A stretch of DNA of 49,606 nucleotides from an uncultured Vicinamibacteraceae bacterium. GTDB lineage: Bacteria; Acidobacteriota; Vicinamibacteria; Vicinamibacterales; UBA8438. The stretch lies in the NCBI GenBank assembly GCA_964634175.1, contig CAZWIL010000002.1, forward strand, positions 1 to 49,606. Direction: 5' to 3'. Below, piece after piece: positions 1 to 49,606 of this stretch (positions are counted from its first letter, which is position 1; every line of letters begins with the position of its first letter). Below the pieces are notes generated by a model. That model was given only the letters and a program-made list of their open reading frames with translations, had not been told where the DNA came from and made no database searches. The translations under genes and the position numbers were made by a program.

Positions 1-340
1 ACGCCGCCCCGCCGTCCCACCACGTCCGGTGCCGCGGAGACTGGTCGGGCCCGGGCTCATCGACCCGCGAGACCGTCATGAGATACATCGCGACCAGAAA
101 CTCGGTATCCCATTTGTGTTGCTGAAACGTTCCAACCGGAGAACCAACGATCTGACCATGTACACCGGCTTCCTCGAGCGCTTCTCTCAGAGCGGCCCCT
201 CGTATCGAATCCCCCGCTTCAATGATGCCTTTAGGAAATGTCCAATGGCGACCACTGGACGTCGTAATGAGGCAGAAACGCGTCTCTTTCCCCCGCCCTC
301 GGTACGGAATGACGCCCGCCTGCTTGCGACCCGACTTCAT
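1..340 (-). CDS. NUDIX hydrolase, partial (C-terminal end runs off the left edge of the window)
   Basis: Absent from the ORF track because no stop codon lies in the window. My own reverse-strand translation from ATG 340..338 reads MKSGRKQAGVIPYRGRGKETRFCLITTSSGRHWTFPKGIIEAGDSIRGAALREALEEAGVHGQIVG... and stays open to position 1. It contains a Nudix box (KGIIEAGDSIRGAALREALEEAGV, REx2EExGU core intact). This makes the + strand ORF 29..520 a shadow. Confidence 0.75.
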   Translation of the reverse strand, partial: MKSGRKQAGVIPYRGRGKETRFCLITTSSGRHWTFPKGIIEAGDSIRGAALREALEEAGVHGQIVGSPVGTFQQHKWDTEFLVAMYLMTVSRVDEPGPDQSPRHRTWWDGGAA

Positions 341-346
341 GAGGCG

Positions 347-354
347 ACTATAAT
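347..354. promoter_or_regulatory. Candidate bidirectional -10 element (ACTATAAT) in the 22-bp gap between divergent start codons
   Basis: TATAAT (349..354, + strand) ends 8 nt before ATG 363. On the other strand TATAGT (352..347) ends 6 nt before ATG 340. There is no Shine-Dalgarno sequence on either side. Both genes would be leaderless. Confidence 0.4.
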
Positions 355-362
355 GCGAAACG

Positions 363-2015
363 ATGAGGCACCTATGGCGCGGCATGTTCGCGGTTGGACT
401 AACCCTGGCACTGTCAACCGTTGTGCAACCAAACTCAACAGCCCAAACATCGCCGGCCGCGGCCTGCGAAGCCCTACTCGACCTCCGCAGTTTGACGTTG
501 ACATCTGCCCGACTTGTTGACACTGACCCCACTGGGGTGACTTATTGCTACGTCAAGGGCATCCTGTCTCCGGCCATTGGATTCCATACGCAGCTACCGC
601 TGCCGGACCAGTGGAACGGTCGCTACTTGACGTGGGGAGATGGTGGCAAAGATGGCGACTTGGATTTTGCCGATGCGCGTGTCGCTGAAGGCTATGCGGT
701 CGCGAACAGTAACACCGGTCACGACAACGGCGTGGAACCTGGTTCATCGTTTGGATGGCACAACCGGCAGGCCGAAATTGACTTTGGCTATCGAGCGGTG
801 CATCTGACGACCGCAGCGGGCAAAGTACTCACCCGCGCTTACTATGGCATGGACCCGGAGTACTCCTATTTTGAAGGATGCTCAACGGGTGGTCGGCAGG
901 GGCTGATGGAAGCCCAACGCTACCCAGACGACTTTGACGGTATCGTCGCGGGCGCACCCGTGAACTACTATCAAGCGCTTAATGCCAGTCGGATGTGGTT
1001 GATGCAACAAGTGTACGCCAACGACCTTGAAGCTTCTCTCACCGTCGACACCACCGGTGACGGCCAGCCCGATAGCGACCGCAAACTGGTGATGCTGGCG
1101 GAACAGGTTATGGCAGCCTGTGATGGTGCCGACGGCGTGACTGATGGTGTAATCAACGACCCGACGCGCTGCGACTTCACGCCAGCGCGTGACCTTGCCG
1201 GCATGATGTGTCTGGATGACGTCAACCGGGACAATTGCTTCACGCGCGCACAGTTGGCGCTGATTGAAACACTCTACTCCGGCACTCGTGACAGCACCGG
1301 CACACTCGTATATCAAGGCAAGCCGTTCGGATCTGAACGTGGGTGGCGTGCCCGCCTCTTTCCACACCCGAGCAATAACTTTACTCCCGGGAACTTCGGC
1401 ATTGCGGGTGACCACCTTAACTACATCTTTTACGAAGACGACCCCGGGGTGACCATTCCTGACTTGACGGACGTGTCGATACAACCAAATCGGGCACGGA
1501 ACCCACCTGAATGGTCTTGGCAGGAATTCGACATCGACGATATGACGAACGGGAAGGCAGACCTGTTGATGTCGATCATGGATGCGTCCGACCCCGACCT
1601 GACCAGGTTCCTCATGCGCAATAACGGCAAGTTACTTCTGTATCACGGCTGGAACGATGTGATGACGGTGGCTCCTGCCACGATCGACTACTACGACCAA
1701 GTGGTCGAGACAACGTTCGACGGTGACATAGATGCCGCCAAAGAACGAGCACGACTGTTTCTGGCGCCGGGCATGGGACACTGTCGTGGGGATGTCGGTC
1801 CGGATAGCTGGGACCGGCTCGCTCCGTTGGTCGAATGGGTCGAACACGGTCGCGCACCTGATGCGATCATCGCCAGCCATTCCACCAACGGTAGCGTTGA
1901 CAATGAACGCCCCTTGTGTCCCTACCCCGACCAGGCTGTCTACACTGGGCCGCTCGGAGGAGAAAACAATTCTGAAAATTGGGTTGCGGATAACTTCAGT
2001 TGTCGCAAGCCATAA
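363..2015 (+). CDS. Tannase/feruloyl esterase family serine hydrolase, secreted
   Basis: 550-aa ORF. Signal-peptide-like N-terminus (MRHLWRGMFAVGLTLALSTVVQP). Nucleophile elbow GCSTGGRQG followed by YPDDFDGIVAGAPV, and PGMGHC near the C-terminus, which is the pattern of the tannase/feruloyl esterase family. Confidence 0.85.
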   Translation: MRHLWRGMFAVGLTLALSTVVQPNSTAQTSPAAACEALLDLRSLTLTSARLVDTDPTGVTYCYVKGILSPAIGFHTQLPLPDQWNGRYLTWGDGGKDGDLDFADARVAEGYAVANSNTGHDNGVEPGSSFGWHNRQAEIDFGYRAVHLTTAAGKVLTRAYYGMDPEYSYFEGCSTGGRQGLMEAQRYPDDFDGIVAGAPVNYYQALNASRMWLMQQVYANDLEASLTVDTTGDGQPDSDRKLVMLAEQVMAACDGADGVTDGVINDPTRCDFTPARDLAGMMCLDDVNRDNCFTRAQLALIETLYSGTRDSTGTLVYQGKPFGSERGWRARLFPHPSNNFTPGNFGIAGDHLNYIFYEDDPGVTIPDLTDVSIQPNRARNPPEWSWQEFDIDDMTNGKADLLMSIMDASDPDLTRFLMRNNGKLLLYHGWNDVMTVAPATIDYYDQVVETTFDGDIDAAKERARLFLAPGMGHCRGDVGPDSWDRLAPLVEWVEHGRAPDAIIASHSTNGSVDNERPLCPYPDQAVYTGPLGGENNSENWVADNFSCRKP

Positions 2016-2025
2016 GGAGACCGTG

Positions 2026-3507
2026 ATGACATTCGTGACGACACTCACTCCCCCTGATCTCTGGAGCCACTTCGACACAATTCTGACGATTCCGCGCGGA
2101 TCGAAGAATGAGGAGAGAATGCGACAGATGGTCGTCCGGGTCGCCACTGAAGCCGGGCTCGAATATGCCGTCGACGCCGCCGGCAATGTTGTCGTGCATA
2201 AGCCTGGAACCACCGGTTATGAAACCGCCAAGACCGCTCCATATAAAACGATCATTCTTCAATCTCATTTGGACATGGTCAATGAAAAGAACAGCGACCA
2301 TTCACACGATTTTCTGACAGATCCGATCGTCCCGCAGCGGTCCGGGGAATATCTCACAGCCGATGGCACGACGCTCGGATCGGACAACGGTGTCGGCGTA
2401 GCCGCCATGTTGGCCATCATGGAAGCGACTGACCTGACACACGGCCCCATTGAGTTTTTATTTACTGTCGACGAGGAAACCGGCCTCACAGGAGCCTCGG
2501 AACTTGATGCCACACTGCTGAGTGGTCGAAAACTGATCAACCTGGATTCCGAGGAAGAAGGGATTCTTTACGTCGGTTGCGCGGGAGGTGGTGAAAGTCG
2601 CCTGACACTCGACACCTCGACCACTACCGCCGACACAACCTCCGTCACACTGGGCATACGACTAACCGGACTCAAGGGCGGCCATTCCGGATGCGACATT
2701 CACCTACAACGCGGGAATGCGATCAAGCTTTTGGGGCGACTCCTCTGGAATGCCTATCTCGCTGCACCGTTCTCTCTCGTCCAACTCGACGGCGGAAGTG
2801 CCCATAATGCGATCCCGCGCGAAGCCTTTGCGGTAGTGACAGTCGACGCCGAAACCAAGAAAGCCTTTCTAGCAACAGTGAAAGCGGAGCAAGCCGCCAT
2901 TCAGGATGAATACGCTTCGAGCGATCCCGACATACAGCTAGATATCAACTCAATGAAACCTGTACCCCTTATCTGGAGCCGGTCAACCACCGAAACCGTC
3001 TTAGGACTCCTCGCAGCCCTTCCCCATGGCGTAGTCACGATGAGTCACGACATTCCGGATCTCGTCGAAACGAGTATTAATCTCGCGACCGTAAAACAGA
3101 CCGAAGCTCAAGTCACGGTCAGTCTCAGTAGTCGCTCATCGATCGATTCGGCCCTTGATTCTTTACGCCAGCAGGTCCGTGCCAGCGGCGTGTTGGCAGG
3201 CGCGCAAATCGACGAAGACACACCATACCCTGGATGGAAACCGAATCTCGATTCCCCTCTCCTTAAAGCCGTTACCGGGGTGCATACCCGCGAGTTCGGT
3301 AGCGCGCCTGAGGTGAAGGCAATCCACGCGGGACTCGAGTGCGGCATTCTCGGAAAAAAGTCTCCTGGCATAGATATGATTTCGTTTGGGCCAGTCATCC
3401 AGTTCCCTCATTCTCCCGATGAACGCGTGCATATTGATTCAGTTGGACGTTTCTACCGACTCCTAACGGCCACGCTAGAATTCTTAACCAAGAACCCACG
3501 GGCATAG
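2026..3507 (+). CDS. pepD: Aminoacyl-histidine (Xaa-His) dipeptidase, M20C family
   Basis: MTFVTTLTPPDLWSHFDTILTIPRGSKNEE..., with HLDMV, SDNGVGVAAM, TVDEETGLTGA, NLDSEEEG and HAGLECG motifs typical of PepD. I chose ATG 2026 rather than the track start 1732 because AAGGAGA lies at 2014..2020 and the upstream gene stops at 2015. The 1732 start would overlap that gene by 284 nt. Confidence 0.9.
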   Translation: MTFVTTLTPPDLWSHFDTILTIPRGSKNEERMRQMVVRVATEAGLEYAVDAAGNVVVHKPGTTGYETAKTAPYKTIILQSHLDMVNEKNSDHSHDFLTDPIVPQRSGEYLTADGTTLGSDNGVGVAAMLAIMEATDLTHGPIEFLFTVDEETGLTGASELDATLLSGRKLINLDSEEEGILYVGCAGGGESRLTLDTSTTTADTTSVTLGIRLTGLKGGHSGCDIHLQRGNAIKLLGRLLWNAYLAAPFSLVQLDGGSAHNAIPREAFAVVTVDAETKKAFLATVKAEQAAIQDEYASSDPDIQLDINSMKPVPLIWSRSTTETVLGLLAALPHGVVTMSHDIPDLVETSINLATVKQTEAQVTVSLSSRSSIDSALDSLRQQVRASGVLAGAQIDEDTPYPGWKPNLDSPLLKAVTGVHTREFGSAPEVKAIHAGLECGILGKKSPGIDMISFGPVIQFPHSPDERVHIDSVGRFYRLLTATLEFLTKNPRA

Positions 3508-3561
3508 CGCCCATCGTGTGCGTTGACGCCAGCGAGCAGAACCGTCCACGGCTGAAGCTTG

Positions 3562-3570
3562 TGGTAGGAT
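3562..3570 (+). promoter_or_regulatory. Candidate extended -10 (TGgTAGGAT) immediately upstream of the cytochrome c gene
   Basis: The TGnTAnnnT pattern ends 7 nt before the second in-frame ATG (3578). This would give a leaderless or near-leaderless transcript starting at MNRVFVIK. Confidence 0.3.
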
Positions 3571-4384
3571 GCCCGCCATGAATCGAGTGTTCGTAATAAA
3601 GACGTTGAGCAGTCTCTTGGGTTTGACGTTGACGATAGTCGTTGTGACGCAACAATCGCCACTACGCGCTGAGCAAGAACACGCCGGGTCATATGCTCAA
3701 GCAGACATTCAAGTCGGTCTGCGTCTCTACAGTGCCACCTGTACCACCTGCCACGGCCCGAATGGTGACCTCGTGCCAAGCATCGACCTGCGCACGGGCG
3801 AGTTCGAACGCGCACCCTCGGACCCCCAATTAATGGAACTCATCAAGAACGGTATTCCTGGCACTGCGATGCCACCAGGACAATACAGCGACGCCGAATT
3901 AACGGGCCTTGTGGCCTATCTTCGCACCATGGGAGACCTTGATCTCAATGACGCCGCGCGTGGTGACGTGGCGCGAGGTCAAGCACTCTACAACGGCAAG
4001 GGTGATTGCGCGAGTTGTCACCGGATTGGCCAGAGTGGATCACGGCTCGGACCGGATTTAAGTGACGTTGGCGCCAATCGAACTGCAGCCCTTTTGGAAA
4101 ACGCCTTGATTGACCCGACAGGTTCCATGTTTCCGATCAATCGCCCTGTCCGCGTGGTCACCGAAGCCGGCGCATTGTATGAAGGACGTCGGGTCAACGA
4201 AGACACCTACACCGTACAATTGATCGACCAGAATGAACGACTACGCTCTTTAGAGAAATCCTCCATCCGTGAATTTACGGTGATGGACGAATCACCTATG
4301 CCCGCCTACGGAGTCCTGTTTAATTCACAGGAACTATCTGACGTCGTGGCGTACCTGTTGTCGTTACGAGGACTGGAGAACTAG
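3569..4384 (+). CDS. Di-haem c-type cytochrome (second half resembles the PVC-type haem-binding domain), copy 1
   Basis: Signal peptide. Two CxxCH motifs (CTTCHG and CASCHR). The C-terminal module GDCASCHRIGQSGSRLGPDLSDVG...SPMPAY...ELSDVVAYLLSL matches the Pirellula/Verrucomicrobium-type haem-binding domain pattern. The start may be ATG 3578 instead of 3569. The stop lies 4 nt before the PQQ dehydrogenase start. Confidence 0.85.
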   Translation: MPAMNRVFVIKTLSSLLGLTLTIVVVTQQSPLRAEQEHAGSYAQADIQVGLRLYSATCTTCHGPNGDLVPSIDLRTGEFERAPSDPQLMELIKNGIPGTAMPPGQYSDAELTGLVAYLRTMGDLDLNDAARGDVARGQALYNGKGDCASCHRIGQSGSRLGPDLSDVGANRTAALLENALIDPTGSMFPINRPVRVVTEAGALYEGRRVNEDTYTVQLIDQNERLRSLEKSSIREFTVMDESPMPAYGVLFNSQELSDVVAYLLSLRGLEN

Positions 4385-4388
4385 AGGA

Positions 4389-6044
4389 ATGACGCGCCAT
4401 ATCGCACTTGTCACGATCACGGCCCTCCTAGCAGCGCCGGCGCTAGTCGGCGCCCAGGTCACGTACGAACGAATCCTCAATGCGGCAGACGAGCCGGAAA
4501 ACTGGTTGACTTACTCCGGCAGCTACGACAGCCAGCGGCACACCGGACTGGACCAGATTACTGCCGACAATGTGACTGACCTTGAATTGAAATGGGTCCA
4601 TCAAGCGGATTCACTCCAAGCCTTCGAAACAAGTCCTTTGGTTGTAGACGGCATCATGTACCTAACGGAAGCACCCAATACGGTGGTGGCACTCGACGCG
4701 AAGCTTGGGCGGGTGTTTTGGGTCTACGAGTACACGCCGTCGAACGAATCGCGGCCCTGCTGCGGTGCCGTAAATCGCGGGCTCGGAATCTTGGGCGACA
4801 CCCTGTTCATGGCGACCCTCGACGCAAACCTGATCGCGATCGACATCTGGTCCGGTAAACCGATTTGGATGAAAGATGTAGCTGATCCGGAATTGGGATA
4901 TGCGATGACATTGGCCCCGCTTGTCCTAAAAGACAAGGTTGTCGTCGGCGTTGCCGGTGGCGAATACGGCATTCGTGGCTTCATTGCTGCCTTCGATGCC
5001 GACACAGGTGACGAGAGTTGGCGTTTCTACACAATTCCGGGACCAGGCGAACCCGGCCATGAAACGTGGGAAGGCGGAGGGGATGCCTGGGAGCATGGTG
5101 GTGCGCCAGTGTGGCTAACCGGATCCTATGACCCCGAACTCAACCTGACGTATTGGGGCATCGGCAATCCTGGACCTGACTGGAACCCCGAACAACGTCC
5201 CGGTGACAACCTCTACTCTGACTGTGTCGTTGCCCTAGATGCGGACACTGGCGAACTGAAGTGGTATTTCCAGTTTACCCCCAATGACGACTACGACTTC
5301 GATGCCGTGCAAATTCCGGTGTTGGTCGACTACACCTCACCAAACGGTCAGACACTCAAACTGATGCTCTGGGGCAATCGAAACGGCTTCTTTTATGTTC
5401 TCGATCGAGAGGGTGGGCGGTTCGTTTCAGGGAGCCCATACGTCGACGTCAACTGGGCTGAAGGCCTGGATGACAGTGGCCGACCGGTCGAAACACCACA
5501 GCCAGCAGGTTCTCCGACATTTCCTGGGATCTTCGGTGGTACGAATTGGTACTCACCGTCGTATAGCCCCAGTACCGGGTTGTTCTACCTATCCGCCTGG
5601 GAGGCATACGGCGCCATTATGGAGCCGGCTGAAGCCGAGTACCAGCCCGGGCGGATTTTCATGGGTGGCCGCACGCGCCCAACCGGAGTCGCTGGTGCCC
5701 CTCGCCTGCCCGGTCTCGGGCGTGGCCACGTCAACAACTGGACGGCGGAGGCTGGTCGGGGCGCGGTCAAAGCTATCGACCCGACTACTGGCGAAGAAAT
5801 GTGGAAATTCGAGATGACCGACGTCACCACCAGCGGTATCCTGACAACGGCTTCGGATCTCCTGTTTACCGGCGGACGCGAAGGCTACTTTCATGCTCTT
5901 GACGCAACCAATGGTGAACTGCTCTGGAAAACAACGCTGGGCGGCATGATAGCGAATGGTCCAATCGCATATGGAGTCGACGGCAACCAATTCGTGGCCG
6001 TCGCGGCTGGAAATGGCTTGTTCGTATTCGGCCTACGTGAATAG
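4389..6044 (+). CDS. PQQ-dependent alcohol dehydrogenase, methanol/ethanol family, copy 1
   Basis: 551 aa with a signal peptide. Vicinal Cys pair in SRPCCGAVNRGL (TGC TGC 4758..4763), as in the MxaF/XoxF/ExaA ring disulfide. Repeated propeller motifs (GGEYGIRGFIAA, WGIGNPGPDWN, DADTGELKW). Active-site stretch NDDYDFDAVQ. Confidence 0.9.
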   Translation: MTRHIALVTITALLAAPALVGAQVTYERILNAADEPENWLTYSGSYDSQRHTGLDQITADNVTDLELKWVHQADSLQAFETSPLVVDGIMYLTEAPNTVVALDAKLGRVFWVYEYTPSNESRPCCGAVNRGLGILGDTLFMATLDANLIAIDIWSGKPIWMKDVADPELGYAMTLAPLVLKDKVVVGVAGGEYGIRGFIAAFDADTGDESWRFYTIPGPGEPGHETWEGGGDAWEHGGAPVWLTGSYDPELNLTYWGIGNPGPDWNPEQRPGDNLYSDCVVALDADTGELKWYFQFTPNDDYDFDAVQIPVLVDYTSPNGQTLKLMLWGNRNGFFYVLDREGGRFVSGSPYVDVNWAEGLDDSGRPVETPQPAGSPTFPGIFGGTNWYSPSYSPSTGLFYLSAWEAYGAIMEPAEAEYQPGRIFMGGRTRPTGVAGAPRLPGLGRGHVNNWTAEAGRGAVKAIDPTTGEEMWKFEMTDVTTSGILTTASDLLFTGGREGYFHALDATNGELLWKTTLGGMIANGPIAYGVDGNQFVAVAAGNGLFVFGLRE

Positions 6045-6113
6045 TATCGGTAACGCGGCCGACTTCACGAATCACACTAACTTCATTCGTGAGCGCGCCT
6101 AAGTGAACGACTG

Positions 6114-6359
6114 ATGCCAATTTATGAATATCAATGCGGCGGGTGCGATACGCAGTTCGAACTGATCGTCCTCAAGAACACCGTCCCCCGCTGCCCGACT
6201 TGTCAGAGTGAAGAGCTTCAGCGGGTCCTCTCATCATTCGGCGTGAGCTCAGCGGGCACCCGTCGGTCAAACTTACAGTCGGAAAGACGAAAATCTGCGA
6301 AAGTGCAGCGAGACAAACAGCATGCAGAGCACGAATACATGCACAAACACCAACACTGA
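6114..6359 (+). CDS. FmdB-family zinc-ribbon protein
   Basis: MPIYEYQCGGCDTQFELIV...PRCPTCQSEELQRVLSSF. The two CxxC pairs in the canonical FmdB/CxxC_CxxC_SSSS arrangement. Confidence 0.8.
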   Translation: MPIYEYQCGGCDTQFELIVLKNTVPRCPTCQSEELQRVLSSFGVSSAGTRRSNLQSERRKSAKVQRDKQHAEHEYMHKHQH

Positions 6360-6390
6360 CTAAAGTGTACGGTGAATGTCAGGAGAGTCC

Positions 6391-7614
6391 ATGCCTAACG
6401 TTGTTCGACGAATCGCTTTCATCGCCGCGGTCGTGGTGGGCGGCAGTCTTTCAGTCGGCGCCGAACAGGCCACGCAAGCGCAATGGGTCACCGCCTGGAG
6501 CACATCCCAGCAAGGACAAGGGAATACTTCCTTGTCCAACGCCACCATTCGGCTGATGGCACGTGTCACAGCGTCCGGCGACGCAATCCGTATCCGCTTA
6601 GACAACAGTTACGGAACCCGGCCGCTCGTCGTAGCGGCGGCGACAGTAGGAGAACCGATGCGTGGTGCAGTACTGAGTCCAGGATCGACTCAACCGATCA
6701 GCTTTGATGGACGAGCTCAAGTCACCATTCCCGTCGGCGGGAGTGTCCAAAGTGACCCCCTCCAGATGCCTGTCCTGTCACAACAGGACCTTGCAATCAG
6801 TCTGCACCTGCCGGAAGCCGATATACGACCCAGTCAGCACAACGGTGCGAGAGTCACATCGTATTTCACGACCAACGGTGCGGGCGACCACACAACCGAC
6901 GAGACTGGGGACGCCTTCGTTGGGACAACCACATCCATGTTTTGGCTAAAATCCATCGACGTACTCAGCCCAACCTCTACCGGAACAATCGTTGCGTTTG
7001 GCGATTCGATCACAGACGGGTCGTGTTCAACCAACGACGGTCATGACCGCTGGGAAGACTGGGTTGCGGTTCGACTGCATTTAGCGGCGATGGACGGGAC
7101 ACACAAGGCAATCATTAATGAAGGTATCGGCGGCAATACGGTCACTGGGAACGTCAGTCCACCACCTTCCAGCACGCCGGGCACAGAACGTCTGGCTCGA
7201 GACGTCCTGTCGCACAGTGGGGTCACGCATGTTGTCCTGTTTATGGGTACCAATGACATCCGTCGAGACTCGACCGCCGCGCAGGTCATTGAGGGCACTC
7301 AGGAGATCATTGACCGCGCACACGCTGCCGGTCTCAAGATTATTGGCGTGACGATCATCCCCCGCCATAATCGGGCGCCTACGGAGAACAACAGCGGCTG
7401 GACACCGGCGAAAACGACAACCAGAAATGAAGTAAATGCGTGGATCAGAAACGAAGCGCCGTTTGATGGTGTCATTGATTTTGATCGCACCGTGCAAGAC
7501 CCGGACGATCCCAATCGGATTCATGCGCCCTTTGATTGTGATGGTATCCATCCCAATCCACGTGGCTACTACGAAATGGGCCTTGCTGTTGGACTGGAAC
7601 TATTTGTCGACTAA
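6391..7614 (+). CDS. SGNH/GDSL hydrolase with an N-terminal beta-sandwich-like domain, secreted
   Basis: SGNH blocks I FGDSITDG, II GIGGNT, III GTND and V DGIHPN. Start taken at ATG 6391 (AGGAG at 6381..6385, 5-nt spacer) rather than ATG 6376. Confidence 0.85.
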   Translation: MPNVVRRIAFIAAVVVGGSLSVGAEQATQAQWVTAWSTSQQGQGNTSLSNATIRLMARVTASGDAIRIRLDNSYGTRPLVVAAATVGEPMRGAVLSPGSTQPISFDGRAQVTIPVGGSVQSDPLQMPVLSQQDLAISLHLPEADIRPSQHNGARVTSYFTTNGAGDHTTDETGDAFVGTTTSMFWLKSIDVLSPTSTGTIVAFGDSITDGSCSTNDGHDRWEDWVAVRLHLAAMDGTHKAIINEGIGGNTVTGNVSPPPSSTPGTERLARDVLSHSGVTHVVLFMGTNDIRRDSTAAQVIEGTQEIIDRAHAAGLKIIGVTIIPRHNRAPTENNSGWTPAKTTTRNEVNAWIRNEAPFDGVIDFDRTVQDPDDPNRIHAPFDCDGIHPNPRGYYEMGLAVGLELFVD

Positions 7615-7636
7615 CGAATAATTCTTAGGGGTTACC

Positions 7637-8491
7637 ATGCACAATATGCGCAGACCAGTCGCTCTTGCTTCCCTAGCACTTGGTTTCGTAACACTGATTG
7701 CTGTGAGTGGTCAGCAGAGCGAACCACTCGATATTCAGCAGGTCAAAAACAACCTCTACATGATCACTGGCCCCGGCGGAAACATAGGGGTCCGAGTGAG
7801 TACTGATGGCGTAGTTCTAGTTGACAACAAGTTCGACCGGAATCACGACGCAATCATGAGCGCGGTCCAAAGTGTCACCAGCCAGCCAATCACCTATGTC
7901 ATTGGCACCCATCACCATGGCGACCACATGGGTGGGAATCCGTCATTTTCGACGCACGCCGATATCATCGGGCATCAAAACAACCGTACGAATATGCTGC
8001 GTGGGGACCAACCCGCACCACCGAACATCGTCTTTTCAGATGAGACCGCGGTCTTTCTTGGAGGCGTTGAAGTGCGCGCCTATCATTTTGGTCAGGGACA
8101 CACGAACGGCGATGCAGTGGTTTACTTTCCAGACCTCCGCACTATTCATGGAGGTGACCTGCTGCATGGAACAGCACCCTTTATCGACTACGCCAATGGT
8201 GGCAGTAGCCGGGCCTGGATAACAACACTTGATGCTCTCCTCGAACTCGACTGGGACACGGCGATCCCCGGCCACGGTGCCGTGATGACCCGCAGTGACG
8301 TACAAGACTTCCGGAACCAGATGGTCAGTGTGCGTACTCGCATGTCTGAATTAATCGATGGCGGCGTGTCACGAGAGGACGCACCGACTCGTCTGCGAAC
8401 CAACGAACTCAGCTGGACGGTGGCCGACGAAGGTCTGTTCATGCGGCGAAGTATTCCGGGGTTTTATGATGAAATGTCGGCCGAACGTTGA
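7637..8491 (+). CDS. MBL-fold metallo-hydrolase, secreted
   Basis: Signal peptide plus the GTHHHGDHMGGN metallo-beta-lactamase motif, with downstream His and Asp ligands (GHTNGD, PGHG). Confidence 0.85.
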   Translation: MHNMRRPVALASLALGFVTLIAVSGQQSEPLDIQQVKNNLYMITGPGGNIGVRVSTDGVVLVDNKFDRNHDAIMSAVQSVTSQPITYVIGTHHHGDHMGGNPSFSTHADIIGHQNNRTNMLRGDQPAPPNIVFSDETAVFLGGVEVRAYHFGQGHTNGDAVVYFPDLRTIHGGDLLHGTAPFIDYANGGSSRAWITTLDALLELDWDTAIPGHGAVMTRSDVQDFRNQMVSVRTRMSELIDGGVSREDAPTRLRTNELSWTVADEGLFMRRSIPGFYDEMSAER

Positions 8492-8546
8492 CAGAGCCAA
8501 AGCCAATGCTGTGATGACGGTCACCTACTGACACCTCTAGCCTCGC

Positions 8547-8552
8547 TATAAT
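8547..8552 (+). promoter_or_regulatory. Candidate -10 hexamer TATAAT, 9 nt upstream of ATG 8562 (leaderless-type)
   Basis: gcTATAATttttcgagaATG. No SD between the hexamer and the start codon. Confidence 0.35.
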
Positions 8553-8561
8553 TTTTCGAGA

Positions 8562-9224
8562 ATGATGTCTGTTCAGAATTTCAAATTTGCTTGCATAGCC
8601 TGCATCCTGCCGGGGCTCTTTTTGCAGGCATGTACCCCAAATGCGGAAATAGACCCAGTCGAGTCTCAGACAACATCTGGTTCTCCTCAAACCTCGATTG
8701 CAACAATCGTTGGCCGAGCGCCTGAAGCAGCCGGAGGCACCCGTGCCGTCGTCATTCTTGAACCTCGTGAACCTCTTGATGTTCCCCTCCCGACTGAACC
8801 TGTTGAAATGGACCAATTCGGCCGTGATTTTATTCCACGTCTGATTGTTGTGCGTGCAGGCCAGCCAGTCCTATTCAAGAACAGCGAAGACGAACTCCAC
8901 ACCGTTCACGTTCAAGACGGTAAGGGGCTGTCCTTATTCAACGTGGCTATGCCCATCCAAGGCGGCGAACACGACCATACTTTTGATGACGCGGGAGACT
9001 ACGCCGTATCCTGCAACGCGCATCAAGAGATGCACGCAACCATCGTTGTTGTGGAAAGTCCGTACGCGGTTGTGGCCGACCGAGACGGGACATTCACCTT
9101 GTCAGAGATGCCGCCTGGTAGTTATGACGTAACGCTCAGACAAGGCAATCAACAACACACACAGCTCGTCGAGATCCTAGCCGGAACAAACGAGTTACAA
9201 CTCGACTTTCCATCCACGAGCTAG
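8562..9224 (+). CDS. Cupredoxin (amicyanin-like type-1 copper site) lipoprotein with a C-terminal carboxypeptidase-regulatory-like domain
   Basis: Lipobox-like LFLQAC. AGQPVLFKNSEDELHTVHV ... YAVSCNAHQEMH gives His, then Cys151-x2-His154-x2-Met157 (9012..9032), the same C-x2-H-x2-M loop spacing as amicyanin. The C-terminal DGTFTLSEMPPGSYDVTL is a CarboxypepD_reg-like strand pattern. Confidence 0.65.
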   Translation: MMSVQNFKFACIACILPGLFLQACTPNAEIDPVESQTTSGSPQTSIATIVGRAPEAAGGTRAVVILEPREPLDVPLPTEPVEMDQFGRDFIPRLIVVRAGQPVLFKNSEDELHTVHVQDGKGLSLFNVAMPIQGGEHDHTFDDAGDYAVSCNAHQEMHATIVVVESPYAVVADRDGTFTLSEMPPGSYDVTLRQGNQQHTQLVEILAGTNELQLDFPSTS

Positions 9225-9232
9225 CCACTCCG

Positions 9233-9270
9233 TGTAACCGGACTGTCACATTCCAGGCGTAATCTATATT
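9233..9270 (+). promoter_or_regulatory. Putative Pho box plus -10 for the PhoX-family gene
   Basis: TGTAACC-ggac-TGTCACA (9233..9250): two 7-bp repeats in 11-bp register, close to the E. coli CTGTCAT-type box. After 14 nt comes TATATT (9265..9270). AGGAGA at 9292..9297, ATG at 9307. Confidence 0.55.
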
Positions 9271-9306
9271 TGTAGTAGCCTAGACAGATTCAGGAGACCA
9301 CACTCC

Positions 9307-10842
9307 ATGTCTGATTTCAAACTGTCCGCAAGATCATTCAATCGACGACAGTTTCTGCGAGGCAGTGCAGCGACCGCAGCATCGACTCTCGCGAGTCCCT
9401 TCGGATTTTTGAGCACACAGTTACTCGCAAATCAAACGTTGTGTGGAACACGTGGACCGAGTCCGTATGGCCCCTTGGTTCCTACTCAAGACCAGGCGAC
9501 GGGCCTCTATCTCATCATGTTACCCGCCGGATTCACATACACAACACTCAGCTGGGCCGGCGATACGTTGGACGATGGCAACCCCGTTCCAACCGGCCAC
9601 GACGGAATGGCTGTGGTCGACATGCGAGGACAAGGGAGCACTGCCGAGTACCTGCTTATCCGCAACCAAGAAGTCTTCGGCCTGGGGCAACCAATCGCCT
9701 CAGGATACAACTACGACAATCAGGGCCCCGGTGGTACTACCGTGCTTCGCATACAAAACGGCAGGTTGCTGGAACACCTCGTGAGTCTCTCAGGAACTAG
9801 CGGGAACTGCGCCGGCGGTCCAACGCCGTGGGGCACGTGGCTCACATGCGAAGAAAGAATAATCGTTGGAGATGAACCTCACGGATACGTCTTTGAATCA
9901 ACACTCTCACGAGTCACAACGCCGACCCCACTTCGGCGAATGGGTCGGTTCAAGCACGAGGCTGTCGCGGTTGACCCGAAGACCGGAGGCGTCTACCTCA
10001 CGGAAGATAATTCGAGCAACAATACGGCCCCCGCGTCACGCAACCGCATGCGTGGAAATTCCGGATTCTATTACTTCGACCCAGATGACAAACTGGGAGG
10101 GCTGGGTTCTCTCAATAACGGCGGGACCCTGTATATGCTCCAAGCTCTTCTGCCAAGCACTGACACCGTCGTCGAAGACCTACGAAATCCCGAATGTCTA
10201 TCGGAATATGACGTTAGGTGGGTCGAGATTACGGAACCAGACGCAGACTCGACAGACATTCTGTCCGGCCCGTATATCGAAGGTCGCACGGGAGGAGCCA
10301 CTCGGTTTCAACGATTGGAAGGATGCTGGTGGGACTCGCGGGAAGACCGGGTCGTCTTTGTTGACACCGAAGCGGGACCGGTCTCCGCGCAACCAGATCG
10401 TAACGACCGCGCCGAAGGTGCCGTCTGGTCCTATGACCCGAGGAGTGCATCCCTAACTAACTTGTTTGTATCACGGGGTGCGGAAGCACTATCCGCCTAC
10501 GGCTCTGACAACCCCGACAACGTAGCAGTCAGTCCGCAGGGGGGAATCATCTTGTGCGAAGATGGCGGACAAGACGATGGGAACGGACTGGCTCTCCTAG
10601 GACTCCTGCCCAATGGGCAGACGTTCGAATTTGCTCGGAACATTGTGGAGATAGACAATGGCGACCAGGAAGCACTTTCAACCGCCGGGCACAATCCTGA
10701 TGCCATCGAAACAGGAAATTACAGTGGCCGCGAATGGGCGGGAGCCACGTTTAGCCCAGACGGGCGGTGGCTATTCGTTAACATCCAGAGACCCGGAATC
10801 ACGTTCTGCATAACCGGCCCATGGAGTACGGGGCCTTTTTAG
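9307..10842 (+). CDS. PhoX-family (DUF839) phosphatase-like protein, Tat-exported
   Basis: Twin-arginine signal SFNRRQFLRGSAATAAS. DUF839/PhoX-like beta-propeller motifs (GHDGMAV, CAGGPTPWGTWLTCEE, PDNVAVSPQGGIILCEDG, EWAGATFSPDGRWLFVNIQ). Confidence 0.75.
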   Translation: MSDFKLSARSFNRRQFLRGSAATAASTLASPFGFLSTQLLANQTLCGTRGPSPYGPLVPTQDQATGLYLIMLPAGFTYTTLSWAGDTLDDGNPVPTGHDGMAVVDMRGQGSTAEYLLIRNQEVFGLGQPIASGYNYDNQGPGGTTVLRIQNGRLLEHLVSLSGTSGNCAGGPTPWGTWLTCEERIIVGDEPHGYVFESTLSRVTTPTPLRRMGRFKHEAVAVDPKTGGVYLTEDNSSNNTAPASRNRMRGNSGFYYFDPDDKLGGLGSLNNGGTLYMLQALLPSTDTVVEDLRNPECLSEYDVRWVEITEPDADSTDILSGPYIEGRTGGATRFQRLEGCWWDSREDRVVFVDTEAGPVSAQPDRNDRAEGAVWSYDPRSASLTNLFVSRGAEALSAYGSDNPDNVAVSPQGGIILCEDGGQDDGNGLALLGLLPNGQTFEFARNIVEIDNGDQEALSTAGHNPDAIETGNYSGREWAGATFSPDGRWLFVNIQRPGITFCITGPWSTGPF

Positions 10843-10888
10843 GATAGCGCGGGAGAATCGTCACCTTTGACACACCGAGAGTGCCGAC

Positions 10889-11200
10889 TTAGCTTCGGAT
10901 ACTAGTTTCGGAATCAAGAGCGACGCCCTGGACTACGTCGCTGTCGTTCTCCGTCCCACACACTGCTTGCCCCAAGACGTCCTCAGACATGAAACGGCTT
11001 TCATCATCGGAAGGTCTCCCGCATCGCCAGACGCGGGTCGGTAGCAGATCAATAAGCCACGCGCGGCCACCAGTATGATGTGCCGTATCGTCACAATCTG
11101 GAGACTTTCGACTCACGATTCGCGACACTGTCAATCCGGTTGACGGGTCACGAATAACGGAGGCCGTGCACCCACACCACAATTTTAGTGTATTGCCCAT
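10889..11200 (-). CDS. Hypothetical small Cys-rich protein (doubtful CDS)
   Basis: 103-aa ORF with an ATG start, and the only ORF of 60 aa or more in the gap 10843..11712. The AAGGGG sits directly against the ATG, so the spacing is poor. No recognisable motif. Cys residues at WCGC, PDCDD, WRCG and AVCG. Confidence 0.3.
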   Translation of the reverse strand: MGNTLKLWCGCTASVIRDPSTGLTVSRIVSRKSPDCDDTAHHTGGRAWLIDLLPTRVWRCGRPSDDESRFMSEDVLGQAVCGTENDSDVVQGVALDSETSIRS

Positions 11201-11286
11201 CCCCTTAAGCTATCAGGCAACTGTGTTCCCCACATCACGAGCGTGTTACATCTACGTAAACTTGTCGCCTGGAAAATTTACGAAGT

Positions 11287-11332
11287 CTTAACAGAGGTGT
11301 AACGCAAACGTAACCCTCGTTCTTCATACTTT
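11287..11332 (+). promoter_or_regulatory. Putative triple Pho box plus -10, pointing toward the monooxygenase cluster
   Basis: CTTAACA-gagg-TGTAACG-caaa-CGTAACC (11287..11315): three 7-bp repeats in exact 11-bp register. After 11 nt comes TACTTT (11327..11332). Same repeat class as upstream of pstS, the porin and the PhoX-like gene. Lies ~400 nt upstream of ATG 11713. Confidence 0.5.
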
Positions 11333-11712
11333 AGGTGTTCAAGTTGGCACGGCCACATTCTGGACCAACCGACTAGAACACTCGATAGATGGGCACGTTT
11401 TGCTCTGTCAACGAGCGTATGACTCGTGCTCAAGCAACCTCCTAAGCGTGCCTGTCTATCTCGTTCTCCTCCTTCATCCCCCTAGAATCACTTCGTTTGA
11501 ATCAAGACGTCCAAACTACCATTCAGCATCTGGGCCCGACTCATTGTCGCGACCGTTAACGACGCAGAAAGACGGGGGTCAACGGTCGCCATCGCCCCTT
11601 GTAAACCAGGCGAAAAACACCCTTGGTAAGCTTGACAAGACAGTGGTAAACTGCCAGAAATCCTAAGTTAGATCGATTTGAGATTCGGCTAAAATCCGAA
11701 AAGGAAAAGCCC

Positions 11713-13158
11713 ATGGAACGACCGTTGAAATCTCTAACTCTGACAGCGCTTGCGGTCCTCGTCTGTCTATTAGCCCCAGCCCTAGCGGTTGTTGCTGTAG
11801 CGGGCCAACCCTCAGACGAGGTGACGTTCACAAAGGACGTACTGCCGATTCTGCAGCGGTCGTGTCAGAAGTGTCACCGGCCCGGCACCGCAGCTCCGAT
11901 GTCACTGCTGACCTACGACGACGCACGTCCATGGGCCCGCGGCATCAAAGACCAGGTTACTGCGCGACGGATGCCACCTTGGCACCTCGACCGGTCGATT
12001 GGTCAATTTCAAGCCGACCCATCACTGAGCGATGACGAGATCAATACCATTGCTACCTGGGTCGACCGTGGTGCGCCACGTGGTAACCCCGCTGATGCCC
12101 CGCCGCCGCTAGAACTTGACAACCTGCAACAGTGGACGTACGGCGACCCCGATCTGGTTGTCTCCATGAAAGAAGGCTTCCTGATTCCGGCCGAAGGCCC
12201 CGACTTCTATCCGTCGGAAATCGTCGATCCAGGCCTGACTGAGGACCGCTATGTCAAATGGGTTCAGATCATCCCGTCGGCTTGGTGCTGTGTGCATCAC
12301 TCACACGTCTATGTCAGTGTGCCGGAAACAGCCGAGGACCTCGAAGAGTTTAAGCTGGGCATGGGATCAAACACGGACGAAATTGATCTGATCGAATACG
12401 CGATGGGAAGCAGCGGCCAGTTCTACCCGGATGGTACGGGCAGGAAACTCCCGGCTGGTGGGCAGTTCAGATTTGCGCCGCACTACCACCCCTGGGGCGA
12501 AGAAACACGTGATTTCCAAGAGGTCGGAATCAAGTTTTATCCAAAAGATGAGGTGCCGGAGTTAATCGTGACGGCTCATCGCTTACGCACCGGTATTGGT
12601 AATGACTGGGTACTCAACCGTGAAGAAGTCGAAGATCGACTGCTGCGAGCTGGATACGACCTTGACTTACACGGAACAGAAATGCCCGCAGACGCGTGGG
12701 TAGATGACAACACCCTGAACGGCATTGCTCGTATGAGCATCCCGCCCCATACCGTGGCCAAGCATGAACGGTTTTGGCCACTTCCTGATCCGGCGTTGTT
12801 GTTGAGTTTCCAGCCGCACATGCACTTCCGCGGTGACCGGATGTTGCTTGAAGCGATTCACCTGGATGGTCGCCGCGAGATTCTAATCGATGTCAATAAT
12901 TACGAGCAGACGTGGCAACTCGTGTACCCCTACAAAGAACCGCATCTCTTCCCAAAGGGCACGGTACTGCATAGTGTGACGTGGCACGACAACACCTCGA
13001 ACAACCGCCACAATGTCGACCCGTCAGCATGGATCGGGTGGGGTGGTCGAACCATGGACGAAATGGGTCACGGGTGGAGCGATATCGCCTTCATGACTGA
13101 AGAACAATACCAAGAGCGTGTGGAGAAACGCGAGCAGGACCGCGCTCAGGACCAGTAA
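11713..13158 (+). CDS. Secreted cytochrome c (Planctomycete-type CxxCH module) fused to a PHM/DBH-like type II copper monooxygenase domain, paralogue A
   Basis: Signal peptide. FTKDVLPILQRSCQKCHRPGTAAPMSLL (CxxCH at 11863..11877). Then CCVHHSH (H195, H196), APHYHPWG (H257, H259), QPHMHFRG (H369, H371) and GGRTMDEMG (M448, M451), which mirror the CuH (H,H,H) and CuM (H,H,M) ligand sets of peptidylglycine alpha-hydroxylating monooxygenase. SD AAGGA lies 7 nt upstream. Confidence 0.7.
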   Translation: MERPLKSLTLTALAVLVCLLAPALAVVAVAGQPSDEVTFTKDVLPILQRSCQKCHRPGTAAPMSLLTYDDARPWARGIKDQVTARRMPPWHLDRSIGQFQADPSLSDDEINTIATWVDRGAPRGNPADAPPPLELDNLQQWTYGDPDLVVSMKEGFLIPAEGPDFYPSEIVDPGLTEDRYVKWVQIIPSAWCCVHHSHVYVSVPETAEDLEEFKLGMGSNTDEIDLIEYAMGSSGQFYPDGTGRKLPAGGQFRFAPHYHPWGEETRDFQEVGIKFYPKDEVPELIVTAHRLRTGIGNDWVLNREEVEDRLLRAGYDLDLHGTEMPADAWVDDNTLNGIARMSIPPHTVAKHERFWPLPDPALLLSFQPHMHFRGDRMLLEAIHLDGRREILIDVNNYEQTWQLVYPYKEPHLFPKGTVLHSVTWHDNTSNNRHNVDPSAWIGWGGRTMDEMGHGWSDIAFMTEEQYQERVEKREQDRAQDQ

Positions 13159-13198
13159 CGAGGCCCAGAAACGTCGAGAGCGAATAACGGAGGATTGT

Positions 13199-14623
13199 AT
13201 GGCTGCACGGTGCAAAATTCTGATCATACTGTCGGCGGTTTTTGTGTTGGGGAGCGGGTTGCCAAGTGTCGTCTTGGCCAACAGCGACGACCCAACGTTC
13301 ACAAAGGACGTGCTGCCAATTTTGCAGCGCTCGTGTCAGAAATGCCATCGACCCGGCACGGCAGCACCCATGTCCCTCCTGACCTATCAGGAAACTCGTC
13401 CCTGGGCACGTTCAATTAAGGACCGGGTCAGCCAACGGCAAATGCCTCCGTGGCACCTTGATCGCAGTATCGGCACTTACAAAGACGACCCGTCTCTAAC
13501 CGACCAAGACATCGACACTATCGTCTCCTGGGTAGATAACGGCGCGCCGCAAGGGAACCCGGAAGACGCACCAGCCCCACTTGAGTTGGCCGCCTTTGAC
13601 GAATGGGTTCGAGGTGAACCTGACCTGATCGTGAGCATGAAAAACGGTTTTACGATTCCAGCTGAAGGCCCTGACCTCTTTCCTTCTGAAATCGTAGACT
13701 CTGGCCTAACCGAAGATCGGTATATGCAATGGGTTCAACTCATTACCACCGCTCACTGCTGTGTCCACCACGAGCACGTGTATGCATTTGTTGGTTCAGA
13801 TAGTCCAGACGGCAACGAAGCTGACAATGTGGAAACCACACACGTCACCGAGTACGTGATGGGGAATAACGGTGATGACTTCCCCGACGGAGCAGGCAAA
13901 CTACTTCGCGCCGGATCGAAGTTTCGTTTTGCTCCTCACTACCACCCGTGGGGCGAAGAAGTTCACGACATTTCAGAAGTGGGAATCAAATTTTATCCGA
14001 GAGAAGTGACACCTGAACTCGAAGTCACATCCCATCGAATTCGAACGGGTGTCGGTAACGACTGGACCCTTAACCGTGAAAAAGTCGAAGACTATTTACT
14101 TCGGCAAGGGTATGACCTTGACCTTGCTGCCGATGCTCCGGTCGAGGAGTTTCTGACTGAGGCCGACGTGAACAGTCTCGCGCAGCTCAGTATTCCACCC
14201 AACACGGTCGCCCGATCTGAGCGTTTTCTTCGATTGGATACGCCGGCGATGGTAATCAACTTCCAGCCGCACATGCATTTCAGAGGCCAGCGGATGCTAC
14301 TTGAAGCGATTCATATCGATGGGCGGCGTGAAATCCTGACGGATGTCCCTCGGTACGAACAGGTCTGGCAATTAACCTACACATACGACAAGCCTCACAT
14401 CTTCCCAGCAGGAACGGTCCTGCATTCCGTGGCTTGGCATGACAACACATCGGCCAATCGACACAACCCAGACCCGTCAGCGTGGATTGGCTGGGGCGGG
14501 CGAACCATGGACGACATGGGAAACGCGTGGACCGATATCGCCTTCATGACGGAGGAACAGTACGAGAAACTCCGAGACCAACGTGACCGCGAAGCGCGAG
14601 CCGAAGCCGATGATGGTCAGTAG
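13199..14623 (+). CDS. Secreted cytochrome c fused to a PHM/DBH-like copper monooxygenase domain, paralogue B
   Basis: Collinear with paralogue A, and most aligned residues are identical by eye. TFTKDVLPILQRSCQKCHRPGTAAPMSLL, CCVHHEH, APHYHPWG, QPHMHFRG and GGRTMDDMG are all retained. Start taken at ATG 13199 (GGAGG at 13188..13192), not the track start 13118, which overlaps gene A. Confidence 0.7.
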   Translation: MAARCKILIILSAVFVLGSGLPSVVLANSDDPTFTKDVLPILQRSCQKCHRPGTAAPMSLLTYQETRPWARSIKDRVSQRQMPPWHLDRSIGTYKDDPSLTDQDIDTIVSWVDNGAPQGNPEDAPAPLELAAFDEWVRGEPDLIVSMKNGFTIPAEGPDLFPSEIVDSGLTEDRYMQWVQLITTAHCCVHHEHVYAFVGSDSPDGNEADNVETTHVTEYVMGNNGDDFPDGAGKLLRAGSKFRFAPHYHPWGEEVHDISEVGIKFYPREVTPELEVTSHRIRTGVGNDWTLNREKVEDYLLRQGYDLDLAADAPVEEFLTEADVNSLAQLSIPPNTVARSERFLRLDTPAMVINFQPHMHFRGQRMLLEAIHIDGRREILTDVPRYEQVWQLTYTYDKPHIFPAGTVLHSVAWHDNTSANRHNPDPSAWIGWGGRTMDDMGNAWTDIAFMTEEQYEKLRDQRDREARAEADDGQ

Positions 14624-15440
14624 AAGAAATACAGTGGTATTTCGTTTTGGACTGAGAAGACTTGTCGCAATCAGTATTGGACTGTGCTTGGCCGTCAGTC
14701 AATACGCGACCCTGCCGTCTCATGCGCAGACCCAGTTTTTTGACGCAGGGCAGGAACGACAGGCGATCTATCCAGCATACGAAGGTTTTACGCGTAATGA
14801 AGATGGGTCATGGACCCTCTCATTCGCATATTTCAGCCACAACTCCACAACTGTCACTATTGCACCAGGCCCCGGGAACTTCTTTGAACCTGGGCAAGGC
14901 GATATCGGTCAACCGACAACATTTCATCCTGGCCATCATCGTTGGGAGTGCATTGTTGTAGTGGACGCCGACTTCGACGGAAACTTGCGTTGGACCCTCT
15001 CCCACGAAGACATCACCACCTCCACGAGCGAATCGATGCTCCAGTACAGTTGGGAATTCAGCGAAAGTGATAAGCGAAACGCGCTGCGGTCGATTGACAA
15101 TCCAACGGCGGTTCCGCGTGGCGTCTGCATCAATCGTCCACCTATTGTTCGAGTGCTCGGATATGGCGGAAGCCGAGGTCCACACGAATTACACATCAAG
15201 GTGGGTGAAGGCCTAAAGCTCTTTGGTAGTGTTCGTGACGAAGGTTTACCGAGGAATGGAACCCTCACATCCTCTTGGACCAAAATGAGCGGTCCTGGAC
15301 AAGTCTCGTTCGATAACGGCACCGAACCTAGGACACTGGCATTCTTTACGGCAGCTGGTGAATATGAGCTCCAACTCACCGGAAACGATTCAGAACTTCA
15401 GAACACCACGACGGTCAAGGTTGTCGTCGCGGCGTCCTAA
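14610..15440 (+). CDS. Secreted hypothetical protein: His-rich N-domain (HPGHHRWEC) plus a C-terminal PKD/Ig-like domain
   Basis: ATGATG at 14610 overlaps the stop of paralogue B (14621..14623) by 14 nt. Signal peptide RRLVAISIGLCLAVSQYATLPSHA-Q. The C-terminal LKLFGSVRDEGLPRNGTLTSSWTKMSGPGQVSFDN...YELQLTGND follows the PKD-like repeat pattern. The start could also be GTG 14583. Confidence 0.6.
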   Translation: MMVSRRNTVVFRFGLRRLVAISIGLCLAVSQYATLPSHAQTQFFDAGQERQAIYPAYEGFTRNEDGSWTLSFAYFSHNSTTVTIAPGPGNFFEPGQGDIGQPTTFHPGHHRWECIVVVDADFDGNLRWTLSHEDITTSTSESMLQYSWEFSESDKRNALRSIDNPTAVPRGVCINRPPIVRVLGYGGSRGPHELHIKVGEGLKLFGSVRDEGLPRNGTLTSSWTKMSGPGQVSFDNGTEPRTLAFFTAAGEYELQLTGNDSELQNTTTVKVVVAAS

Positions 15441-15611
15441 GTAACCCTTCCAGCATCCTATGTTCGACAACTCCAAACTTTTAAACGTTCTGTTGCAGTA
15501 CGGCCCCACTAAACTCTCTTCACCTCCGTCTCCGATAAATTACCCGCTAGCTAGCAGTCGCCTCGACCGACATGGGTCCGTCCCGATTGATCCCGTGATC
15601 TTGAATGCCGA

Positions 15612-16175
15612 CTAACCGCTCACGAGGGCTTGCGAGAGGGCAGCAAGTTTCTCGTCGTTAGCCGGGCCAGTGCTACGCCACGCGATCACCCCATCGGCGT
15701 TGAGCAGCAGTAGGTGGACGTCACTCGTATCCGGAATCGACAGCGCGGTGTTGAACTGCTCGCGGTCGACGTAGATCGTTACTGTGCGCCGCCGGGCGAC
15801 CTGGTCAGTGATTCCAGCGCGCATCCCATTATTGAGCCAGAGGCGAAATAGGGTGGAACCCTCGTAGATGGTTGGCACCTCGTAGAGACGGAGTTCGGGG
15901 TCTTGTGCGAGAAGCGGTTCCACGCCAACGATCCATGTATCTACGACGGGCTGATGTTCGCGTTCGAACGCTACGGCCACCAAGTTTCTGCGACCAGCTA
16001 GACCGGTCGGTAATGAGATCTCCCTGCCCTCTAGATCGATCCCAACAACCTCTGGAAACCTCACTCCCGCCACGCCGCTGGACTGTACCGGAGAGTTAAT
16101 GCCCGCCGGGATACAGCCCGTAAGGGTCAGTGCACCAAGAAGACTACCGACGACGCGTAAAATGATTGACTGCAT
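15612..16175 (-). CDS. Hypothetical lipoprotein
   Basis: 187 aa. Lipobox LTLTGC. AGGAG lies 5 nt upstream of the ATG. No catalytic motif recognised. The thioredoxin-fold-like strand pattern is only a guess. Confidence 0.55.
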   Translation of the reverse strand: MQSIILRVVGSLLGALTLTGCIPAGINSPVQSSGVAGVRFPEVVGIDLEGREISLPTGLAGRRNLVAVAFEREHQPVVDTWIVGVEPLLAQDPELRLYEVPTIYEGSTLFRLWLNNGMRAGITDQVARRRTVTIYVDREQFNTALSIPDTSDVHLLLLNADGVIAWRSTGPANDEKLAALSQALVSG

Positions 16176-16441
16176 CTTGACTCCTGTTGTTATTTAACTA
16201 TAGTGAACATTAATTTAATTATTAAGAACTCGTCAACATGCCTGTTGCTTCCTGAGACAAGAACGGGAGGCTTTTCGACTCAGACTAAAAACGGTGTGAG
16301 GGTGCAGGAGAGAAGCCAGTCGGTTGGATTATTTCTCCAGAATCGACTGCACTTTCCAATGTGGTGATGTTTCTCAGTTGGACACTCTTCAAAAGTCTGA
16401 GTTAGCCTGTCTTGACCGAGTCCCAACTTCAAATCTAAGTC

Positions 16442-17677
16442 ATGGCACAGTGCAACCAAATTGGGTTCAGGCTGGTCGGCCGCCTCATCTGTGGCGTTAC
16501 AGTCAGCTTGGCAGGCTTACTCGTTGTTATCCCACATGAAAACTCAACCATGTGGCAACTGAGCCTGCTCTTGTCGGAGTGGGGCCACTGGCTGGGGCTA
16601 TTGAGTGTGCTCTTGCTTGTTCAATGGCGGCGGTCGTGGGTTCACGCCACCGCGGCAACTTTGACTGCCGCCGGAATTGCCATGCTGTTTTCACCACTGA
16701 CCAGCGCCTATCGCACGACACAAGCGCTGACCAGTACACTCGACGACGCTTTTGGAACTCCGATTTCGACATCCAGCACAAATGCGCCACCCCGTCCTCG
16801 GCCAATCGTTCTCGCAGATCTTTTTTTCGGCGTGTCTACCGAAGACGTTTTAGTCGACGAACACGTGTACGCTGTCAGTGGCGGTGAAAATTTGACCCTC
16901 GATCTCTATAGACCCTTGGTCGGGCTCGAACCGAGGCCAGTGGTTATAGTGATCCACGGCGGAGGATGGACCGCTGGTACAAAACGAGAACTACCGAAAC
17001 TAAATCGATATCTTGCTGCCCGGGGCTACGTTGTTGCCAGTATCGATTATCGTCTCTCACCACGGTGGCGTTTTCCCGTGCCTCAGGAAGATCTGCGCGA
17101 CGCCATCGATTATGTCAAAACGCTGGAAACCACTCACAACATCGATCCTGATCGATTTGCCCTGCTCGGTCGGTCAGCAGGTGGTCAGATTGCGCTCTTG
17201 GAAGGATATTTATCTACTGACCCTTCGATTCGAGGTGTCATTTCACTGTATGGCCCGACTGCAATGCGATGGGGCTACCACTACCCTGCGAAACGGCACG
17301 TCGTGGATTCAACAGCCAGACTCATTGACTACCTAGGCGGTCCACCAAGCACCCATGGCGCACAGTACGACGACGCCGAACCCGCTCGATTTGTGACTCA
17401 GCAATCTCCACCGACCCTTTTCATCCAAGGGCTCAGAGATGAACACGTCGTCCCGTTTCACGTTGATCATGTCAGTGCTCGTCTCATTGACCATAGTGTG
17501 CCGCATGTCATCGTTCGAATGCCGTGGGCTACGCACGGATGCGACTATGTGTTCAGTGGACCTTGCGGGCAGATCTCGACATTCGCCATCGAACGATTCC
17601 TTGGGGCCATCTTACGTGCGCCAAGTAACTCACAAACAAAAGACTCTCCTACGACTGGTAAAGTACTCGTTGAGTAA
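16442..17677 (+). CDS. Alpha/beta hydrolase (esterase/lipase, HGGG type) with an N-terminal membrane-spanning region
   Basis: VVIVIHGGGW oxyanion motif, GRSAGG nucleophile elbow, and a downstream Asp/His region (GLRDEHV, ATHGCD). The first ~90 aa are hydrophobic helices. The start is uncertain. Confidence 0.75.
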   Translation: MAQCNQIGFRLVGRLICGVTVSLAGLLVVIPHENSTMWQLSLLLSEWGHWLGLLSVLLLVQWRRSWVHATAATLTAAGIAMLFSPLTSAYRTTQALTSTLDDAFGTPISTSSTNAPPRPRPIVLADLFFGVSTEDVLVDEHVYAVSGGENLTLDLYRPLVGLEPRPVVIVIHGGGWTAGTKRELPKLNRYLAARGYVVASIDYRLSPRWRFPVPQEDLRDAIDYVKTLETTHNIDPDRFALLGRSAGGQIALLEGYLSTDPSIRGVISLYGPTAMRWGYHYPAKRHVVDSTARLIDYLGGPPSTHGAQYDDAEPARFVTQQSPPTLFIQGLRDEHVVPFHVDHVSARLIDHSVPHVIVRMPWATHGCDYVFSGPCGQISTFAIERFLGAILRAPSNSQTKDSPTTGKVLVE

Positions 17678-17700
17678 CCACCACTAGCTGATTACGAACT

Positions 17701-19095
17701 ATGAGTCTTCATCTAATCGTGCTGCTGTCCTACTCCGGCCTCTTAATGGGACTTGGTGTATGGCTGGGGCGACGTGTCGATAGCTCAGACGGGTTTTTTG
17801 TCGCGGGCCGCCGACTCAGTCCTCTGCTTCTGTTCTCTACCCTGTTGGCAGCAAACATCGGAGCTGGCTCAACTGTCGGTGCCGCCGGCCTTGGGTACCG
17901 AGATGGACTCAGTGCCTGGTGGTGGGTCGGGTCGGCCGGTTTTGGATCACTCATCCTCGCGTTCTGGATCGGACCTCGATTACGCAAACTGGCTAAACTC
18001 CACAACCTTCGAACCTTGGGCGACTTTCTTGAATATCGGTACGGCAAGAGTGTCCGGATTGCCATCGGAATTCTGTTGTGGTTCGGCACGCTTGCAATTC
18101 TGGCAGGTCAGTTAATCGCGATCGCCTGGGTTCTGAATGTAATTACCGGCCTAGAGCACTGGATGGGGTGCATTGTTGGTGGGGTCGTTGTTACGGTCTA
18201 CTTCTCTTCGGGTGGTCTACTAACGACTGTTTGGATCAACCTTCTGCAGTTGGTTCTACTGCTCATTGGCTTTGTTGTGGTTTTCCCACTTGCTCTTATT
18301 GCAGTTGACGGCTGGACTCCAGTCGTTACGACGACTCAACACATCGAGGGTTATTGGAACGTTTGGCAAGGTGGAGGTTCCGGCTGGTTTTATCTTGCGA
18401 TGTTGGGCCCTGCGTTTGTCGTGTCGCCGGGACTACTCCAGAAAGTGTACGGCGCCAGGGACGACCGGACCGTTCGTATTGGTGTTGGTTTGAATGCTGT
18501 CGCACTGCTTGTCTTTGCGGTCATTCCACCGTTGCTCGGTATGATGGCCCGCACCGCATTCCCAGATCTTCAAGATTATGATTTGGCCCTACCCACACTT
18601 CTGATGGACAGTCTCCCACCGCTGGTCGGTGCTCTAGGCCTCGCCGCACTATTTTCAGCAGAGGTTAGTTCAGCCGATGCGATTCTCTTCATGCTCTCCA
18701 CTTCACTCTCACAAGACCTCTATAAAGGCTTTGCACGCCCTACGGCGTCGGACACCGAAGTTCTATCAGTTGCCAGGTGGGCGGCGATTGTTAGCGGTGT
18801 CCTTGGTACCATTGTGGCAATTCTCTCTGAGTCAATCGCCGGAGCACTCTCGTTCTTCTACACCTTGTTAACGGTCAGTCTCTTTGTCCCAGTCATTGGT
18901 GGACTATATCTACGACGTTTCTCTTCCACAGAAGCCTTGGCGTCCATCGCGGGCGGGATCGGCTTAACTGTGCTTGTTCAACTGAATCGAGGAGAACAAG
19001 GTCTGGCTGGATTTACACCAGCCATGTGTGGACTGGTTGGTGCGGGATTGGCCTGGTTCATTGCGTCGCGTTTCAAGACGCAACCAGTGTCCTGA
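17701..19095 (+). CDS. Sodium:solute symporter (SSS) family transporter
   Basis: 464 aa and polytopic. FFVAGRRLSP...ANIGAGSTVGAAGLGY is typical of the SSS N-terminal signature. Confidence 0.8.
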   Translation: MSLHLIVLLSYSGLLMGLGVWLGRRVDSSDGFFVAGRRLSPLLLFSTLLAANIGAGSTVGAAGLGYRDGLSAWWWVGSAGFGSLILAFWIGPRLRKLAKLHNLRTLGDFLEYRYGKSVRIAIGILLWFGTLAILAGQLIAIAWVLNVITGLEHWMGCIVGGVVVTVYFSSGGLLTTVWINLLQLVLLLIGFVVVFPLALIAVDGWTPVVTTTQHIEGYWNVWQGGGSGWFYLAMLGPAFVVSPGLLQKVYGARDDRTVRIGVGLNAVALLVFAVIPPLLGMMARTAFPDLQDYDLALPTLLMDSLPPLVGALGLAALFSAEVSSADAILFMLSTSLSQDLYKGFARPTASDTEVLSVARWAAIVSGVLGTIVAILSESIAGALSFFYTLLTVSLFVPVIGGLYLRRFSSTEALASIAGGIGLTVLVQLNRGEQGLAGFTPAMCGLVGAGLAWFIASRFKTQPVS

Positions 19096-19738
19096 TTCGT
19101 TGTGCCAGTTGGCGAACGGCCGGGGGAATATCCTGCCGACGTATATCACCTGCCGCAGCATAAACGTCCAACCGGTCAAGCTCAGCGGCCAGTCGCACTG
19201 CGAACTCGTCTTGGTCTCTGTCAGCGGCCTCAACTAGACCACTATTCGGAGGACAGGCTCGTACTTCAATATTCTCGAACTGCTGCGCAAAAGTCGCCAC
19301 ACATCGTCGCATGGCAAAGCCCTTGGCCACCAGGATCGCCGTCTGGGGCATTTGATGGCTGCGCTGCAGTACTTCAATCCCCAATCGAACATTTTCGAGT
19401 GTATTCGCAGCGACCGTCTCAGTCAGAATCGCTGACTCAGGAACACCTTTCGATACTAAATAATCTTGAAATACTAAAGCCTCAGGCTTTTCGAATACCC
19501 CTCGGGTCATCCGTCCATAGCTCCCAGTGACAAGCACCCGTGAGGCATAACGGTCGTGATACAGCGACGCAGCTTGGGCCGCCACAGCCAAATCCTGGCT
19601 CCCAAACACAAAGATGACATCGGATGGCCCCGGTGTATCGGCGAGAACCAAATAGTCCCACAATGGTTGAACTAGGCGCCAGAGGTCGTCATTAGACGAC
19701 AGGCTGGCCTCAGTGCGCGGTCTATCGTTCAAGGGCAA
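19073..19738 (-). CDS. DUF218 (YdcF/ElyC-like) domain protein
   Basis: VIFVFGSQD...VLVTGSYG...TVAANTLENV...ILVAKGFAMRRC fits the DUF218 pattern. The only ATG starts (19825, 19774) overlap the upstream PQQ dehydrogenase gene by 104 and 53 nt. TTG codons at 19738 and 19732 would give 17- and 11-nt overlaps. The start is therefore uncertain. The 3' end overlaps the convergent SSS gene by 23 nt. Confidence 0.65.
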   Translation of the reverse strand: MPLNDRPRTEASLSSNDDLWRLVQPLWDYLVLADTPGPSDVIFVFGSQDLAVAAQAASLYHDRYASRVLVTGSYGRMTRGVFEKPEALVFQDYLVSKGVPESAILTETVAANTLENVRLGIEVLQRSHQMPQTAILVAKGFAMRRCVATFAQQFENIEVRACPPNSGLVEAADRDQDEFAVRLAAELDRLDVYAAAGDIRRQDIPPAVRQLAQRIRTLVAS

Positions 19739-21356
19739 ATACGAAGAGTCCGTTCCCAGCAGCCACGGCCACATACTGTCTGCCGTCGACAGCATAGGTA
19801 ATTGGACCATTCGCAATCTGGCCACCTAAACTTCTCTTCCAGAGCAACGCACCCGACCCGGCATCGAGTGCTTGAAAGTGCCCTTCCCGTCCACCGCTAA
19901 ACAAAAGATTTGAGCTGGTGGTCAGGATCCCACTTGTCGTGACGTCGGTCATCTCAAATCGCCAACGCTCTTCACCATTACTGGGATCGATCGCGATCAC
20001 CGCACCACGCCCGGCCGCTTCCGTCCAATTATTCACCGGACCACGGCCAAGCGGCGGCATTTCACCGAGGTCCACGGTCCCCCCGCCAAAGTTCTGACCC
20101 GGCTGATACACCGATTCGGCGGGTGTGAAGACCGTGCCATAGCCCTCCCACGTCGGAACATAAAAGAGTCGTGTGCTCGGGCTGTAGGACGGCGAATACC
20201 AGTTTGTCCCACCCGAGACACCGGGATAAGTAACGGCCCCAGGCGGCTGCGGTGTCTGGACCGGACGTCCGTTGTCGTCAAGTCCGTCAGCCCAGTTAAC
20301 GTCAACAAATGGTTGACCATTGATAAATCGACCGGTCTCTCGGTTGAGCACGTAGAAAAATCCGTTCCGATTAGCCCACAGCATGAGCTTGAGCGTACTT
20401 CCATCATTTGCCGGATAGTCGACAAGGACCGGTATCTGTACCGAATCGTAGTCGTATGGATCGTTAGGCGTGAACTGGAAATGCCACTTGAGCTCACCAG
20501 AGTCCGCATCCAGCGCCACCACAGAATCGGAATAAAGATTGTCACCCAACCGCTGAGCCGGGTTGAAATCTGGACCAGGGTTTCCGGTGCCCCAGTAGAT
20601 AAGGTTGAGGTCACTGTCATACGACCCGGTCAGCCAAGTCGCACTGCCGCCGTGCTCCCAAGCGTCGCTGTCGCTTGGCCACGTGTCATGACCTGGCTCT
20701 CCCGGTCCTGGAATGGTATGAAAACGCCATGCTTCGTCGCCGCTTTCAGCGTAATACGCAGCAATGAATCCCCGGATACCATATTCGCCACCAGCCACTC
20801 CAACGACGATTTTATCCTTCACTACAAGCGGCGCCAACGTCATGGCATACCCAATAGCCGGGTCCGCGACCAACGTCTTCCAAATGGGTCGTCCCGTGAC
20901 CGAATCGATCGCAATCAGCTGCGCATCGATGGTCGCCATAAAAAGCGTCTCACCAAGAATCGCCAAACCGCGATTAACGCGACCGCAGCAGGGTCGAGAC
21001 TCCAGTGACGGAACGTGTTCATAGATCCAGAAGACCCGTCCCGTCCTCGCATCCAGAGCAACCACGGTATTTGGTGCTTCGGTGAGATACATGATTCCAT
21101 CGACAACGAGCGGAGTCGTCTCGAACACCTGAAGTGACTGTGCCTGAAAGACCCACTCCAGCTCTAGCTCACTGACGTTCTCTGGGGTGACCTGTTCAAG
21201 TCGGCTGTGTCGTTCGCCAGAATTGGTTCCGGAATACGTCAACCAATTCTGTGGTTCTTGATCGGCCGCAAGTAGCCGTTCGAAGGTCACCTGCGCGGTA
21301 ACGTCAGAAAGGCATGCAACGGCGAGACTAAGTGCGACAAGCGTAGTTCGAACCAT
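19722..21356 (-). CDS. PQQ-dependent alcohol dehydrogenase, methanol/ethanol family, copy 2
   Basis: 544 aa and collinear with copy 1. Roughly three quarters of aligned residues are identical by eye, while third codon positions differ widely. SRPCCGRVNRGL vicinal Cys pair. Active-site stretch NDPYDYDSVQ. Confidence 0.9.
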   Translation of the reverse strand: MVRTTLVALSLAVACLSDVTAQVTFERLLAADQEPQNWLTYSGTNSGERHSRLEQVTPENVSELELEWVFQAQSLQVFETTPLVVDGIMYLTEAPNTVVALDARTGRVFWIYEHVPSLESRPCCGRVNRGLAILGETLFMATIDAQLIAIDSVTGRPIWKTLVADPAIGYAMTLAPLVVKDKIVVGVAGGEYGIRGFIAAYYAESGDEAWRFHTIPGPGEPGHDTWPSDSDAWEHGGSATWLTGSYDSDLNLIYWGTGNPGPDFNPAQRLGDNLYSDSVVALDADSGELKWHFQFTPNDPYDYDSVQIPVLVDYPANDGSTLKLMLWANRNGFFYVLNRETGRFINGQPFVDVNWADGLDDNGRPVQTPQPPGAVTYPGVSGGTNWYSPSYSPSTRLFYVPTWEGYGTVFTPAESVYQPGQNFGGGTVDLGEMPPLGRGPVNNWTEAAGRGAVIAIDPSNGEERWRFEMTDVTTSGILTTSSNLLFSGGREGHFQALDAGSGALLWKRSLGGQIANGPITYAVDGRQYVAVAAGNGLFVFALER

Positions 21357-21360
21357 GACG

Positions 21361-22155
21361 TTACATCCCTTTCAGCATCAACAAGTACGCGAGCACGTCT
21401 GCCCGTTCCTCTGCGGTAAGTGTTTCTTCGTAGGATGGCATCGGTGACGTGGTCAAGATGGTAAATTCACGAAGATCAGCTTTATCCAGTGACACTAGGC
21501 GCTCGTTGGCGTCGACAAGTTGGATGCTGTAGGTATCTTCGTTTAACCGACGCCCCTGGATAATGGTTCCGTCCCGCGTAACGAGTCGGACTGGTCGGTT
21601 GGTCGGTCGCATCGCCGCTGTCGGGTCAAGTAGTACCTGTTCGAGTGACCCGGCACTCCGGGTAGTTCCGATGGCACTCAGATCGGGTGCCGCTCTGGGG
21701 CCAACACCATTAACACGATGGCAGCTGGAGCACTCACCTTTACCTCTGAACAATTCTTCGCCGCGACCGGCATCACCGAGCGCCACACTGTCAAGGTCGT
21801 AGGTGGCCATGTTACGAAGATAGGCGACTAGTCCAGCTAATTCTGATTGTGTAAAGCTAGCCGGCGGCATCGCCGTTCCTGGAATGCCGGTGGTAATAAG
21901 TCTCGTGATCTCGGAATCCGTCGCCACGCGGCGAAACTGGCCGTCGCGCAAATTCACACCGACGACCATGTCTCCAGCAATGCCATGGCACCGGGTACAG
22001 TTCGCTTCATACAGTTGAGCTCCGTGCTCCACATCAGCTCGCAAATACTGTCCCACGTGGTCTTGTGCATCGACCTGGCCGCACACCCCAACCAGTAATA
22101 GCAGTAGCGACACACTCACCCTACGAGCGAGTCGATAGAAACGAGAGTTCTTCAT
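21361..22155 (-). CDS. Di-haem c-type cytochrome, copy 2
   Basis: 264 aa with a signal peptide. CTRCHG and CSSCHR. Same PVC-type C-terminal module (SPMPSY...ADVLAYLLMLKG). GGAGAG SD lies upstream. Same gene order as copy 1 (cytochrome then dehydrogenase, 4-nt gap). Confidence 0.85.
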   Translation of the reverse strand: MKNSRFYRLARRVSVSLLLLLVGVCGQVDAQDHVGQYLRADVEHGAQLYEANCTRCHGIAGDMVVGVNLRDGQFRRVATDSEITRLITTGIPGTAMPPASFTQSELAGLVAYLRNMATYDLDSVALGDAGRGEELFRGKGECSSCHRVNGVGPRAAPDLSAIGTTRSAGSLEQVLLDPTAAMRPTNRPVRLVTRDGTIIQGRRLNEDTYSIQLVDANERLVSLDKADLREFTILTTSPMPSYEETLTAEERADVLAYLLMLKGM

Positions 22156-22313
22156 AAGGCTCTCCGACCCTTCAGTGTTGCAACGTCTAGTTTCCAGCTC
22201 CCCAGACTTGCGTTCGACGGGTATCTTTTTATGAACACCATTGTACTCGTCTCTCGGGCATTGGCCTCAGGTCGTCGCTATTTTATCAACCAAAACCCCT
22301 CCCGTATGAACGG

Positions 22314-22322
22314 TGCTATTAT
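22314..22322 (+). promoter_or_regulatory. Candidate extended -10 (TGcTATTAT), 9 nt upstream of GTG 22332
   Basis: ggTGcTATTATcgatcgcacGTG. No SD. Leaderless-type arrangement for the amidase gene. Confidence 0.3.
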
Positions 22323-22331
22323 CGATCGCAC

Positions 22332-23951
22332 GTGCGGTTTAATTTCAGTATCTATGACCCGCGCTGTGCCTTCCAAGTGCCGCGCGTAGGCCTATTGTTA
22401 TTTGCCCTGTCCGTCGTGCTATTCCAAACCGCGACGTTATCGGCGCAGTCAACGTCTGCCTCGCTCTCAATAATTTCTTCAGATGGCCGTCGCGACATTC
22501 GTCCCATCGGCACAGAACCAGCTGAGATGCTTGCTCTGGATGAACTGGCTGAGATTTTCAATTTCCAAATCGACGACTCGGGGAACGGAACAGCAAACAT
22601 TACCTATGGTAGTGACGTCATTCTGCTGACCTCTGACCAACAGGTTATTTCGGTAGCAGGCCGTCTCACGTCGCTCAGGGTTGGACCGAAACAGACCGAG
22701 AATGGTTGGATCGTACCCCTTGAGTTTCTCAATCGCGCCGTAGCGCCACTTCTCGGTGAACGTATTGAGGTGCGTAGACTATCGCGATTGATCTTGGTCG
22801 GTGACGTGGTTGTTCCACGGGTTAGTGGTCGGTACCGTCGGCAAAATGATGGGGAAAACATCGTGCTTGAGGTAATTCCCAGGACTCCGTACACGGTCAA
22901 CCAAGAAAATGCCCAATTAGTTATTGTCTTCGAAGCCGATGCACTCGATGTTGAACAACTGTCCGACCTGAGTGGAGACTTGGTTGCAGGGATAAGTCAG
23001 AATCCATCGTCGGTGAGTCTCGTAGTAAATCTCGAACCTGCGTTTGATGCATTCACCGTTTCGAATCGTTCGATCCGCAACGACGGTGACGAAATCAATA
23101 TCGCGATGACAAGTTCCCGTATCGCGACCGTAGATCCCCCACCTCGAGCGTTACCACCAAACCCAGTATCTTCGGCCAACGTCGACCCATTGCCGGATCT
23201 GACCACCTCCCCTACGGTTCGGGTTGTCGCAATCGATGCCGGGCACGGTGGAAGCGATACGGGCACCAATAGCGAAGCTGGGACACTTGAGAAAGACGTG
23301 ACGCTGAGCGTTGCAAGACGACTTCGCGATGCGATCCAGAACCAGTTGGGGCTCCGTGTAGTTCTCACTCGTGCTGGTGACAACCTTGTGCCCATTGATG
23401 CGAGAGCCGAAGTAGCCAACAACAATAAGGCAGACATTTTTATCAGCTTGCATGTCAATGCCTCCATTCGTCCGTCGGTCAATGGCGCCGAAGTGTTCTA
23501 TCTCAGCATGGACGAGTACGACGAAGAGGCCCGTGCTCGAGAAGAACGAGATGTCCAACTGGTTCCGGTCATAGGCGGAGGCATGCGAGAAATCGATCTC
23601 GTTGAATGGGACATGGCTCAGGTAACCTATCTCGGTCGGTCCGCACGACTCGCGGACATTGTGCACGAAGAGTTAAGTCGACGCGTGCCTATGAGCAGCA
23701 GAGACGTTCAGCAGGCACCGCTCCGGGTTCTCGTTGGGGCAAATATGCCAGCCGTACTTATCGAAATGGGTTTTGTTTCGAATGAAACCGATGAAGAACG
23801 CCTCCAGACAACGAGGTTTCAAAACGCCGTTGTTGAGGCCTTAGTCGATAGCATTCTCCGGTTTCGGAGTTACGTCGAGTTGGTCGGATATCCCGTCGCC
23901 AATACCGAGGACGACAACGAATCAGGTGACTCACGGGTACGCAACCAGTGA
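22332..23951 (+). CDS. N-acetylmuramoyl-L-alanine amidase (Amidase_3) with N-terminal AMIN-like domains
   Basis: C-terminal VVAIDAGHGGSDTG...DIFISLHVNA...AEVFYLS...PAVLIEMGFVSN matches the AmiA/B/C catalytic domain. GTG start. Confidence 0.85.
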   Translation: MRFNFSIYDPRCAFQVPRVGLLLFALSVVLFQTATLSAQSTSASLSIISSDGRRDIRPIGTEPAEMLALDELAEIFNFQIDDSGNGTANITYGSDVILLTSDQQVISVAGRLTSLRVGPKQTENGWIVPLEFLNRAVAPLLGERIEVRRLSRLILVGDVVVPRVSGRYRRQNDGENIVLEVIPRTPYTVNQENAQLVIVFEADALDVEQLSDLSGDLVAGISQNPSSVSLVVNLEPAFDAFTVSNRSIRNDGDEINIAMTSSRIATVDPPPRALPPNPVSSANVDPLPDLTTSPTVRVVAIDAGHGGSDTGTNSEAGTLEKDVTLSVARRLRDAIQNQLGLRVVLTRAGDNLVPIDARAEVANNNKADIFISLHVNASIRPSVNGAEVFYLSMDEYDEEARAREERDVQLVPVIGGGMREIDLVEWDMAQVTYLGRSARLADIVHEELSRRVPMSSRDVQQAPLRVLVGANMPAVLIEMGFVSNETDEERLQTTRFQNAVVEALVDSILRFRSYVELVGYPVANTEDDNESGDSRVRNQ

Positions 23952-24595
23952 CCTTACTAGACGCCCTGCCTCCCGAACCGAACCCACCCAAACGAAAAAC
24001 TCTTGTGTTTGGAATCATCGGCATCACAATCGTGGGCATTAGTTTATTCGTCATCGGACTACGTCAAGGTGCCGACGGGTCACCAGAGGTTCCGGTAGAT
24101 CAGAATGACGTCGCCGATGTCTCAACCGGAATCGCCACACTATTCTTCGTCGCTGACGACGGCATGTCCCTGGTCGAACATCACCAACCGTTAGATGGGG
24201 GAAACAGAGCCGACACTACGGACCATGCACGAGTCGTACTGGAACATCAGTTGAGTGACGCCCCTCCGCCACTGCAATCTCCATTTCCAGAAGGAACAGC
24301 ACTTCGGGCTGTTTACCTCAGCCCCGATGGCGATGCGTTTATCGACCTCAACCGAGCAATAACACGGGGGCACGGTGGCGGATCGCTTGATGAATTGTTT
24401 ACAGTCTATGCCCTGGTCAACGCACTTACGACGAATCTACCGGGGGTTTCGGCTGTTCAGATTCTGATTAACGGGCAAGAAGTAGACACATTAGCTGGGC
24501 ATATCGATCTCCGACGTCCACTCGAACAAAATATGGAATGGGTTTCTGGTTACACTCAGAACTCAGAGTCCGAATCAACTTCTACAGGAGGATAA
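23948..24595 (+). CDS. GerMN domain-containing protein
   Basis: TM anchor, then [46 protein letters not shown], which is the GerMN pattern. Overlaps the amidase stop by 4 nt. Confidence 0.7.
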
Positions 24596-25371
24596 TGTCA
24601 GTCTTGAATTCAACCGATAGCCAATTACGGTCTGATAATCGAAAGCCAAACCAACTTCGTCCTACTCGTCTGACACCCCACTGGGCAATGCATGCCGAGG
24701 GGTCGGTTCTGGTGGAGGCAGGCTCAACGAAAGTCCTCTGCACTGCCAGTGTCGAAGACCGTGTTCCAACGTTTCTCCGTGGGACCGGAAAGGGCTGGAT
24801 TACATCTGAGTATGGAATGTTGCCAAGAGCCACTTCCACCAGAACCGTCCGCGAAGCCGCTCGTGGGCGCCTGAGTGGCCGCACACAAGAAATTCAGAGA
24901 CTGATCGGTCGTTCCCTACGTGCAGTCACCCAACTCAAAAAGCTCGGCGAACGGACTGTCTGGATTGATTGCGACGTACTGCAAGCGGACGGAGGCACAC
25001 GCACCGCGTCGATTACTGGTGGTTTCGTGGCCTTAGTACTTGCACTCGAACGCTTACGAGACGCCGGGAAGATCGGTGCACTACCGATCGACGACTACGT
25101 CGCGGCGATTAGTGTCGGGATTGTCGACGGACACCCGCTCGCCGACCTTGCCTATGAAGAAGACTCGCGCGCCGACGTGGACATGAACGTTGTGAAGACT
25201 GGCAATGGTCGCTTCATCGAAGTCCAAGGTACCGCTGAAGGAGCGCCTTTTGGACAAGACGCTCTGACACAGTTGCTCGACCTAGCCGGCAATAGCATCA
25301 ATCATCTCGTCAGTCTGCAGCGAGACATTATTGGTTCAGCACTGGTTCATCTGACTAGTCCAACATCGTGA
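24595..25371 (+). CDS. rph: Ribonuclease PH
   Basis: [42 protein letters not shown]...[19 protein letters not shown]...[18 protein letters not shown]. Start taken at ATG 24595, which forms TAATG with the upstream stop, preceded by AGGAGG. The track start 24538 is an in-frame extension. Confidence 0.92.
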
Positions 25372-25955
25372 AATTACTCGTCGCCACAACGAACCAAGGG
25401 AAATTCGCCGAAATTGGAAACATTCTTGCCGGTCTACCAATCGACATCCGTTCTCTCAAAGAACATCCTTCCATCGAAGTCGCAGAGGAACACGGTGTCA
25501 CGTTTGCTGAGAATGCCCGAAGCAAAGCGACCCACTACAGCCACCGAACTGGTCAATTCACGGTAGCCGAGGACTCAGGGTTAGAGATCGATGCTCTTGA
25601 TGGCGTCCCTGGTGTGCTGTCAGCCCGGTTCAACGGTGGCTCGTACCAAGAAAAATTCGACACTATTAACCGTATGTTGGACGAACGAGGTGTAGACGGC
25701 AGTTCGGTACGGTTTGTTTGTGCTCTTGCCGTAGCTGACGGCCGGCAAGTGGTGTTTGAAACGACCGGCATAATCGAAGGACAACTCGCACGAGAACCAA
25801 AAGGTAGCGGCGGATTCGGGTACGATCCAATTTTTTTCTACCCCCCATTTAAGCGAACACTCGCTGAGCTTTCAGCGGAAGAAAAAGCTTCGGTCAGCCA
25901 TAGAGGTCAAGCCTTTCGATTACTCCGTCAGTATCTCGAATTGAGATTACCCTAG
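25368..25955 (+). CDS. rdgB: dITP/XTP pyrophosphatase (RdgB/HAM1 family)
   Basis: [15 protein letters not shown]...[21 protein letters not shown]...[12 protein letters not shown]...SHRGQA. GTG start overlapping the rph stop by 4 nt. Confidence 0.9.
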
Positions 25956-25966
25956 TCGGAAGAACT

Positions 25967-27361
25967 TCACATCGAAACATCGTGGATGGATACATGTTCC
26001 GTTGGCAGAGTTACGGTGAAAACCGCTCCGCCGCCAACGCGATTAGCCGCAGTCACCGTGCCACCCTGCAGGCCCACAAGATGCTTGACAATGGCCAAAC
26101 CTAGTCCCGTGCCTCCCGGATTTCGAACTCGAGACGGCTCCACACGATAGAAACGCTCAAACACCCGACTCAGATCAGCATCCGGAATACCCGGACCACG
26201 ATCACTGACCGTCAAAACCAAACTGCCATGCAATGACTCGGCGCCTAATGCGATACTCGAATCGTTCGGTGCATAGTGTGACGCATTCTCAAGTAGATTC
26301 TTGAGCACATCATGCACTTTGGAGGCATCAATCATTACAGACAGTTTGTTCGGTACCATGTTGACCTCTATTACGTGGCCATTAGCCTTTAACAGTGGTG
26401 CGATCTCCGTCTGAATATCGATAACAACAGACGCCAATGAACACAATTCAAGATTGACTGCCTCCTGATGAGCATCTAGCCGAACCAAGCGGATCAAATC
26501 GTTAACCAAACGCTCCATCCGACTGGCCTGACGGCTGATAATGTCAAGAAATCGAGAGTCTCTGGAAGGATCATCTGATTCCAATAAAGCCACCACTCCT
26601 GCCCGGATTGCCGTCAGGGGCGTTCGTAATTCATGTGACACATTCGCAACAAAATCCTCGCGGACCTGCTCAGTTTCTCGATACCTTGTAATGTCACGTA
26701 AAACAACGGCTACACCCGGTGAATCATCCGCATCGGCATCAAGCGACACTACATGGGCGAAAATCACCTTTTGAGAGCTCGCAATTAGATCGACCTCAAA
26801 TTGAACCGCCGTTCCATCTTCGAGTACACGGGTAATTTCTTTCGACATCTGCGGATGGCGAATGAATTCTAAATAGTGGCGGCCGATTAACGAGTCGCTC
26901 GCCGTGAGTATCTGTCCAACGGCCGCGTTCGCTATCTGAACATGACCCCGTGTATCTATTACAAGAACACCTTCTTCCATACCAGACAGGATCGCCTCGT
27001 GGAACACGCGTAGACGGGAGAGCCCAGCTAACTGGCCCACAAGATCTTGCGCTACACCATCCCAAACCTTCGCCATGGTGCCAACTTCATCATCGCCATA
27101 ACCGCCAGCGAGGGGCACAATATTTCCAGTAGTAAATTGTTCGGCGCGCGAAATTATCGTCTGAACTCGGCGGTTCATCGCACTCGAAATCATCCAGGCT
27201 GCAACAAAGGAAGATCCCAGAGCAGCCAAGAGCCCCGTCGCGGTCGCCACCCAGATTGATGCCCCTCGCTCGTTAACGGTCACAGCAATCAAAAGACTGA
27301 ATGCTGCGACTCCAAACGCCGAAAAACACAGACGCGTGCGAAGTCTCATTAAGAACCTCAC
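25967..27361 (-). CDS. phoR: Phosphate regulon sensor histidine kinase
   Basis: Two N-terminal TM segments, HAMP/PAS regions, H-box FVANVSHELRTPLTAI, and HATPase N/G boxes (NLLENASHY, DRGPGIP, GGTGLGLAIVKH). Sits directly downstream of phoB and phoU. Confidence 0.85.
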   Translation of the reverse strand: MRFLMRLRTRLCFSAFGVAAFSLLIAVTVNERGASIWVATATGLLAALGSSFVAAWMISSAMNRRVQTIISRAEQFTTGNIVPLAGGYGDDEVGTMAKVWDGVAQDLVGQLAGLSRLRVFHEAILSGMEEGVLVIDTRGHVQIANAAVGQILTASDSLIGRHYLEFIRHPQMSKEITRVLEDGTAVQFEVDLIASSQKVIFAHVVSLDADADDSPGVAVVLRDITRYRETEQVREDFVANVSHELRTPLTAIRAGVVALLESDDPSRDSRFLDIISRQASRMERLVNDLIRLVRLDAHQEAVNLELCSLASVVIDIQTEIAPLLKANGHVIEVNMVPNKLSVMIDASKVHDVLKNLLENASHYAPNDSSIALGAESLHGSLVLTVSDRGPGIPDADLSRVFERFYRVEPSRVRNPGGTGLGLAIVKHLVGLQGGTVTAANRVGGGAVFTVTLPTEHVSIHDVSM

Positions 27362-27367
27362 CCGTGC

Positions 27368-28057
27368 TCACTCGGAAGCAACGAGTTTGTATCCGAATTG
27401 TTTAACAGTAGTTATAGCTTGTTGGAGACTAGGAATCTTCTCACGGAGACGACGAACATGAACATCCACGGTCCGCGTCCCGCCTGTGTATTGGTAACCC
27501 CAGACGTCGGTCAGCAATAAATCTCGAGAAATTACTCGACCGCTGTGCTTTATCAAATAGATGAGCAGCAAAAACTCCTTTGCAGCCAAATTAATAACTT
27601 GATCATCTACCGTCACATTATGTGCGTGCTCGTCAATGACTATGTTTCGATATCGAAGTAAACCATCCTTGGTCTTGACCTGGGTTCGCTTAGTGCGACG
27701 TAAAACCGCACCGACCCGAGCCACTAACTCCTTCGGGCTGAATGGCTTGGTTACGTAGTCGTCAGCCCCTACCTCTAACCCGACGACTCGATCAGTCTCC
27801 TCACCCTTAGCCGTCAGTATAATAATCGGGAGACCCGCCATCCCGGGGTCAGACCTGACCGCGCGACAGATCTCAAGTCCGTTCAAGCCTGGCAACATTA
27901 AATCCAATAAAAGTAAATCGGGAAGCTTCTCACGCAAGCTGGCGAGGACCTGTTCACCTGAGTAAAGAGTATCCGTCCCATACCCAGCATTCTGGAGGTG
28001 ATGAGAAACTAGGTCTGCGATGTCCTCATCGTCCTCCACAACGAGAATCCATGTCAT
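27368..28057 (-). CDS. phoB: Phosphate regulon response regulator (OmpR/PhoB family)
   Basis: MTWILVVEDDEDIADL...LLLLDLMLPGLNG...IIILTAKGEE receiver domain plus a winged-helix C-terminus (RVISRDLLLTDVWGY...RTVDVHVRRLREKI). Start taken at ATG 28057, 4 nt after the phoU stop. The track start 28165 lies inside phoU. Confidence 0.88.
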   Translation of the reverse strand: MTWILVVEDDEDIADLVSHHLQNAGYGTDTLYSGEQVLASLREKLPDLLLLDLMLPGLNGLEICRAVRSDPGMAGLPIIILTAKGEETDRVVGLEVGADDYVTKPFSPKELVARVGAVLRRTKRTQVKTKDGLLRYRNIVIDEHAHNVTVDDQVINLAAKEFLLLIYLIKHSGRVISRDLLLTDVWGYQYTGGTRTVDVHVRRLREKIPSLQQAITTVKQFGYKLVASE

Positions 28058-28061
28058 GGAG

Positions 28062-28751
28062 TCAATCAGCGCCACCCTCCTGAGCGTGATGTCGGACATC
28101 CTGTGCGGATTCGATGAAGATGACCTCCTCGGCAATGTTTGTCGCGTGATCGCCAATACGTTCAAGATGCCGTGAAATCAAGATGAGGTCCAGTGAGGGC
28201 TCGGTAATGCCCGTATCTTTAAGCATCAGATTCAGCAACTCTCGAAAAACCTTGTCTTTTAATTCGTCAACCTCGTCGTCTCGCTTAATTACGTCCTTCG
28301 CGAGCAGCGTATCGTGCTTGATATATGCATCAAGCGAATCACGAAGCATGCCTTGAGCGAGTTCGTCCATTCTCGGAATGTCTATCAAGGGCTTAACGGA
28401 TGGATGCGCCAGATACCCCAGGGCTGCCTCTGCGACATTAACCGCAAAGTCTCCTATCCGCTCCAAGTCGCTGTTAATCTTCACAGCCGACACAATCACT
28501 CGAAGATCTGTCGCCATCGGCTGGTGTAGCGCTAGTAATCGAAAGCAGCGCTTATCAATCTCCACATGGAGTCGATTAATCGAACCATCTCCCGTCACGA
28601 CCTTCTGACACAGGTCATGGTCTCGCTTGAGGAGGGCCACGCCGGCTGAGCGAACTTGCTCCTCAACCTCACCGCCCATTACTAATAAGCGAGCCTTAAG
28701 CTCTTCGAGCTCTTCTTGAAAATGCGGAACAACCGGTTCTATCGGCTCCAC
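28062..28751 (-). CDS. phoU: Phosphate signalling complex protein PhoU
   Basis: Two PhoU repeats (DLRVIVSAVKINSDLERIGDFAVNVAE and LILISRHLERIGDHATNIAEEVIF). GTG start. Confidence 0.9.
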   Translation of the reverse strand: MEPIEPVVPHFQEELEELKARLLVMGGEVEEQVRSAGVALLKRDHDLCQKVVTGDGSINRLHVEIDKRCFRLLALHQPMATDLRVIVSAVKINSDLERIGDFAVNVAEAALGYLAHPSVKPLIDIPRMDELAQGMLRDSLDAYIKHDTLLAKDVIKRDDEVDELKDKVFRELLNLMLKDTGITEPSLDLILISRHLERIGDHATNIAEEVIFIESAQDVRHHAQEGGAD

Positions 28752-28769
28752 GACACCTCTCTGGCCAGT

Positions 28770-29630
28770 TTATCCAAATCGGCCGGTAACATAGTCTTCG
28801 GTGATCTTTTCGGACGGAGCAGTAAAAATCTTGTCAGTTTTATCGTATTCCACGAGACGTCCGAGCCAGAAAACCGCCGTAGCATCGGACACCCGCGCAG
28901 CCTGTTGCATATTGTGCGTAACAATCAGAATCGTATAGTCATTCTTCAGCTGGTAGATCAGTTCTTCAATACGCTGGGTAGCGATGGGATCGAGCGCGGA
29001 CGCAGGCTCATCCATCAATAAGATTTCCGGCTGAATTGCCAAAGCTCTGGCGATACACAACCGCTGCTGCTGGCCTCCTGACAATGAGAGAGCTGATTCC
29101 TTCAAACGATCCTTAACTTCGTCCCATAAAGCTGCCAACTTCAGACTTTCTTCCACTCGGTCCGCCAGTTCAGACCGAGTGCTACCCATGCCGTTAATTC
29201 GAAGACCATATGCGATGTTTTGGAAAATCGACTTCGGAAATGGATTGGACTTCTGAAACACCATGCCGACTCGACGGCGCAGTTCGACGACATCTGTCGC
29301 TTTGTCATAGATGTCCTGTCCATTGATCAAGATACGGCCTTGAACACGAACACCTGGAATAATGTCGTTCATCCGATTCAACGTGCGCAAGAACGTACTC
29401 TTACCGCACCCCGATGGCCCTATGAACGCCGTGACTCGGTTTGAAGGAATAGCAACTGAAATGTCCTTCAGCGCTTGAGTCTCGCCATAAAAAAAACACA
29501 GGTCTTGAACATCTATTTTAGCGGCCGTCGAATCTGTCTTCAGGCCGGAGCTGTTGTCGTGTTTTTTTGCCGACTGAGCCGCCACGCCGGACAAGGATGG
29601 AATTGAATGTGAGGTCATCGATGGACACAC
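28770..29630 (-). CDS. pstB: Phosphate ABC transporter ATP-binding protein
   Basis: [59 protein letters not shown] and [12 protein letters not shown]. The start is either GTG 29630 or ATG 29618. Confidence 0.93.
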
Positions 29631-30491
29631 CTACAAGTGCATTTTCGTCTGAGCACGATCTCGAATGAACGCCGCCACACCATTCATGAGCATGAGAACA
29701 CCAAGTAGCACAATGATACCGCCCGCGGCGTTACGAAGAAATTCTGCCTGTGGACGAGAAACCCAATTGAAGACCTGAATCGGCAAAACGGTAAATGGAG
29801 ACCAGATTCCATCCGGCGCAAACGGAATATAAGTCAACGCCCCGATCGCAATTAACGGAGCAGTCTCGCCTACGGCGCGGGATAACGCAAGAATAAGCCC
29901 GGTTACCGTGCCGGGAAGAGCCACGGGTAATACTTGATAGTAAATCGTCTGCCACCGCGAAGCACCAAGAGCGTAGGACCCCTCCCTAAGCGACGAGGGA
30001 ACGGCCCGCAGGGCTTCCCGGGTCGATAAAATGACCACGGGCAAGATCAACAAGACCAAAGTTAAGGAACCAGCCAGAACGCTTCGACCGAAACCGAGCA
30101 GGCGAACAAAAACCGCCAAACCCAACAAGCCGTAGATAATTGACGGCACACCCGCCAAGTTGGCTATATTAATCTCAATCAGACGTGACCAGCGACTCTT
30201 TCGTCCATACTCCTCAAGATAAATTGCAGCACCAACGCCAAGAGGAACAACAACCAGCGCCGTTAAGCCAATCACGAACACCGTTCCGGTCAGAGCCGCA
30301 TAGATTCCAGCCGCCTCGGGCCGCCTTGAGGGAAAACTCGTCAAGAATTGCCAGGACAAACGTCCCAAGCCATCACTTGCGATATCGAACAACAAAACCG
30401 CCAGCGTTGAGAGGCCAAAAACCGTCACCAAAAGACCAGCGACCTTTAGTGTCAAATCAGCAAGCTTGCTCAGTCTACGATCGCTTCTCAT
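29631..30491 (-). CDS. pstA: Phosphate ABC transporter permease PstA
   Basis: 286-aa polytopic permease with an EAA-like loop ([15 protein letters not shown]), sitting between pstC and pstB. Confidence 0.9.
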
Positions 30492-31378
30492 GAGTACTCC
30501 TCACGAAACCGCTCCCGTAGCCAATTGCTCACCAAGTTCAGCACGAACGTACTGACAAACAGCAACATGCCAACCGCAAAGATAGTTTGATACTCAATGG
30601 TTCCAGCTGGTGTATCACCTAAGCTGACTTGCACGATATAGGCGGTCATCGTCTCGATCGGCACCAAGGGATTCGCCGTCAGGCGAGGCTGCTGTCCAGC
30701 TGCGATCGTGACGATCATGGTCTCACCAATCGCTCGCGAGATGGCAAGGATCGCCGCAGCCGAAATACCTGAAAAGGCAGCCGGCACTATGACTCTCACA
30801 GCCACTTGGGCTTTCGTTGCGCCAAGCGCGTACGCGGCTTCCCGTAATCCACGTGGCACACTATGCATGGCGTCTTCCGAAAGAGATGACATCATGGGCA
30901 AAATCATGATCCCCATCACCAACCCTGGGCTCAATGCATTAAAGCCGGAAAGGCCTGGGACGATGTTCTGGAGAAGCGGTGTCACGAACAACAAAGCGAA
31001 GTAACCGTAGACAACCGTCGGCACACCGGACAACACTTCCAAAATCGGTTTAACCACACGCCGAACCGATGTCGGCGCATACTCACTGAGGTAGATTGCC
31101 GTCAATAATCCAGCCGGAACCGCTACCAACATTGCCACGGTCGACACCAGAGCGGTTCCAGCAACAAGTGGAAGTACACCAAACTGTTGATCAAAAAAGA
31201 GCGGCGTCCACGTTGTTCCAAAAAGAAACTCAAGAGGAGAAACAGTCTGGAAAAACTGGAACGTTTCAAAGGCGAGAACTAACAAAATCCCTATGGTTAC
31301 AAAAATCGACAGACTGGCACACAAAAATAAGCCCCACTCAACACCTACTTCAATATTTACTCGTCGAGTGGAGCTCAT
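30488..31378 (-). CDS. pstC: Phosphate ABC transporter permease PstC
   Basis: 296-aa polytopic permease ([14 protein letters not shown]). Overlaps pstA by 4 nt. Confidence 0.9.
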
Positions 31379-31392
31379 TGAATTCTATAAAA

Positions 31393-32370
31393 CTAGGGTT
31401 GTAAACCAGTCACACGGCCTTGGACACGCTGTCGTGCCATTGCATACTCATCGGGGTTAAGTGGGACGTAGCCCACCTCTCGGACAAGGCTCGCGCCTTG
31501 GGTCAGATAGAAATCAATGAAAGCGTCAACATCAGGCCGATCGAGTGCGGCCGTGCTGACGTAAATAAAAACTGGGCGAGACAGTGGCCGGTACGTGCCG
31601 TCTCGCACCGTGACCGGTGAAGGAGCGACCGGCCCAGAACTATCCGTATCATTTTCGTCGTCCACCGGAATCAGTTTGAGCCGATCGCGATTTTCCTCGT
31701 AATAGGCATAGCCGAAGAAGCCCAACGCCAGCTCATCAGTTGATACACCTTGTACGATCACGTTGTCATCTTCACTTGAGGTGAAATCACCTCGACTGGC
31801 ACCCTCTTCACCAACGATCACATCTGTAAAGTAATCAAATGTTCCAGAATCTACTCCCGGGCCGAATAAGTGAATCTCATCCTCCGGCCAATCCGCATTC
31901 AGCTGATTCCAACGCATCACATTACCTTGTGCACTCGGCTCCCATATCCGCTTCAGATCATTGACCGTGAGCTCATTCACCCAGTCGTTCTGTGGATTCA
32001 CCACTATGGAGATGCCGTCGTAGGCTATCGGTAACTCGATAAATTCGATTCCGCTAGCCCCACATACTTCTACCTCATCAGCTGAAATCCTTCGGGAAGC
32101 GTTTGAGATATGCGTCTCCCCGGCACAAAATTTACTAAACCCTCCGCCCGTGCCTGAAATACCAACGGTAACTCTGGTATCCGGTGACGTCTGTTGGAAC
32201 TCTTCGGCGACTGCCTCAGTAATTGGAAACACCGTACTCGATCCGTCAATAGCGATGATACCGGTCTCATACGATTCCGGGCCCCCACCACATCCAAACC
32301 CACCGACTACTACCAAGAAAACAGTAAAGAACATCCTGCAACCATCATTTTTGACCTTGTCCATCTTCAT
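31393..32370 (-). CDS. pstS: Phosphate ABC transporter substrate-binding protein
   Basis: [20 protein letters not shown]...[29 protein letters not shown] fits the PstS/PBP_like_2 pattern. The hydrophobic N-terminus ends GGFGC. The start is uncertain (GTG 32394, ATG 32370, 32364 or 32334). ATG 32370 has GAGGAA 7 nt upstream. Confidence 0.88.
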
Positions 32371-32397
32371 AATCCTATTCCTCGTCCATTTCACCGC

Positions 32398-32426
32398 TGT
32401 TACCTCTATGTTAAATTCGTGTTAAC
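32398..32426 (-). promoter_or_regulatory. Putative triple Pho box upstream of pstS
   Basis: On the minus strand: GTTAACA-cgaa-TTTAACA-taga-GGTAACA. Three 7-bp repeats in exact 11-bp register, followed after 4 nt by TGAAAT. Confidence 0.6.
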
Positions 32427-32478
32427 GGATTCTTCCGCGACTCTCACCCTGGTAGATTTTGATGATCCGCCCACTCGT

Positions 32479-33747
32479 CTAAAAACTCGCGACAACCGCG
32501 ACATGGAGTCTGCCCAAGAGGTTGTTCGGATTCCCTTCTGGTACGACGAGCCGCTTGGTCAAATGCAACGTCACATCAAAACTCAAACCCTCCTTCGGCA
32601 CATAGGACGTCTCAATCATATGTAAGCGAATATTCGTGCCAGCAATGTCACTAAAAACATATGCTGATGGCGTCAGATCCTGCTCTAGCCATCCATACGT
32701 GTACGCGGCACCCCACGTATGAGCCGCCCGCGGCGAACCGTACTCAGCCTCGAACCACCACCCGCTGTCACGACCGTTCACGGCTCTCGTATTACGAGCA
32801 AATTCAGCTAAGAACCGAATCGGATATCCCGGCCGCGAGGTCTGAATCGTTGCTTCACTGATGACGTCGACAACATTAAATTCTGACGCATATCCGACGA
32901 CCTGTCCCTGAACATTCTTCGCAAGCGAATTTGTCAGGATGGCACTCAGGGGCCCATCGAGATGCCCCATTACAAGTGCGTCTGGATTAGTCCATCGATT
33001 GTTCGCAAAAGAAATCTGAAACTCCGATCGCTCCCCGCTAAAACCGACCTCACCGTAACCCATCAACATGTAAGAGTCCTCACCTCGCGAGACCTCGTTG
33101 ACCACTGCCTGCATAGCAATCAAGTTAACGTTGACTCCACTTGAAAGACTCCACGATACCTGCTCCCAGCCTCCCTCAAAGTTCAGGTCGTCGTCGAAAA
33201 TCAATTGGGTTCGCTGGTGGGGGGCGCCGAACTTGCCCATTCCCAGTGTCACGGCAGAGGCCTTCTCCGGGTTATACGAGAGAAAGGCGCGATCGAGATT
33301 GAATGGTTTGGGGCGAAAAAAGCTCGTGAATGTCTGGTTCGTCGAAACCGGGGTTCCCGAATCTCCACTCGTCACCCGAACTTGAAATCGCGCATCGTCA
33401 TTGATTTGGGTATCAAGGCGTAACCGCAGTCTCAGTCGTCCACGCTGACGATTTCCACCTCTGCGACCGTCCTGATAGAACCCCTCGTACCGCGAGCGAA
33501 AATCGCCACTAAATTCGAGTCGCTGGTACCATGGTGTCTCACCATCTTCGTCCTGGCTATTTTCCTCTGCTTCCGTCTCTTCTTCACTAACTGAGGTCGA
33601 ATCTGGCAATTCAGAAGACAAAACATCAACTGGTCTAACTTCATCAGTCTCTCCAGAAACCGTTCCACCCATGAAGAACGGAAAAATAAGAGCGATAAAG
33701 AGAAATTGTCGTAACCGACTATTGATAGGTATTAATTTAATTGACAT
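32479..33747 (-). CDS. Outer-membrane porin, possibly phosphate-selective (OprO/OprP-like)
   Basis: Signal peptide, an acidic linker (SEEETEAEENSQDEDGE), an amphipathic beta-strand pattern, and a C-terminal ...VAVVASF. It is the first gene of the pst cluster and is preceded by Pho-box-like repeats. The family assignment is tentative. Confidence 0.6.
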   Translation of the reverse strand: MSIKLIPINSRLRQFLFIALIFPFFMGGTVSGETDEVRPVDVLSSELPDSTSVSEEETEAEENSQDEDGETPWYQRLEFSGDFRSRYEGFYQDGRRGGNRQRGRLRLRLRLDTQINDDARFQVRVTSGDSGTPVSTNQTFTSFFRPKPFNLDRAFLSYNPEKASAVTLGMGKFGAPHQRTQLIFDDDLNFEGGWEQVSWSLSSGVNVNLIAMQAVVNEVSRGEDSYMLMGYGEVGFSGERSEFQISFANNRWTNPDALVMGHLDGPLSAILTNSLAKNVQGQVVGYASEFNVVDVISEATIQTSRPGYPIRFLAEFARNTRAVNGRDSGWWFEAEYGSPRAAHTWGAAYTYGWLEQDLTPSAYVFSDIAGTNIRLHMIETSYVPKEGLSFDVTLHLTKRLVVPEGNPNNLLGRLHVAVVASF

Positions 33748-33790
33748 GTCCGTAGATTACTCCCACTGAATTTCAGAGGCATTTCTGAAA

Positions 33791-33808
33791 AGTTAAATCT
33801 TTGTTACA
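33791..33808 (-). promoter_or_regulatory. Putative Pho box upstream of the porin gene
   Basis: On the minus strand: TGTAACA-aaga-TTTAACT in 11-bp register, then ...TGAAAT as a possible -10, GGGAG as SD, and ATG 33747. Confidence 0.45.
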
Positions 33809-33848
33809 GAGGGATCGACCGATTGGAATCAAATATCGATCAGAGTAG

Positions 33849-33860
33849 TTGACCGGTCTA
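33849..33860. promoter_or_regulatory. Candidate TetR operator, near-palindrome TTGACCGGTCTA
   Basis: 11 of 12 positions match the perfect palindrome at 34492..34503. Lies 25 nt upstream of the TetR ATG (33885) and next to TATAAG (33863..33868). Confidence 0.45.
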
Positions 33861-33884
33861 TCTATAAGATGCCATCATCTCACC

Positions 33885-34490
33885 ATGGGACGACAAAGCG
33901 ACGCGAGAAACAGACTGCTCGTTGCAGCAGCTGATTTATTTCGAGACCGGGGTTTCACTGCCATCGGCGTCGCCGAGATCTGTTTGGTCGCCGATGTCAA
34001 TAAGGGCAGCTTTTATCACTTTTTCGCTTCCAAACGGGTTTTACTTCTGGAGGTCATTGAGGCATCCTGGGATGAAACCGGCATGTTGGCTAGCTGGGAA
34101 ACCACCCCGCCGGTAAGCCCTGTTGAGCAACTACGACAATTTCTTCAGGAATTATTTGCAATCCATTATGCCGACAAGGAATCCCATGGCAGCGTTCGAG
34201 GCTCTCTACTGTCCAATATCTCTCACGAAATCGCCTCCAGCGACACCGAAATCACAGCAAAGTTGACCGACCTCTTCAGTCGAGAGACCTCAGCATTTGA
34301 AGTCCTTCTCACTTCCGCGGTTGACCGTGGAGAAGTCGCAGTCGGGCACCCTCGCGGCGCCGCCGAGGCATTAGTGGGATGTCTTCATGGTCTCATAATG
34401 CTTGCCAAGGTCAAAAACGACCTGTCTGTGCTGCCTCAATCCGAAGCCGAAATTTTTCGATTGGCAGGTGTTATCGAACAATGGGCGTAA
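33885..34490 (+). CDS. TetR/AcrR family transcriptional regulator
   Basis: RNRLLVAAADLFRDRGFTAIGVAEICLVADVNKGSFYHFFASK is a canonical TetR HTH. ATG 33885 is preferred over the TTG at 33849 used by the track. Confidence 0.88.
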   Translation: MGRQSDARNRLLVAAADLFRDRGFTAIGVAEICLVADVNKGSFYHFFASKRVLLLEVIEASWDETGMLASWETTPPVSPVEQLRQFLQELFAIHYADKESHGSVRGSLLSNISHEIASSDTEITAKLTDLFSRETSAFEVLLTSAVDRGEVAVGHPRGAAEALVGCLHGLIMLAKVKNDLSVLPQSEAEIFRLAGVIEQWA

Positions 34491-34491
34491 G

Positions 34492-34503
34492 TTGACCGGT
34501 CAA
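34492..34503. promoter_or_regulatory. Candidate TetR operator, perfect 12-bp palindrome TTGACCGGTCAA
   Basis: Sits in the 18-nt gap between the TetR stop (34490) and ATG 34509 of the aminotransferase gene. Confidence 0.45.
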
Positions 34504-34508
34504 TTCCA

Positions 34509-35669
34509 ATGAAGAGTCAGCGTCACCTCTTCTCTTTTCCTTCAGACATTCACTACTTAAATTGTGCCTATATGGCACCTGTTTCAAAGCAGGTGGCGAA
34601 CATAGCGCAGCAAACGATCGACCGCCTGCAAATTCCCAGTCGCCTTCAGCAATCTGACTTTTTTGAACACAGCGACAACGTGCGGTGCCTTTTTAGCCGA
34701 CTCATCGGCATCAATGAACCGAATCGAATCGCAATCGTTCCATCCGTCTCTTATGCCATGTCCACACTGGCTCAAAACACGCCCCTCAGGCGCAATCAGA
34801 ACGTGGTGGTCACTCATGACCAATTCCCAAGTAACGTCTATGCCTGGAAACGACTGTGTGAACGCGTCGGAGCCGAATTGCGAGTTGTCCATCCGCCTCC
34901 CACTCTTGAGAACCGTGGCTTAGGTTGGAACGACAGGCTAGGTGAAGCGATCGATGACAATACAGCCGTAGTCGCGATTCCAGAACTGCATTGGATTGAT
35001 GGAACGAGGTTCAATCTTAAACAAATCGGCATTCTGGCACGAGCCGTCGGCGCCAGATTTATTATCGATGGCACTCAATCCGTTGGAGCTCTGCCATTCA
35101 ATATTGATGAATATCAACCCGACGCGGTGGTCTGTGCCGGCTACAAGTGGTTAATGGGACCATACTCGATCGGCCTGGCCTATTTTGGCCCCTTGTACGA
35201 CAACGGAACCCCTATTGAAGACACCTGGATTACGCGAGTCGGCAGCGACAATTTTTCTCAATTGGTCCACTACAATGAAACGTACCGTCCTGGAGCGATC
35301 CGATACGACATGGGTGAACGGTCGAATTTTATCCTGCTCCCGATGCTTGAGGCCGGTATCTCTCAAGTCAACACTTGGGGACCCAAAGCAGTCCAGGGTT
35401 ACTGTCAAACTATAGGATCCGAATACATCGAACAGCTTCGAGACCTTGGTTGCTTCGTAGAAGATGAGACCCACAGGGCAGCCCATCTATTCGGTGTTCG
35501 CTTACCAGCCGGTTTTGATATTGACGCCATGTCAACCTCGCTGGCGAAACAAAACGTCAGCGTCTCAATCCGAGCAAATGTCATTCGTGTCTCTCCACAT
35601 GTCTACAACAATGCGGATGACTTTGCTGCCCTTGTCACGGCAGTGCGGGCCGTTCTCTCTTCCGACTAA
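34509..35669 (+). CDS. Class V aminotransferase-fold PLP-dependent enzyme
   Basis: 386 aa. IIDGTQSVGALPFNI...VVCAGYKWLMGPYSIG places the PLP Lys in the SxxK/YKW context typical of the class V (NifS/IscS-like, kynureninase-like) fold. Confidence 0.75.
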   Translation: MKSQRHLFSFPSDIHYLNCAYMAPVSKQVANIAQQTIDRLQIPSRLQQSDFFEHSDNVRCLFSRLIGINEPNRIAIVPSVSYAMSTLAQNTPLRRNQNVVVTHDQFPSNVYAWKRLCERVGAELRVVHPPPTLENRGLGWNDRLGEAIDDNTAVVAIPELHWIDGTRFNLKQIGILARAVGARFIIDGTQSVGALPFNIDEYQPDAVVCAGYKWLMGPYSIGLAYFGPLYDNGTPIEDTWITRVGSDNFSQLVHYNETYRPGAIRYDMGERSNFILLPMLEAGISQVNTWGPKAVQGYCQTIGSEYIEQLRDLGCFVEDETHRAAHLFGVRLPAGFDIDAMSTSLAKQNVSVSIRANVIRVSPHVYNNADDFAALVTAVRAVLSSD

Positions 35670-35811
35670 CAATCAGTCGACAATTTATACTGAACTGATC
35701 TTCTCATTGGTTGGCACGCTACAATCAACAGGCACCTGCAGGGTGAGTACCAGCCAGCGTCGCAGGTACTTACTGGAGCCTAAATCGTCGTCGGCGTAAA
35801 GTGACTGGACT

Positions 35812-36597
35812 GTGTCGTTAAGAATCATTCTCGTTGTTGGCCTCATCATCTCCGCGCGTAGCAACACTGAGGCACAGTCCTTGCTGGATCCGCGGTTCCT
35901 GGTAACAACGAATCTGGGTATCCAAGCACAATCAACACCTCGAACCGATATTGTCAATTTTGAATACGGGGACGAACTTGGCGAAATTAGATCCACCCAA
36001 ACCCTAGGCCCCTACGTCTCCTTCGACATTGGCGGGTCAATGCGCGTATGGAAGCAGGTCGGTGTGGGCATGTCTCTCGCTCGCACTCAGGGAACTGCCA
36101 CGGCGATGGTTGAAGCTGATGTGCCTCACCCTATGTTTTACGAGTGGCACCGAACCGCCAGAACCTCGAAAGCAGGACTGACACACCGAGAGCTCGGGTA
36201 TCACATCTATGGGCAACTATTACTGCCGATTTCTTCGTCCACACTAATTACTGTTTCCGGTGGCCCCAGTTACTTTAATGCCTCCCAAGAGGTGGTGGTC
36301 GCTGTGGAATCTATTGAGCGCAACCCACCATGGTTCGAAACCGTTCGGATTATCCCAAGTAACATCGAAAAAGTTGCCACCAGCGCGTGGGGTTACAACG
36401 CCGGTGTCGACCTGACGTATTATCGCAACACCTTGTTTGGCAATCTGGGCTTGTCTGGCCGTCGCCGAATTGGCGTCGGTGTGGATATGCGCTACAGCTG
36501 GGCCAAACCTCCGGTCGCGCTAAAGGGTCAACTGCAGGACCGCGGACTCCAAGTTGGTGTTGTTCGGGTAACCGGGGGTATACGAATCCGCTTCTAG
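35812..36597 (+). CDS. Hypothetical outer-membrane beta-barrel protein
   Basis: GTG start, signal peptide (IILVVGLIISARSNTEAQ), alternating hydrophobic strand pattern, and a C-terminal GGIRIRF. Confidence 0.55.
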   Translation: MSLRIILVVGLIISARSNTEAQSLLDPRFLVTTNLGIQAQSTPRTDIVNFEYGDELGEIRSTQTLGPYVSFDIGGSMRVWKQVGVGMSLARTQGTATAMVEADVPHPMFYEWHRTARTSKAGLTHRELGYHIYGQLLLPISSSTLITVSGGPSYFNASQEVVVAVESIERNPPWFETVRIIPSNIEKVATSAWGYNAGVDLTYYRNTLFGNLGLSGRRRIGVGVDMRYSWAKPPVALKGQLQDRGLQVGVVRVTGGIRIRF

Positions 36598-36615
36598 AAA
36601 ACTACTTCCCGATTC

Positions 36616-37533
36616 CTATAGCTCGTCTGGCGGCAAGAGTGCCATGAGTGACAAGGGATCCACGCGAGCATTATTCAATCGGACAGTCCAGTGTAAATGC
36701 GGCCCCGTGACTCGACCCGTTGCCCCTACTTTTCCAACGACTTGCCCGCGCTCGACCTGCTCGCCTTCGGCCACATCGAACGACGATAAATGGGCAAAAT
36801 ACGAATAAAGGCCCCAACCATGATCAAGGATCACGGCATTCCCAGAGAAGTAAAGGTCGTCAGCTAGAACAACGGTGCCCGCGTTCGGTGCCATGATGGG
36901 CGTACCTTCACCGGCTCTGAAATCTGTGCCACTGTGCGGACTCCTCGCTTCACCATTGAAAACGCTTCGACGACCGAAACTGCTTGTCGAATCACCAGAA
37001 ACCGGTCTCAGAAATCCACCGCTCCACTGACGCTCGTCACTGGCTGTCTGAAAGATTTCATTTTGGCGTTCTGCCTCTCGACGAATACGAGTGAGCACCT
37101 CACTCGGCGGATTCACGAAACTGGGCGCCACACTCAGGTGGCGCGTCGGAAATTCTTTCGCTTGGACAGCGAGTGGATAAACCGAGTGAACCGTGTTCCC
37201 ATCATCTAACGTCGCCTGTATTTCAACCAAGTAGTCATCCGGGCGCGCCTCAAGATCAATCCCAATAACCCCACGCCAGAAAACGTTGTCGCCGTCTGAA
37301 AAAAATCTGACATCGGCACCGAAAACAGAAGCTTGCACCCCCAAAACGGGTGCGGATGAACGGACCTGAAGGATGATGACTTCACCTGGATGAATCGACC
37401 GAGCTTGATGTGCGACATCGAGAGTGACCTCCGCACCCAAGCTCGCACTAACCATGACTATCGATATAGCCAAACTCACACACGTAGACGACGCGCTCTT
37501 TCTCACAGGCCTGCCTTTAATCCTCTCACTCAC
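36616..37533 (-). CDS. M23 family metallopeptidase
   Basis: HSGTDFRAGEGTPIMAP...LDHGWGLYSYFAHLS...GATGRVTGPHLHWTV, showing the HxxxD and HxH LytM motifs. Confidence 0.88.
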   Translation of the reverse strand: MSERIKGRPVRKSASSTCVSLAISIVMVSASLGAEVTLDVAHQARSIHPGEVIILQVRSSAPVLGVQASVFGADVRFFSDGDNVFWRGVIGIDLEARPDDYLVEIQATLDDGNTVHSVYPLAVQAKEFPTRHLSVAPSFVNPPSEVLTRIRREAERQNEIFQTASDERQWSGGFLRPVSGDSTSSFGRRSVFNGEARSPHSGTDFRAGEGTPIMAPNAGTVVLADDLYFSGNAVILDHGWGLYSYFAHLSSFDVAEGEQVERGQVVGKVGATGRVTGPHLHWTVRLNNARVDPLSLMALLPPDEL

Positions 37534-37566
37534 TCGGTTCCGTCAAGCATTCTGGCACCATAGCTG

Positions 37567-38811
37567 TTACACAGCACCGTCACCGTGCGCGGCTTCCAAT
37601 TCCTGATCGGTCATTCCAAGTACGTTCTGTAAAATGTCTCTGGTGTGCTCACCAAGAAGCGGTGCCCGTTCGACCTCAGCTGGCGAATCCGATAATTTAA
37701 TTGGATTTCCCACGGTCAGATACGACCCTCGCGTTGGATGGTCAACTTCGACAACAGTTCCACTAGCTCTCAACGATGGCTCCTCGGCCAACTCCTTCAT
37801 CGACAATACCGGACCACACGGAACATTGAGTGGATTGAGAATCTCCATTACTTCAAATTTTGTCTTGGTTTTCGTCCAGCGTTCGATCTCATTGAACATC
37901 TGGTCAAGTTTCGGAAGTCGCGCCTTCGGCGTGTTCCAGTCTGGATCAGCGAGCCAATCATGCCGCCCAATCGCCCGAGCGAGGCCGTCAAAAGCAGCAG
38001 CTTGCGTGATGATATAGATGTACGCGTTTGGGTCATCCTCCCACCCCAGACACTTAACGATCCAGCCAGGTTGTCCACCACCAGACGCGTTACCGGAACG
38101 TGGTGTAGCCTCGCCAAATTTACCATCCGGATACTGCGGATATTCCCTTAAGGGGCCGTGCGTTAAGCGCTGCTGGTCACGAAGTTTGACTCGGCAGAGA
38201 TTCAAAACCGCGTCTTGCATCGCACAAGTCACACGCTGTCCCTTCCCGGAGCGCTCGCGCTGAAAGAGAGCCGTCACGATTCCTAGTGCCAAGTGAACAC
38301 CGGTTCCCGAATCACCAATTTGCGCTCCACTTACCGTAGGAGGACCGTCGTCAAATCCAGTTGTACTGGCACCGCCTCCCGTACACTGAGCGACATTCTC
38401 GTAAACTTTGCATTCTTCATATGGGCCTGGCCCGAAACCCTTCACTGAGGCATAGATAAGACGTGGGTTGATCGTTTGGATGCGTTCCCACGAGAATCCC
38501 ATTCGGTCGAGCGCACCTGGTGCGAAATTTTCAACAAGCACATCACACGCTTGAATGAGCCTCTCAAAAATTTCCTTCCCTGTTTCATGTTTTGTATTCA
38601 ACGTCAGGCTACGTTTATTGTGATTCAACATCGTAAAGTAGAGACTATCGACATCGGGCACGTCTCGCAGTTGACCCCGGGTGGCATCACCAGTCTCCGG
38701 TCGCTCTACCTTGATGACGTCGGCCCCAAACCACGCTAGCAGCTGAGTACATGTCGGACCCGACTGAACGTGGGTCATGTCAAGAATACGCACGCCTTCC
38801 AAGGCTTTCAT
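37567..38811 (-). CDS. frc: Formyl-CoA:oxalate CoA-transferase (family III CoA-transferase)
   Basis: Collinear similarity to E. coli YfdW/Frc as I recall it: [109 protein letters not shown]. Confidence 0.85.
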
Positions 38812-38834
38812 AGCTATCTCCGTCGGTATATGAC

Positions 38835-39845
38835 TCAGTAGGTGCTTGGCGCACCCTTGACGCGTAAGTGCTCCTGCTGAAGAGTATTATTCAGAAGGCT
38901 CACGCAAGCATAAAGGGCGCGTAACGTTGGCACCTCGACTTCGGTTAACTCTGCGAGCTCAACGACCGCACCCAGCATGCCATCGATTTCTAGAGGTTTC
39001 CCAACCTCAACATCCTGCAACATCGATGTTTTGTGCTTCCCAACCGCTTCAGCACCCGCGATCCGGCGTTCTAGTGGCACACGAAACGATGCCCCCAATC
39101 GCTCGGCCACAGCCTGAGCCTCGGTCATCATTCTGGCGGCAAGTTCACGGGTTAATGGAAACTGACAAATATCAACCAATGTTGAGTGCGTCATGGCACT
39201 AATGGGATTAAATGTCAGATTCCCCCATAGCTTTAACCAAATCTCCGACCGAATGTCGTCGAGCACTCTCGACTTGAACCCGGCGCCCGTCAGTACATCT
39301 GCAACCCGCCGAACTCGGTCAGATTCACTGCCATCCAGTTCGCCTACTGGAAACCGGTTGCCCTCAATGTGTTTCACGACACCCGGTTCAACAATGGTGG
39401 CGGCAGGATACGCGATGCAACCAATGATTCGATTCGGGTCGATGTTGTTAAGCAGCACACCCTGAGGATCAACAGCCGACACCACGCGGTCTGTGTAATT
39501 GCCCTTAAGTTTCTGAAAATACCACCACGGAATACCGTTCTGCAGCGTCACCATAACGGTGGACGCGTCGAAAAGAACCGACAGATCGGACACCACAGGT
39601 TCAATCTGATGGGCCTTGAGCGCAAGAAACACGATTTCCTGAGGACCCAGATCGCGAATCCGGTCGGTCGCCACCAGGTGCTCGGCAACGAAAGTTTGAT
39701 CAGCTTCGATTAACGACAGTCCGCTTGACTGAATCGCGGCCAGATGCGGGCCACGCGCCACCACTGACACCTCATGCCCATCGTTCGCCAAACGCACGGC
39801 TAGATAACCGCCGATCGCACCCGCGCCAACCACACAGACCTTCAT
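38835..39845 (-). CDS. 2-dehydropantoate 2-reductase family (PanE/ApbA-like) oxidoreductase
   Basis: [16 protein letters not shown] Rossmann motif and a [16 protein letters not shown]-terminal domain motif. Confidence 0.75.
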
Positions 39846-39864
39846 GTATGCACCGCTGTCATCA

Positions 39865-41343
39865 TCATCCGAACAGAGTCACATCAAACACCCGTGCCAA
39901 GATCACAATTAGGCTCAAACCCGAGAACACAACCAGACTCGTCCACGCGAACCATCTCGTCACGAGAGATGGATAGAACACGTCGTCGGTCTTGGAAATC
40001 ACCGTCACGCAGTAATAGAGGTTTAGAAAATAGACCACCGGTGCAACAAATAGTGCCAGTGCCGACGCGACCAGAACCAAGTACACAGGGCGCTCGAGAC
40101 CAGACAAAAGTGCCACCGACGCTACGAGGGAATACAGCATCGTGATGCGATAGATGTTGTATTCCGAATACCATCGAGTCCGACGCTCGACATCGAGGTC
40201 CTCACGTCCAATCCCGGATAAATCAGCCGTGGCGCGAAAGAGATTTCGACAACAGGCGCCCACCACTCGCGGCCATCCGTCAAAGTAGTTGAAAGCCGTT
40301 GAAAACGTCGCCGCAAATGCTCCTAATAGAAACACCAGCATCATTCCCGGTCCAACGCTCCGAGTAAACACACCAGCGATCTCTCCGATCACATTATTGC
40401 CTTCAACCGGATTCGGGTATAACCACACGGCAGAAAGCAACAAAAAGATGACAGCCATCACAAATGACACCAAGTGTCCGATGGCAAAATCCCACTCGCC
40501 AATACGGAACCACCGGCGACAGTACTCGCGAGCATGGCTAGAAAGCTTCGTGGTGTCGACCCGAAGGTCCTCGGCCGTTGAACTCAAAGGGTCAAACTGT
40601 GGCGCCAGGCCAACCTGCTCGAGATGACTCCGAATCCGTCCCATCCCGACTCGCTTGGCCTTCCCCCATTCCGAAGCCTGGAGAGAAACATCGATACCCG
40701 TCGGAAGTAGGCCCAAAAAAGCGGCAATCACGAGCCAAGACCCCTCCGGAGTTTCAATTAGAAAAAAGCGACCGAGCGCCGACACTGGCGCTGGTTCAGC
40801 AAAATACACGGCCACCGTCGACAAAAACAGCATCGCCGCCAATATCTTTGTCGCCAGCTCAAGAGCGGCATATCTCCCCACCAAAATCAAAGTGACCGAG
40901 GCGACACCAAGAACAACCCCATAGACCCCAAGTGGAACAGTGTCGAAGCCCCAATACTGGGAAAAAAAGTAATAGACCACTGCAGACGCGGCCGCAAGAC
41001 GACCTGCCTGTCCGAGGGCACACTGGAGCAGCGTAGTGATCAAGACATACCAAATAGGCCATTTTTTCGGCGCAGTCGCATAAGCATCAAGCATGCTTCG
41101 GCCCGTAGCATGCGTAAATCGGAATGCCATCTCAAACCCGGAATATTTGAAGATATAGGCCACCGGGAGACACCACAACAAAGCGTATTCAAAACGCCCG
41201 CCGGCTGCTGGCGCCGTGACCAGATGACTTGTACCGATACCGGTCATCATTAAAATTAGCCCAGGTCCGAAATTCTGCGCGATCGACCGCAGGTCTGTTT
41301 TTGGCAGGTCTAACTGGTCGAGAGGATCCTGTTTATCCTGCAT
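39865..41343 (-). CDS. Nramp-related membrane transporter (non-canonical)
   Basis: Polytopic. FGPGLILMMTGIGTSHLVTAPAAGGRFEYALLW aligns with the Nramp TM1 region, but DPGN is replaced by GIGTSH. ATG 41343 is preferred (ATGCAGGATAA overlaps the upstream stop by 11 nt) over the track start 41397. Confidence 0.65.
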   Translation of the reverse strand: MQDKQDPLDQLDLPKTDLRSIAQNFGPGLILMMTGIGTSHLVTAPAAGGRFEYALLWCLPVAYIFKYSGFEMAFRFTHATGRSMLDAYATAPKKWPIWYVLITTLLQCALGQAGRLAAASAVVYYFFSQYWGFDTVPLGVYGVVLGVASVTLILVGRYAALELATKILAAMLFLSTVAVYFAEPAPVSALGRFFLIETPEGSWLVIAAFLGLLPTGIDVSLQASEWGKAKRVGMGRIRSHLEQVGLAPQFDPLSSTAEDLRVDTTKLSSHAREYCRRWFRIGEWDFAIGHLVSFVMAVIFLLLSAVWLYPNPVEGNNVIGEIAGVFTRSVGPGMMLVFLLGAFAATFSTAFNYFDGWPRVVGACCRNLFRATADLSGIGREDLDVERRTRWYSEYNIYRITMLYSLVASVALLSGLERPVYLVLVASALALFVAPVVYFLNLYYCVTVISKTDDVFYPSLVTRWFAWTSLVVFSGLSLIVILARVFDVTLFG

Positions 41344-42139
41344 TTGGGGGGTGAGCCTGTTTGGGCATTGGAGCCTGATAAATTGTCCGGCCGACAAAGA
41401 ATGGACCCATCCCCTCGATAAATTCGGCAGTCTGACGAGTTCCTCGCATGTCCTTCACCAGCTTGGACAAAGGAAATAAATCTGGTCCAATCAAACCGAT
41501 GACAAACTCGTTGTCGTCTCGGTCAATCCCATGGCATTCAAGTCGAACATCGGCTGCATAGCCCGCTTCACCGTAGCGCCGACCAAGCATTCCATGCTCC
41601 ATCATGATCTTGCCTTGGTCCGCACGTGGTAATCGATTGTAGGCTCCAATCCTACGGAGGGGATACCACACCGCCCACCGATTGTCAGGATTCAGCACAT
41701 TACGGGGAACCTTCTGAAGTAGAAAATCGGACAGGTCAGGCTCACGGCCCTGAGCATAAGTGCGCCCAAACATTGTGAAATCTGGTAGCGGCATTAACTG
41801 ACTGAACGGCGGTGCCGTCAAGAGTGTTCGAAATGATTCCGCAAACATATCTGGATTTTCATCCATCGCAACAACACCGACGCCACGGGGGTCGTTGAGG
41901 TTTGTGTAAACTGCGGCCACCAAGCCACTCTGGCTGACCGCCTCAACCACCGGCAAGATATCAAGACACCCTGTAAACACCTGCAGTTGTACGAACAAGC
42001 GTGCATCTAGAGATTGAGTTTGTCCTTTAATCGGTGCACCGTACTCCAACAGGTCAGGGGGACCCTCAACTTTCGCACCCTCGCGACGCCCGTCACCAAC
42101 TGGTTGCGCACTGCCTGCAACATTAGCTTGTTCACCCAT
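41333..42139 (-). CDS. Chlorite dismutase (Cld/HemQ) family haem-protein homologue
   Basis: WAVWYPLRRIGAYNRLPRADQGKIMMEHGMLGRRY...DDNEFVIGLIGPDLFPLSKLVKDMRGTRQTAEFI...GPFFVGR fits the Cld-family pattern, including the proximal-His context (EH). Confidence 0.7.
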   Translation of the reverse strand: MGEQANVAGSAQPVGDGRREGAKVEGPPDLLEYGAPIKGQTQSLDARLFVQLQVFTGCLDILPVVEAVSQSGLVAAVYTNLNDPRGVGVVAMDENPDMFAESFRTLLTAPPFSQLMPLPDFTMFGRTYAQGREPDLSDFLLQKVPRNVLNPDNRWAVWYPLRRIGAYNRLPRADQGKIMMEHGMLGRRYGEAGYAADVRLECHGIDRDDNEFVIGLIGPDLFPLSKLVKDMRGTRQTAEFIEGMGPFFVGRTIYQAPMPKQAHPPNAG

Positions 42140-42283
42140 ATGGCTCCGATTCTATACCAGTGACCCGCATCGATTGAATTTGCCCCGACCAAAAGTGTTT
42201 AATCGTCTCGTAATGGAGTTCTTGAAACGCTATGTGCCCAGCGCCCGTTAAGAATCCGTCAAGGATTCATTGAGGAGTGTGTA

Positions 42284-42835
42284 ATGCCAAGACTCACTGT
42301 TAGTTGCGTTTTTCTTCTCGTATCGCTCACGCCGATGTTATCAGTTGCGCAAATTACGTCCGCGACGCACGTGACAGAAGATGAGTATCTAGCTGTCAAG
42401 AATGCACCTGAAGGGCTCGTTGACCGGCAAGTGAAGGTGGTCGACATTGGTCAAAGTAATGTTGCCGTTGGGATATTGCACAGAGACAAGCTTTCAAAGA
42501 TCGACGGGGCCGTCGGGGGAATCGTGCATTCTCTCGTTACGGAGGTCTATTACATTTACTCTGGGGCTGGAACACTAGTGACAGGCGGACAAATGAGTGG
42601 CCGTCGAGACATCCCTGCTGACAGTGAGATTGTTACGACTCTAGTGGGTGAGAGTTTTCGTGCTACATCAATTGGTGGCGAGACTCGCTACGTCTCGGAG
42701 GGAGACATTGTCGTTATACCAGGAGGAGTTTTTCATGGTTGGGCTGAGATTGAGGACCACGTCACATATCTGAGTATTCGACCGGACCCGGACAAAGTGT
42801 TACCCGCCGGTTGGGTGAATCCAGTTATCGAATAG
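42284..42835 (+). CDS. Secreted cupin domain protein
   Basis: Signal peptide. GIVHSLVTEVYYIYSGAG...GDIVVIPGGVFHGW cupin motifs. GAGGAG SD. Confidence 0.7.
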   Translation: MPRLTVSCVFLLVSLTPMLSVAQITSATHVTEDEYLAVKNAPEGLVDRQVKVVDIGQSNVAVGILHRDKLSKIDGAVGGIVHSLVTEVYYIYSGAGTLVTGGQMSGRRDIPADSEIVTTLVGESFRATSIGGETRYVSEGDIVVIPGGVFHGWAEIEDHVTYLSIRPDPDKVLPAGWVNPVIE

Positions 42836-42990
42836 TCGCACTGTTGAGGAACGAGTTCTACCAGCTTGTGTCAAAACTCCGCACATCAAGAAACTCATCC
42901 GTTCTCACCAGCGCTAGCGTCAGGCCTCAACACACCGGTAATACCAAAGTTTATTGGGTCAGCTAACTGCTCGGTCGAGACCACTCACCA

Positions 42991-44010
42991 CTAAGAGACC
43001 GACTGGCGCTGGAATACCCCAGTCAACGTACTCGCGACAGCCTCGAGTGTGCGCGTAGTCGCTGGGTCTGGGACAAGTTGTTCTCGTGACAGAAATTCAA
43101 GCACCGCCACAGTCTCGTTACCTGCCTTAACTGGGATCGCACAGATCCCCCGAATGCCCGTCATCGCTGACCGAACCTCAGCATCAACAGATGGATCAAC
43201 AGCCACATTAGGAATCCACGACAGACGTCCTGTGTGCAGGACACGTCCGACAAGCGCATCCCCTTTCTTTATTTGGCGGCGCGCGACTATTTCCTGCAGG
43301 TTATCAAACATCTCCTGACTTCCGGACTCAGCAAACCATGCCGGGATTGGATCAAGCACAACATCATCACTGTTCCGAACTGCGCGGTAGGCATAACCCA
43401 CTGGCCACTCTGCCCAGACACAGACGCACTCAACCAATTCAGCTACAGCCAAGTCTGGATTGGCTTGATGGCTACCAATGCGAATTGCATCCACGAGCAA
43501 CGTTAATTCCGCCGCCTGTCTTTCAATGTGATCGGTGCGATCTGACAGCCTTGTTTCGGTCTCACCCCGCTGACTGATATCGGTGTACAAAAGAAGTACC
43601 TCCCCCGAATCCGTCGGACGATGGTCAATCTCAATCCACCGCCCGTCTGGCGTCCGGCGCACTTCGTGGCTTGGGTCACCAAACCCAGTTAACCGGTCCT
43701 GCACCCACGTTTCTACGTTGTCTTCAGCCAACTGAATCAGCCCACGAGTCGCCGTAAACCGCGTCAAATCTTCGTAAACCAACCCTGACTTCAATTCAAT
43801 CGTTTGATAAAACTCTCGAAACCGTTTATTGCAGGCGATCAGTCGACCTTGCTGATTCCACACCGCAAGGCCAGCATCTGACATTTCAAGTACGCCGGCC
43901 AGCCGCGACTCCACCTGGCTAAACCTTTCTCGCGCGCTGTGTAGTCGCCGCGCAACGATTACTAACACCAAGGTTAATAACACCAGAAGCACGACCCATA
44001 CCCAAGTCAT
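42991..44010 (-). CDS. Membrane-anchored PAS-GAF sensor protein without a recognisable output domain
   Basis: One N-terminal TM helix. PAS-like segment (LEMSDAGLAVWNQQGRLIACNKRFREFYQ...PDGRWIEIDHRPT). C-terminal GAF-like segment (GDALVGRVLHTGRLSWIPNV...ICAIPVKAGNETVAVLEFLS). No HisKA, HATPase, GGDEF, EAL or HTH seen. Confidence 0.6.
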   Translation of the reverse strand: MTWVWVVLLVLLTLVLVIVARRLHSARERFSQVESRLAGVLEMSDAGLAVWNQQGRLIACNKRFREFYQTIELKSGLVYEDLTRFTATRGLIQLAEDNVETWVQDRLTGFGDPSHEVRRTPDGRWIEIDHRPTDSGEVLLLYTDISQRGETETRLSDRTDHIERQAAELTLLVDAIRIGSHQANPDLAVAELVECVCVWAEWPVGYAYRAVRNSDDVVLDPIPAWFAESGSQEMFDNLQEIVARRQIKKGDALVGRVLHTGRLSWIPNVAVDPSVDAEVRSAMTGIRGICAIPVKAGNETVAVLEFLSREQLVPDPATTRTLEAVASTLTGVFQRQSVS

Positions 44011-44098
44011 CGTGACGTCATCCTAACAGCTTGAGTCCCCTTGACAACAAAGACCTGTGGCCATAGTGTGTCAGTGACTGTAAAGGCCAATCTCATTT

Positions 44099-44491
44099 AT
44101 GCTTAGTCCTTGGCGTTTCGTCGTCTTGACTCTCGCGGTCCTGGTGGTAGCCAACGTCCCAGTTGGTGCGCAGGTTGCTGAAGATGAAGTGGCATTCGAT
44201 CCTGCCACACTTGGAGTCTCGTTAGAAAGAATCCAAACTAAACTGGAACGTCTCCCTTCAAGGGACGAAGCAAGCAGTTTACTGCGGCTTGATTTTTACG
44301 TTGAAGTCTACGCTGAGGCTCCAAAAATCGACTATTTCCAAGGTTTTGACCTAGACAATGCGCCGATTGCTCACGGGGTGCCGACGCACAGCCAAATGAT
44401 GGCGGTCATGAGTCCCGGACGCCTTGCGCCAATACTGGGCCCCGCGATGGACCTGGGCGCCGGCGTAGATTGGCTACTAAACGGCCGCTAG
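44099..44491 (+). CDS. Hypothetical secreted protein
   Basis: 130 aa with a signal peptide (VVLTLAVLVVANVPVGAQ). No motif recognised. Confidence 0.5.
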   Translation: MLSPWRFVVLTLAVLVVANVPVGAQVAEDEVAFDPATLGVSLERIQTKLERLPSRDEASSLLRLDFYVEVYAEAPKIDYFQGFDLDNAPIAHGVPTHSQMMAVMSPGRLAPILGPAMDLGAGVDWLLNGR

Positions 44492-44509
44492 TAATTAATT
44501 GCGGCCGTT
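44480..44509. terminator. Hairpin between convergent genes (9-bp perfect stem, 12-nt loop)
   Basis: AACGGCCGC (44480..44488) pairs with GCGGCCGTT (44501..44509). The stop codon TAG of the + strand gene lies in the loop. There is no U-tract on either side, so the terminator function is tentative. Confidence 0.35.
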
Positions 44510-44525
44510 ACGTAAGTCCGCTGCT

Positions 44526-44786
44526 CTAGCTTTCGTTTTGAAGCAGCACCCAGCGGTCAACGGGCACCGACACGAGCAGGTACTTCTTCCGAAGTCCGAT
44601 AACGTGACTTGCATAATCAATTCTTTTGATCTCGCCTCGCACGTACCGTTTCCGTAATCGCCGCAACTCAAAACGGTACAAATCGCTCACAAACTCTTGC
44701 AACAATTCTGGCGACGTAGTCGTCTTGGGACGAACACCGTGTCGCTCGAGTTGGTCAAGCACCTGCTGCCGATACTGAAATCTCAC
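44526..44786 (-). CDS. Hypothetical small basic protein
   Basis: 86 aa. GTG start 1 nt after the aldolase stop (TAGTGTG). Arg/Lys-rich (RFELRRLRKRYVRGEIKR). No motif recognised. Confidence 0.45.
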   Translation of the reverse strand: MRFQYRQQVLDQLERHGVRPKTTTSPELLQEFVSDLYRFELRRLRKRYVRGEIKRIDYASHVIGLRKKYLLVSVPVDRWVLLQNES

Positions 44787-44787
44787 A

Positions 44788-45795
44788 CTATTCTGAGGCT
44801 AGAGCATCTGCTGAGGTCACACCGTACGTGGCGAACCAAGAACTGGCCGCCTGGAGTCTCTCGTTGACATTGCCAATATTCGTTGTGCCTTCGGTCTCAA
44901 GCCATCGGCGGAACGCGTCCACTCCATCCTTTGCGTAGACCGGAATACCATTTTTCCAAGTCGCCCGCCCGCACAAGACACCGGCCCACTGGACTTCAGA
45001 CTGCGCGGCCATCTCAAGCGATTCTGTGAATTCTTCATTGCTGACGCCAGCGGAAAGATAAATAAAAGGCTTCGTCGCCGCCGCTCGAAAATGGTCAAGG
45101 GCTTCAGTTTTACCATAAGCCGTCTGCCCCGTATGACTCGCACTTCCGTCAACGAATTTCATGTTGACCGGAATCTCGACCTTCATGACGTCCACCCCGT
45201 ACCGATCTTGAGTGAACTCCGCCATGCTCCCTGCAACAACTTCCGGTTTGATCTTGGCAAATTCCAAGCCCTTTTCGTCGCCGCCATCGACGTCGTAAGC
45301 AACAAACTCCAAGAAAAATGGGATGTCGTTGGTTCGACATTCGTCACCGATACGTTCAACAAACGCGTGCTTTTCTTGGTTGACTTCCGCTGTGTCACGT
45401 GGTGTGTAGTAGAGCAAAACCTTCACGCAGTTGGCACCTGCCTCCTTCAACCGACGAACCGACCATAGGGGCAATAAATCCGGCAACCTACCCGGACGTG
45501 TGTTGTCATACCCACTTTCTTCATACGCCAACAACAACCCTGCGTTTGTACTCCGCTTTTTTGAGGGCTCAATTCCCCATTGCGGGTCAAGTAATATCGC
45601 TGATGCATGCGGAGTTAACACTTCGGTTACAGCGCCTTTAAACTCCTCCATCATGGTATCGCTGACATCATGGCCGCTCTCTTTGGCGAGTGCTTTCTTA
45701 AGTGAACCCCGTTGGTCCATCGCTGCAGCGGCAATGGTGCCTGACTCGGTTGACACGGCCTTTAGGCCCGCAAGTTTTCCTGGTGTGATCTTCAC
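44788..45795 (-). CDS. LacD-family class I aldolase (tagatose-1,6-bisphosphate aldolase / YihT-like)
   Basis: Collinear similarity to LacD as I recall it: AAAMDQRGSLKKAL, ILLDPQWG, GLLLAYEESGYD, RLPDLL, LKEAGANCVKVLLYY, ERIGDEC, IPFFLEF, DVMKVEIPVNMKFV, YLSAGVS, GVLCGRATW. GTG start. Confidence 0.8.
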   Translation of the reverse strand: MKITPGKLAGLKAVSTESGTIAAAAMDQRGSLKKALAKESGHDVSDTMMEEFKGAVTEVLTPHASAILLDPQWGIEPSKKRSTNAGLLLAYEESGYDNTRPGRLPDLLPLWSVRRLKEAGANCVKVLLYYTPRDTAEVNQEKHAFVERIGDECRTNDIPFFLEFVAYDVDGGDEKGLEFAKIKPEVVAGSMAEFTQDRYGVDVMKVEIPVNMKFVDGSASHTGQTAYGKTEALDHFRAAATKPFIYLSAGVSNEEFTESLEMAAQSEVQWAGVLCGRATWKNGIPVYAKDGVDAFRRWLETEGTTNIGNVNERLQAASSWFATYGVTSADALASE

Positions 45796-45991
45796 AATCC
45801 TTATATCTCCTGTGGGTAGTCTTTTTTAATTGAATAGAACGCCATACTTTAACGCAATCAGCTGGCCACCATACCTAAAATCGTTCGGCTAAACTCTAAA
45901 GACGAGTTAATCTTAGAAGTATGGCAGCCGTTCCGACTCTTACCCGGAACAGAATCAGCCGAACACTCCCAGCATTCGATTAGACAGATAA

Positions 45992-48211
45992 ATGAAAATC
46001 GTGGCCCCACGCACACTGGCTCGAAATTGGCTAACCATCATATTGTCCATCCTGTTTGTTACGGCTAGTCCTAGTTGGGCCCAAACGAGCGACCTGCATC
46101 TTCCCCCACCCACATTTACCGACGCTACTGACGCCTTGCAGGCCGGACGGTTCCGCGAAGCCTTGGCGATACTCGGCGGTCAACTCGAGTCAACGGCCAC
46201 CGAAGACCTGCCGCTTGAAGCACTTGTTCTACGGGCCACACTTTACGGACACCTCGGTTACTCCCAAGAGTCCATAACGGATTGGCAGACGGTAATCGAC
46301 CGGGCGGTGTGGATGCGGACGTTTGCCAGGCGAGCTCTGGTGAAGACTCTTGCTGGCCGAGATCTTGCCAAACAATCCGAATCAATTCTTTCAGACCTTA
46401 CACGTGAAGACCTAAATCGACATCTTGATGTCACATTGATCGTAGCTGACGCATACCGAAACACCGGTGACACTCTGGCGGCGCGGCGCCTTTATCGCCA
46501 AGTGGTGAACCGCCAGCCTCGTGGTCCTTTAGGCGACGATGGACGTTTGGGTATTGCTGCCAGTTGGGAACAAGAGGGTGATGTAGCTTCGGCAATTGTT
46601 GCCTTGCACGAGACCAAACTTCACCACAGTCGGCCGACCACATTCGAAGTTGCTTTAACGTCGGAACGCCGCCTTGTGGCTCAACACGGCGTTGCACCTC
46701 GCGAATTTACGGGAACACAATATCGCACCCTGGCACGTAGATTACGAAGCGCGTCTCGGTTCGAGCTAGCACGTGAGTTGATCAACAACTGGCGTAATTT
46801 CAGCACTTTTGATCAACAACAAGATCAAATTGAAGCCGAGTGGATCGCTACCCTTTATGCGCAGCGGGCCAATGAAGAAGGCGTCACGGCCTGCCAGAAG
46901 TTCTACGAAACATTTCCTCAAAGCCCGCTGCTCCCGAGTATCCGTCTAACTGACTTCAGACTCGCCGTACGTATGGTCGACACCGACCGTGCCAAACGCA
47001 GTGGTTTGAACATATGGGAGGGTCGGATCCCCAGCGTATCACCAGCTCAACGCCGAAGCGCCGCCACCCTTCTCGCGGCATATTTGGTAGCTGTCGGAGA
47101 TATCACCGACGGCCTTGACCTCTACCGAGAACTTTTCACGTCAGCACAATCGGCCGACGAAGAGCGAGCGATGCTTTGGAGGGCTGGCGTCGCAGCTCTG
47201 CGAATTGGTCAGACCGAACGGGCTCTTGTAAACCTTCGCAGCTTAATCGATCGTAATCCCAGCGGTGAACTTGTGCCTGCGGGACTCTACTGGCTTGGCG
47301 TTGCGGAACTTCACGGTAATACTGAAGCTGGAATCCAGACTCTAAAATCTGTCGCAACACGCTTTCCGTATCACTACTACGGCATTCGCGCTCAAGAGAG
47401 ATTAAAAGTTTTAACAGATAACACCGACACTGTTGGCGGAGCGACCCTGACATTTCCGCCATTATCAGTAACCCGGCAAACGACAGACCGTGCGGAGTAC
47501 CGTGCGGCAATGACCCTTGCACGCGCCGGGCTCATTGATGACGCGGCCTGGTATCTTCGCCGCTTACTGTCCGGAAAAGACAACAAGGGACTGGCATTAT
47601 TGGCCGCGAGAGCCTCGGCACAGGCAAACAGTTACGCCAATGTGGGGAGAATCTTAGTCAATCACTTTGGTCCGTTTCTTCAACGACCCTCACTTGGACT
47701 TCCGGATGACTTCTGGCGCCTAGTTTACCCTCGCCCATTTTGGGACACCGTAACTGAGTCAGGGACGAACCATGCCGTTGACCCGTTCTTGCTCGTATCA
47801 TTGATGCGGCAGGAATCACGCTTTGATCCGAATGCCCGTTCAAACGTCGGTGCCATCGGCCTATTTCAGATCATGACCTACACTGCTGAGGCTCTAGCTC
47901 ATCGAGCTGGTGTGCCGAACGTACTCGACAACGGTTCAGTCAACGAATTGACTCTCGCTCACCCGGCCGTAAACTCAGCCATTGCGGCAAGATTAACTGC
48001 CGACCTACTTGCCATATTTGATGGCGCAAATGCTCCAGTGGCCGCTTCTTATAACGCGGGGGAAGATCGAGTAGCCGTTTGGTGGACTGCGGCCAGTGGC
48101 GTACCAGAGGATTTCTTCGTCGATACGATCCCTTACTCTGAGACACGACGCTTCGTGCGAGAAGTTCTCGCTAACCGATCAGCCTATGAACGCGTCTACG
48201 GTGGTCAATAA
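45992..48211 (+). CDS. Soluble lytic murein transglycosylase (Slt70-like: superhelical N-domain plus SLT domain)
   Basis: Signal peptide and a long TPR-like helical region. C-terminal LLVSLMRQESRFDPNARSNVGAIGLFQIM...ASYNAGEDRV is the SLT catalytic motif. Confidence 0.85.
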   Translation: MKIVAPRTLARNWLTIILSILFVTASPSWAQTSDLHLPPPTFTDATDALQAGRFREALAILGGQLESTATEDLPLEALVLRATLYGHLGYSQESITDWQTVIDRAVWMRTFARRALVKTLAGRDLAKQSESILSDLTREDLNRHLDVTLIVADAYRNTGDTLAARRLYRQVVNRQPRGPLGDDGRLGIAASWEQEGDVASAIVALHETKLHHSRPTTFEVALTSERRLVAQHGVAPREFTGTQYRTLARRLRSASRFELARELINNWRNFSTFDQQQDQIEAEWIATLYAQRANEEGVTACQKFYETFPQSPLLPSIRLTDFRLAVRMVDTDRAKRSGLNIWEGRIPSVSPAQRRSAATLLAAYLVAVGDITDGLDLYRELFTSAQSADEERAMLWRAGVAALRIGQTERALVNLRSLIDRNPSGELVPAGLYWLGVAELHGNTEAGIQTLKSVATRFPYHYYGIRAQERLKVLTDNTDTVGGATLTFPPLSVTRQTTDRAEYRAAMTLARAGLIDDAAWYLRRLLSGKDNKGLALLAARASAQANSYANVGRILVNHFGPFLQRPSLGLPDDFWRLVYPRPFWDTVTESGTNHAVDPFLLVSLMRQESRFDPNARSNVGAIGLFQIMTYTAEALAHRAGVPNVLDNGSVNELTLAHPAVNSAIAARLTADLLAIFDGANAPVAASYNAGEDRVAVWWTAASGVPEDFFVDTIPYSETRRFVREVLANRSAYERVYGGQ

Positions 48212-49606
48212 CCCATCGCGGTACTGCCGGCTCTCCGCCGGTCCGGGGCCCCTTCAAGCACATCGGCAGTAACGTCGTATCGAATAGCCTGAGCCGCCCC
48301 CTGACTTTCAACTACTTGGAGACGATGACCTTGTGATTCAAGGAGAGCTACCGTGTCAGGTGATAGACCATGACGTTCGTGACTAATACGATCAGGCAGC
48401 CACTGATGATGAAATCTGGGTGCGTCAACAGCTTCTTGAATATTCATGCCGAAATCGATGACGTTAACGATTGTCTGCAACACGGTGTTGATGATCGTCC
48501 GACCACCAGGACTCCCCGTAACCATAAAGAGGTTACCGCCCTTTTCGACGATGGTCGGTGTCATGCTTGAAAGCATGCGTTTCCCAGGTCTGGCAAGATT
48601 GGGTTCAGTGCCGATGCGTCCCTCTGCATCAGTCATATCCGGCCCAGGATTAAAGTCCCCCATCTCGTTGTTCAGTAAGAAACCGGCCCCGGGAACAACA
48701 ATTTTTGAGCCATAAAGTTGCTCAAGCGTATAAGTCAACGACACCGCTTGTCGGTCGGAATCAACAACTGATAAATGGGTCGTCTCGGCACCTTCAATGG
48801 GCCACTCAAATGAAACAGGTGAAGAACTAGAGGCACGGTCCAGTTGAATGGTGGCACGCAACCGTTCAGCATATGACTTAGATGACAACAGAGAAATTGG
48901 CATCGTGGGATTAAACTTTGGGTCGCCGAGATAACGAGCGCGGTCAGCAAAGGCGCGCCTCATTGCCTCGACCATAACGTGAACGGTCCGCGCCGACCCG
49001 AAACCAAATTCGGCTAGCCCATAACCTTCCAAAATATTAAGCATTTGAACAAGCGCGGTTCCACCAGAGCTAATAGGCGGCATTGAAATAATCTCGTGCC
49101 CCCGATAAGTCGTTCGTACAGGTGTGGTGCGATGAGACCGATAGTTCGCCAAGTCACGGCGTGTGATCAAACCGCCGTTTGCCCTCATTTCTGCTTCAAT
49201 CAACTGAGCGGTCCGACCACTATAAAATCCTGACGGCCCCTGGATTCCAATCCGCTCGAGTGTGCTGGCGAGCTCTTCTTGCCGGAAACGTTCCCCCACT
49301 TGGTAAGGTTCACCGCCATTGGAAAACTGCTGAAACGAAGCGTCGTATTGAGCCATCCTTGGAAGCACCGCAGCTAAAGAGGCAGCCAAATCGTGGGATA
49401 CGATGAATCCGTTGCGAGCAAGATCAATAGCAGGGTCCAAAAGGCGTTGCCACGAAAGTCGACCATGGTCGGACCACGCTAGATACAACCCGGCAACGGT
49501 ACCTGGCACACCGACAGCAATGTGACTGTTGTGATGACGCGTACTGTCGTAAACTCCATCAATTAAGAACATAGATGGCGACGAAGCAGCGGGAGCCATT
49601 TCACGA
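48205..49606 (-). CDS. ggt: Gamma-glutamyltranspeptidase, partial (N-terminus beyond the right edge)
   Basis: GAETTHLSVVD autoprocessing Thr context, PGAGFLLNNEMGDF, SSMTPTIV and GSPGGRTII. The reading frame is still open upstream of the track's Met at 49599, and about 120 N-terminal residues appear to be missing relative to typical GGTs. The 3' end overlaps the convergent Slt gene by 7 nt. Confidence 0.88.
   Translation of the reverse strand, partial: REMAPAASSPSMFLIDGVYDSTRHHNSHIAVGVPGTVAGLYLAWSDHGRLSWQRLLDPAIDLARNGFIVSHDLAASLAAVLPRMAQYDASFQQFSNGGEPYQVGERFRQEELASTLERIGIQGPSGFYSGRTAQLIEAEMRANGGLITRRDLANYRSHRTTPVRTTYRGHEIISMPPISSGGTALVQMLNILEGYGLAEFGFGSARTVHVMVEAMRRAFADRARYLGDPKFNPTMPISLLSSKSYAERLRATIQLDRASSSSPVSFEWPIEGAETTHLSVVDSDRQAVSLTYTLEQLYGSKIVVPGAGFLLNNEMGDFNPGPDMTDAEGRIGTEPNLARPGKRMLSSMTPTIVEKGGNLFMVTGSPGGRTIINTVLQTIVNVIDFGMNIQEAVDAPRFHHQWLPDRISHERHGLSPDTVALLESQGHRLQVVESQGAAQAIRYDVTADVLEGAPDRRRAGSTAMGY

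Follow-up and report, generated by a model that had tools for sequence, protein, structure and literature searches.

Two anciently diverged PQQ dehydrogenase cassettes and a haem-fused, PHM-like copper monooxygenase module in a mosaic zone of a marine Vicinamibacteraceae chromosome

Do two cytochrome c/PQQ-dependent alcohol dehydrogenase (PQQ-ADH) cassettes that face each other across about 13.7 kb of genes for exported proteins enclose a single redox system? A first-pass annotation suggested that they do, with the dehydrogenases returning electrons to two monooxygenases encoded between them. We examined this in a 49,606-nucleotide stretch of DNA (the window). The stretch is chromosomal, and its host is an uncultured marine member of the Vicinamibacteraceae (Acidobacteriota).

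Open reading frames were found exactly where the cassettes had been placed, at 3569-6044 on the forward strand and 22155-19722 on the reverse strand. Each has a cytochrome gene followed by a dehydrogenase gene after the reported 4-nt spacing (TAG-AGGA-ATG and TAA-CGTC-ATG). Cassette A comprises cytC_A (3569-4384, +), an exported dihaem c-type cytochrome and the presumed electron acceptor of PQQ_A, and PQQ_A (4389-6044, +), a soluble periplasmic PQQ-ADH of the methanol/ethanol family. Cassette B comprises cytC_B (21361-22155, -), the dihaem c-type cytochrome partner of PQQ_B, and PQQ_B (19722-21356, -). The cytochromes contain two CxxCH motifs each, at residues 58 and 147 in cytC_A and 53 and 142 in cytC_B, and their C-terminal haem domains scored 77.7 and 81.4 bits, respectively, above the TIGR02603 cut-off of 68.15 bits. 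Pfam Cytochrome_CBB3 and Cytochrom_C also matched cytC_A. PQQ_A and PQQ_B passed the TIGR03075 cut-off of 480 bits with 536 and 539 bits, respectively. The top PDB matches of PQQ_A were quinoprotein ethanol dehydrogenase 6zcv/6zcw (1e-102) and XoxF 6dam, and its two vicinal Cys, its Glu and Asn and its Asp-x-Asp all align with 6zcv. The Asp-x-Asp metal site of lanthanide-type enzymes is carried by both PQQ_A (YDFDA) and PQQ_B (YDYDS), and D-x-D was present in 117 of 120 PQQ-ADH homologues.

PQQ dehydrogenase and c-type cytochrome genes are likewise adjacent in PedH/PedE-PedF of Pseudomonas putida, ExaA-ExaB of P. aeruginosa and XoxF-XoxG(-XoxJ) of methylotrophs. Like these enzymes, PQQ_A and PQQ_B belong to the methanol/ethanol family, whose PQQ propeller has eight blades, and they too have the vicinal Cys pair, Glu, Asn and Asp as metal ligands and the additional Asp that marks lanthanide enzymes. 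By analogy, each PQQ-ADH would oxidize a periplasmic alcohol and reduce its own cytochrome. Unlike in those systems, the cytochrome here is about 265 aa long with two haems and a TIGR02603-type second domain, its gene lies upstream of the dehydrogenase, and the host is an acidobacterium. Assignment as cytochrome cL or c550 was rejected (TIGR03872, 20-24 bits against a cut-off of 148; TIGR04494, about 21 against 122). No XoxJ/MxaJ, pqq or lanthanide-uptake genes were found in the window.

Inverted copies with the same gene order and spacing might have arisen by a recent inverted duplication, might form the two arms of a composite mobile element or might be an artefact of assembly, and the degree of divergence refuted these options. 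Between PQQ_A and PQQ_B, identity is 71% at the protein and 66% at the nucleotide level; third-position identity is 36% and synonymous sites are saturated (pS 0.81). The cytochromes share only 49-52% protein and 56% nucleotide identity, and the whole cassettes are about 65% identical. An initial estimate of three-quarters identity was thus close for the dehydrogenases and too high for the cytochromes and the cassettes as wholes, while the extensive synonymous divergence seen by eye was borne out by alignment. Inverted nucleotide similarity (71-74%) was restricted to the coding regions of the two cassettes. No window ORF of at least 150 aa contained a transposase or integrase domain, in agreement with the first reading, and the arrangement with both cassettes was assembled independently in L001, L002 and L098.

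Orthology led to the same result. PQQ_A has orthologues of up to 91% identity elsewhere, and those of PQQ_B reach 84-96% identity yet are only about 72% identical to PQQ_A. Out of 120 homologues, 112 were nearer PQQ_A (best 91%) and 8 nearer PQQ_B (best 84%). PQQ_A orthologues are immediately preceded by orthologues of cytC_A (55-70% identity), and orthologues of cytC_B share 92% identity in L103/104 and 64% in L088/89. Because closer orthologues of each copy exist in other genomes, the cassettes were not duplicated in place. They are separate, anciently diverged operon copies, separately inherited and falling into separate orthogroups, which makes them the old paralogues that had been proposed. 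We regard a recent duplication, a mobile element or an artefact as virtually out of the question. A dihaem cytochrome gene followed by a PQQ-ADH gene is a widespread, family-wide two-gene operon; the cytochrome gene was directly upstream in 63 of the 70 metagenome loci with room for one.

The first reading of two 480-aa proteins as haem-copper monooxygenase-like withstood closer comparison; they have an N-terminal CxxCH domain and a PHM/DBH-like core with six copper ligands. MO1 (11713-13158, +) is exported and combines a cytochrome c domain with a core resembling the copper monooxygenases PHM and DBH. MO2 (13199-14623, +) is its tandem paralogue with 64% identity and the same motifs; its start is most likely 13199, a correction to the first gene list. 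The MO1-MO2 tandem pair also occurs in L004. The family profile matched DBH 4zel (2.7e-11) and PHM (4e-10) with the copper ligands in register, covering both halves of the catalytic core and retaining all six ligands. Across 67 diverse relatives, C51xxC54H55, M87, H195, H196, H257, H369 and H371 (MO1 numbering) were invariant and M451 was at least 90% conserved. Pfam Cu2_monoox_C was matched by 43 of these 67 relatives. The window proteins, unlike PHM and DBH, score below Pfam thresholds. The superfamily holds about 15,000 clusters at 50% identity and has no name; a search for a solved structure or publication on the family returned none, and structure prediction gave no usable model (pLDDT only 31).

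The exported MO partner (14610-15440, +) consists of two tandem Ig-like beta-sandwiches, an untyped N-domain and a PKD domain. Its AlphaFold model (pLDDT 88) matched only generic Ig/PKD structures in the PDB, and residues H77, H110, C114 and C173 are invariant. The partner adjoins MO in nearly all of 80 genome loci and in L087, L094 and L117. These comparisons identify the three genes as a module of putative haem c-fused, PHM/DBH-like binuclear copper monooxygenases with a near-obligatory Ig/PKD partner. MO shares the six ligands, His-His...His and His-x-His...Met, with the non-coupled binuclear copper enzymes PHM, DBH and tyramine beta-monooxygenase. In contrast to PHM and DBH, it is bacterial, exported and almost always accompanied by the partner, and its N-terminal c-type haem domain is the likely electron entry, replacing ascorbate/cytochrome b561.

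The gene list between the cassettes was confirmed except for an omitted DUF218 gene (19073-19774, -; Pfam DUF218, gene call from L001), which lies downstream of PQQ_B and overlaps its 3' end; its product lacks a signal peptide. The description of nearly all products as exported or membrane-bound also held, with N-terminal hydrophobic or membrane segments in 13 of 15 proteins and a Tat motif in the PhoX-like protein. Cassette A is followed by genes for an exported SGNH/GDSL hydrolase (6376-7614, +; Pfam Lipase_GDSL_2), an exported metallo-beta-lactamase-fold (MBL) hydrolase (7637-8491, +; Pfam Lactamase_B) and a cupredoxin with a C-terminal CarboxypepD_reg domain (8562-9224, +; Pfam Copper-bind, Cupredoxin_1, CarboxypepD_reg). 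The cupredoxin has a type-1 copper-like His...Cys-x2-His-x2-Met pattern, as read from its sequence, and its LQAC "lipobox" is non-canonical. The "quinoprotein relay system" sets, in which MBL-fold proteins accompany PQQ dehydrogenases and cytochromes (TIGR04558, TIGR04559), resemble the window in having an MBL gene near a PQQ-ADH/cytochrome pair. The best NCBIfam match of the window MBL was TIGR04559 ("quinoprotein relay system zinc metallohydrolase 2"), but at 83 bits against a cut-off of 280 it is not a member.

The Tat-exported PhoX-family protein (9307-10842, +; Pfam PhoX 3.4e-67, TAT_signal) probably serves as a phosphatase in phosphate scavenging and does not belong to the redox module; Pst and Pho genes lie at 25967-33747 in the window. 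Between it and MO1, the 870-nt stretch at 10843-11712 (no strand assigned) has no recognizable gene; neither a convincing ORF nor an Rfam family was found, and the gene caller left it blank in L001 too. Downstream of the partner are a small lipoprotein gene (15612-16175, -; LTGC lipobox, faint Pfam hints only), found otherwise in L001 only, and genes for a membrane-anchored alpha/beta-hydrolase esterase (16442-17677, +; BD-FAE/Abhydrolase_3 in Pfam, lipase/esterase matches in NCBIfam) and a sodium:solute symporter family (SSS) transporter (17701-19095, +; Pfam SSF, eight hydrophobic segments). Some MO family members are fused to such hydrolases (GDSL in P0234, esterase in P0246). The conserved and fused esterases, both SGNH and alpha/beta hydrolase, point to an ester-bearing organic compound as the candidate substrate.

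Comparison with relatives placed one cassette at either edge of a plastic zone. Its conserved left boundary is an M20/M28 peptidase gene (2027-3507, +; Pfam Peptidase_M20, M20_dimer), kept beside the zone in L001, L003, L094/95, L098 and L103, and its conserved right boundary is an N-acetylmuramoyl-L-alanine amidase gene (22332-23951, +; Pfam Amidase_3) followed by GerM and RNase PH, a block conserved in L003-L006 and L104. L003-L007 contain MO and neither cassette. L103/104 keep cassette B (96%) at the same site without cassette A, MO, partner or esterase. L094/95 carry the M20 peptidase, cytC, PQQ_A (76%), MBL (74%) and cupredoxin (62%), and in addition esterase, SSS and an MO paralogue that has its partner. 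Across these relatives, the two cassettes, the MO module, MBL and PhoX-like come and go independently of one another.

The remaining genes are distributed in the same patchy way. The SGNH/GDSL hydrolase is conserved in L003, L004 and L103, and MBL is also found in L103 (90%). The cupredoxin occurs in L003, L004, L094/95 and the MO-less L103. The alpha/beta-hydrolase is kept next to MO and partner in L003-L007 and L094/95, SSS stays near MO in many Vicinamibacterales loci, DUF218 is present without a cassette in L003-L007, and a glycogen operon takes the PhoX-like position in L004. Since relatives keep the cassettes and MO in differing subsets, the M20-amidase zone is a mosaic. The stretch itself falls into six or more transcription units, set apart in places by a change of strand or by gaps of 331 and 870 nt. 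Exported-enzyme modules have been gained and lost independently, so the inverted bracket is an accident of this species and is neither a structural nor a regulatory unit. The idea of 13.7 kb as one functional neighbourhood was thereby lost.

Linkage of MO to PQQ dehydrogenases fared better. L117 encodes, on one strand, a PQQ-DH, MO, partner, cytC and PQQ-ADH (63%) with gaps of 154, 0, 46 and 8 nt, followed by a second partner and MO pair. L086/87 have cytC, PQQ_A (84%) and then MO 130 nt downstream, and L010/L013/L021 have MO, a cyt c-fused PQQ-ADH, an MO paralogue and a partner paralogue. In 26 loci of a soil clade, MO is joined by an optional CarboxypepD_reg protein, a 660-aa PQQ-DH and usually an MBL of Lactamase_B_3, a family other than that of the window's MBL. 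PQQ genes near MO were downstream on the same strand in 31 of 33 cases, and the operon-like MO strings take in PQQ dehydrogenases of three subfamilies from several other lineages. The electron-loop proposal was to be dropped if co-occurrence were confined to this genome; as it extends to L094/95 and the loci above, that ground for dropping it falls away. Many of the positive loci share ancestry. MO paralogues have also multiplied, like PQQ-DH genes, so chance proximity is not negligible.

The cassettes could instead be coincidental neighbours of MO, ordinary, self-contained operons for periplasmic alcohol oxidation that supply the respiratory chain alone and came to lie near MO through the abundance of PQQ-DH genes and a build-up of exported enzymes. 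Orthologous cassettes are often isolated and lie in unrelated surroundings: five of eight cassette-anchored contexts (L082-84, L092/93, L085, L088/89/97 and L096) lack MO within 10 kb, MO occurs in just 3 of 22 long metagenome loci (source-like contig left out), and no cassette B orthologue was seen with MO outside this species. On the MO side, the flank examined lacked a PQQ gene in 48 of 80 MO-anchored genome loci, and the five nearest relatives outside the species are among these. As many as 70 Ln-PQQ-DH genes can occur in a single marine acidobacterial genome (PMC11996626), and L096 has four within 21 kb; in genomes so rich in PQQ genes, two operons in 18 kb are therefore not unusual per se. 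The separate retention of cassette B and MO, the mosaic zone with its glycogen operon in L004 and the several transcription units also favour coincidence. It accounts poorly for the tight co-directional strings that link MO to PQQ-DH of three subfamilies, of which L117, L086/87, L010/13/21 and the soil clade show no fewer than four unrelated arrangements, and for cassette A, MBL, cupredoxin, MO, esterase and SSS staying together in L094/95 at only 62-76% protein identity. We hold coincidence to be somewhat improbable.

If MO and the dehydrogenases do work together, MO, having no ascorbate system, would draw the two electrons for each turnover from the c-type cytochromes of the periplasm, with its own haem c domain as the point of entry, and the likeliest local donors would be the PQQ-ADH cytochromes. 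The alcohol made by MO may also be oxidized by the ADH. Such recycling from methanol dehydrogenase (MDH) to pMMO has been proposed, and debated, in methanotrophs; there too a PQQ dehydrogenase oxidizes the product of a copper monooxygenase and a cytochrome could return the electrons. However, pMMO is an unrelated membrane enzyme, whereas MO is predicted to be soluble and PHM-like with its own haem c domain. In fungal LPMO systems the b-type haem is located on the dehydrogenase, whereas here the monooxygenase itself bears a c-type haem and the dehydrogenase is accompanied by a dihaem cytochrome of its own; LPMOs are, moreover, mononuclear histidine-brace enzymes and not PHM-like. The fungal systems nevertheless offer a parallel, LPMOs being activated by the cytochrome-bearing cellobiose dehydrogenase and PQQ-dependent pyranose dehydrogenase CcPDH. 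Reduction of these extracytoplasmic copper monooxygenases by a PQQ-dependent pyranose dehydrogenase has been demonstrated (PMC5987398).

Taken to the full, the first-pass model would be an obligate, closed loop in the periplasm: both cassettes, and perhaps the cupredoxin, would exist to recycle electrons from the product alcohol to the MO haem, and the 13.7 kb would act as one system. The stoichiometry fits, as PHM/DBH hydroxylation needs two electrons and alcohol oxidation by PQQ-ADH yields two; MO has no other visible reductant, and its linkage to PQQ-DH recurs across loci. Set against this, each component is inherited on its own, only this species links cassette B to MO, and the cupredoxin persists in L103, where MO is absent. 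PhoX-like, SSS and DUF218 have no evident role in such a loop, the first better matching the Pho/Pst genes, and the AhpC/TSA redoxin domain that many MO family members have at the N-terminus instead suggests that electrons may take other routes. We consider the obligate loop unlikely. What stands of the electron proposal is the identity of MO and its co-occurrence with PQQ dehydrogenases elsewhere, without the conserved bracket.

The best explanation as a whole, on which our confidence is evenly balanced, is a mosaic zone with two old cassettes and MO fed facultatively from the PQQ-ADH cytochromes. As judged from gene content, the coupling is plausible and, where it exists, probably facultative; the cassettes would also function alone, feeding respiration. 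The locus draws attention to an uncharacterized family of haem-fused, PHM-like monooxygenases that adjoins such dehydrogenases in other bacteria.

The two cassettes, each a dihaem cytochrome c gene followed by a PQQ-dependent alcohol dehydrogenase (PQQ-ADH) gene, were confirmed in their layout, with some corrections. The ORF map and domain scans placed cytC_A at 3569-4384 (+) and PQQ_A at 4389-6044 (+) in cassette A, and PQQ_B at 19722-21356 (-) and cytC_B at 21361-22155 (-) in cassette B, with a 4-nt spacer in both. After PQQ_A, the + strand carries an SGNH hydrolase, a metallo-beta-lactamase-fold (MBL) hydrolase, a cupredoxin with a CarboxypepD_reg domain and a Tat-exported PhoX-like protein (9307-10842, +). 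A stretch of 870 nt without a recognisable gene (10843-11712) then precedes tandem genes for predicted cytochrome c-fused PHM/DBH-like copper monooxygenases (MO), MO1 (11713-13158, +) and MO2 (13199-14623, +), followed by a PKD-containing partner protein (14610-15440, +). A lipoprotein gene (15612-16175, -) separates the partner gene from an alpha/beta hydrolase (esterase) and a sodium:solute symporter (SSS), both on the + strand, and a DUF218 gene (-) lies between the SSS transporter and PQQ_B. The same scans reproduced the gene list of the first-pass annotation, which had overlooked DUF218. A crude hydrophobicity and motif script found N-terminal hydrophobic or membrane segments in 13 of 15 proteins and a Tat motif in the PhoX-like protein; DUF218 had no such segment.

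No ORF of at least 150 aa in the window carried a transposase or integrase domain, in line with the original statement. An Rfam search over the window gave zero matches, and in a promoter/terminator scan shuffled sequence did at least as well as the real one. At least six transcription units are implied in this stretch by three strand switches and by gaps of 331 and 870 nt. The 870-nt gap held no convincing ORF, Rfam match or consensus promoter/terminator, and the gene caller likewise placed nothing there in L001, a near-identical contig; it may have a regulatory role or be what is left of a gene. The lipoprotein is lineage-specific, and its faint Pfam matches (ATP10, Rng_hyd_C) gave no functional lead. 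A Pho-type cluster at 25967-33747 encodes a PAS histidine kinase, an OmpR-type regulator, PstB, PstA, PstC, PstS and a porin, and it sets the PhoX-like protein in the context of phosphate scavenging, apart from the redox genes. At 39865-42139, the genes for a 510-aa Nramp-like membrane protein and a chlorite-dismutase-family (Cld/HemQ-like) protein are adjacent.

PQQ_A and PQQ_B were 71% identical in protein and 66% in nucleotide sequence (pS 0.81), and cytC_A and cytC_B were 49-52% and 56% identical, respectively (pS 0.77). The initial estimate that three quarters of residues are identical therefore fits the dehydrogenases and not the cytochromes. Its conclusion that the cassettes are old paralogues was correct, since pS is past saturation for both gene pairs and A and B fall in separate orthogroups. 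Of the 120 PQQ_A homologues taken from databases, 112 were nearer A and 8 nearer B. The best A-side homologue was 91% identical to PQQ_A and 72% to PQQ_B, the best B-side homologue was 84% identical to PQQ_B and 72% to PQQ_A, and one metagenome contig carried PQQ_B at 96% and cytC_B at 92%. Because each cassette has nearer homologues elsewhere, A and B represent distinct orthogroups and did not arise by duplication in place. A composite transposon or a recent inverted duplication was considered and rejected, as the arms are only 56-66% identical, their inverted nucleotide similarity is restricted to coding regions, pS is 0.77-0.81 and there is no mobile-element domain.

Both dehydrogenases passed TIGR03075 (PQQ-dependent dehydrogenase, methanol/ethanol family) with 536.1 and 538.7 bits (cut-off 480.05), the alignments spanning model positions 3-529 of 530. 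Their best solved relatives were the quinoprotein ethanol dehydrogenase 6zcv/6zcw, which we take to be PedH, type II ADHs and XoxF. At the D-x-D position, YDFDA of PQQ_A and YDYDS of PQQ_B aligned with WDFDG of the lanthanide enzyme 6zcv/6zcw, and the calcium-type enzyme 1kv9 has DFT there. Residue-level alignment showed the vicinal Cys pair and the Glu and Asn ligands kept in both (PCCG, GGEYG, GNPGP), and D-x-D was found in 117 of the 120 PQQ_A homologues. The literature takes this motif to be diagnostic of enzymes that bind lanthanides (PMC11996626). PQQ_A and PQQ_B are predicted to be lanthanide-type PQQ alcohol dehydrogenases of the PedH/ExaF/XoxF type. Assignment to the type II quinohaemoprotein ADHs was rejected: at 551 and 544 aa, the proteins lack a fused haem domain, with no CxxCH and the propeller aligned to the end.

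Both cytochromes, each exported and about 265 aa long, contain CxxCH twice, and their second domain is of the TIGR02603 type (77.7 and 81.4 bits, cut-off 68.15). They are neither cytochrome cL (MxaG/XoxG; TIGR03872, 20-24 bits where 147.8 are required) nor cytochrome c550 PedF/ExaB (TIGR04494, about 21 bits against 122). A homologous cytochrome gene stood directly upstream in 63 of the 70 metagenome loci with room for one, so the cassette is a two-gene operon that extends across the family. The window is devoid of pqq biosynthesis genes; PQQ import via PqqU has been reported for aquatic Vicinamibacteria (PMC12124388). The cassettes themselves are new but ordinary representatives of a known type.

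A reading of the bracket as one functional neighbourhood was not borne out by comparison with relatives. The full arrangement was common to conspecific contigs only (L001, L002 and L098, with L002 98% identical), and other relatives carried differing subsets of the genes. In L003-L007, where MO is 80-89% identical to the window, the cassettes, MBL and PhoX-like genes were all absent. L003, and partly L004, retained M20 peptidase, SGNH, cupredoxin, MO, partner, esterase, SSS, DUF218 and amidase; L005-L007 had only MO, partner, esterase, DUF218 and amidase, and in L004 the window's PhoX-like position was occupied by GlgX, MalQ, GlgB and GlgC. L103/104, with proteins about 90% identical to the window, had cassette B in place in the series M20, SGNH, MBL, cupredoxin, PhoX-like, SSS, DUF218, PQQ_B, cytC_B, amidase, GerM and RNase PH, and were without cassette A, MO, partner and esterase. 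In the more distant L094/95 (62-76% identical), M20, cytC and PQQ_A were followed at intervals by MBL and cupredoxin and then by an inverted pair of MO paralogue and partner, esterase and SSS. Since relatives hold such different gene sets, the modules have come and gone independently of one another, within a zone that the conserved M20 peptidase and amidase genes anchor on either side. The inverted bracket is incidental.

Cassette orthologues also occurred in other contexts. A-type cassettes were found in L082-84, L090/91 and L092/93, and in L082-84 they adjoin a GGT, SLT, DeoC block that lies 40 kb off in the window. These genes (GGT, SLT-TPR, DeoC) occupy 44788-49599 in the window and 16212-21653 in L082, where the orthologue of cassette A is only about 4.5 kb away, and the differing spacing indicates that the chromosome was rearranged between the window and the L082 relatives. 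In L088, L089 and L097 (about 9200-14180), STAS, SpoIIE and response-regulator genes precede cassette B orthologues, and the gene that consistently comes next encodes a PSCyt3/PSD2-5 protein of 816 aa, a cytochrome of planctomycete type; cassette B of the window has neither the PSCyt/PSD gene downstream nor STAS/SpoIIE upstream. In L085, a B-type cassette sits among transposases, and transposases or integrases also stand beside cassette orthologues in L088/89 and L094/95. This observation suggests that the cassettes move.

The MO proteins drew our attention to a family of their own. PHM and DBH, the non-coupled binuclear copper monooxygenases, are regarded as eukaryotic and ascorbate-driven. 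A recent survey described PHM as widespread in eukaryotes (PMC8812541). MO1 and MO2, which are 64% identical, gave weak cytochrome c model matches alone when searched singly, and a PDB search with the MO1 sequence alone returned nothing. More than 6,000 close homologues are labelled 'hypothetical' or 'cytochrome c', and the family at E<=1e-3 comprised 15,030 clusters at 50% identity, 1,865 of them at E<=1e-30. Across 67 relatives (31-43% identity), C51, C54, H55, M87, H195, H196, H257, H369 and H371 were invariant and M451 was at least 90% conserved. The family profile matched DBH (4zel, 2.7e-11) and PHM (about 4e-10) in the PDB, its HH, H, HxH and M lining up with VHH, VHY, HTH and DEM of PHM at the CuH and CuM ligands. 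MO thus has both the His-His...His of CuH and the His-x-His...Met of CuM, and the haem and copper ligands were retained in the paralogues from L013, L086, L094 and L117. Cu2_monoox_C scored 13.4 bits against the window MO alone (cut-off 23) and matched 43 of the 67 relatives at E<=0.1 (best 3.3e-7). Together, the invariant ligands, the DBH/PHM profile match and the Cu2_monoox_C matches support, at the sequence level, the 'haem-copper monooxygenase' label first given to these genes. A structural model from a two-sequence alignment (pLDDT 31) was unusable for fold. We found no literature description of a cytochrome c-PHM-like family, which has no structure or name and no Pfam family of its own beyond the weak cytochrome c and Cu2_monoox_C matches. 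With about 15,000 clusters at 50% identity, it would be a bacterial side to a group of monooxygenases considered eukaryotic, and it has every copper ligand and a c-type haem of its own. The haem domain implies a different mode of electron delivery, which is directly testable.

Domain architectures varied among MO relatives (P0121, P0135, P0223, P0234, P0246, P0249) and also included tandem double MO, EF-hands and TPR repeats. An N-terminal AhpC/TSA redoxin domain was a common fusion in the superfamily and may point to an electron or peroxide route based on thiols. The C-terminal GDSL hydrolase of P0234 and the alpha/beta-hydrolase esterase of P0246, both fused to the MO core, recall the SGNH and alpha/beta hydrolases that belong to the conserved backbone of the window. 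The C-terminal beta-propeller of P0249 was considered as a Rosetta stone for PQQ coupling and rejected because it is short and BamB-like (PQQ_2), and not a dehydrogenase.

A genome scan with the MO alignment gave 80 loci, nearly all from Acidobacteriota or Vicinamibacteria, and assigned the window to Vicinamibacteraceae. In these loci the sole near-universal MO neighbour was the PKD-containing partner protein. It lies either divergently upstream or downstream of MO, and MO paralogues are accompanied by partner paralogues. Its AlphaFold model (pLDDT 88) showed two tandem Ig-like sandwiches, for which PDB structure matches were generic Ig/PKD folds only and gave no functional lead. In its N-terminal Ig-like domain, which has the motif PGHHRWxC, His77, His110, Cys114 and Cys173 are invariant; these residues could form a metal site or a disulfide, and the protein might supply MO with copper as a chaperone or act as its substrate adaptor.

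Co-occurrence of PQQ-ADH with MO across genomes held in part: it recurred in several distinct arrangements and was missing from many loci. In L117, a PQQ-DH (652 aa), MO, partner, cytC and a PQQ-ADH (63% to PQQ_A) lie on one strand with intergenic gaps of 154, 0, 46 and 8 nt, followed by a second pair of partner and MO; this arrangement is the mirror image of the window. In L086/87, cytC and PQQ_A (84%) are followed 130 nt downstream by an MO member (hhalign E 5.5e-81), and L010, L013 and L021 share the order MO, cytochrome c-fused PQQ-ADH, MO paralogue, partner paralogue. L094/95 combine a PQQ_A-type cassette with a pair of MO paralogue and partner in one zone. A clade of 26 loci (within L043-L081, mostly annotated Acidobacteriota; for example L045 9977-14279 and L061 9878-16342) begins with the partner (-) and continues with MO, an optional CarboxypepD_reg protein (714 aa), a soluble 660-aa PQQ-DH of the glucose/sorbose type and, mostly, an MBL (Lactamase_B_3). 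Every MO member in these PQQ-linked loci kept the haem and copper ligands, and 31 of 33 nearby PQQ genes in the MO-anchored set were downstream on the same strand. On the other side, 48 of 80 MO loci had no PQQ gene in the fetched flank, 5 of 8 cassette contexts had no MO, 3 of 22 long metagenome loci had one (the source-like contig excluded), and no cassette B orthologue outside the window's species was accompanied by MO. Many positive loci share ancestry. Marine Acidobacteria can carry up to 70 Ln-PQQ-DH genes (PMC11996626), and L096 has four PQQ dehydrogenase genes in 21 kb (3061-21152); with such numbers, chance proximity of PQQ and MO genes is presumably high.

The analysis shows what the parts are, that they carry predicted export signals, that they are inherited independently of each other and that operon-like linkage recurs; a route for electrons can be outlined with the help of established chemistry. 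For each alcohol, PQQ-ADH hands two electrons on to a c-type cytochrome, and PHM-type enzymes take up two electrons per hydroxylation, delivered to CuH. In a periplasm without ascorbate, the fused haem c domain would be the electron entry of MO, and the cytochromes of neighbouring PQQ-ADH operons would be its likeliest donors. The ADH may in turn oxidise the MO product, making the relay redox-balanced. Such coupling would be facultative, the cassettes presumably serving respiration on their own too. A fungal parallel exists in CcPDH, a PQQ dehydrogenase that reduces the copper monooxygenase LPMO (PMC5987398). We consider it a rather long shot that these genes form an undescribed system of periplasmic C-H oxidation, in which an ascorbate-independent MO acts with its partner and the lanthanide-type PQQ-ADH and dihaem cytochrome return electrons from the alcohol that MO makes. 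If true, it would be a self-priming hydroxylation/dehydrogenation relay, widespread in soil and ocean Acidobacteriota.

The interest of this locus lies in an uncharacterised family, PHM-like and putatively fused to haem, that comparative genomics repeatedly places beside predicted lanthanide-type PQQ systems. The repeated linkage of MO to lanthanide-type PQQ dehydrogenases, cytochromes and esterases suggests a new route of organic-matter oxidation in abundant Acidobacteriota. If so, lanthanide enzymes would gain a role beyond methanol and ethanol.

Follow-up and report, generated by a model that had tools for sequence, protein, structure and literature searches.

An array of Pho-box-like repeats lies about 400 nt upstream of a cluster of copper monooxygenase genes in an uncultured marine acidobacterium, whose relatives are represented by MAGs only. 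According to the original prediction this array would place the monooxygenase genes, or an unannotated RNA in between, under phosphate-starvation control. We asked whether the array is a PhoB-dependent promoter and, if so, which transcript it serves. The stretch of DNA analysed, hereafter the window, comprises 49,606 nt (49.6 kb); compared loci and lineages carry L numbers, and among them L082, L083 and L167-L170 derive from Tara and sponge-associated samples.

Layout of the array and its -10 region

Positions 11287 to 11332 of the plus strand read exactly as reported: CTTAACA, TGTAACG and CGTAACC (11287-11315), separated by gagg and caaa, are followed after ctcgttcttca by TACTTT. A further repeat on the same strand, ATTTACG (11276-11282), stands in 11-bp phase with the reported triple, and with this addition the array consists of four units. 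The unit starts (11276, 11287, 11298 and 11309) keep the 11-bp phase exactly, the 7-bp direct repeats being separated by 4-bp spacers; a Pho box consists of at least two such repeats. The hexamer TTTACG of unit 1 is invariant across five lineages, and the unit resembles the first repeat, of the GTTTACA type, in the pstS promoters of relatives. The cores of units 2 to 4 (TAAC, TGTAA and CGTAA) are likewise invariant across the five lineages, and the spacers are variable. Identity with L082 over the array is 68%, i.e. at the neutral level, and two of the three TAAC cores read TAAT in the L082 array, which leads to a much lower array score in that lineage. The Pho box of phoX, which is undisputed, varies between lineages to the same extent.

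The hexamer reported after the triple, TACTTT (11327-11332), does overlap the -10 region (11325-11332, plus strand), but the element itself is more probably CATACT (11325-11330). CATACT is preferred because it lies 9 nt past unit 4, the same gap as at pstS, porin, phoX and the small ORF described below, and because it is invariant, whereas the last T of TACTTT varies. In this region TCATACTT is invariant across the five lineages, and a consensus promoter scan of L082 also selected CATACT as the -10. The array occupies the -35 position at a fixed distance from the -10 and is oriented towards the transcribed region; transcription would start at about G11337. A generic scan of 10800-11800 for sigma-70 promoters and intrinsic terminators found nothing. 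The rightward promoter would escape such a scan because it is of the PhoB type, without a -35 element.

Pho promoters of the window and the PhoB/PhoR system

The sites cited for comparison are present and face their genes: pstS at 32426-32398 and the porin at 33808-33791 on the minus strand, phoX at 9233-9250 on the plus strand. In the pstS promoter (32364-32426, minus strand) four units are followed by 9 nt, TAGGAT, 7 nt and the ATG at 32364; in the porin promoter (33745-33808, minus strand) four units are followed by 9 nt, TAATCT, 6 nt and the ATG at 33747. phoX has a two-unit version (9233-9265, plus strand), TGTAACC-ggac-TGTCACA, with 9 nt before the -10 TAATCT. Four units, 9 nt and TAnnnT make up the grammar common to pstS, the porin and the small ORF in the window. 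About 20 pstS promoters from related uncultured bacteria have the same layout, and the ATG lies 6-7 nt past the -10 in 17 of 20. The assignment of the rightward array to this repeat class was upheld: 11-bp phase, orientation and the 9-nt gap to the -10 are as at pstS, porin and phoX and as in the pstS promoters of the ~20 relatives, and the repeat sequence agrees with the pst-operon sites of the same organism and lineage.

The cognate regulatory system is encoded in the window. As originally stated, phoB and phoR are present, together with phoU and pstSCAB; PhoR, PhoB, PhoU and PstBACS are encoded at 25967-32394, phoB and phoR adjoining phoU-pstBACS. The best NCBIfam match of the response regulator (27368-28057) was PhoB, with 241 bits, which is below the equivalog cut-off of 296. 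We infer that PhoB would bind the array and that the promoter would depend on Pi.

Motif frequency and matrix scores

The pattern TAAC-N7-TAAC occurs five times in the window (both strands), compared with 0.48 occurrences expected, and all five sites belong to the rightward array, pstS or the porin. Triple TAAC was found twice, in the rightward array and at pstS (0.00 expected). With a matrix derived solely from this window, namely from the units at pstS, at the porin and at phoX, the trimer scored 19.0; dinucleotide shuffling of the entire window gave at least this value in 3 of 300 cases. Dimers of comparable quality arise by chance, the dimer score being reached in 108 of the 300 shuffles. 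Two dimer matches, one on the plus strand at 45614 and one on the minus strand at L060:8780, lie within coding regions at chance level and were rejected.

An independent matrix was trained only on the pstS upstream regions of 20 other metagenomic relatives and was compared with 500 shuffles. When only the units were scored, pstS obtained 38.3, the rightward four-unit array (11276-11315) 29.2 and the porin 28.0, and no unrelated site of the 49.6-kb window exceeded 9.8. On this scoring the rightward array is second in the window, behind pstS and level with the porin, and none of the 500 shuffles reached 29.2 (shuffle maximum 19.5). With the full 55-nt matrix the rightward array scored only 12.8 (reached in 3 of 500 shuffles), because its spacers and its -10 are unlike those of the pstS type.

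Predicted divergent promoter, small ORF and phoX

A divergent Pho promoter on the minus strand and the leaderless small gene behind it were absent from the original prediction. The leftward array (11222-11261, minus strand) consists of GTTTACG (11261-11255), TGTAACA (11250-11244), CGTGATG (11239-11233) and GAACACA (11228-11222), and is kept in L002, L082/L083, L165 and L167. Its -10, TAGCTT (11207-11212, minus strand; TAAGTT in relatives), follows the array at a distance of 9 nt and precedes the ATG (11200) by 6 nt, a geometry shared with the porin (TAATCT, 6 nt, ATG) and with the 17 pstS promoters of relatives mentioned above. The full 55-nt matrix gave 17.6 for the leftward array, the third rank in the window, and this score was reached in 0 of 500 shuffles.

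The predicted leaderless ORF (10889-11200, minus strand) encodes 103 aa, with an N-terminal domain of 56 residues that contains invariant Cys and His. Eight homologous clusters were found, with 62-93% identity and a uniform length of 99-104 aa. An excess of changes at third positions and many synonymous changes characterize the N-terminal half; the C-terminal half has no such excess. Comparison with Pfam and NCBIfam gave no match, and the AlphaFold model of the 103-aa ORF had a mean pLDDT of 45.7. A premature stop interrupts the ORF in L082/L083, and L082 also has a split phoX.

phoX (9307-10842, plus strand) encodes an alkaline phosphatase with a TAT signal (Pfam PF05787, E = 3e-67) and is convergent with the small ORF. 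The synteny of phoX and the small ORF was observed in L002, L082, L083 and L164-L170; phoX is missing at the corresponding position in L003, L004 and L081.

Conserved block downstream of the array

A structured non-coding RNA is predicted at 11337-11460 (plus strand), with stem-loop 1 at about 11336-11380 and a long stem-loop 2 at 11384-11460. Positions 11343-11381 show 93% identity to L082, compared with 66-76% (~70%) at four-fold degenerate sites, which clearly points to purifying selection on this block. A coding frame in 11337-11460 is excluded by single-base indels between lineages. Of the 47 pairs that RNAalifold predicted for this segment, most are unchanged between sequences or tolerate the changes as wobbles, and one is compensatory; the sequences are 92% identical, too alike for covariation to be decisive. 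Rfam search of 10800-11800 (E ≤ 1) yielded two chance snoRNA-like matches and no family for the RNA, and matches to a covariance model of the RNA were confined to contigs of the same clade. This conserved, indel-tolerant and structured block, which begins at the predicted start, fits better with the alternative that an unannotated RNA lies in between.

orf88 (11400-11666) was rejected as a gene: protein identity with L002 is 78%, compared with 91-94% for the DNA, and further lineages have frame-breaking indels. An 18-aa ORF at 11389 was also discarded, as it is frameshifted in L082, and so was the GTG at 11335 as a leaderless start, the spacing being wrong.

The RNA hairpin is followed by a C-rich, G-poor tract (11450-11527, plus strand) with a C/G of 3.1, which is above the 99th percentile of the 78-nt windows of the window; it is possibly a Rho-loading (rut-like) region. 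Between about 11470 and 11600 the conservation of the sequence breaks down. Before moxA no intrinsic terminator was predicted in the window, L082 or L170, so that a long leader into the monooxygenase genes would be possible. As to a stand-alone small RNA, its own promoter and its non-coding nature are supported by the sequence, and its structure is predicted, with the one compensatory pair; the 3′ end of a discrete transcript would be marked by the rut-like tract only.

The monooxygenase cluster and its putative proximal promoter

The cluster (11713-15440, plus strand) comprises moxA (11713-13158), its paralogue moxB (about 13199-14623) and a gene for a protein with a PKD domain (14583-15440), whose start is uncertain. 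MoxA and MoxB both combine cytochrome c with a PHM-like copper monooxygenase in a single fusion protein and each contain a CxxCH motif, and the Mox copper ligands H195/H196, H257/H259, H369/H371 and M451 are invariant. The description as a PHM-like oxygenase was confirmed at the level of the fold: with the AlphaFold model of MoxA (pLDDT 73.8) the top Foldseek matches were PHM and DBH (E ~6e-12, probability 1.0). MoxA has the two-domain beta-sandwich with CuH (His3) and CuM (His2Met) ligands typical of PHM/DBH and misses the sequence-family threshold (Pfam E = 0.054, sub-threshold). PDB searches with MoxA, as a single sequence or as a profile, found nothing useful; fold comparison alone worked. 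The pattern HH...H and HxH...M is invariant as in PHM and DBH. Unlike these enzymes, MoxA is bacterial, carries a c-type cytochrome domain fused to its N-terminus, has an insertion of ~40 residues between the copper-site halves and is paired with a PKD-domain protein, a pairing encountered in nearly all of 80 genomes. A literature search found no paper on bacterial cytochrome c / PHM fusions.

An extended -10-like element, TGGTAAACT (11644-11652, plus strand), is located 61 nt before the moxA ATG. It is kept in the window, L002, L082, L165 and L170, and also in L003 and L004, which are without the Pho array, and it would serve as the proximal promoter of the monooxygenase gene. Pho-type arrays were found in none of ~80 other Vicinamibacterales Mox loci, and the RNA is also absent there. 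In about 1 Mb of sequence from 83 orthologous Mox loci, Pho-type promoters occurred in the three closest relatives only, all of which also carry the small ORF and phoX. If the monooxygenase operon belonged to the Pho regulon, Pho boxes would be expected upstream of related orthologous operons, which is not the pattern observed. The genes around the monooxygenases serve oxidative and hydrolytic catabolism and are not P genes. The proposed phosphate control of the copper monooxygenase was not borne out by the comparison, the Pho-type promoters being limited to phoX-bearing relatives and the cluster having its own putative proximal promoter.

phoX, the small ORF and the RNA co-occur in one clade only, and matches to the RNA model and the Pho matrix were limited to the window, L002, L082/L083 and small-ORF contigs. 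An interpretation of the gap 10843-11712 as a repeat, IS or pseudogene was rejected, as blastn against all compared loci found the same clade only. The five clade lineages all show one order of elements, from the array via the RNA and the putative proximal promoter to moxA. phoX, the small ORF and the RNA are predicted to be a clade-specific Pho module, flanked by a cupredoxin gene on one side and by the monooxygenase cluster on the other.

Discussion

Most likely, the rightward arm drives a small conserved non-coding RNA beside phoX, and not the monooxygenase genes some 400 bases away. Judged by its sequence, the array is a real, ordinary phosphate-starvation (PhoB) promoter of known type. 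We think it probable that the reported triple represents units 2-4 of this promoter in a divergent Pho region, that the rightward product is the RNA, and that phosphate control would extend to the monooxygenase genes via read-through only. The four-unit array would be the binding site of the PhoB encoded in the window, replacing the -35 element, with CATACT 9 nt further on. Upon phosphate limitation phosphorylated PhoB would recruit RNA polymerase, and rightward transcription would begin near G11337. Together with its minus-strand counterpart the array would make up a divergent Pho control region of ~94 bp (11222-11315); the minus-strand arm, built by the same grammar with the ATG 6 nt past the -10, would produce a leaderless mRNA encoding the conserved protein of 103 aa. 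Rightward transcription would first yield the conserved, structured non-coding RNA of ~125 nt. This RNA would either stand alone as a small RNA, in which case Rho probably ends it within the C-rich tract, or form the 5′ portion of a long leader. Since the cluster appears to keep its own proximal promoter, the monooxygenases would come under phosphate control only via read-through (375 nt).

It seems unlikely to us that the monooxygenase operon itself has the array as its phosphate-starvation promoter, with a start at ~11337, a 375-nt structured leader and expression of moxA, moxB and the PKD gene. The array does face the same way as moxA without any other ORF of coding signature between them, the leader region of the window, L082 and L170 is free of predicted intrinsic terminators, and the order from array to moxA is kept in five lineages. 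Against this, ~80 other Mox-PKD loci have neither a Pho-type array nor the RNA, and the proximal element is common to relatives without the array. The collapse of conservation between 11470 and 11600 would be unexpected in a functional leader, the untranslated transcript would have to cross a strongly C-rich, G-poor tract, and the neighbours are catabolic and not P genes.

OmpR/PhoB family members recognise similar tandem TGT-A-AC-like half-sites. Binding of the array by another OmpR-family response regulator, in which case the promoter would answer another signal, would agree with the likeness of the units GTTTAC and GAAAC to OmpR half-sites and with the response regulator score under the PhoB equivalog cut-off, but we regard it as quite improbable: the same four-unit grammar is found at pstS (in the window and in ~20 relatives) and at the pst-adjacent porin, the repeats also stand upstream of phoX, the 11-bp period holds throughout, and the array lies within a phoX-containing module. 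We give hardly any credence to a chance cluster of TAAC heptamers or a decaying relic promoter. The frequency of dimers in shuffles and their occurrence in coding regions (45614, L060:8780), the neutral level of array identity to L082, the premature stop in the small ORF of L082/L083 and the split phoX of L082 would suit such an origin, but the four-unit score is not attained in 500 shuffles, the expected count of the triple TAAC is 0.00, five lineages share unchanged repeat cores and an unchanged -10, and the adjacent downstream block is under clear purifying selection.

As a PhoB promoter the array has close counterparts. In E. coli the Pho box consists of 7-bp direct repeats with 4-bp spacers and an 11-bp period, pstS having two boxes (four repeats). 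B. subtilis PhoP boxes are TT(A/T/C)ACA repeats with a period of ~11 bp, of which several are needed and at least four are typical, some inside coding regions. With the E. coli Pho boxes of PhoB-dependent pstS, phoA and phoE the array shares the 11-bp period, the replacement of the -35 by an array at a short, fixed distance from the -10 and the core TGT-A/C-A-C/T. It differs from them in its own core, (T/G)T(A/T)AC(A) instead of CTGTCAT, and in the gap to the -10, which is 9 nt instead of ~10; in addition, several promoters of this lineage appear to be leaderless. TTAACA and TTTACA of the B. subtilis type are nearly identical to units found here and at pstS of relatives, but the phylum and the regulator clade are different, the host here being an acidobacterium with PhoB/PhoR/PhoU. 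E. coli PhoB has a strict spacing between pho box and core promoter (PMC10294691). In the class I-III operators of Streptomyces coelicolor, a PHO-box array contains between 2 and 8 direct-repeat units, each 11 nt long; the study concerned comprises EMSA and footprints, and cooperative binding of PhoP spreads from strong to weak flanking units (PMC2275107). Judged by sequence, the array described here likewise has strong distal and weak proximal units; its repeats are unlike the Streptomyces consensus G(G/T)TCAYYYR(G/C)G. No paper on Acidobacteria Pho boxes was found in a literature search.

For the rightward arm we propose that a regulator of the phosphate-starvation response drives transcription of a non-coding RNA, as with PhoS of Bacillus, a Pho-regulated small RNA derived from the phoPR 3′ UTR (PMC11522486). 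Unlike PhoS, the candidate RNA would have its own Pho-box promoter, and it has no Rfam family and occurs in one clade only. A PhoB site reported at E. coli esrL is disputed (PMC10294691). In its most far-reaching form, which is possible but which we hold only tentatively, the product would be a clade-specific PhoB-dependent regulatory RNA of ~125-190 nt with two conserved hairpins and a CU-rich, anti-Shine-Dalgarno-like tail, its gene being divergent from that of a leaderless, Pho-regulated Cys/His mini-protein; with phoX added, the two would constitute a small mobile 'Pho module' of marine Vicinamibacterales, and, in the strongest version, the cytochrome c / PHM-like copper monooxygenases would respond to phosphate starvation through read-through or RNA-mediated control.

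Phosphate control of a PHM-like oxygenase is an attractive idea but weakly founded, as the adjacency is found in one clade and the oxygenase appears to have its own promoter. What is gained are two unannotated candidate members of the Pho regulon, the 103-aa protein and the structured RNA. The promoter grammar of the Vicinamibacteria (four 11-bp-phased units, 9 nt, TAnnnT, often with a leaderless ATG 6-7 nt later) is now usable for Pho regulon prediction in uncultured marine and soil Acidobacteriota.

Gene content of the window

The window, with a GC content of 53.5%, derives from an uncultured marine bacterium of the Vicinamibacterales (Acidobacteriota); the product of moxA (11713-13158) shares 96-98% identity with proteins of the Vicinamibacteraceae MAGs L001 and L002. 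Together with its paralogue moxB (about 13199-14623) and the gene of a PKD-domain protein (14583-15440), moxA forms the mox cluster. A gap of 870 nt separates moxA from phoX (9307-10842; Pfam PhoX E = 3e-67, TAT signal), and phoR, phoB, phoU, pstB, pstA, pstC, pstS and a porin gene are located on the minus strand at 25967-33747. There are two gene pairs for a dihaem cytochrome c and a PQQ-dependent dehydrogenase, at 3569-6044 (+) and 19722-22155 (-), accompanied by genes for a tannase/feruloyl esterase, a GDSL lipase, a metallo-beta-lactamase-fold protein, a cupredoxin, an esterase and an SSF transporter. Because of these neighbours, the setting of the mox cluster appears to be periplasmic oxidative and hydrolytic catabolism, not phosphorus.

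The description of the mox products as PHM-like monooxygenases was correct. The AlphaFold model of MoxA (pLDDT 73.8) matched PHM and DBH structures with a Foldseek E of about 6e-12, the ligands HH, H, HxH and M are invariant, and the N-terminus carries a CxxCH cytochrome c domain. With sequence methods alone the relation to PHM/DBH was below significance. The tandem paralogues moxA and moxB are about 63-67% identical in the window and in the relative loci L001, L004, L082 and L083. Of the relatives with upstream sequence, L002 is the closest; it has only one mox copy (6001-7458), which indicates either recent loss there or an older duplication.

Pho promoter grammar of the lineage

Eighty metagenomic loci with PstS relatives were fetched. 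Some 20 of the nearest ones (58-76% identity, GC 0.53-0.69) share a uniform arrangement upstream of pstS: four heptamers phased at 11 bp, typically GTTTACA - ATTAACA - CGTAACA - CGAAATT with strong distal and weak proximal units, then a 9-nt gap and a -10 hexamer (TAnnGT or TAnnnT). Among 20 pstS promoters of related metagenomic Vicinamibacteria-like contigs (L084-L117), 17 have the ATG 6-7 nt past the -10 hexamer, so that their mRNA is predicted to be leaderless.

The pstS, porin and phoX promoters of the window obey the same grammar. The pstS promoter (32364-32426, minus strand) consists of GTTAACA / TTTAACA / GGTAACA / TGAAATG, 9 nt, TAGGAT, 7 nt and the ATG at 32364; the porin promoter (33745-33808, minus strand) of TGTAACA / TTTAACT / AGAAATG / TGAAATT, 9 nt, TAATCT, 6 nt and the ATG at 33747. 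Both genes look leaderless, the ATG being 6-7 nt past the -10 hexamer. The phoX promoter has two units (TGTAACC / TGTCACA), 9 nt and TAATCT, and is not leaderless, having a Shine-Dalgarno leader. Since pstS and the porin gene of the window resemble the 17 pstS genes of the relatives, leaderless Pho genes seem to be characteristic of the lineage.

The Pho-box array between phoX and moxA

The triple CTTAACA-gagg-TGTAACG-caaa-CGTAACC at 11287-11315 (+), followed after 11 nt by TACTTT, has exactly the sequence described in the original prediction, and its reading as Pho boxes is backed by motif counts, matrix scores and the layout shared with the pstS and porin promoters. TAAC-N7-TAAC occurs five times on the two strands of the window (0.48 expected from dinucleotide shuffles), always at the triple, 5′ of pstS or 5′ of the porin gene; the triple TAAC pattern occurs twice, here and at pstS (0.00 expected). 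With a position matrix derived from the pstS, porin and phoX units of the window only, the trimer scored 19.0, a value reached by 3 of 300 shuffled windows; the dimer score was not significant (108/300). Comparable dimers at 45614 and at position 8780 of L060 are both inside coding regions and were rejected as chance matches.

An independent 55-nt matrix was built from 20 foreign pstS promoters, with no sequence from the window. Its match extended one unit 5′ to 11276, so the reported triple represents units 2-4 of a four-unit array: ATTTACG (11276), CTTAACA, TGTAACG and CGTAACC. With the full matrix and with the units only, respectively, pstS scored 41.5 and 38.3, the porin promoter 27.3 and 28.0, the extended array 12.8 and 29.2, a minus-strand site starting at 11261 17.6 and 9.5, and the best unrelated site 7.0 and 9.8. 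The units-only score of the array was reached by none of 500 shuffles (maximum 19.5) and its full-matrix score by 3/500; the full-matrix score of the minus-strand site was reached by 0/500. The Pho-box reading is thus computationally well supported, and the array is very probably a PhoB-type promoter.

The order phoX, small ORF, array, moxA is common to L002 (MoxA 96% identical to that of the window), L082/L083 (94%) and the short contigs L164-L170. When five lineages are aligned, TTTACG, TAAC, TGTAA, CGTAA and TCATACTT are invariant, and the spacers vary. Because the final T of TACTTT also varies, the overlapping CATACT (11325-11330), 9 nt after the last unit, is preferred as the -10 element. 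Between the window and L082 the array (11283-11322) is 68% identical, no better than neutral DNA as judged by four-fold degenerate sites in phoX and moxA (66-76%), and two TAAC cores are TAAT in L082. The undisputed phoX Pho box is as variable, the L002 copy having a 7-nt deletion; low conservation is therefore no argument against function, yet it is a caveat. Lying at about 3530-3545 of L002 (9240-9246 of the window in the alignment), this deletion takes out the beginning of the second repeat as well as most of the spacer, and judged by this sequence phoX of the L002 MAG may have lost PhoB control.

The predicted leftward promoter and the small ORF

The minus-strand site has the units GTTTACG (11261-11255) - taga - TGTAACA - cgct - CGTGATG - tggg - GAACACA (11228-11222), and after 9 nt TAGCTT (11212-11207), 6 nt and an ATG (11200): the leaderless grammar of pstS and the porin gene. 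All lineages keep this predicted promoter, the relatives with TAAGTT as the -10. The ATG opens an unannotated ORF of 103 aa (10889-11200, minus strand) with homologues in eight clusters, 62-93% identical and all 99-104 aa long. The N-terminal 56 codons have an excess of third-position changes (e.g. 8/4/19 by codon position) as well as many synonymous ones; the C-terminal half has neither, and the tail of the protein is fast-evolving. C9, C11, C36, H41 and H42 are invariant in the conserved 56-residue N-terminal domain. Family searches gave no match, and the structure model was unusable (pLDDT 45.7). We take the ORF to be a real, clade-specific small protein, probably Pho-regulated.

In L082/L083 the small ORF has a stop at codon 78, and phoX of L082 (1597-3132) is called as two ORFs (229 and 264 aa) but is intact in L083. 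The Pho module of this lineage may be decaying, or the assemblies may be in error.

The predicted rightward transcript

With CATACT as the -10 element, transcription is expected to start near the invariant G11337, where there is no start codon. The block 3′ of this position is the best conserved part of the gap (11343-11381 is 93% identical to L082), and single-base indels between lineages show it to be non-coding. RNAalifold predicted two hairpins, about 11336-11380 and 11384-11460, the second with a 14-bp stem (GAUAGAUGGGCACG / CGUGCCUGUCUAUC). Nearly all of the 47 predicted pairs are invariant or show wobble changes only; covariation support is weak because just one is compensatory. After 11460 conservation drops to 40-55% until about 11600. 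The segment 11450-11527 is strongly C-rich and G-poor (C/G = 3.1, above the 99th percentile of the window). Past the long hairpin follows a CU-rich tail at 11464-11486 (CUCGUUCUCCUCCUUCAUCCCCC), in which a CCUCC motif is similar to an anti-Shine-Dalgarno sequence; relatives have a CCUCC slightly further downstream. If the RNA acts in trans, this tail could pair with ribosome-binding sites.

Relation to the monooxygenase genes

The original prediction would place the monooxygenase genes, or an RNA in between, under phosphate-starvation control. About 80 Vicinamibacterales genomes carry the Mox-PKD pair as a conserved module, as a rule close to genes for an SSF transporter and an esterase, and a general link between a Pho array and these genes did not hold. 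Over roughly 1 Mb of mox loci, the window-derived matrix found no site 5′ of any mox gene outside the phoX-bearing clade, the independent matrix matched only in L002 and L082/L083, and a covariance model of the RNA matched only these and the small-ORF contigs. Directly 5′ of mox there is a cupredoxin gene in L003 and a glycogen gene in L004 and L081. As all three scans were empty outside the phoX-bearing clade, phoX, the small ORF and the RNA appear to be a clade-specific Pho module beside the mox cluster.

Within that clade, right-arm transcripts reading through into moxA could still bring the oxygenases under Pho control, and in the three lineages scanned the stretch from the RNA to moxA has no predicted intrinsic terminator. 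A second conserved block starts at about 11600 and contains TTGACA and an extended -10-like TGGTAAACT (11644-11652); TGGTAAACT also precedes the orthologous gene of L003 and L004, loci without phoX, small ORF or array. This block may act as a promoter or as a regulator site. We consider Pho control by read-through rather unlikely. TGGTAA occurs twice in 11620-11655, 20 bp apart (11624-11629 and 11644-11649), on either side of TTGACA, the second copy being part of TGGTAAACT.

The array fits best as one side of a bidirectional Pho control region, whose left arm would drive the leaderless small ORF and whose right arm would drive a putative structured non-coding RNA. In kind it is an ordinary regulatory element, nothing categorically new, though not previously described in the phylum; the promoter grammar is of use, and the Pho regulon gains two new candidate members.
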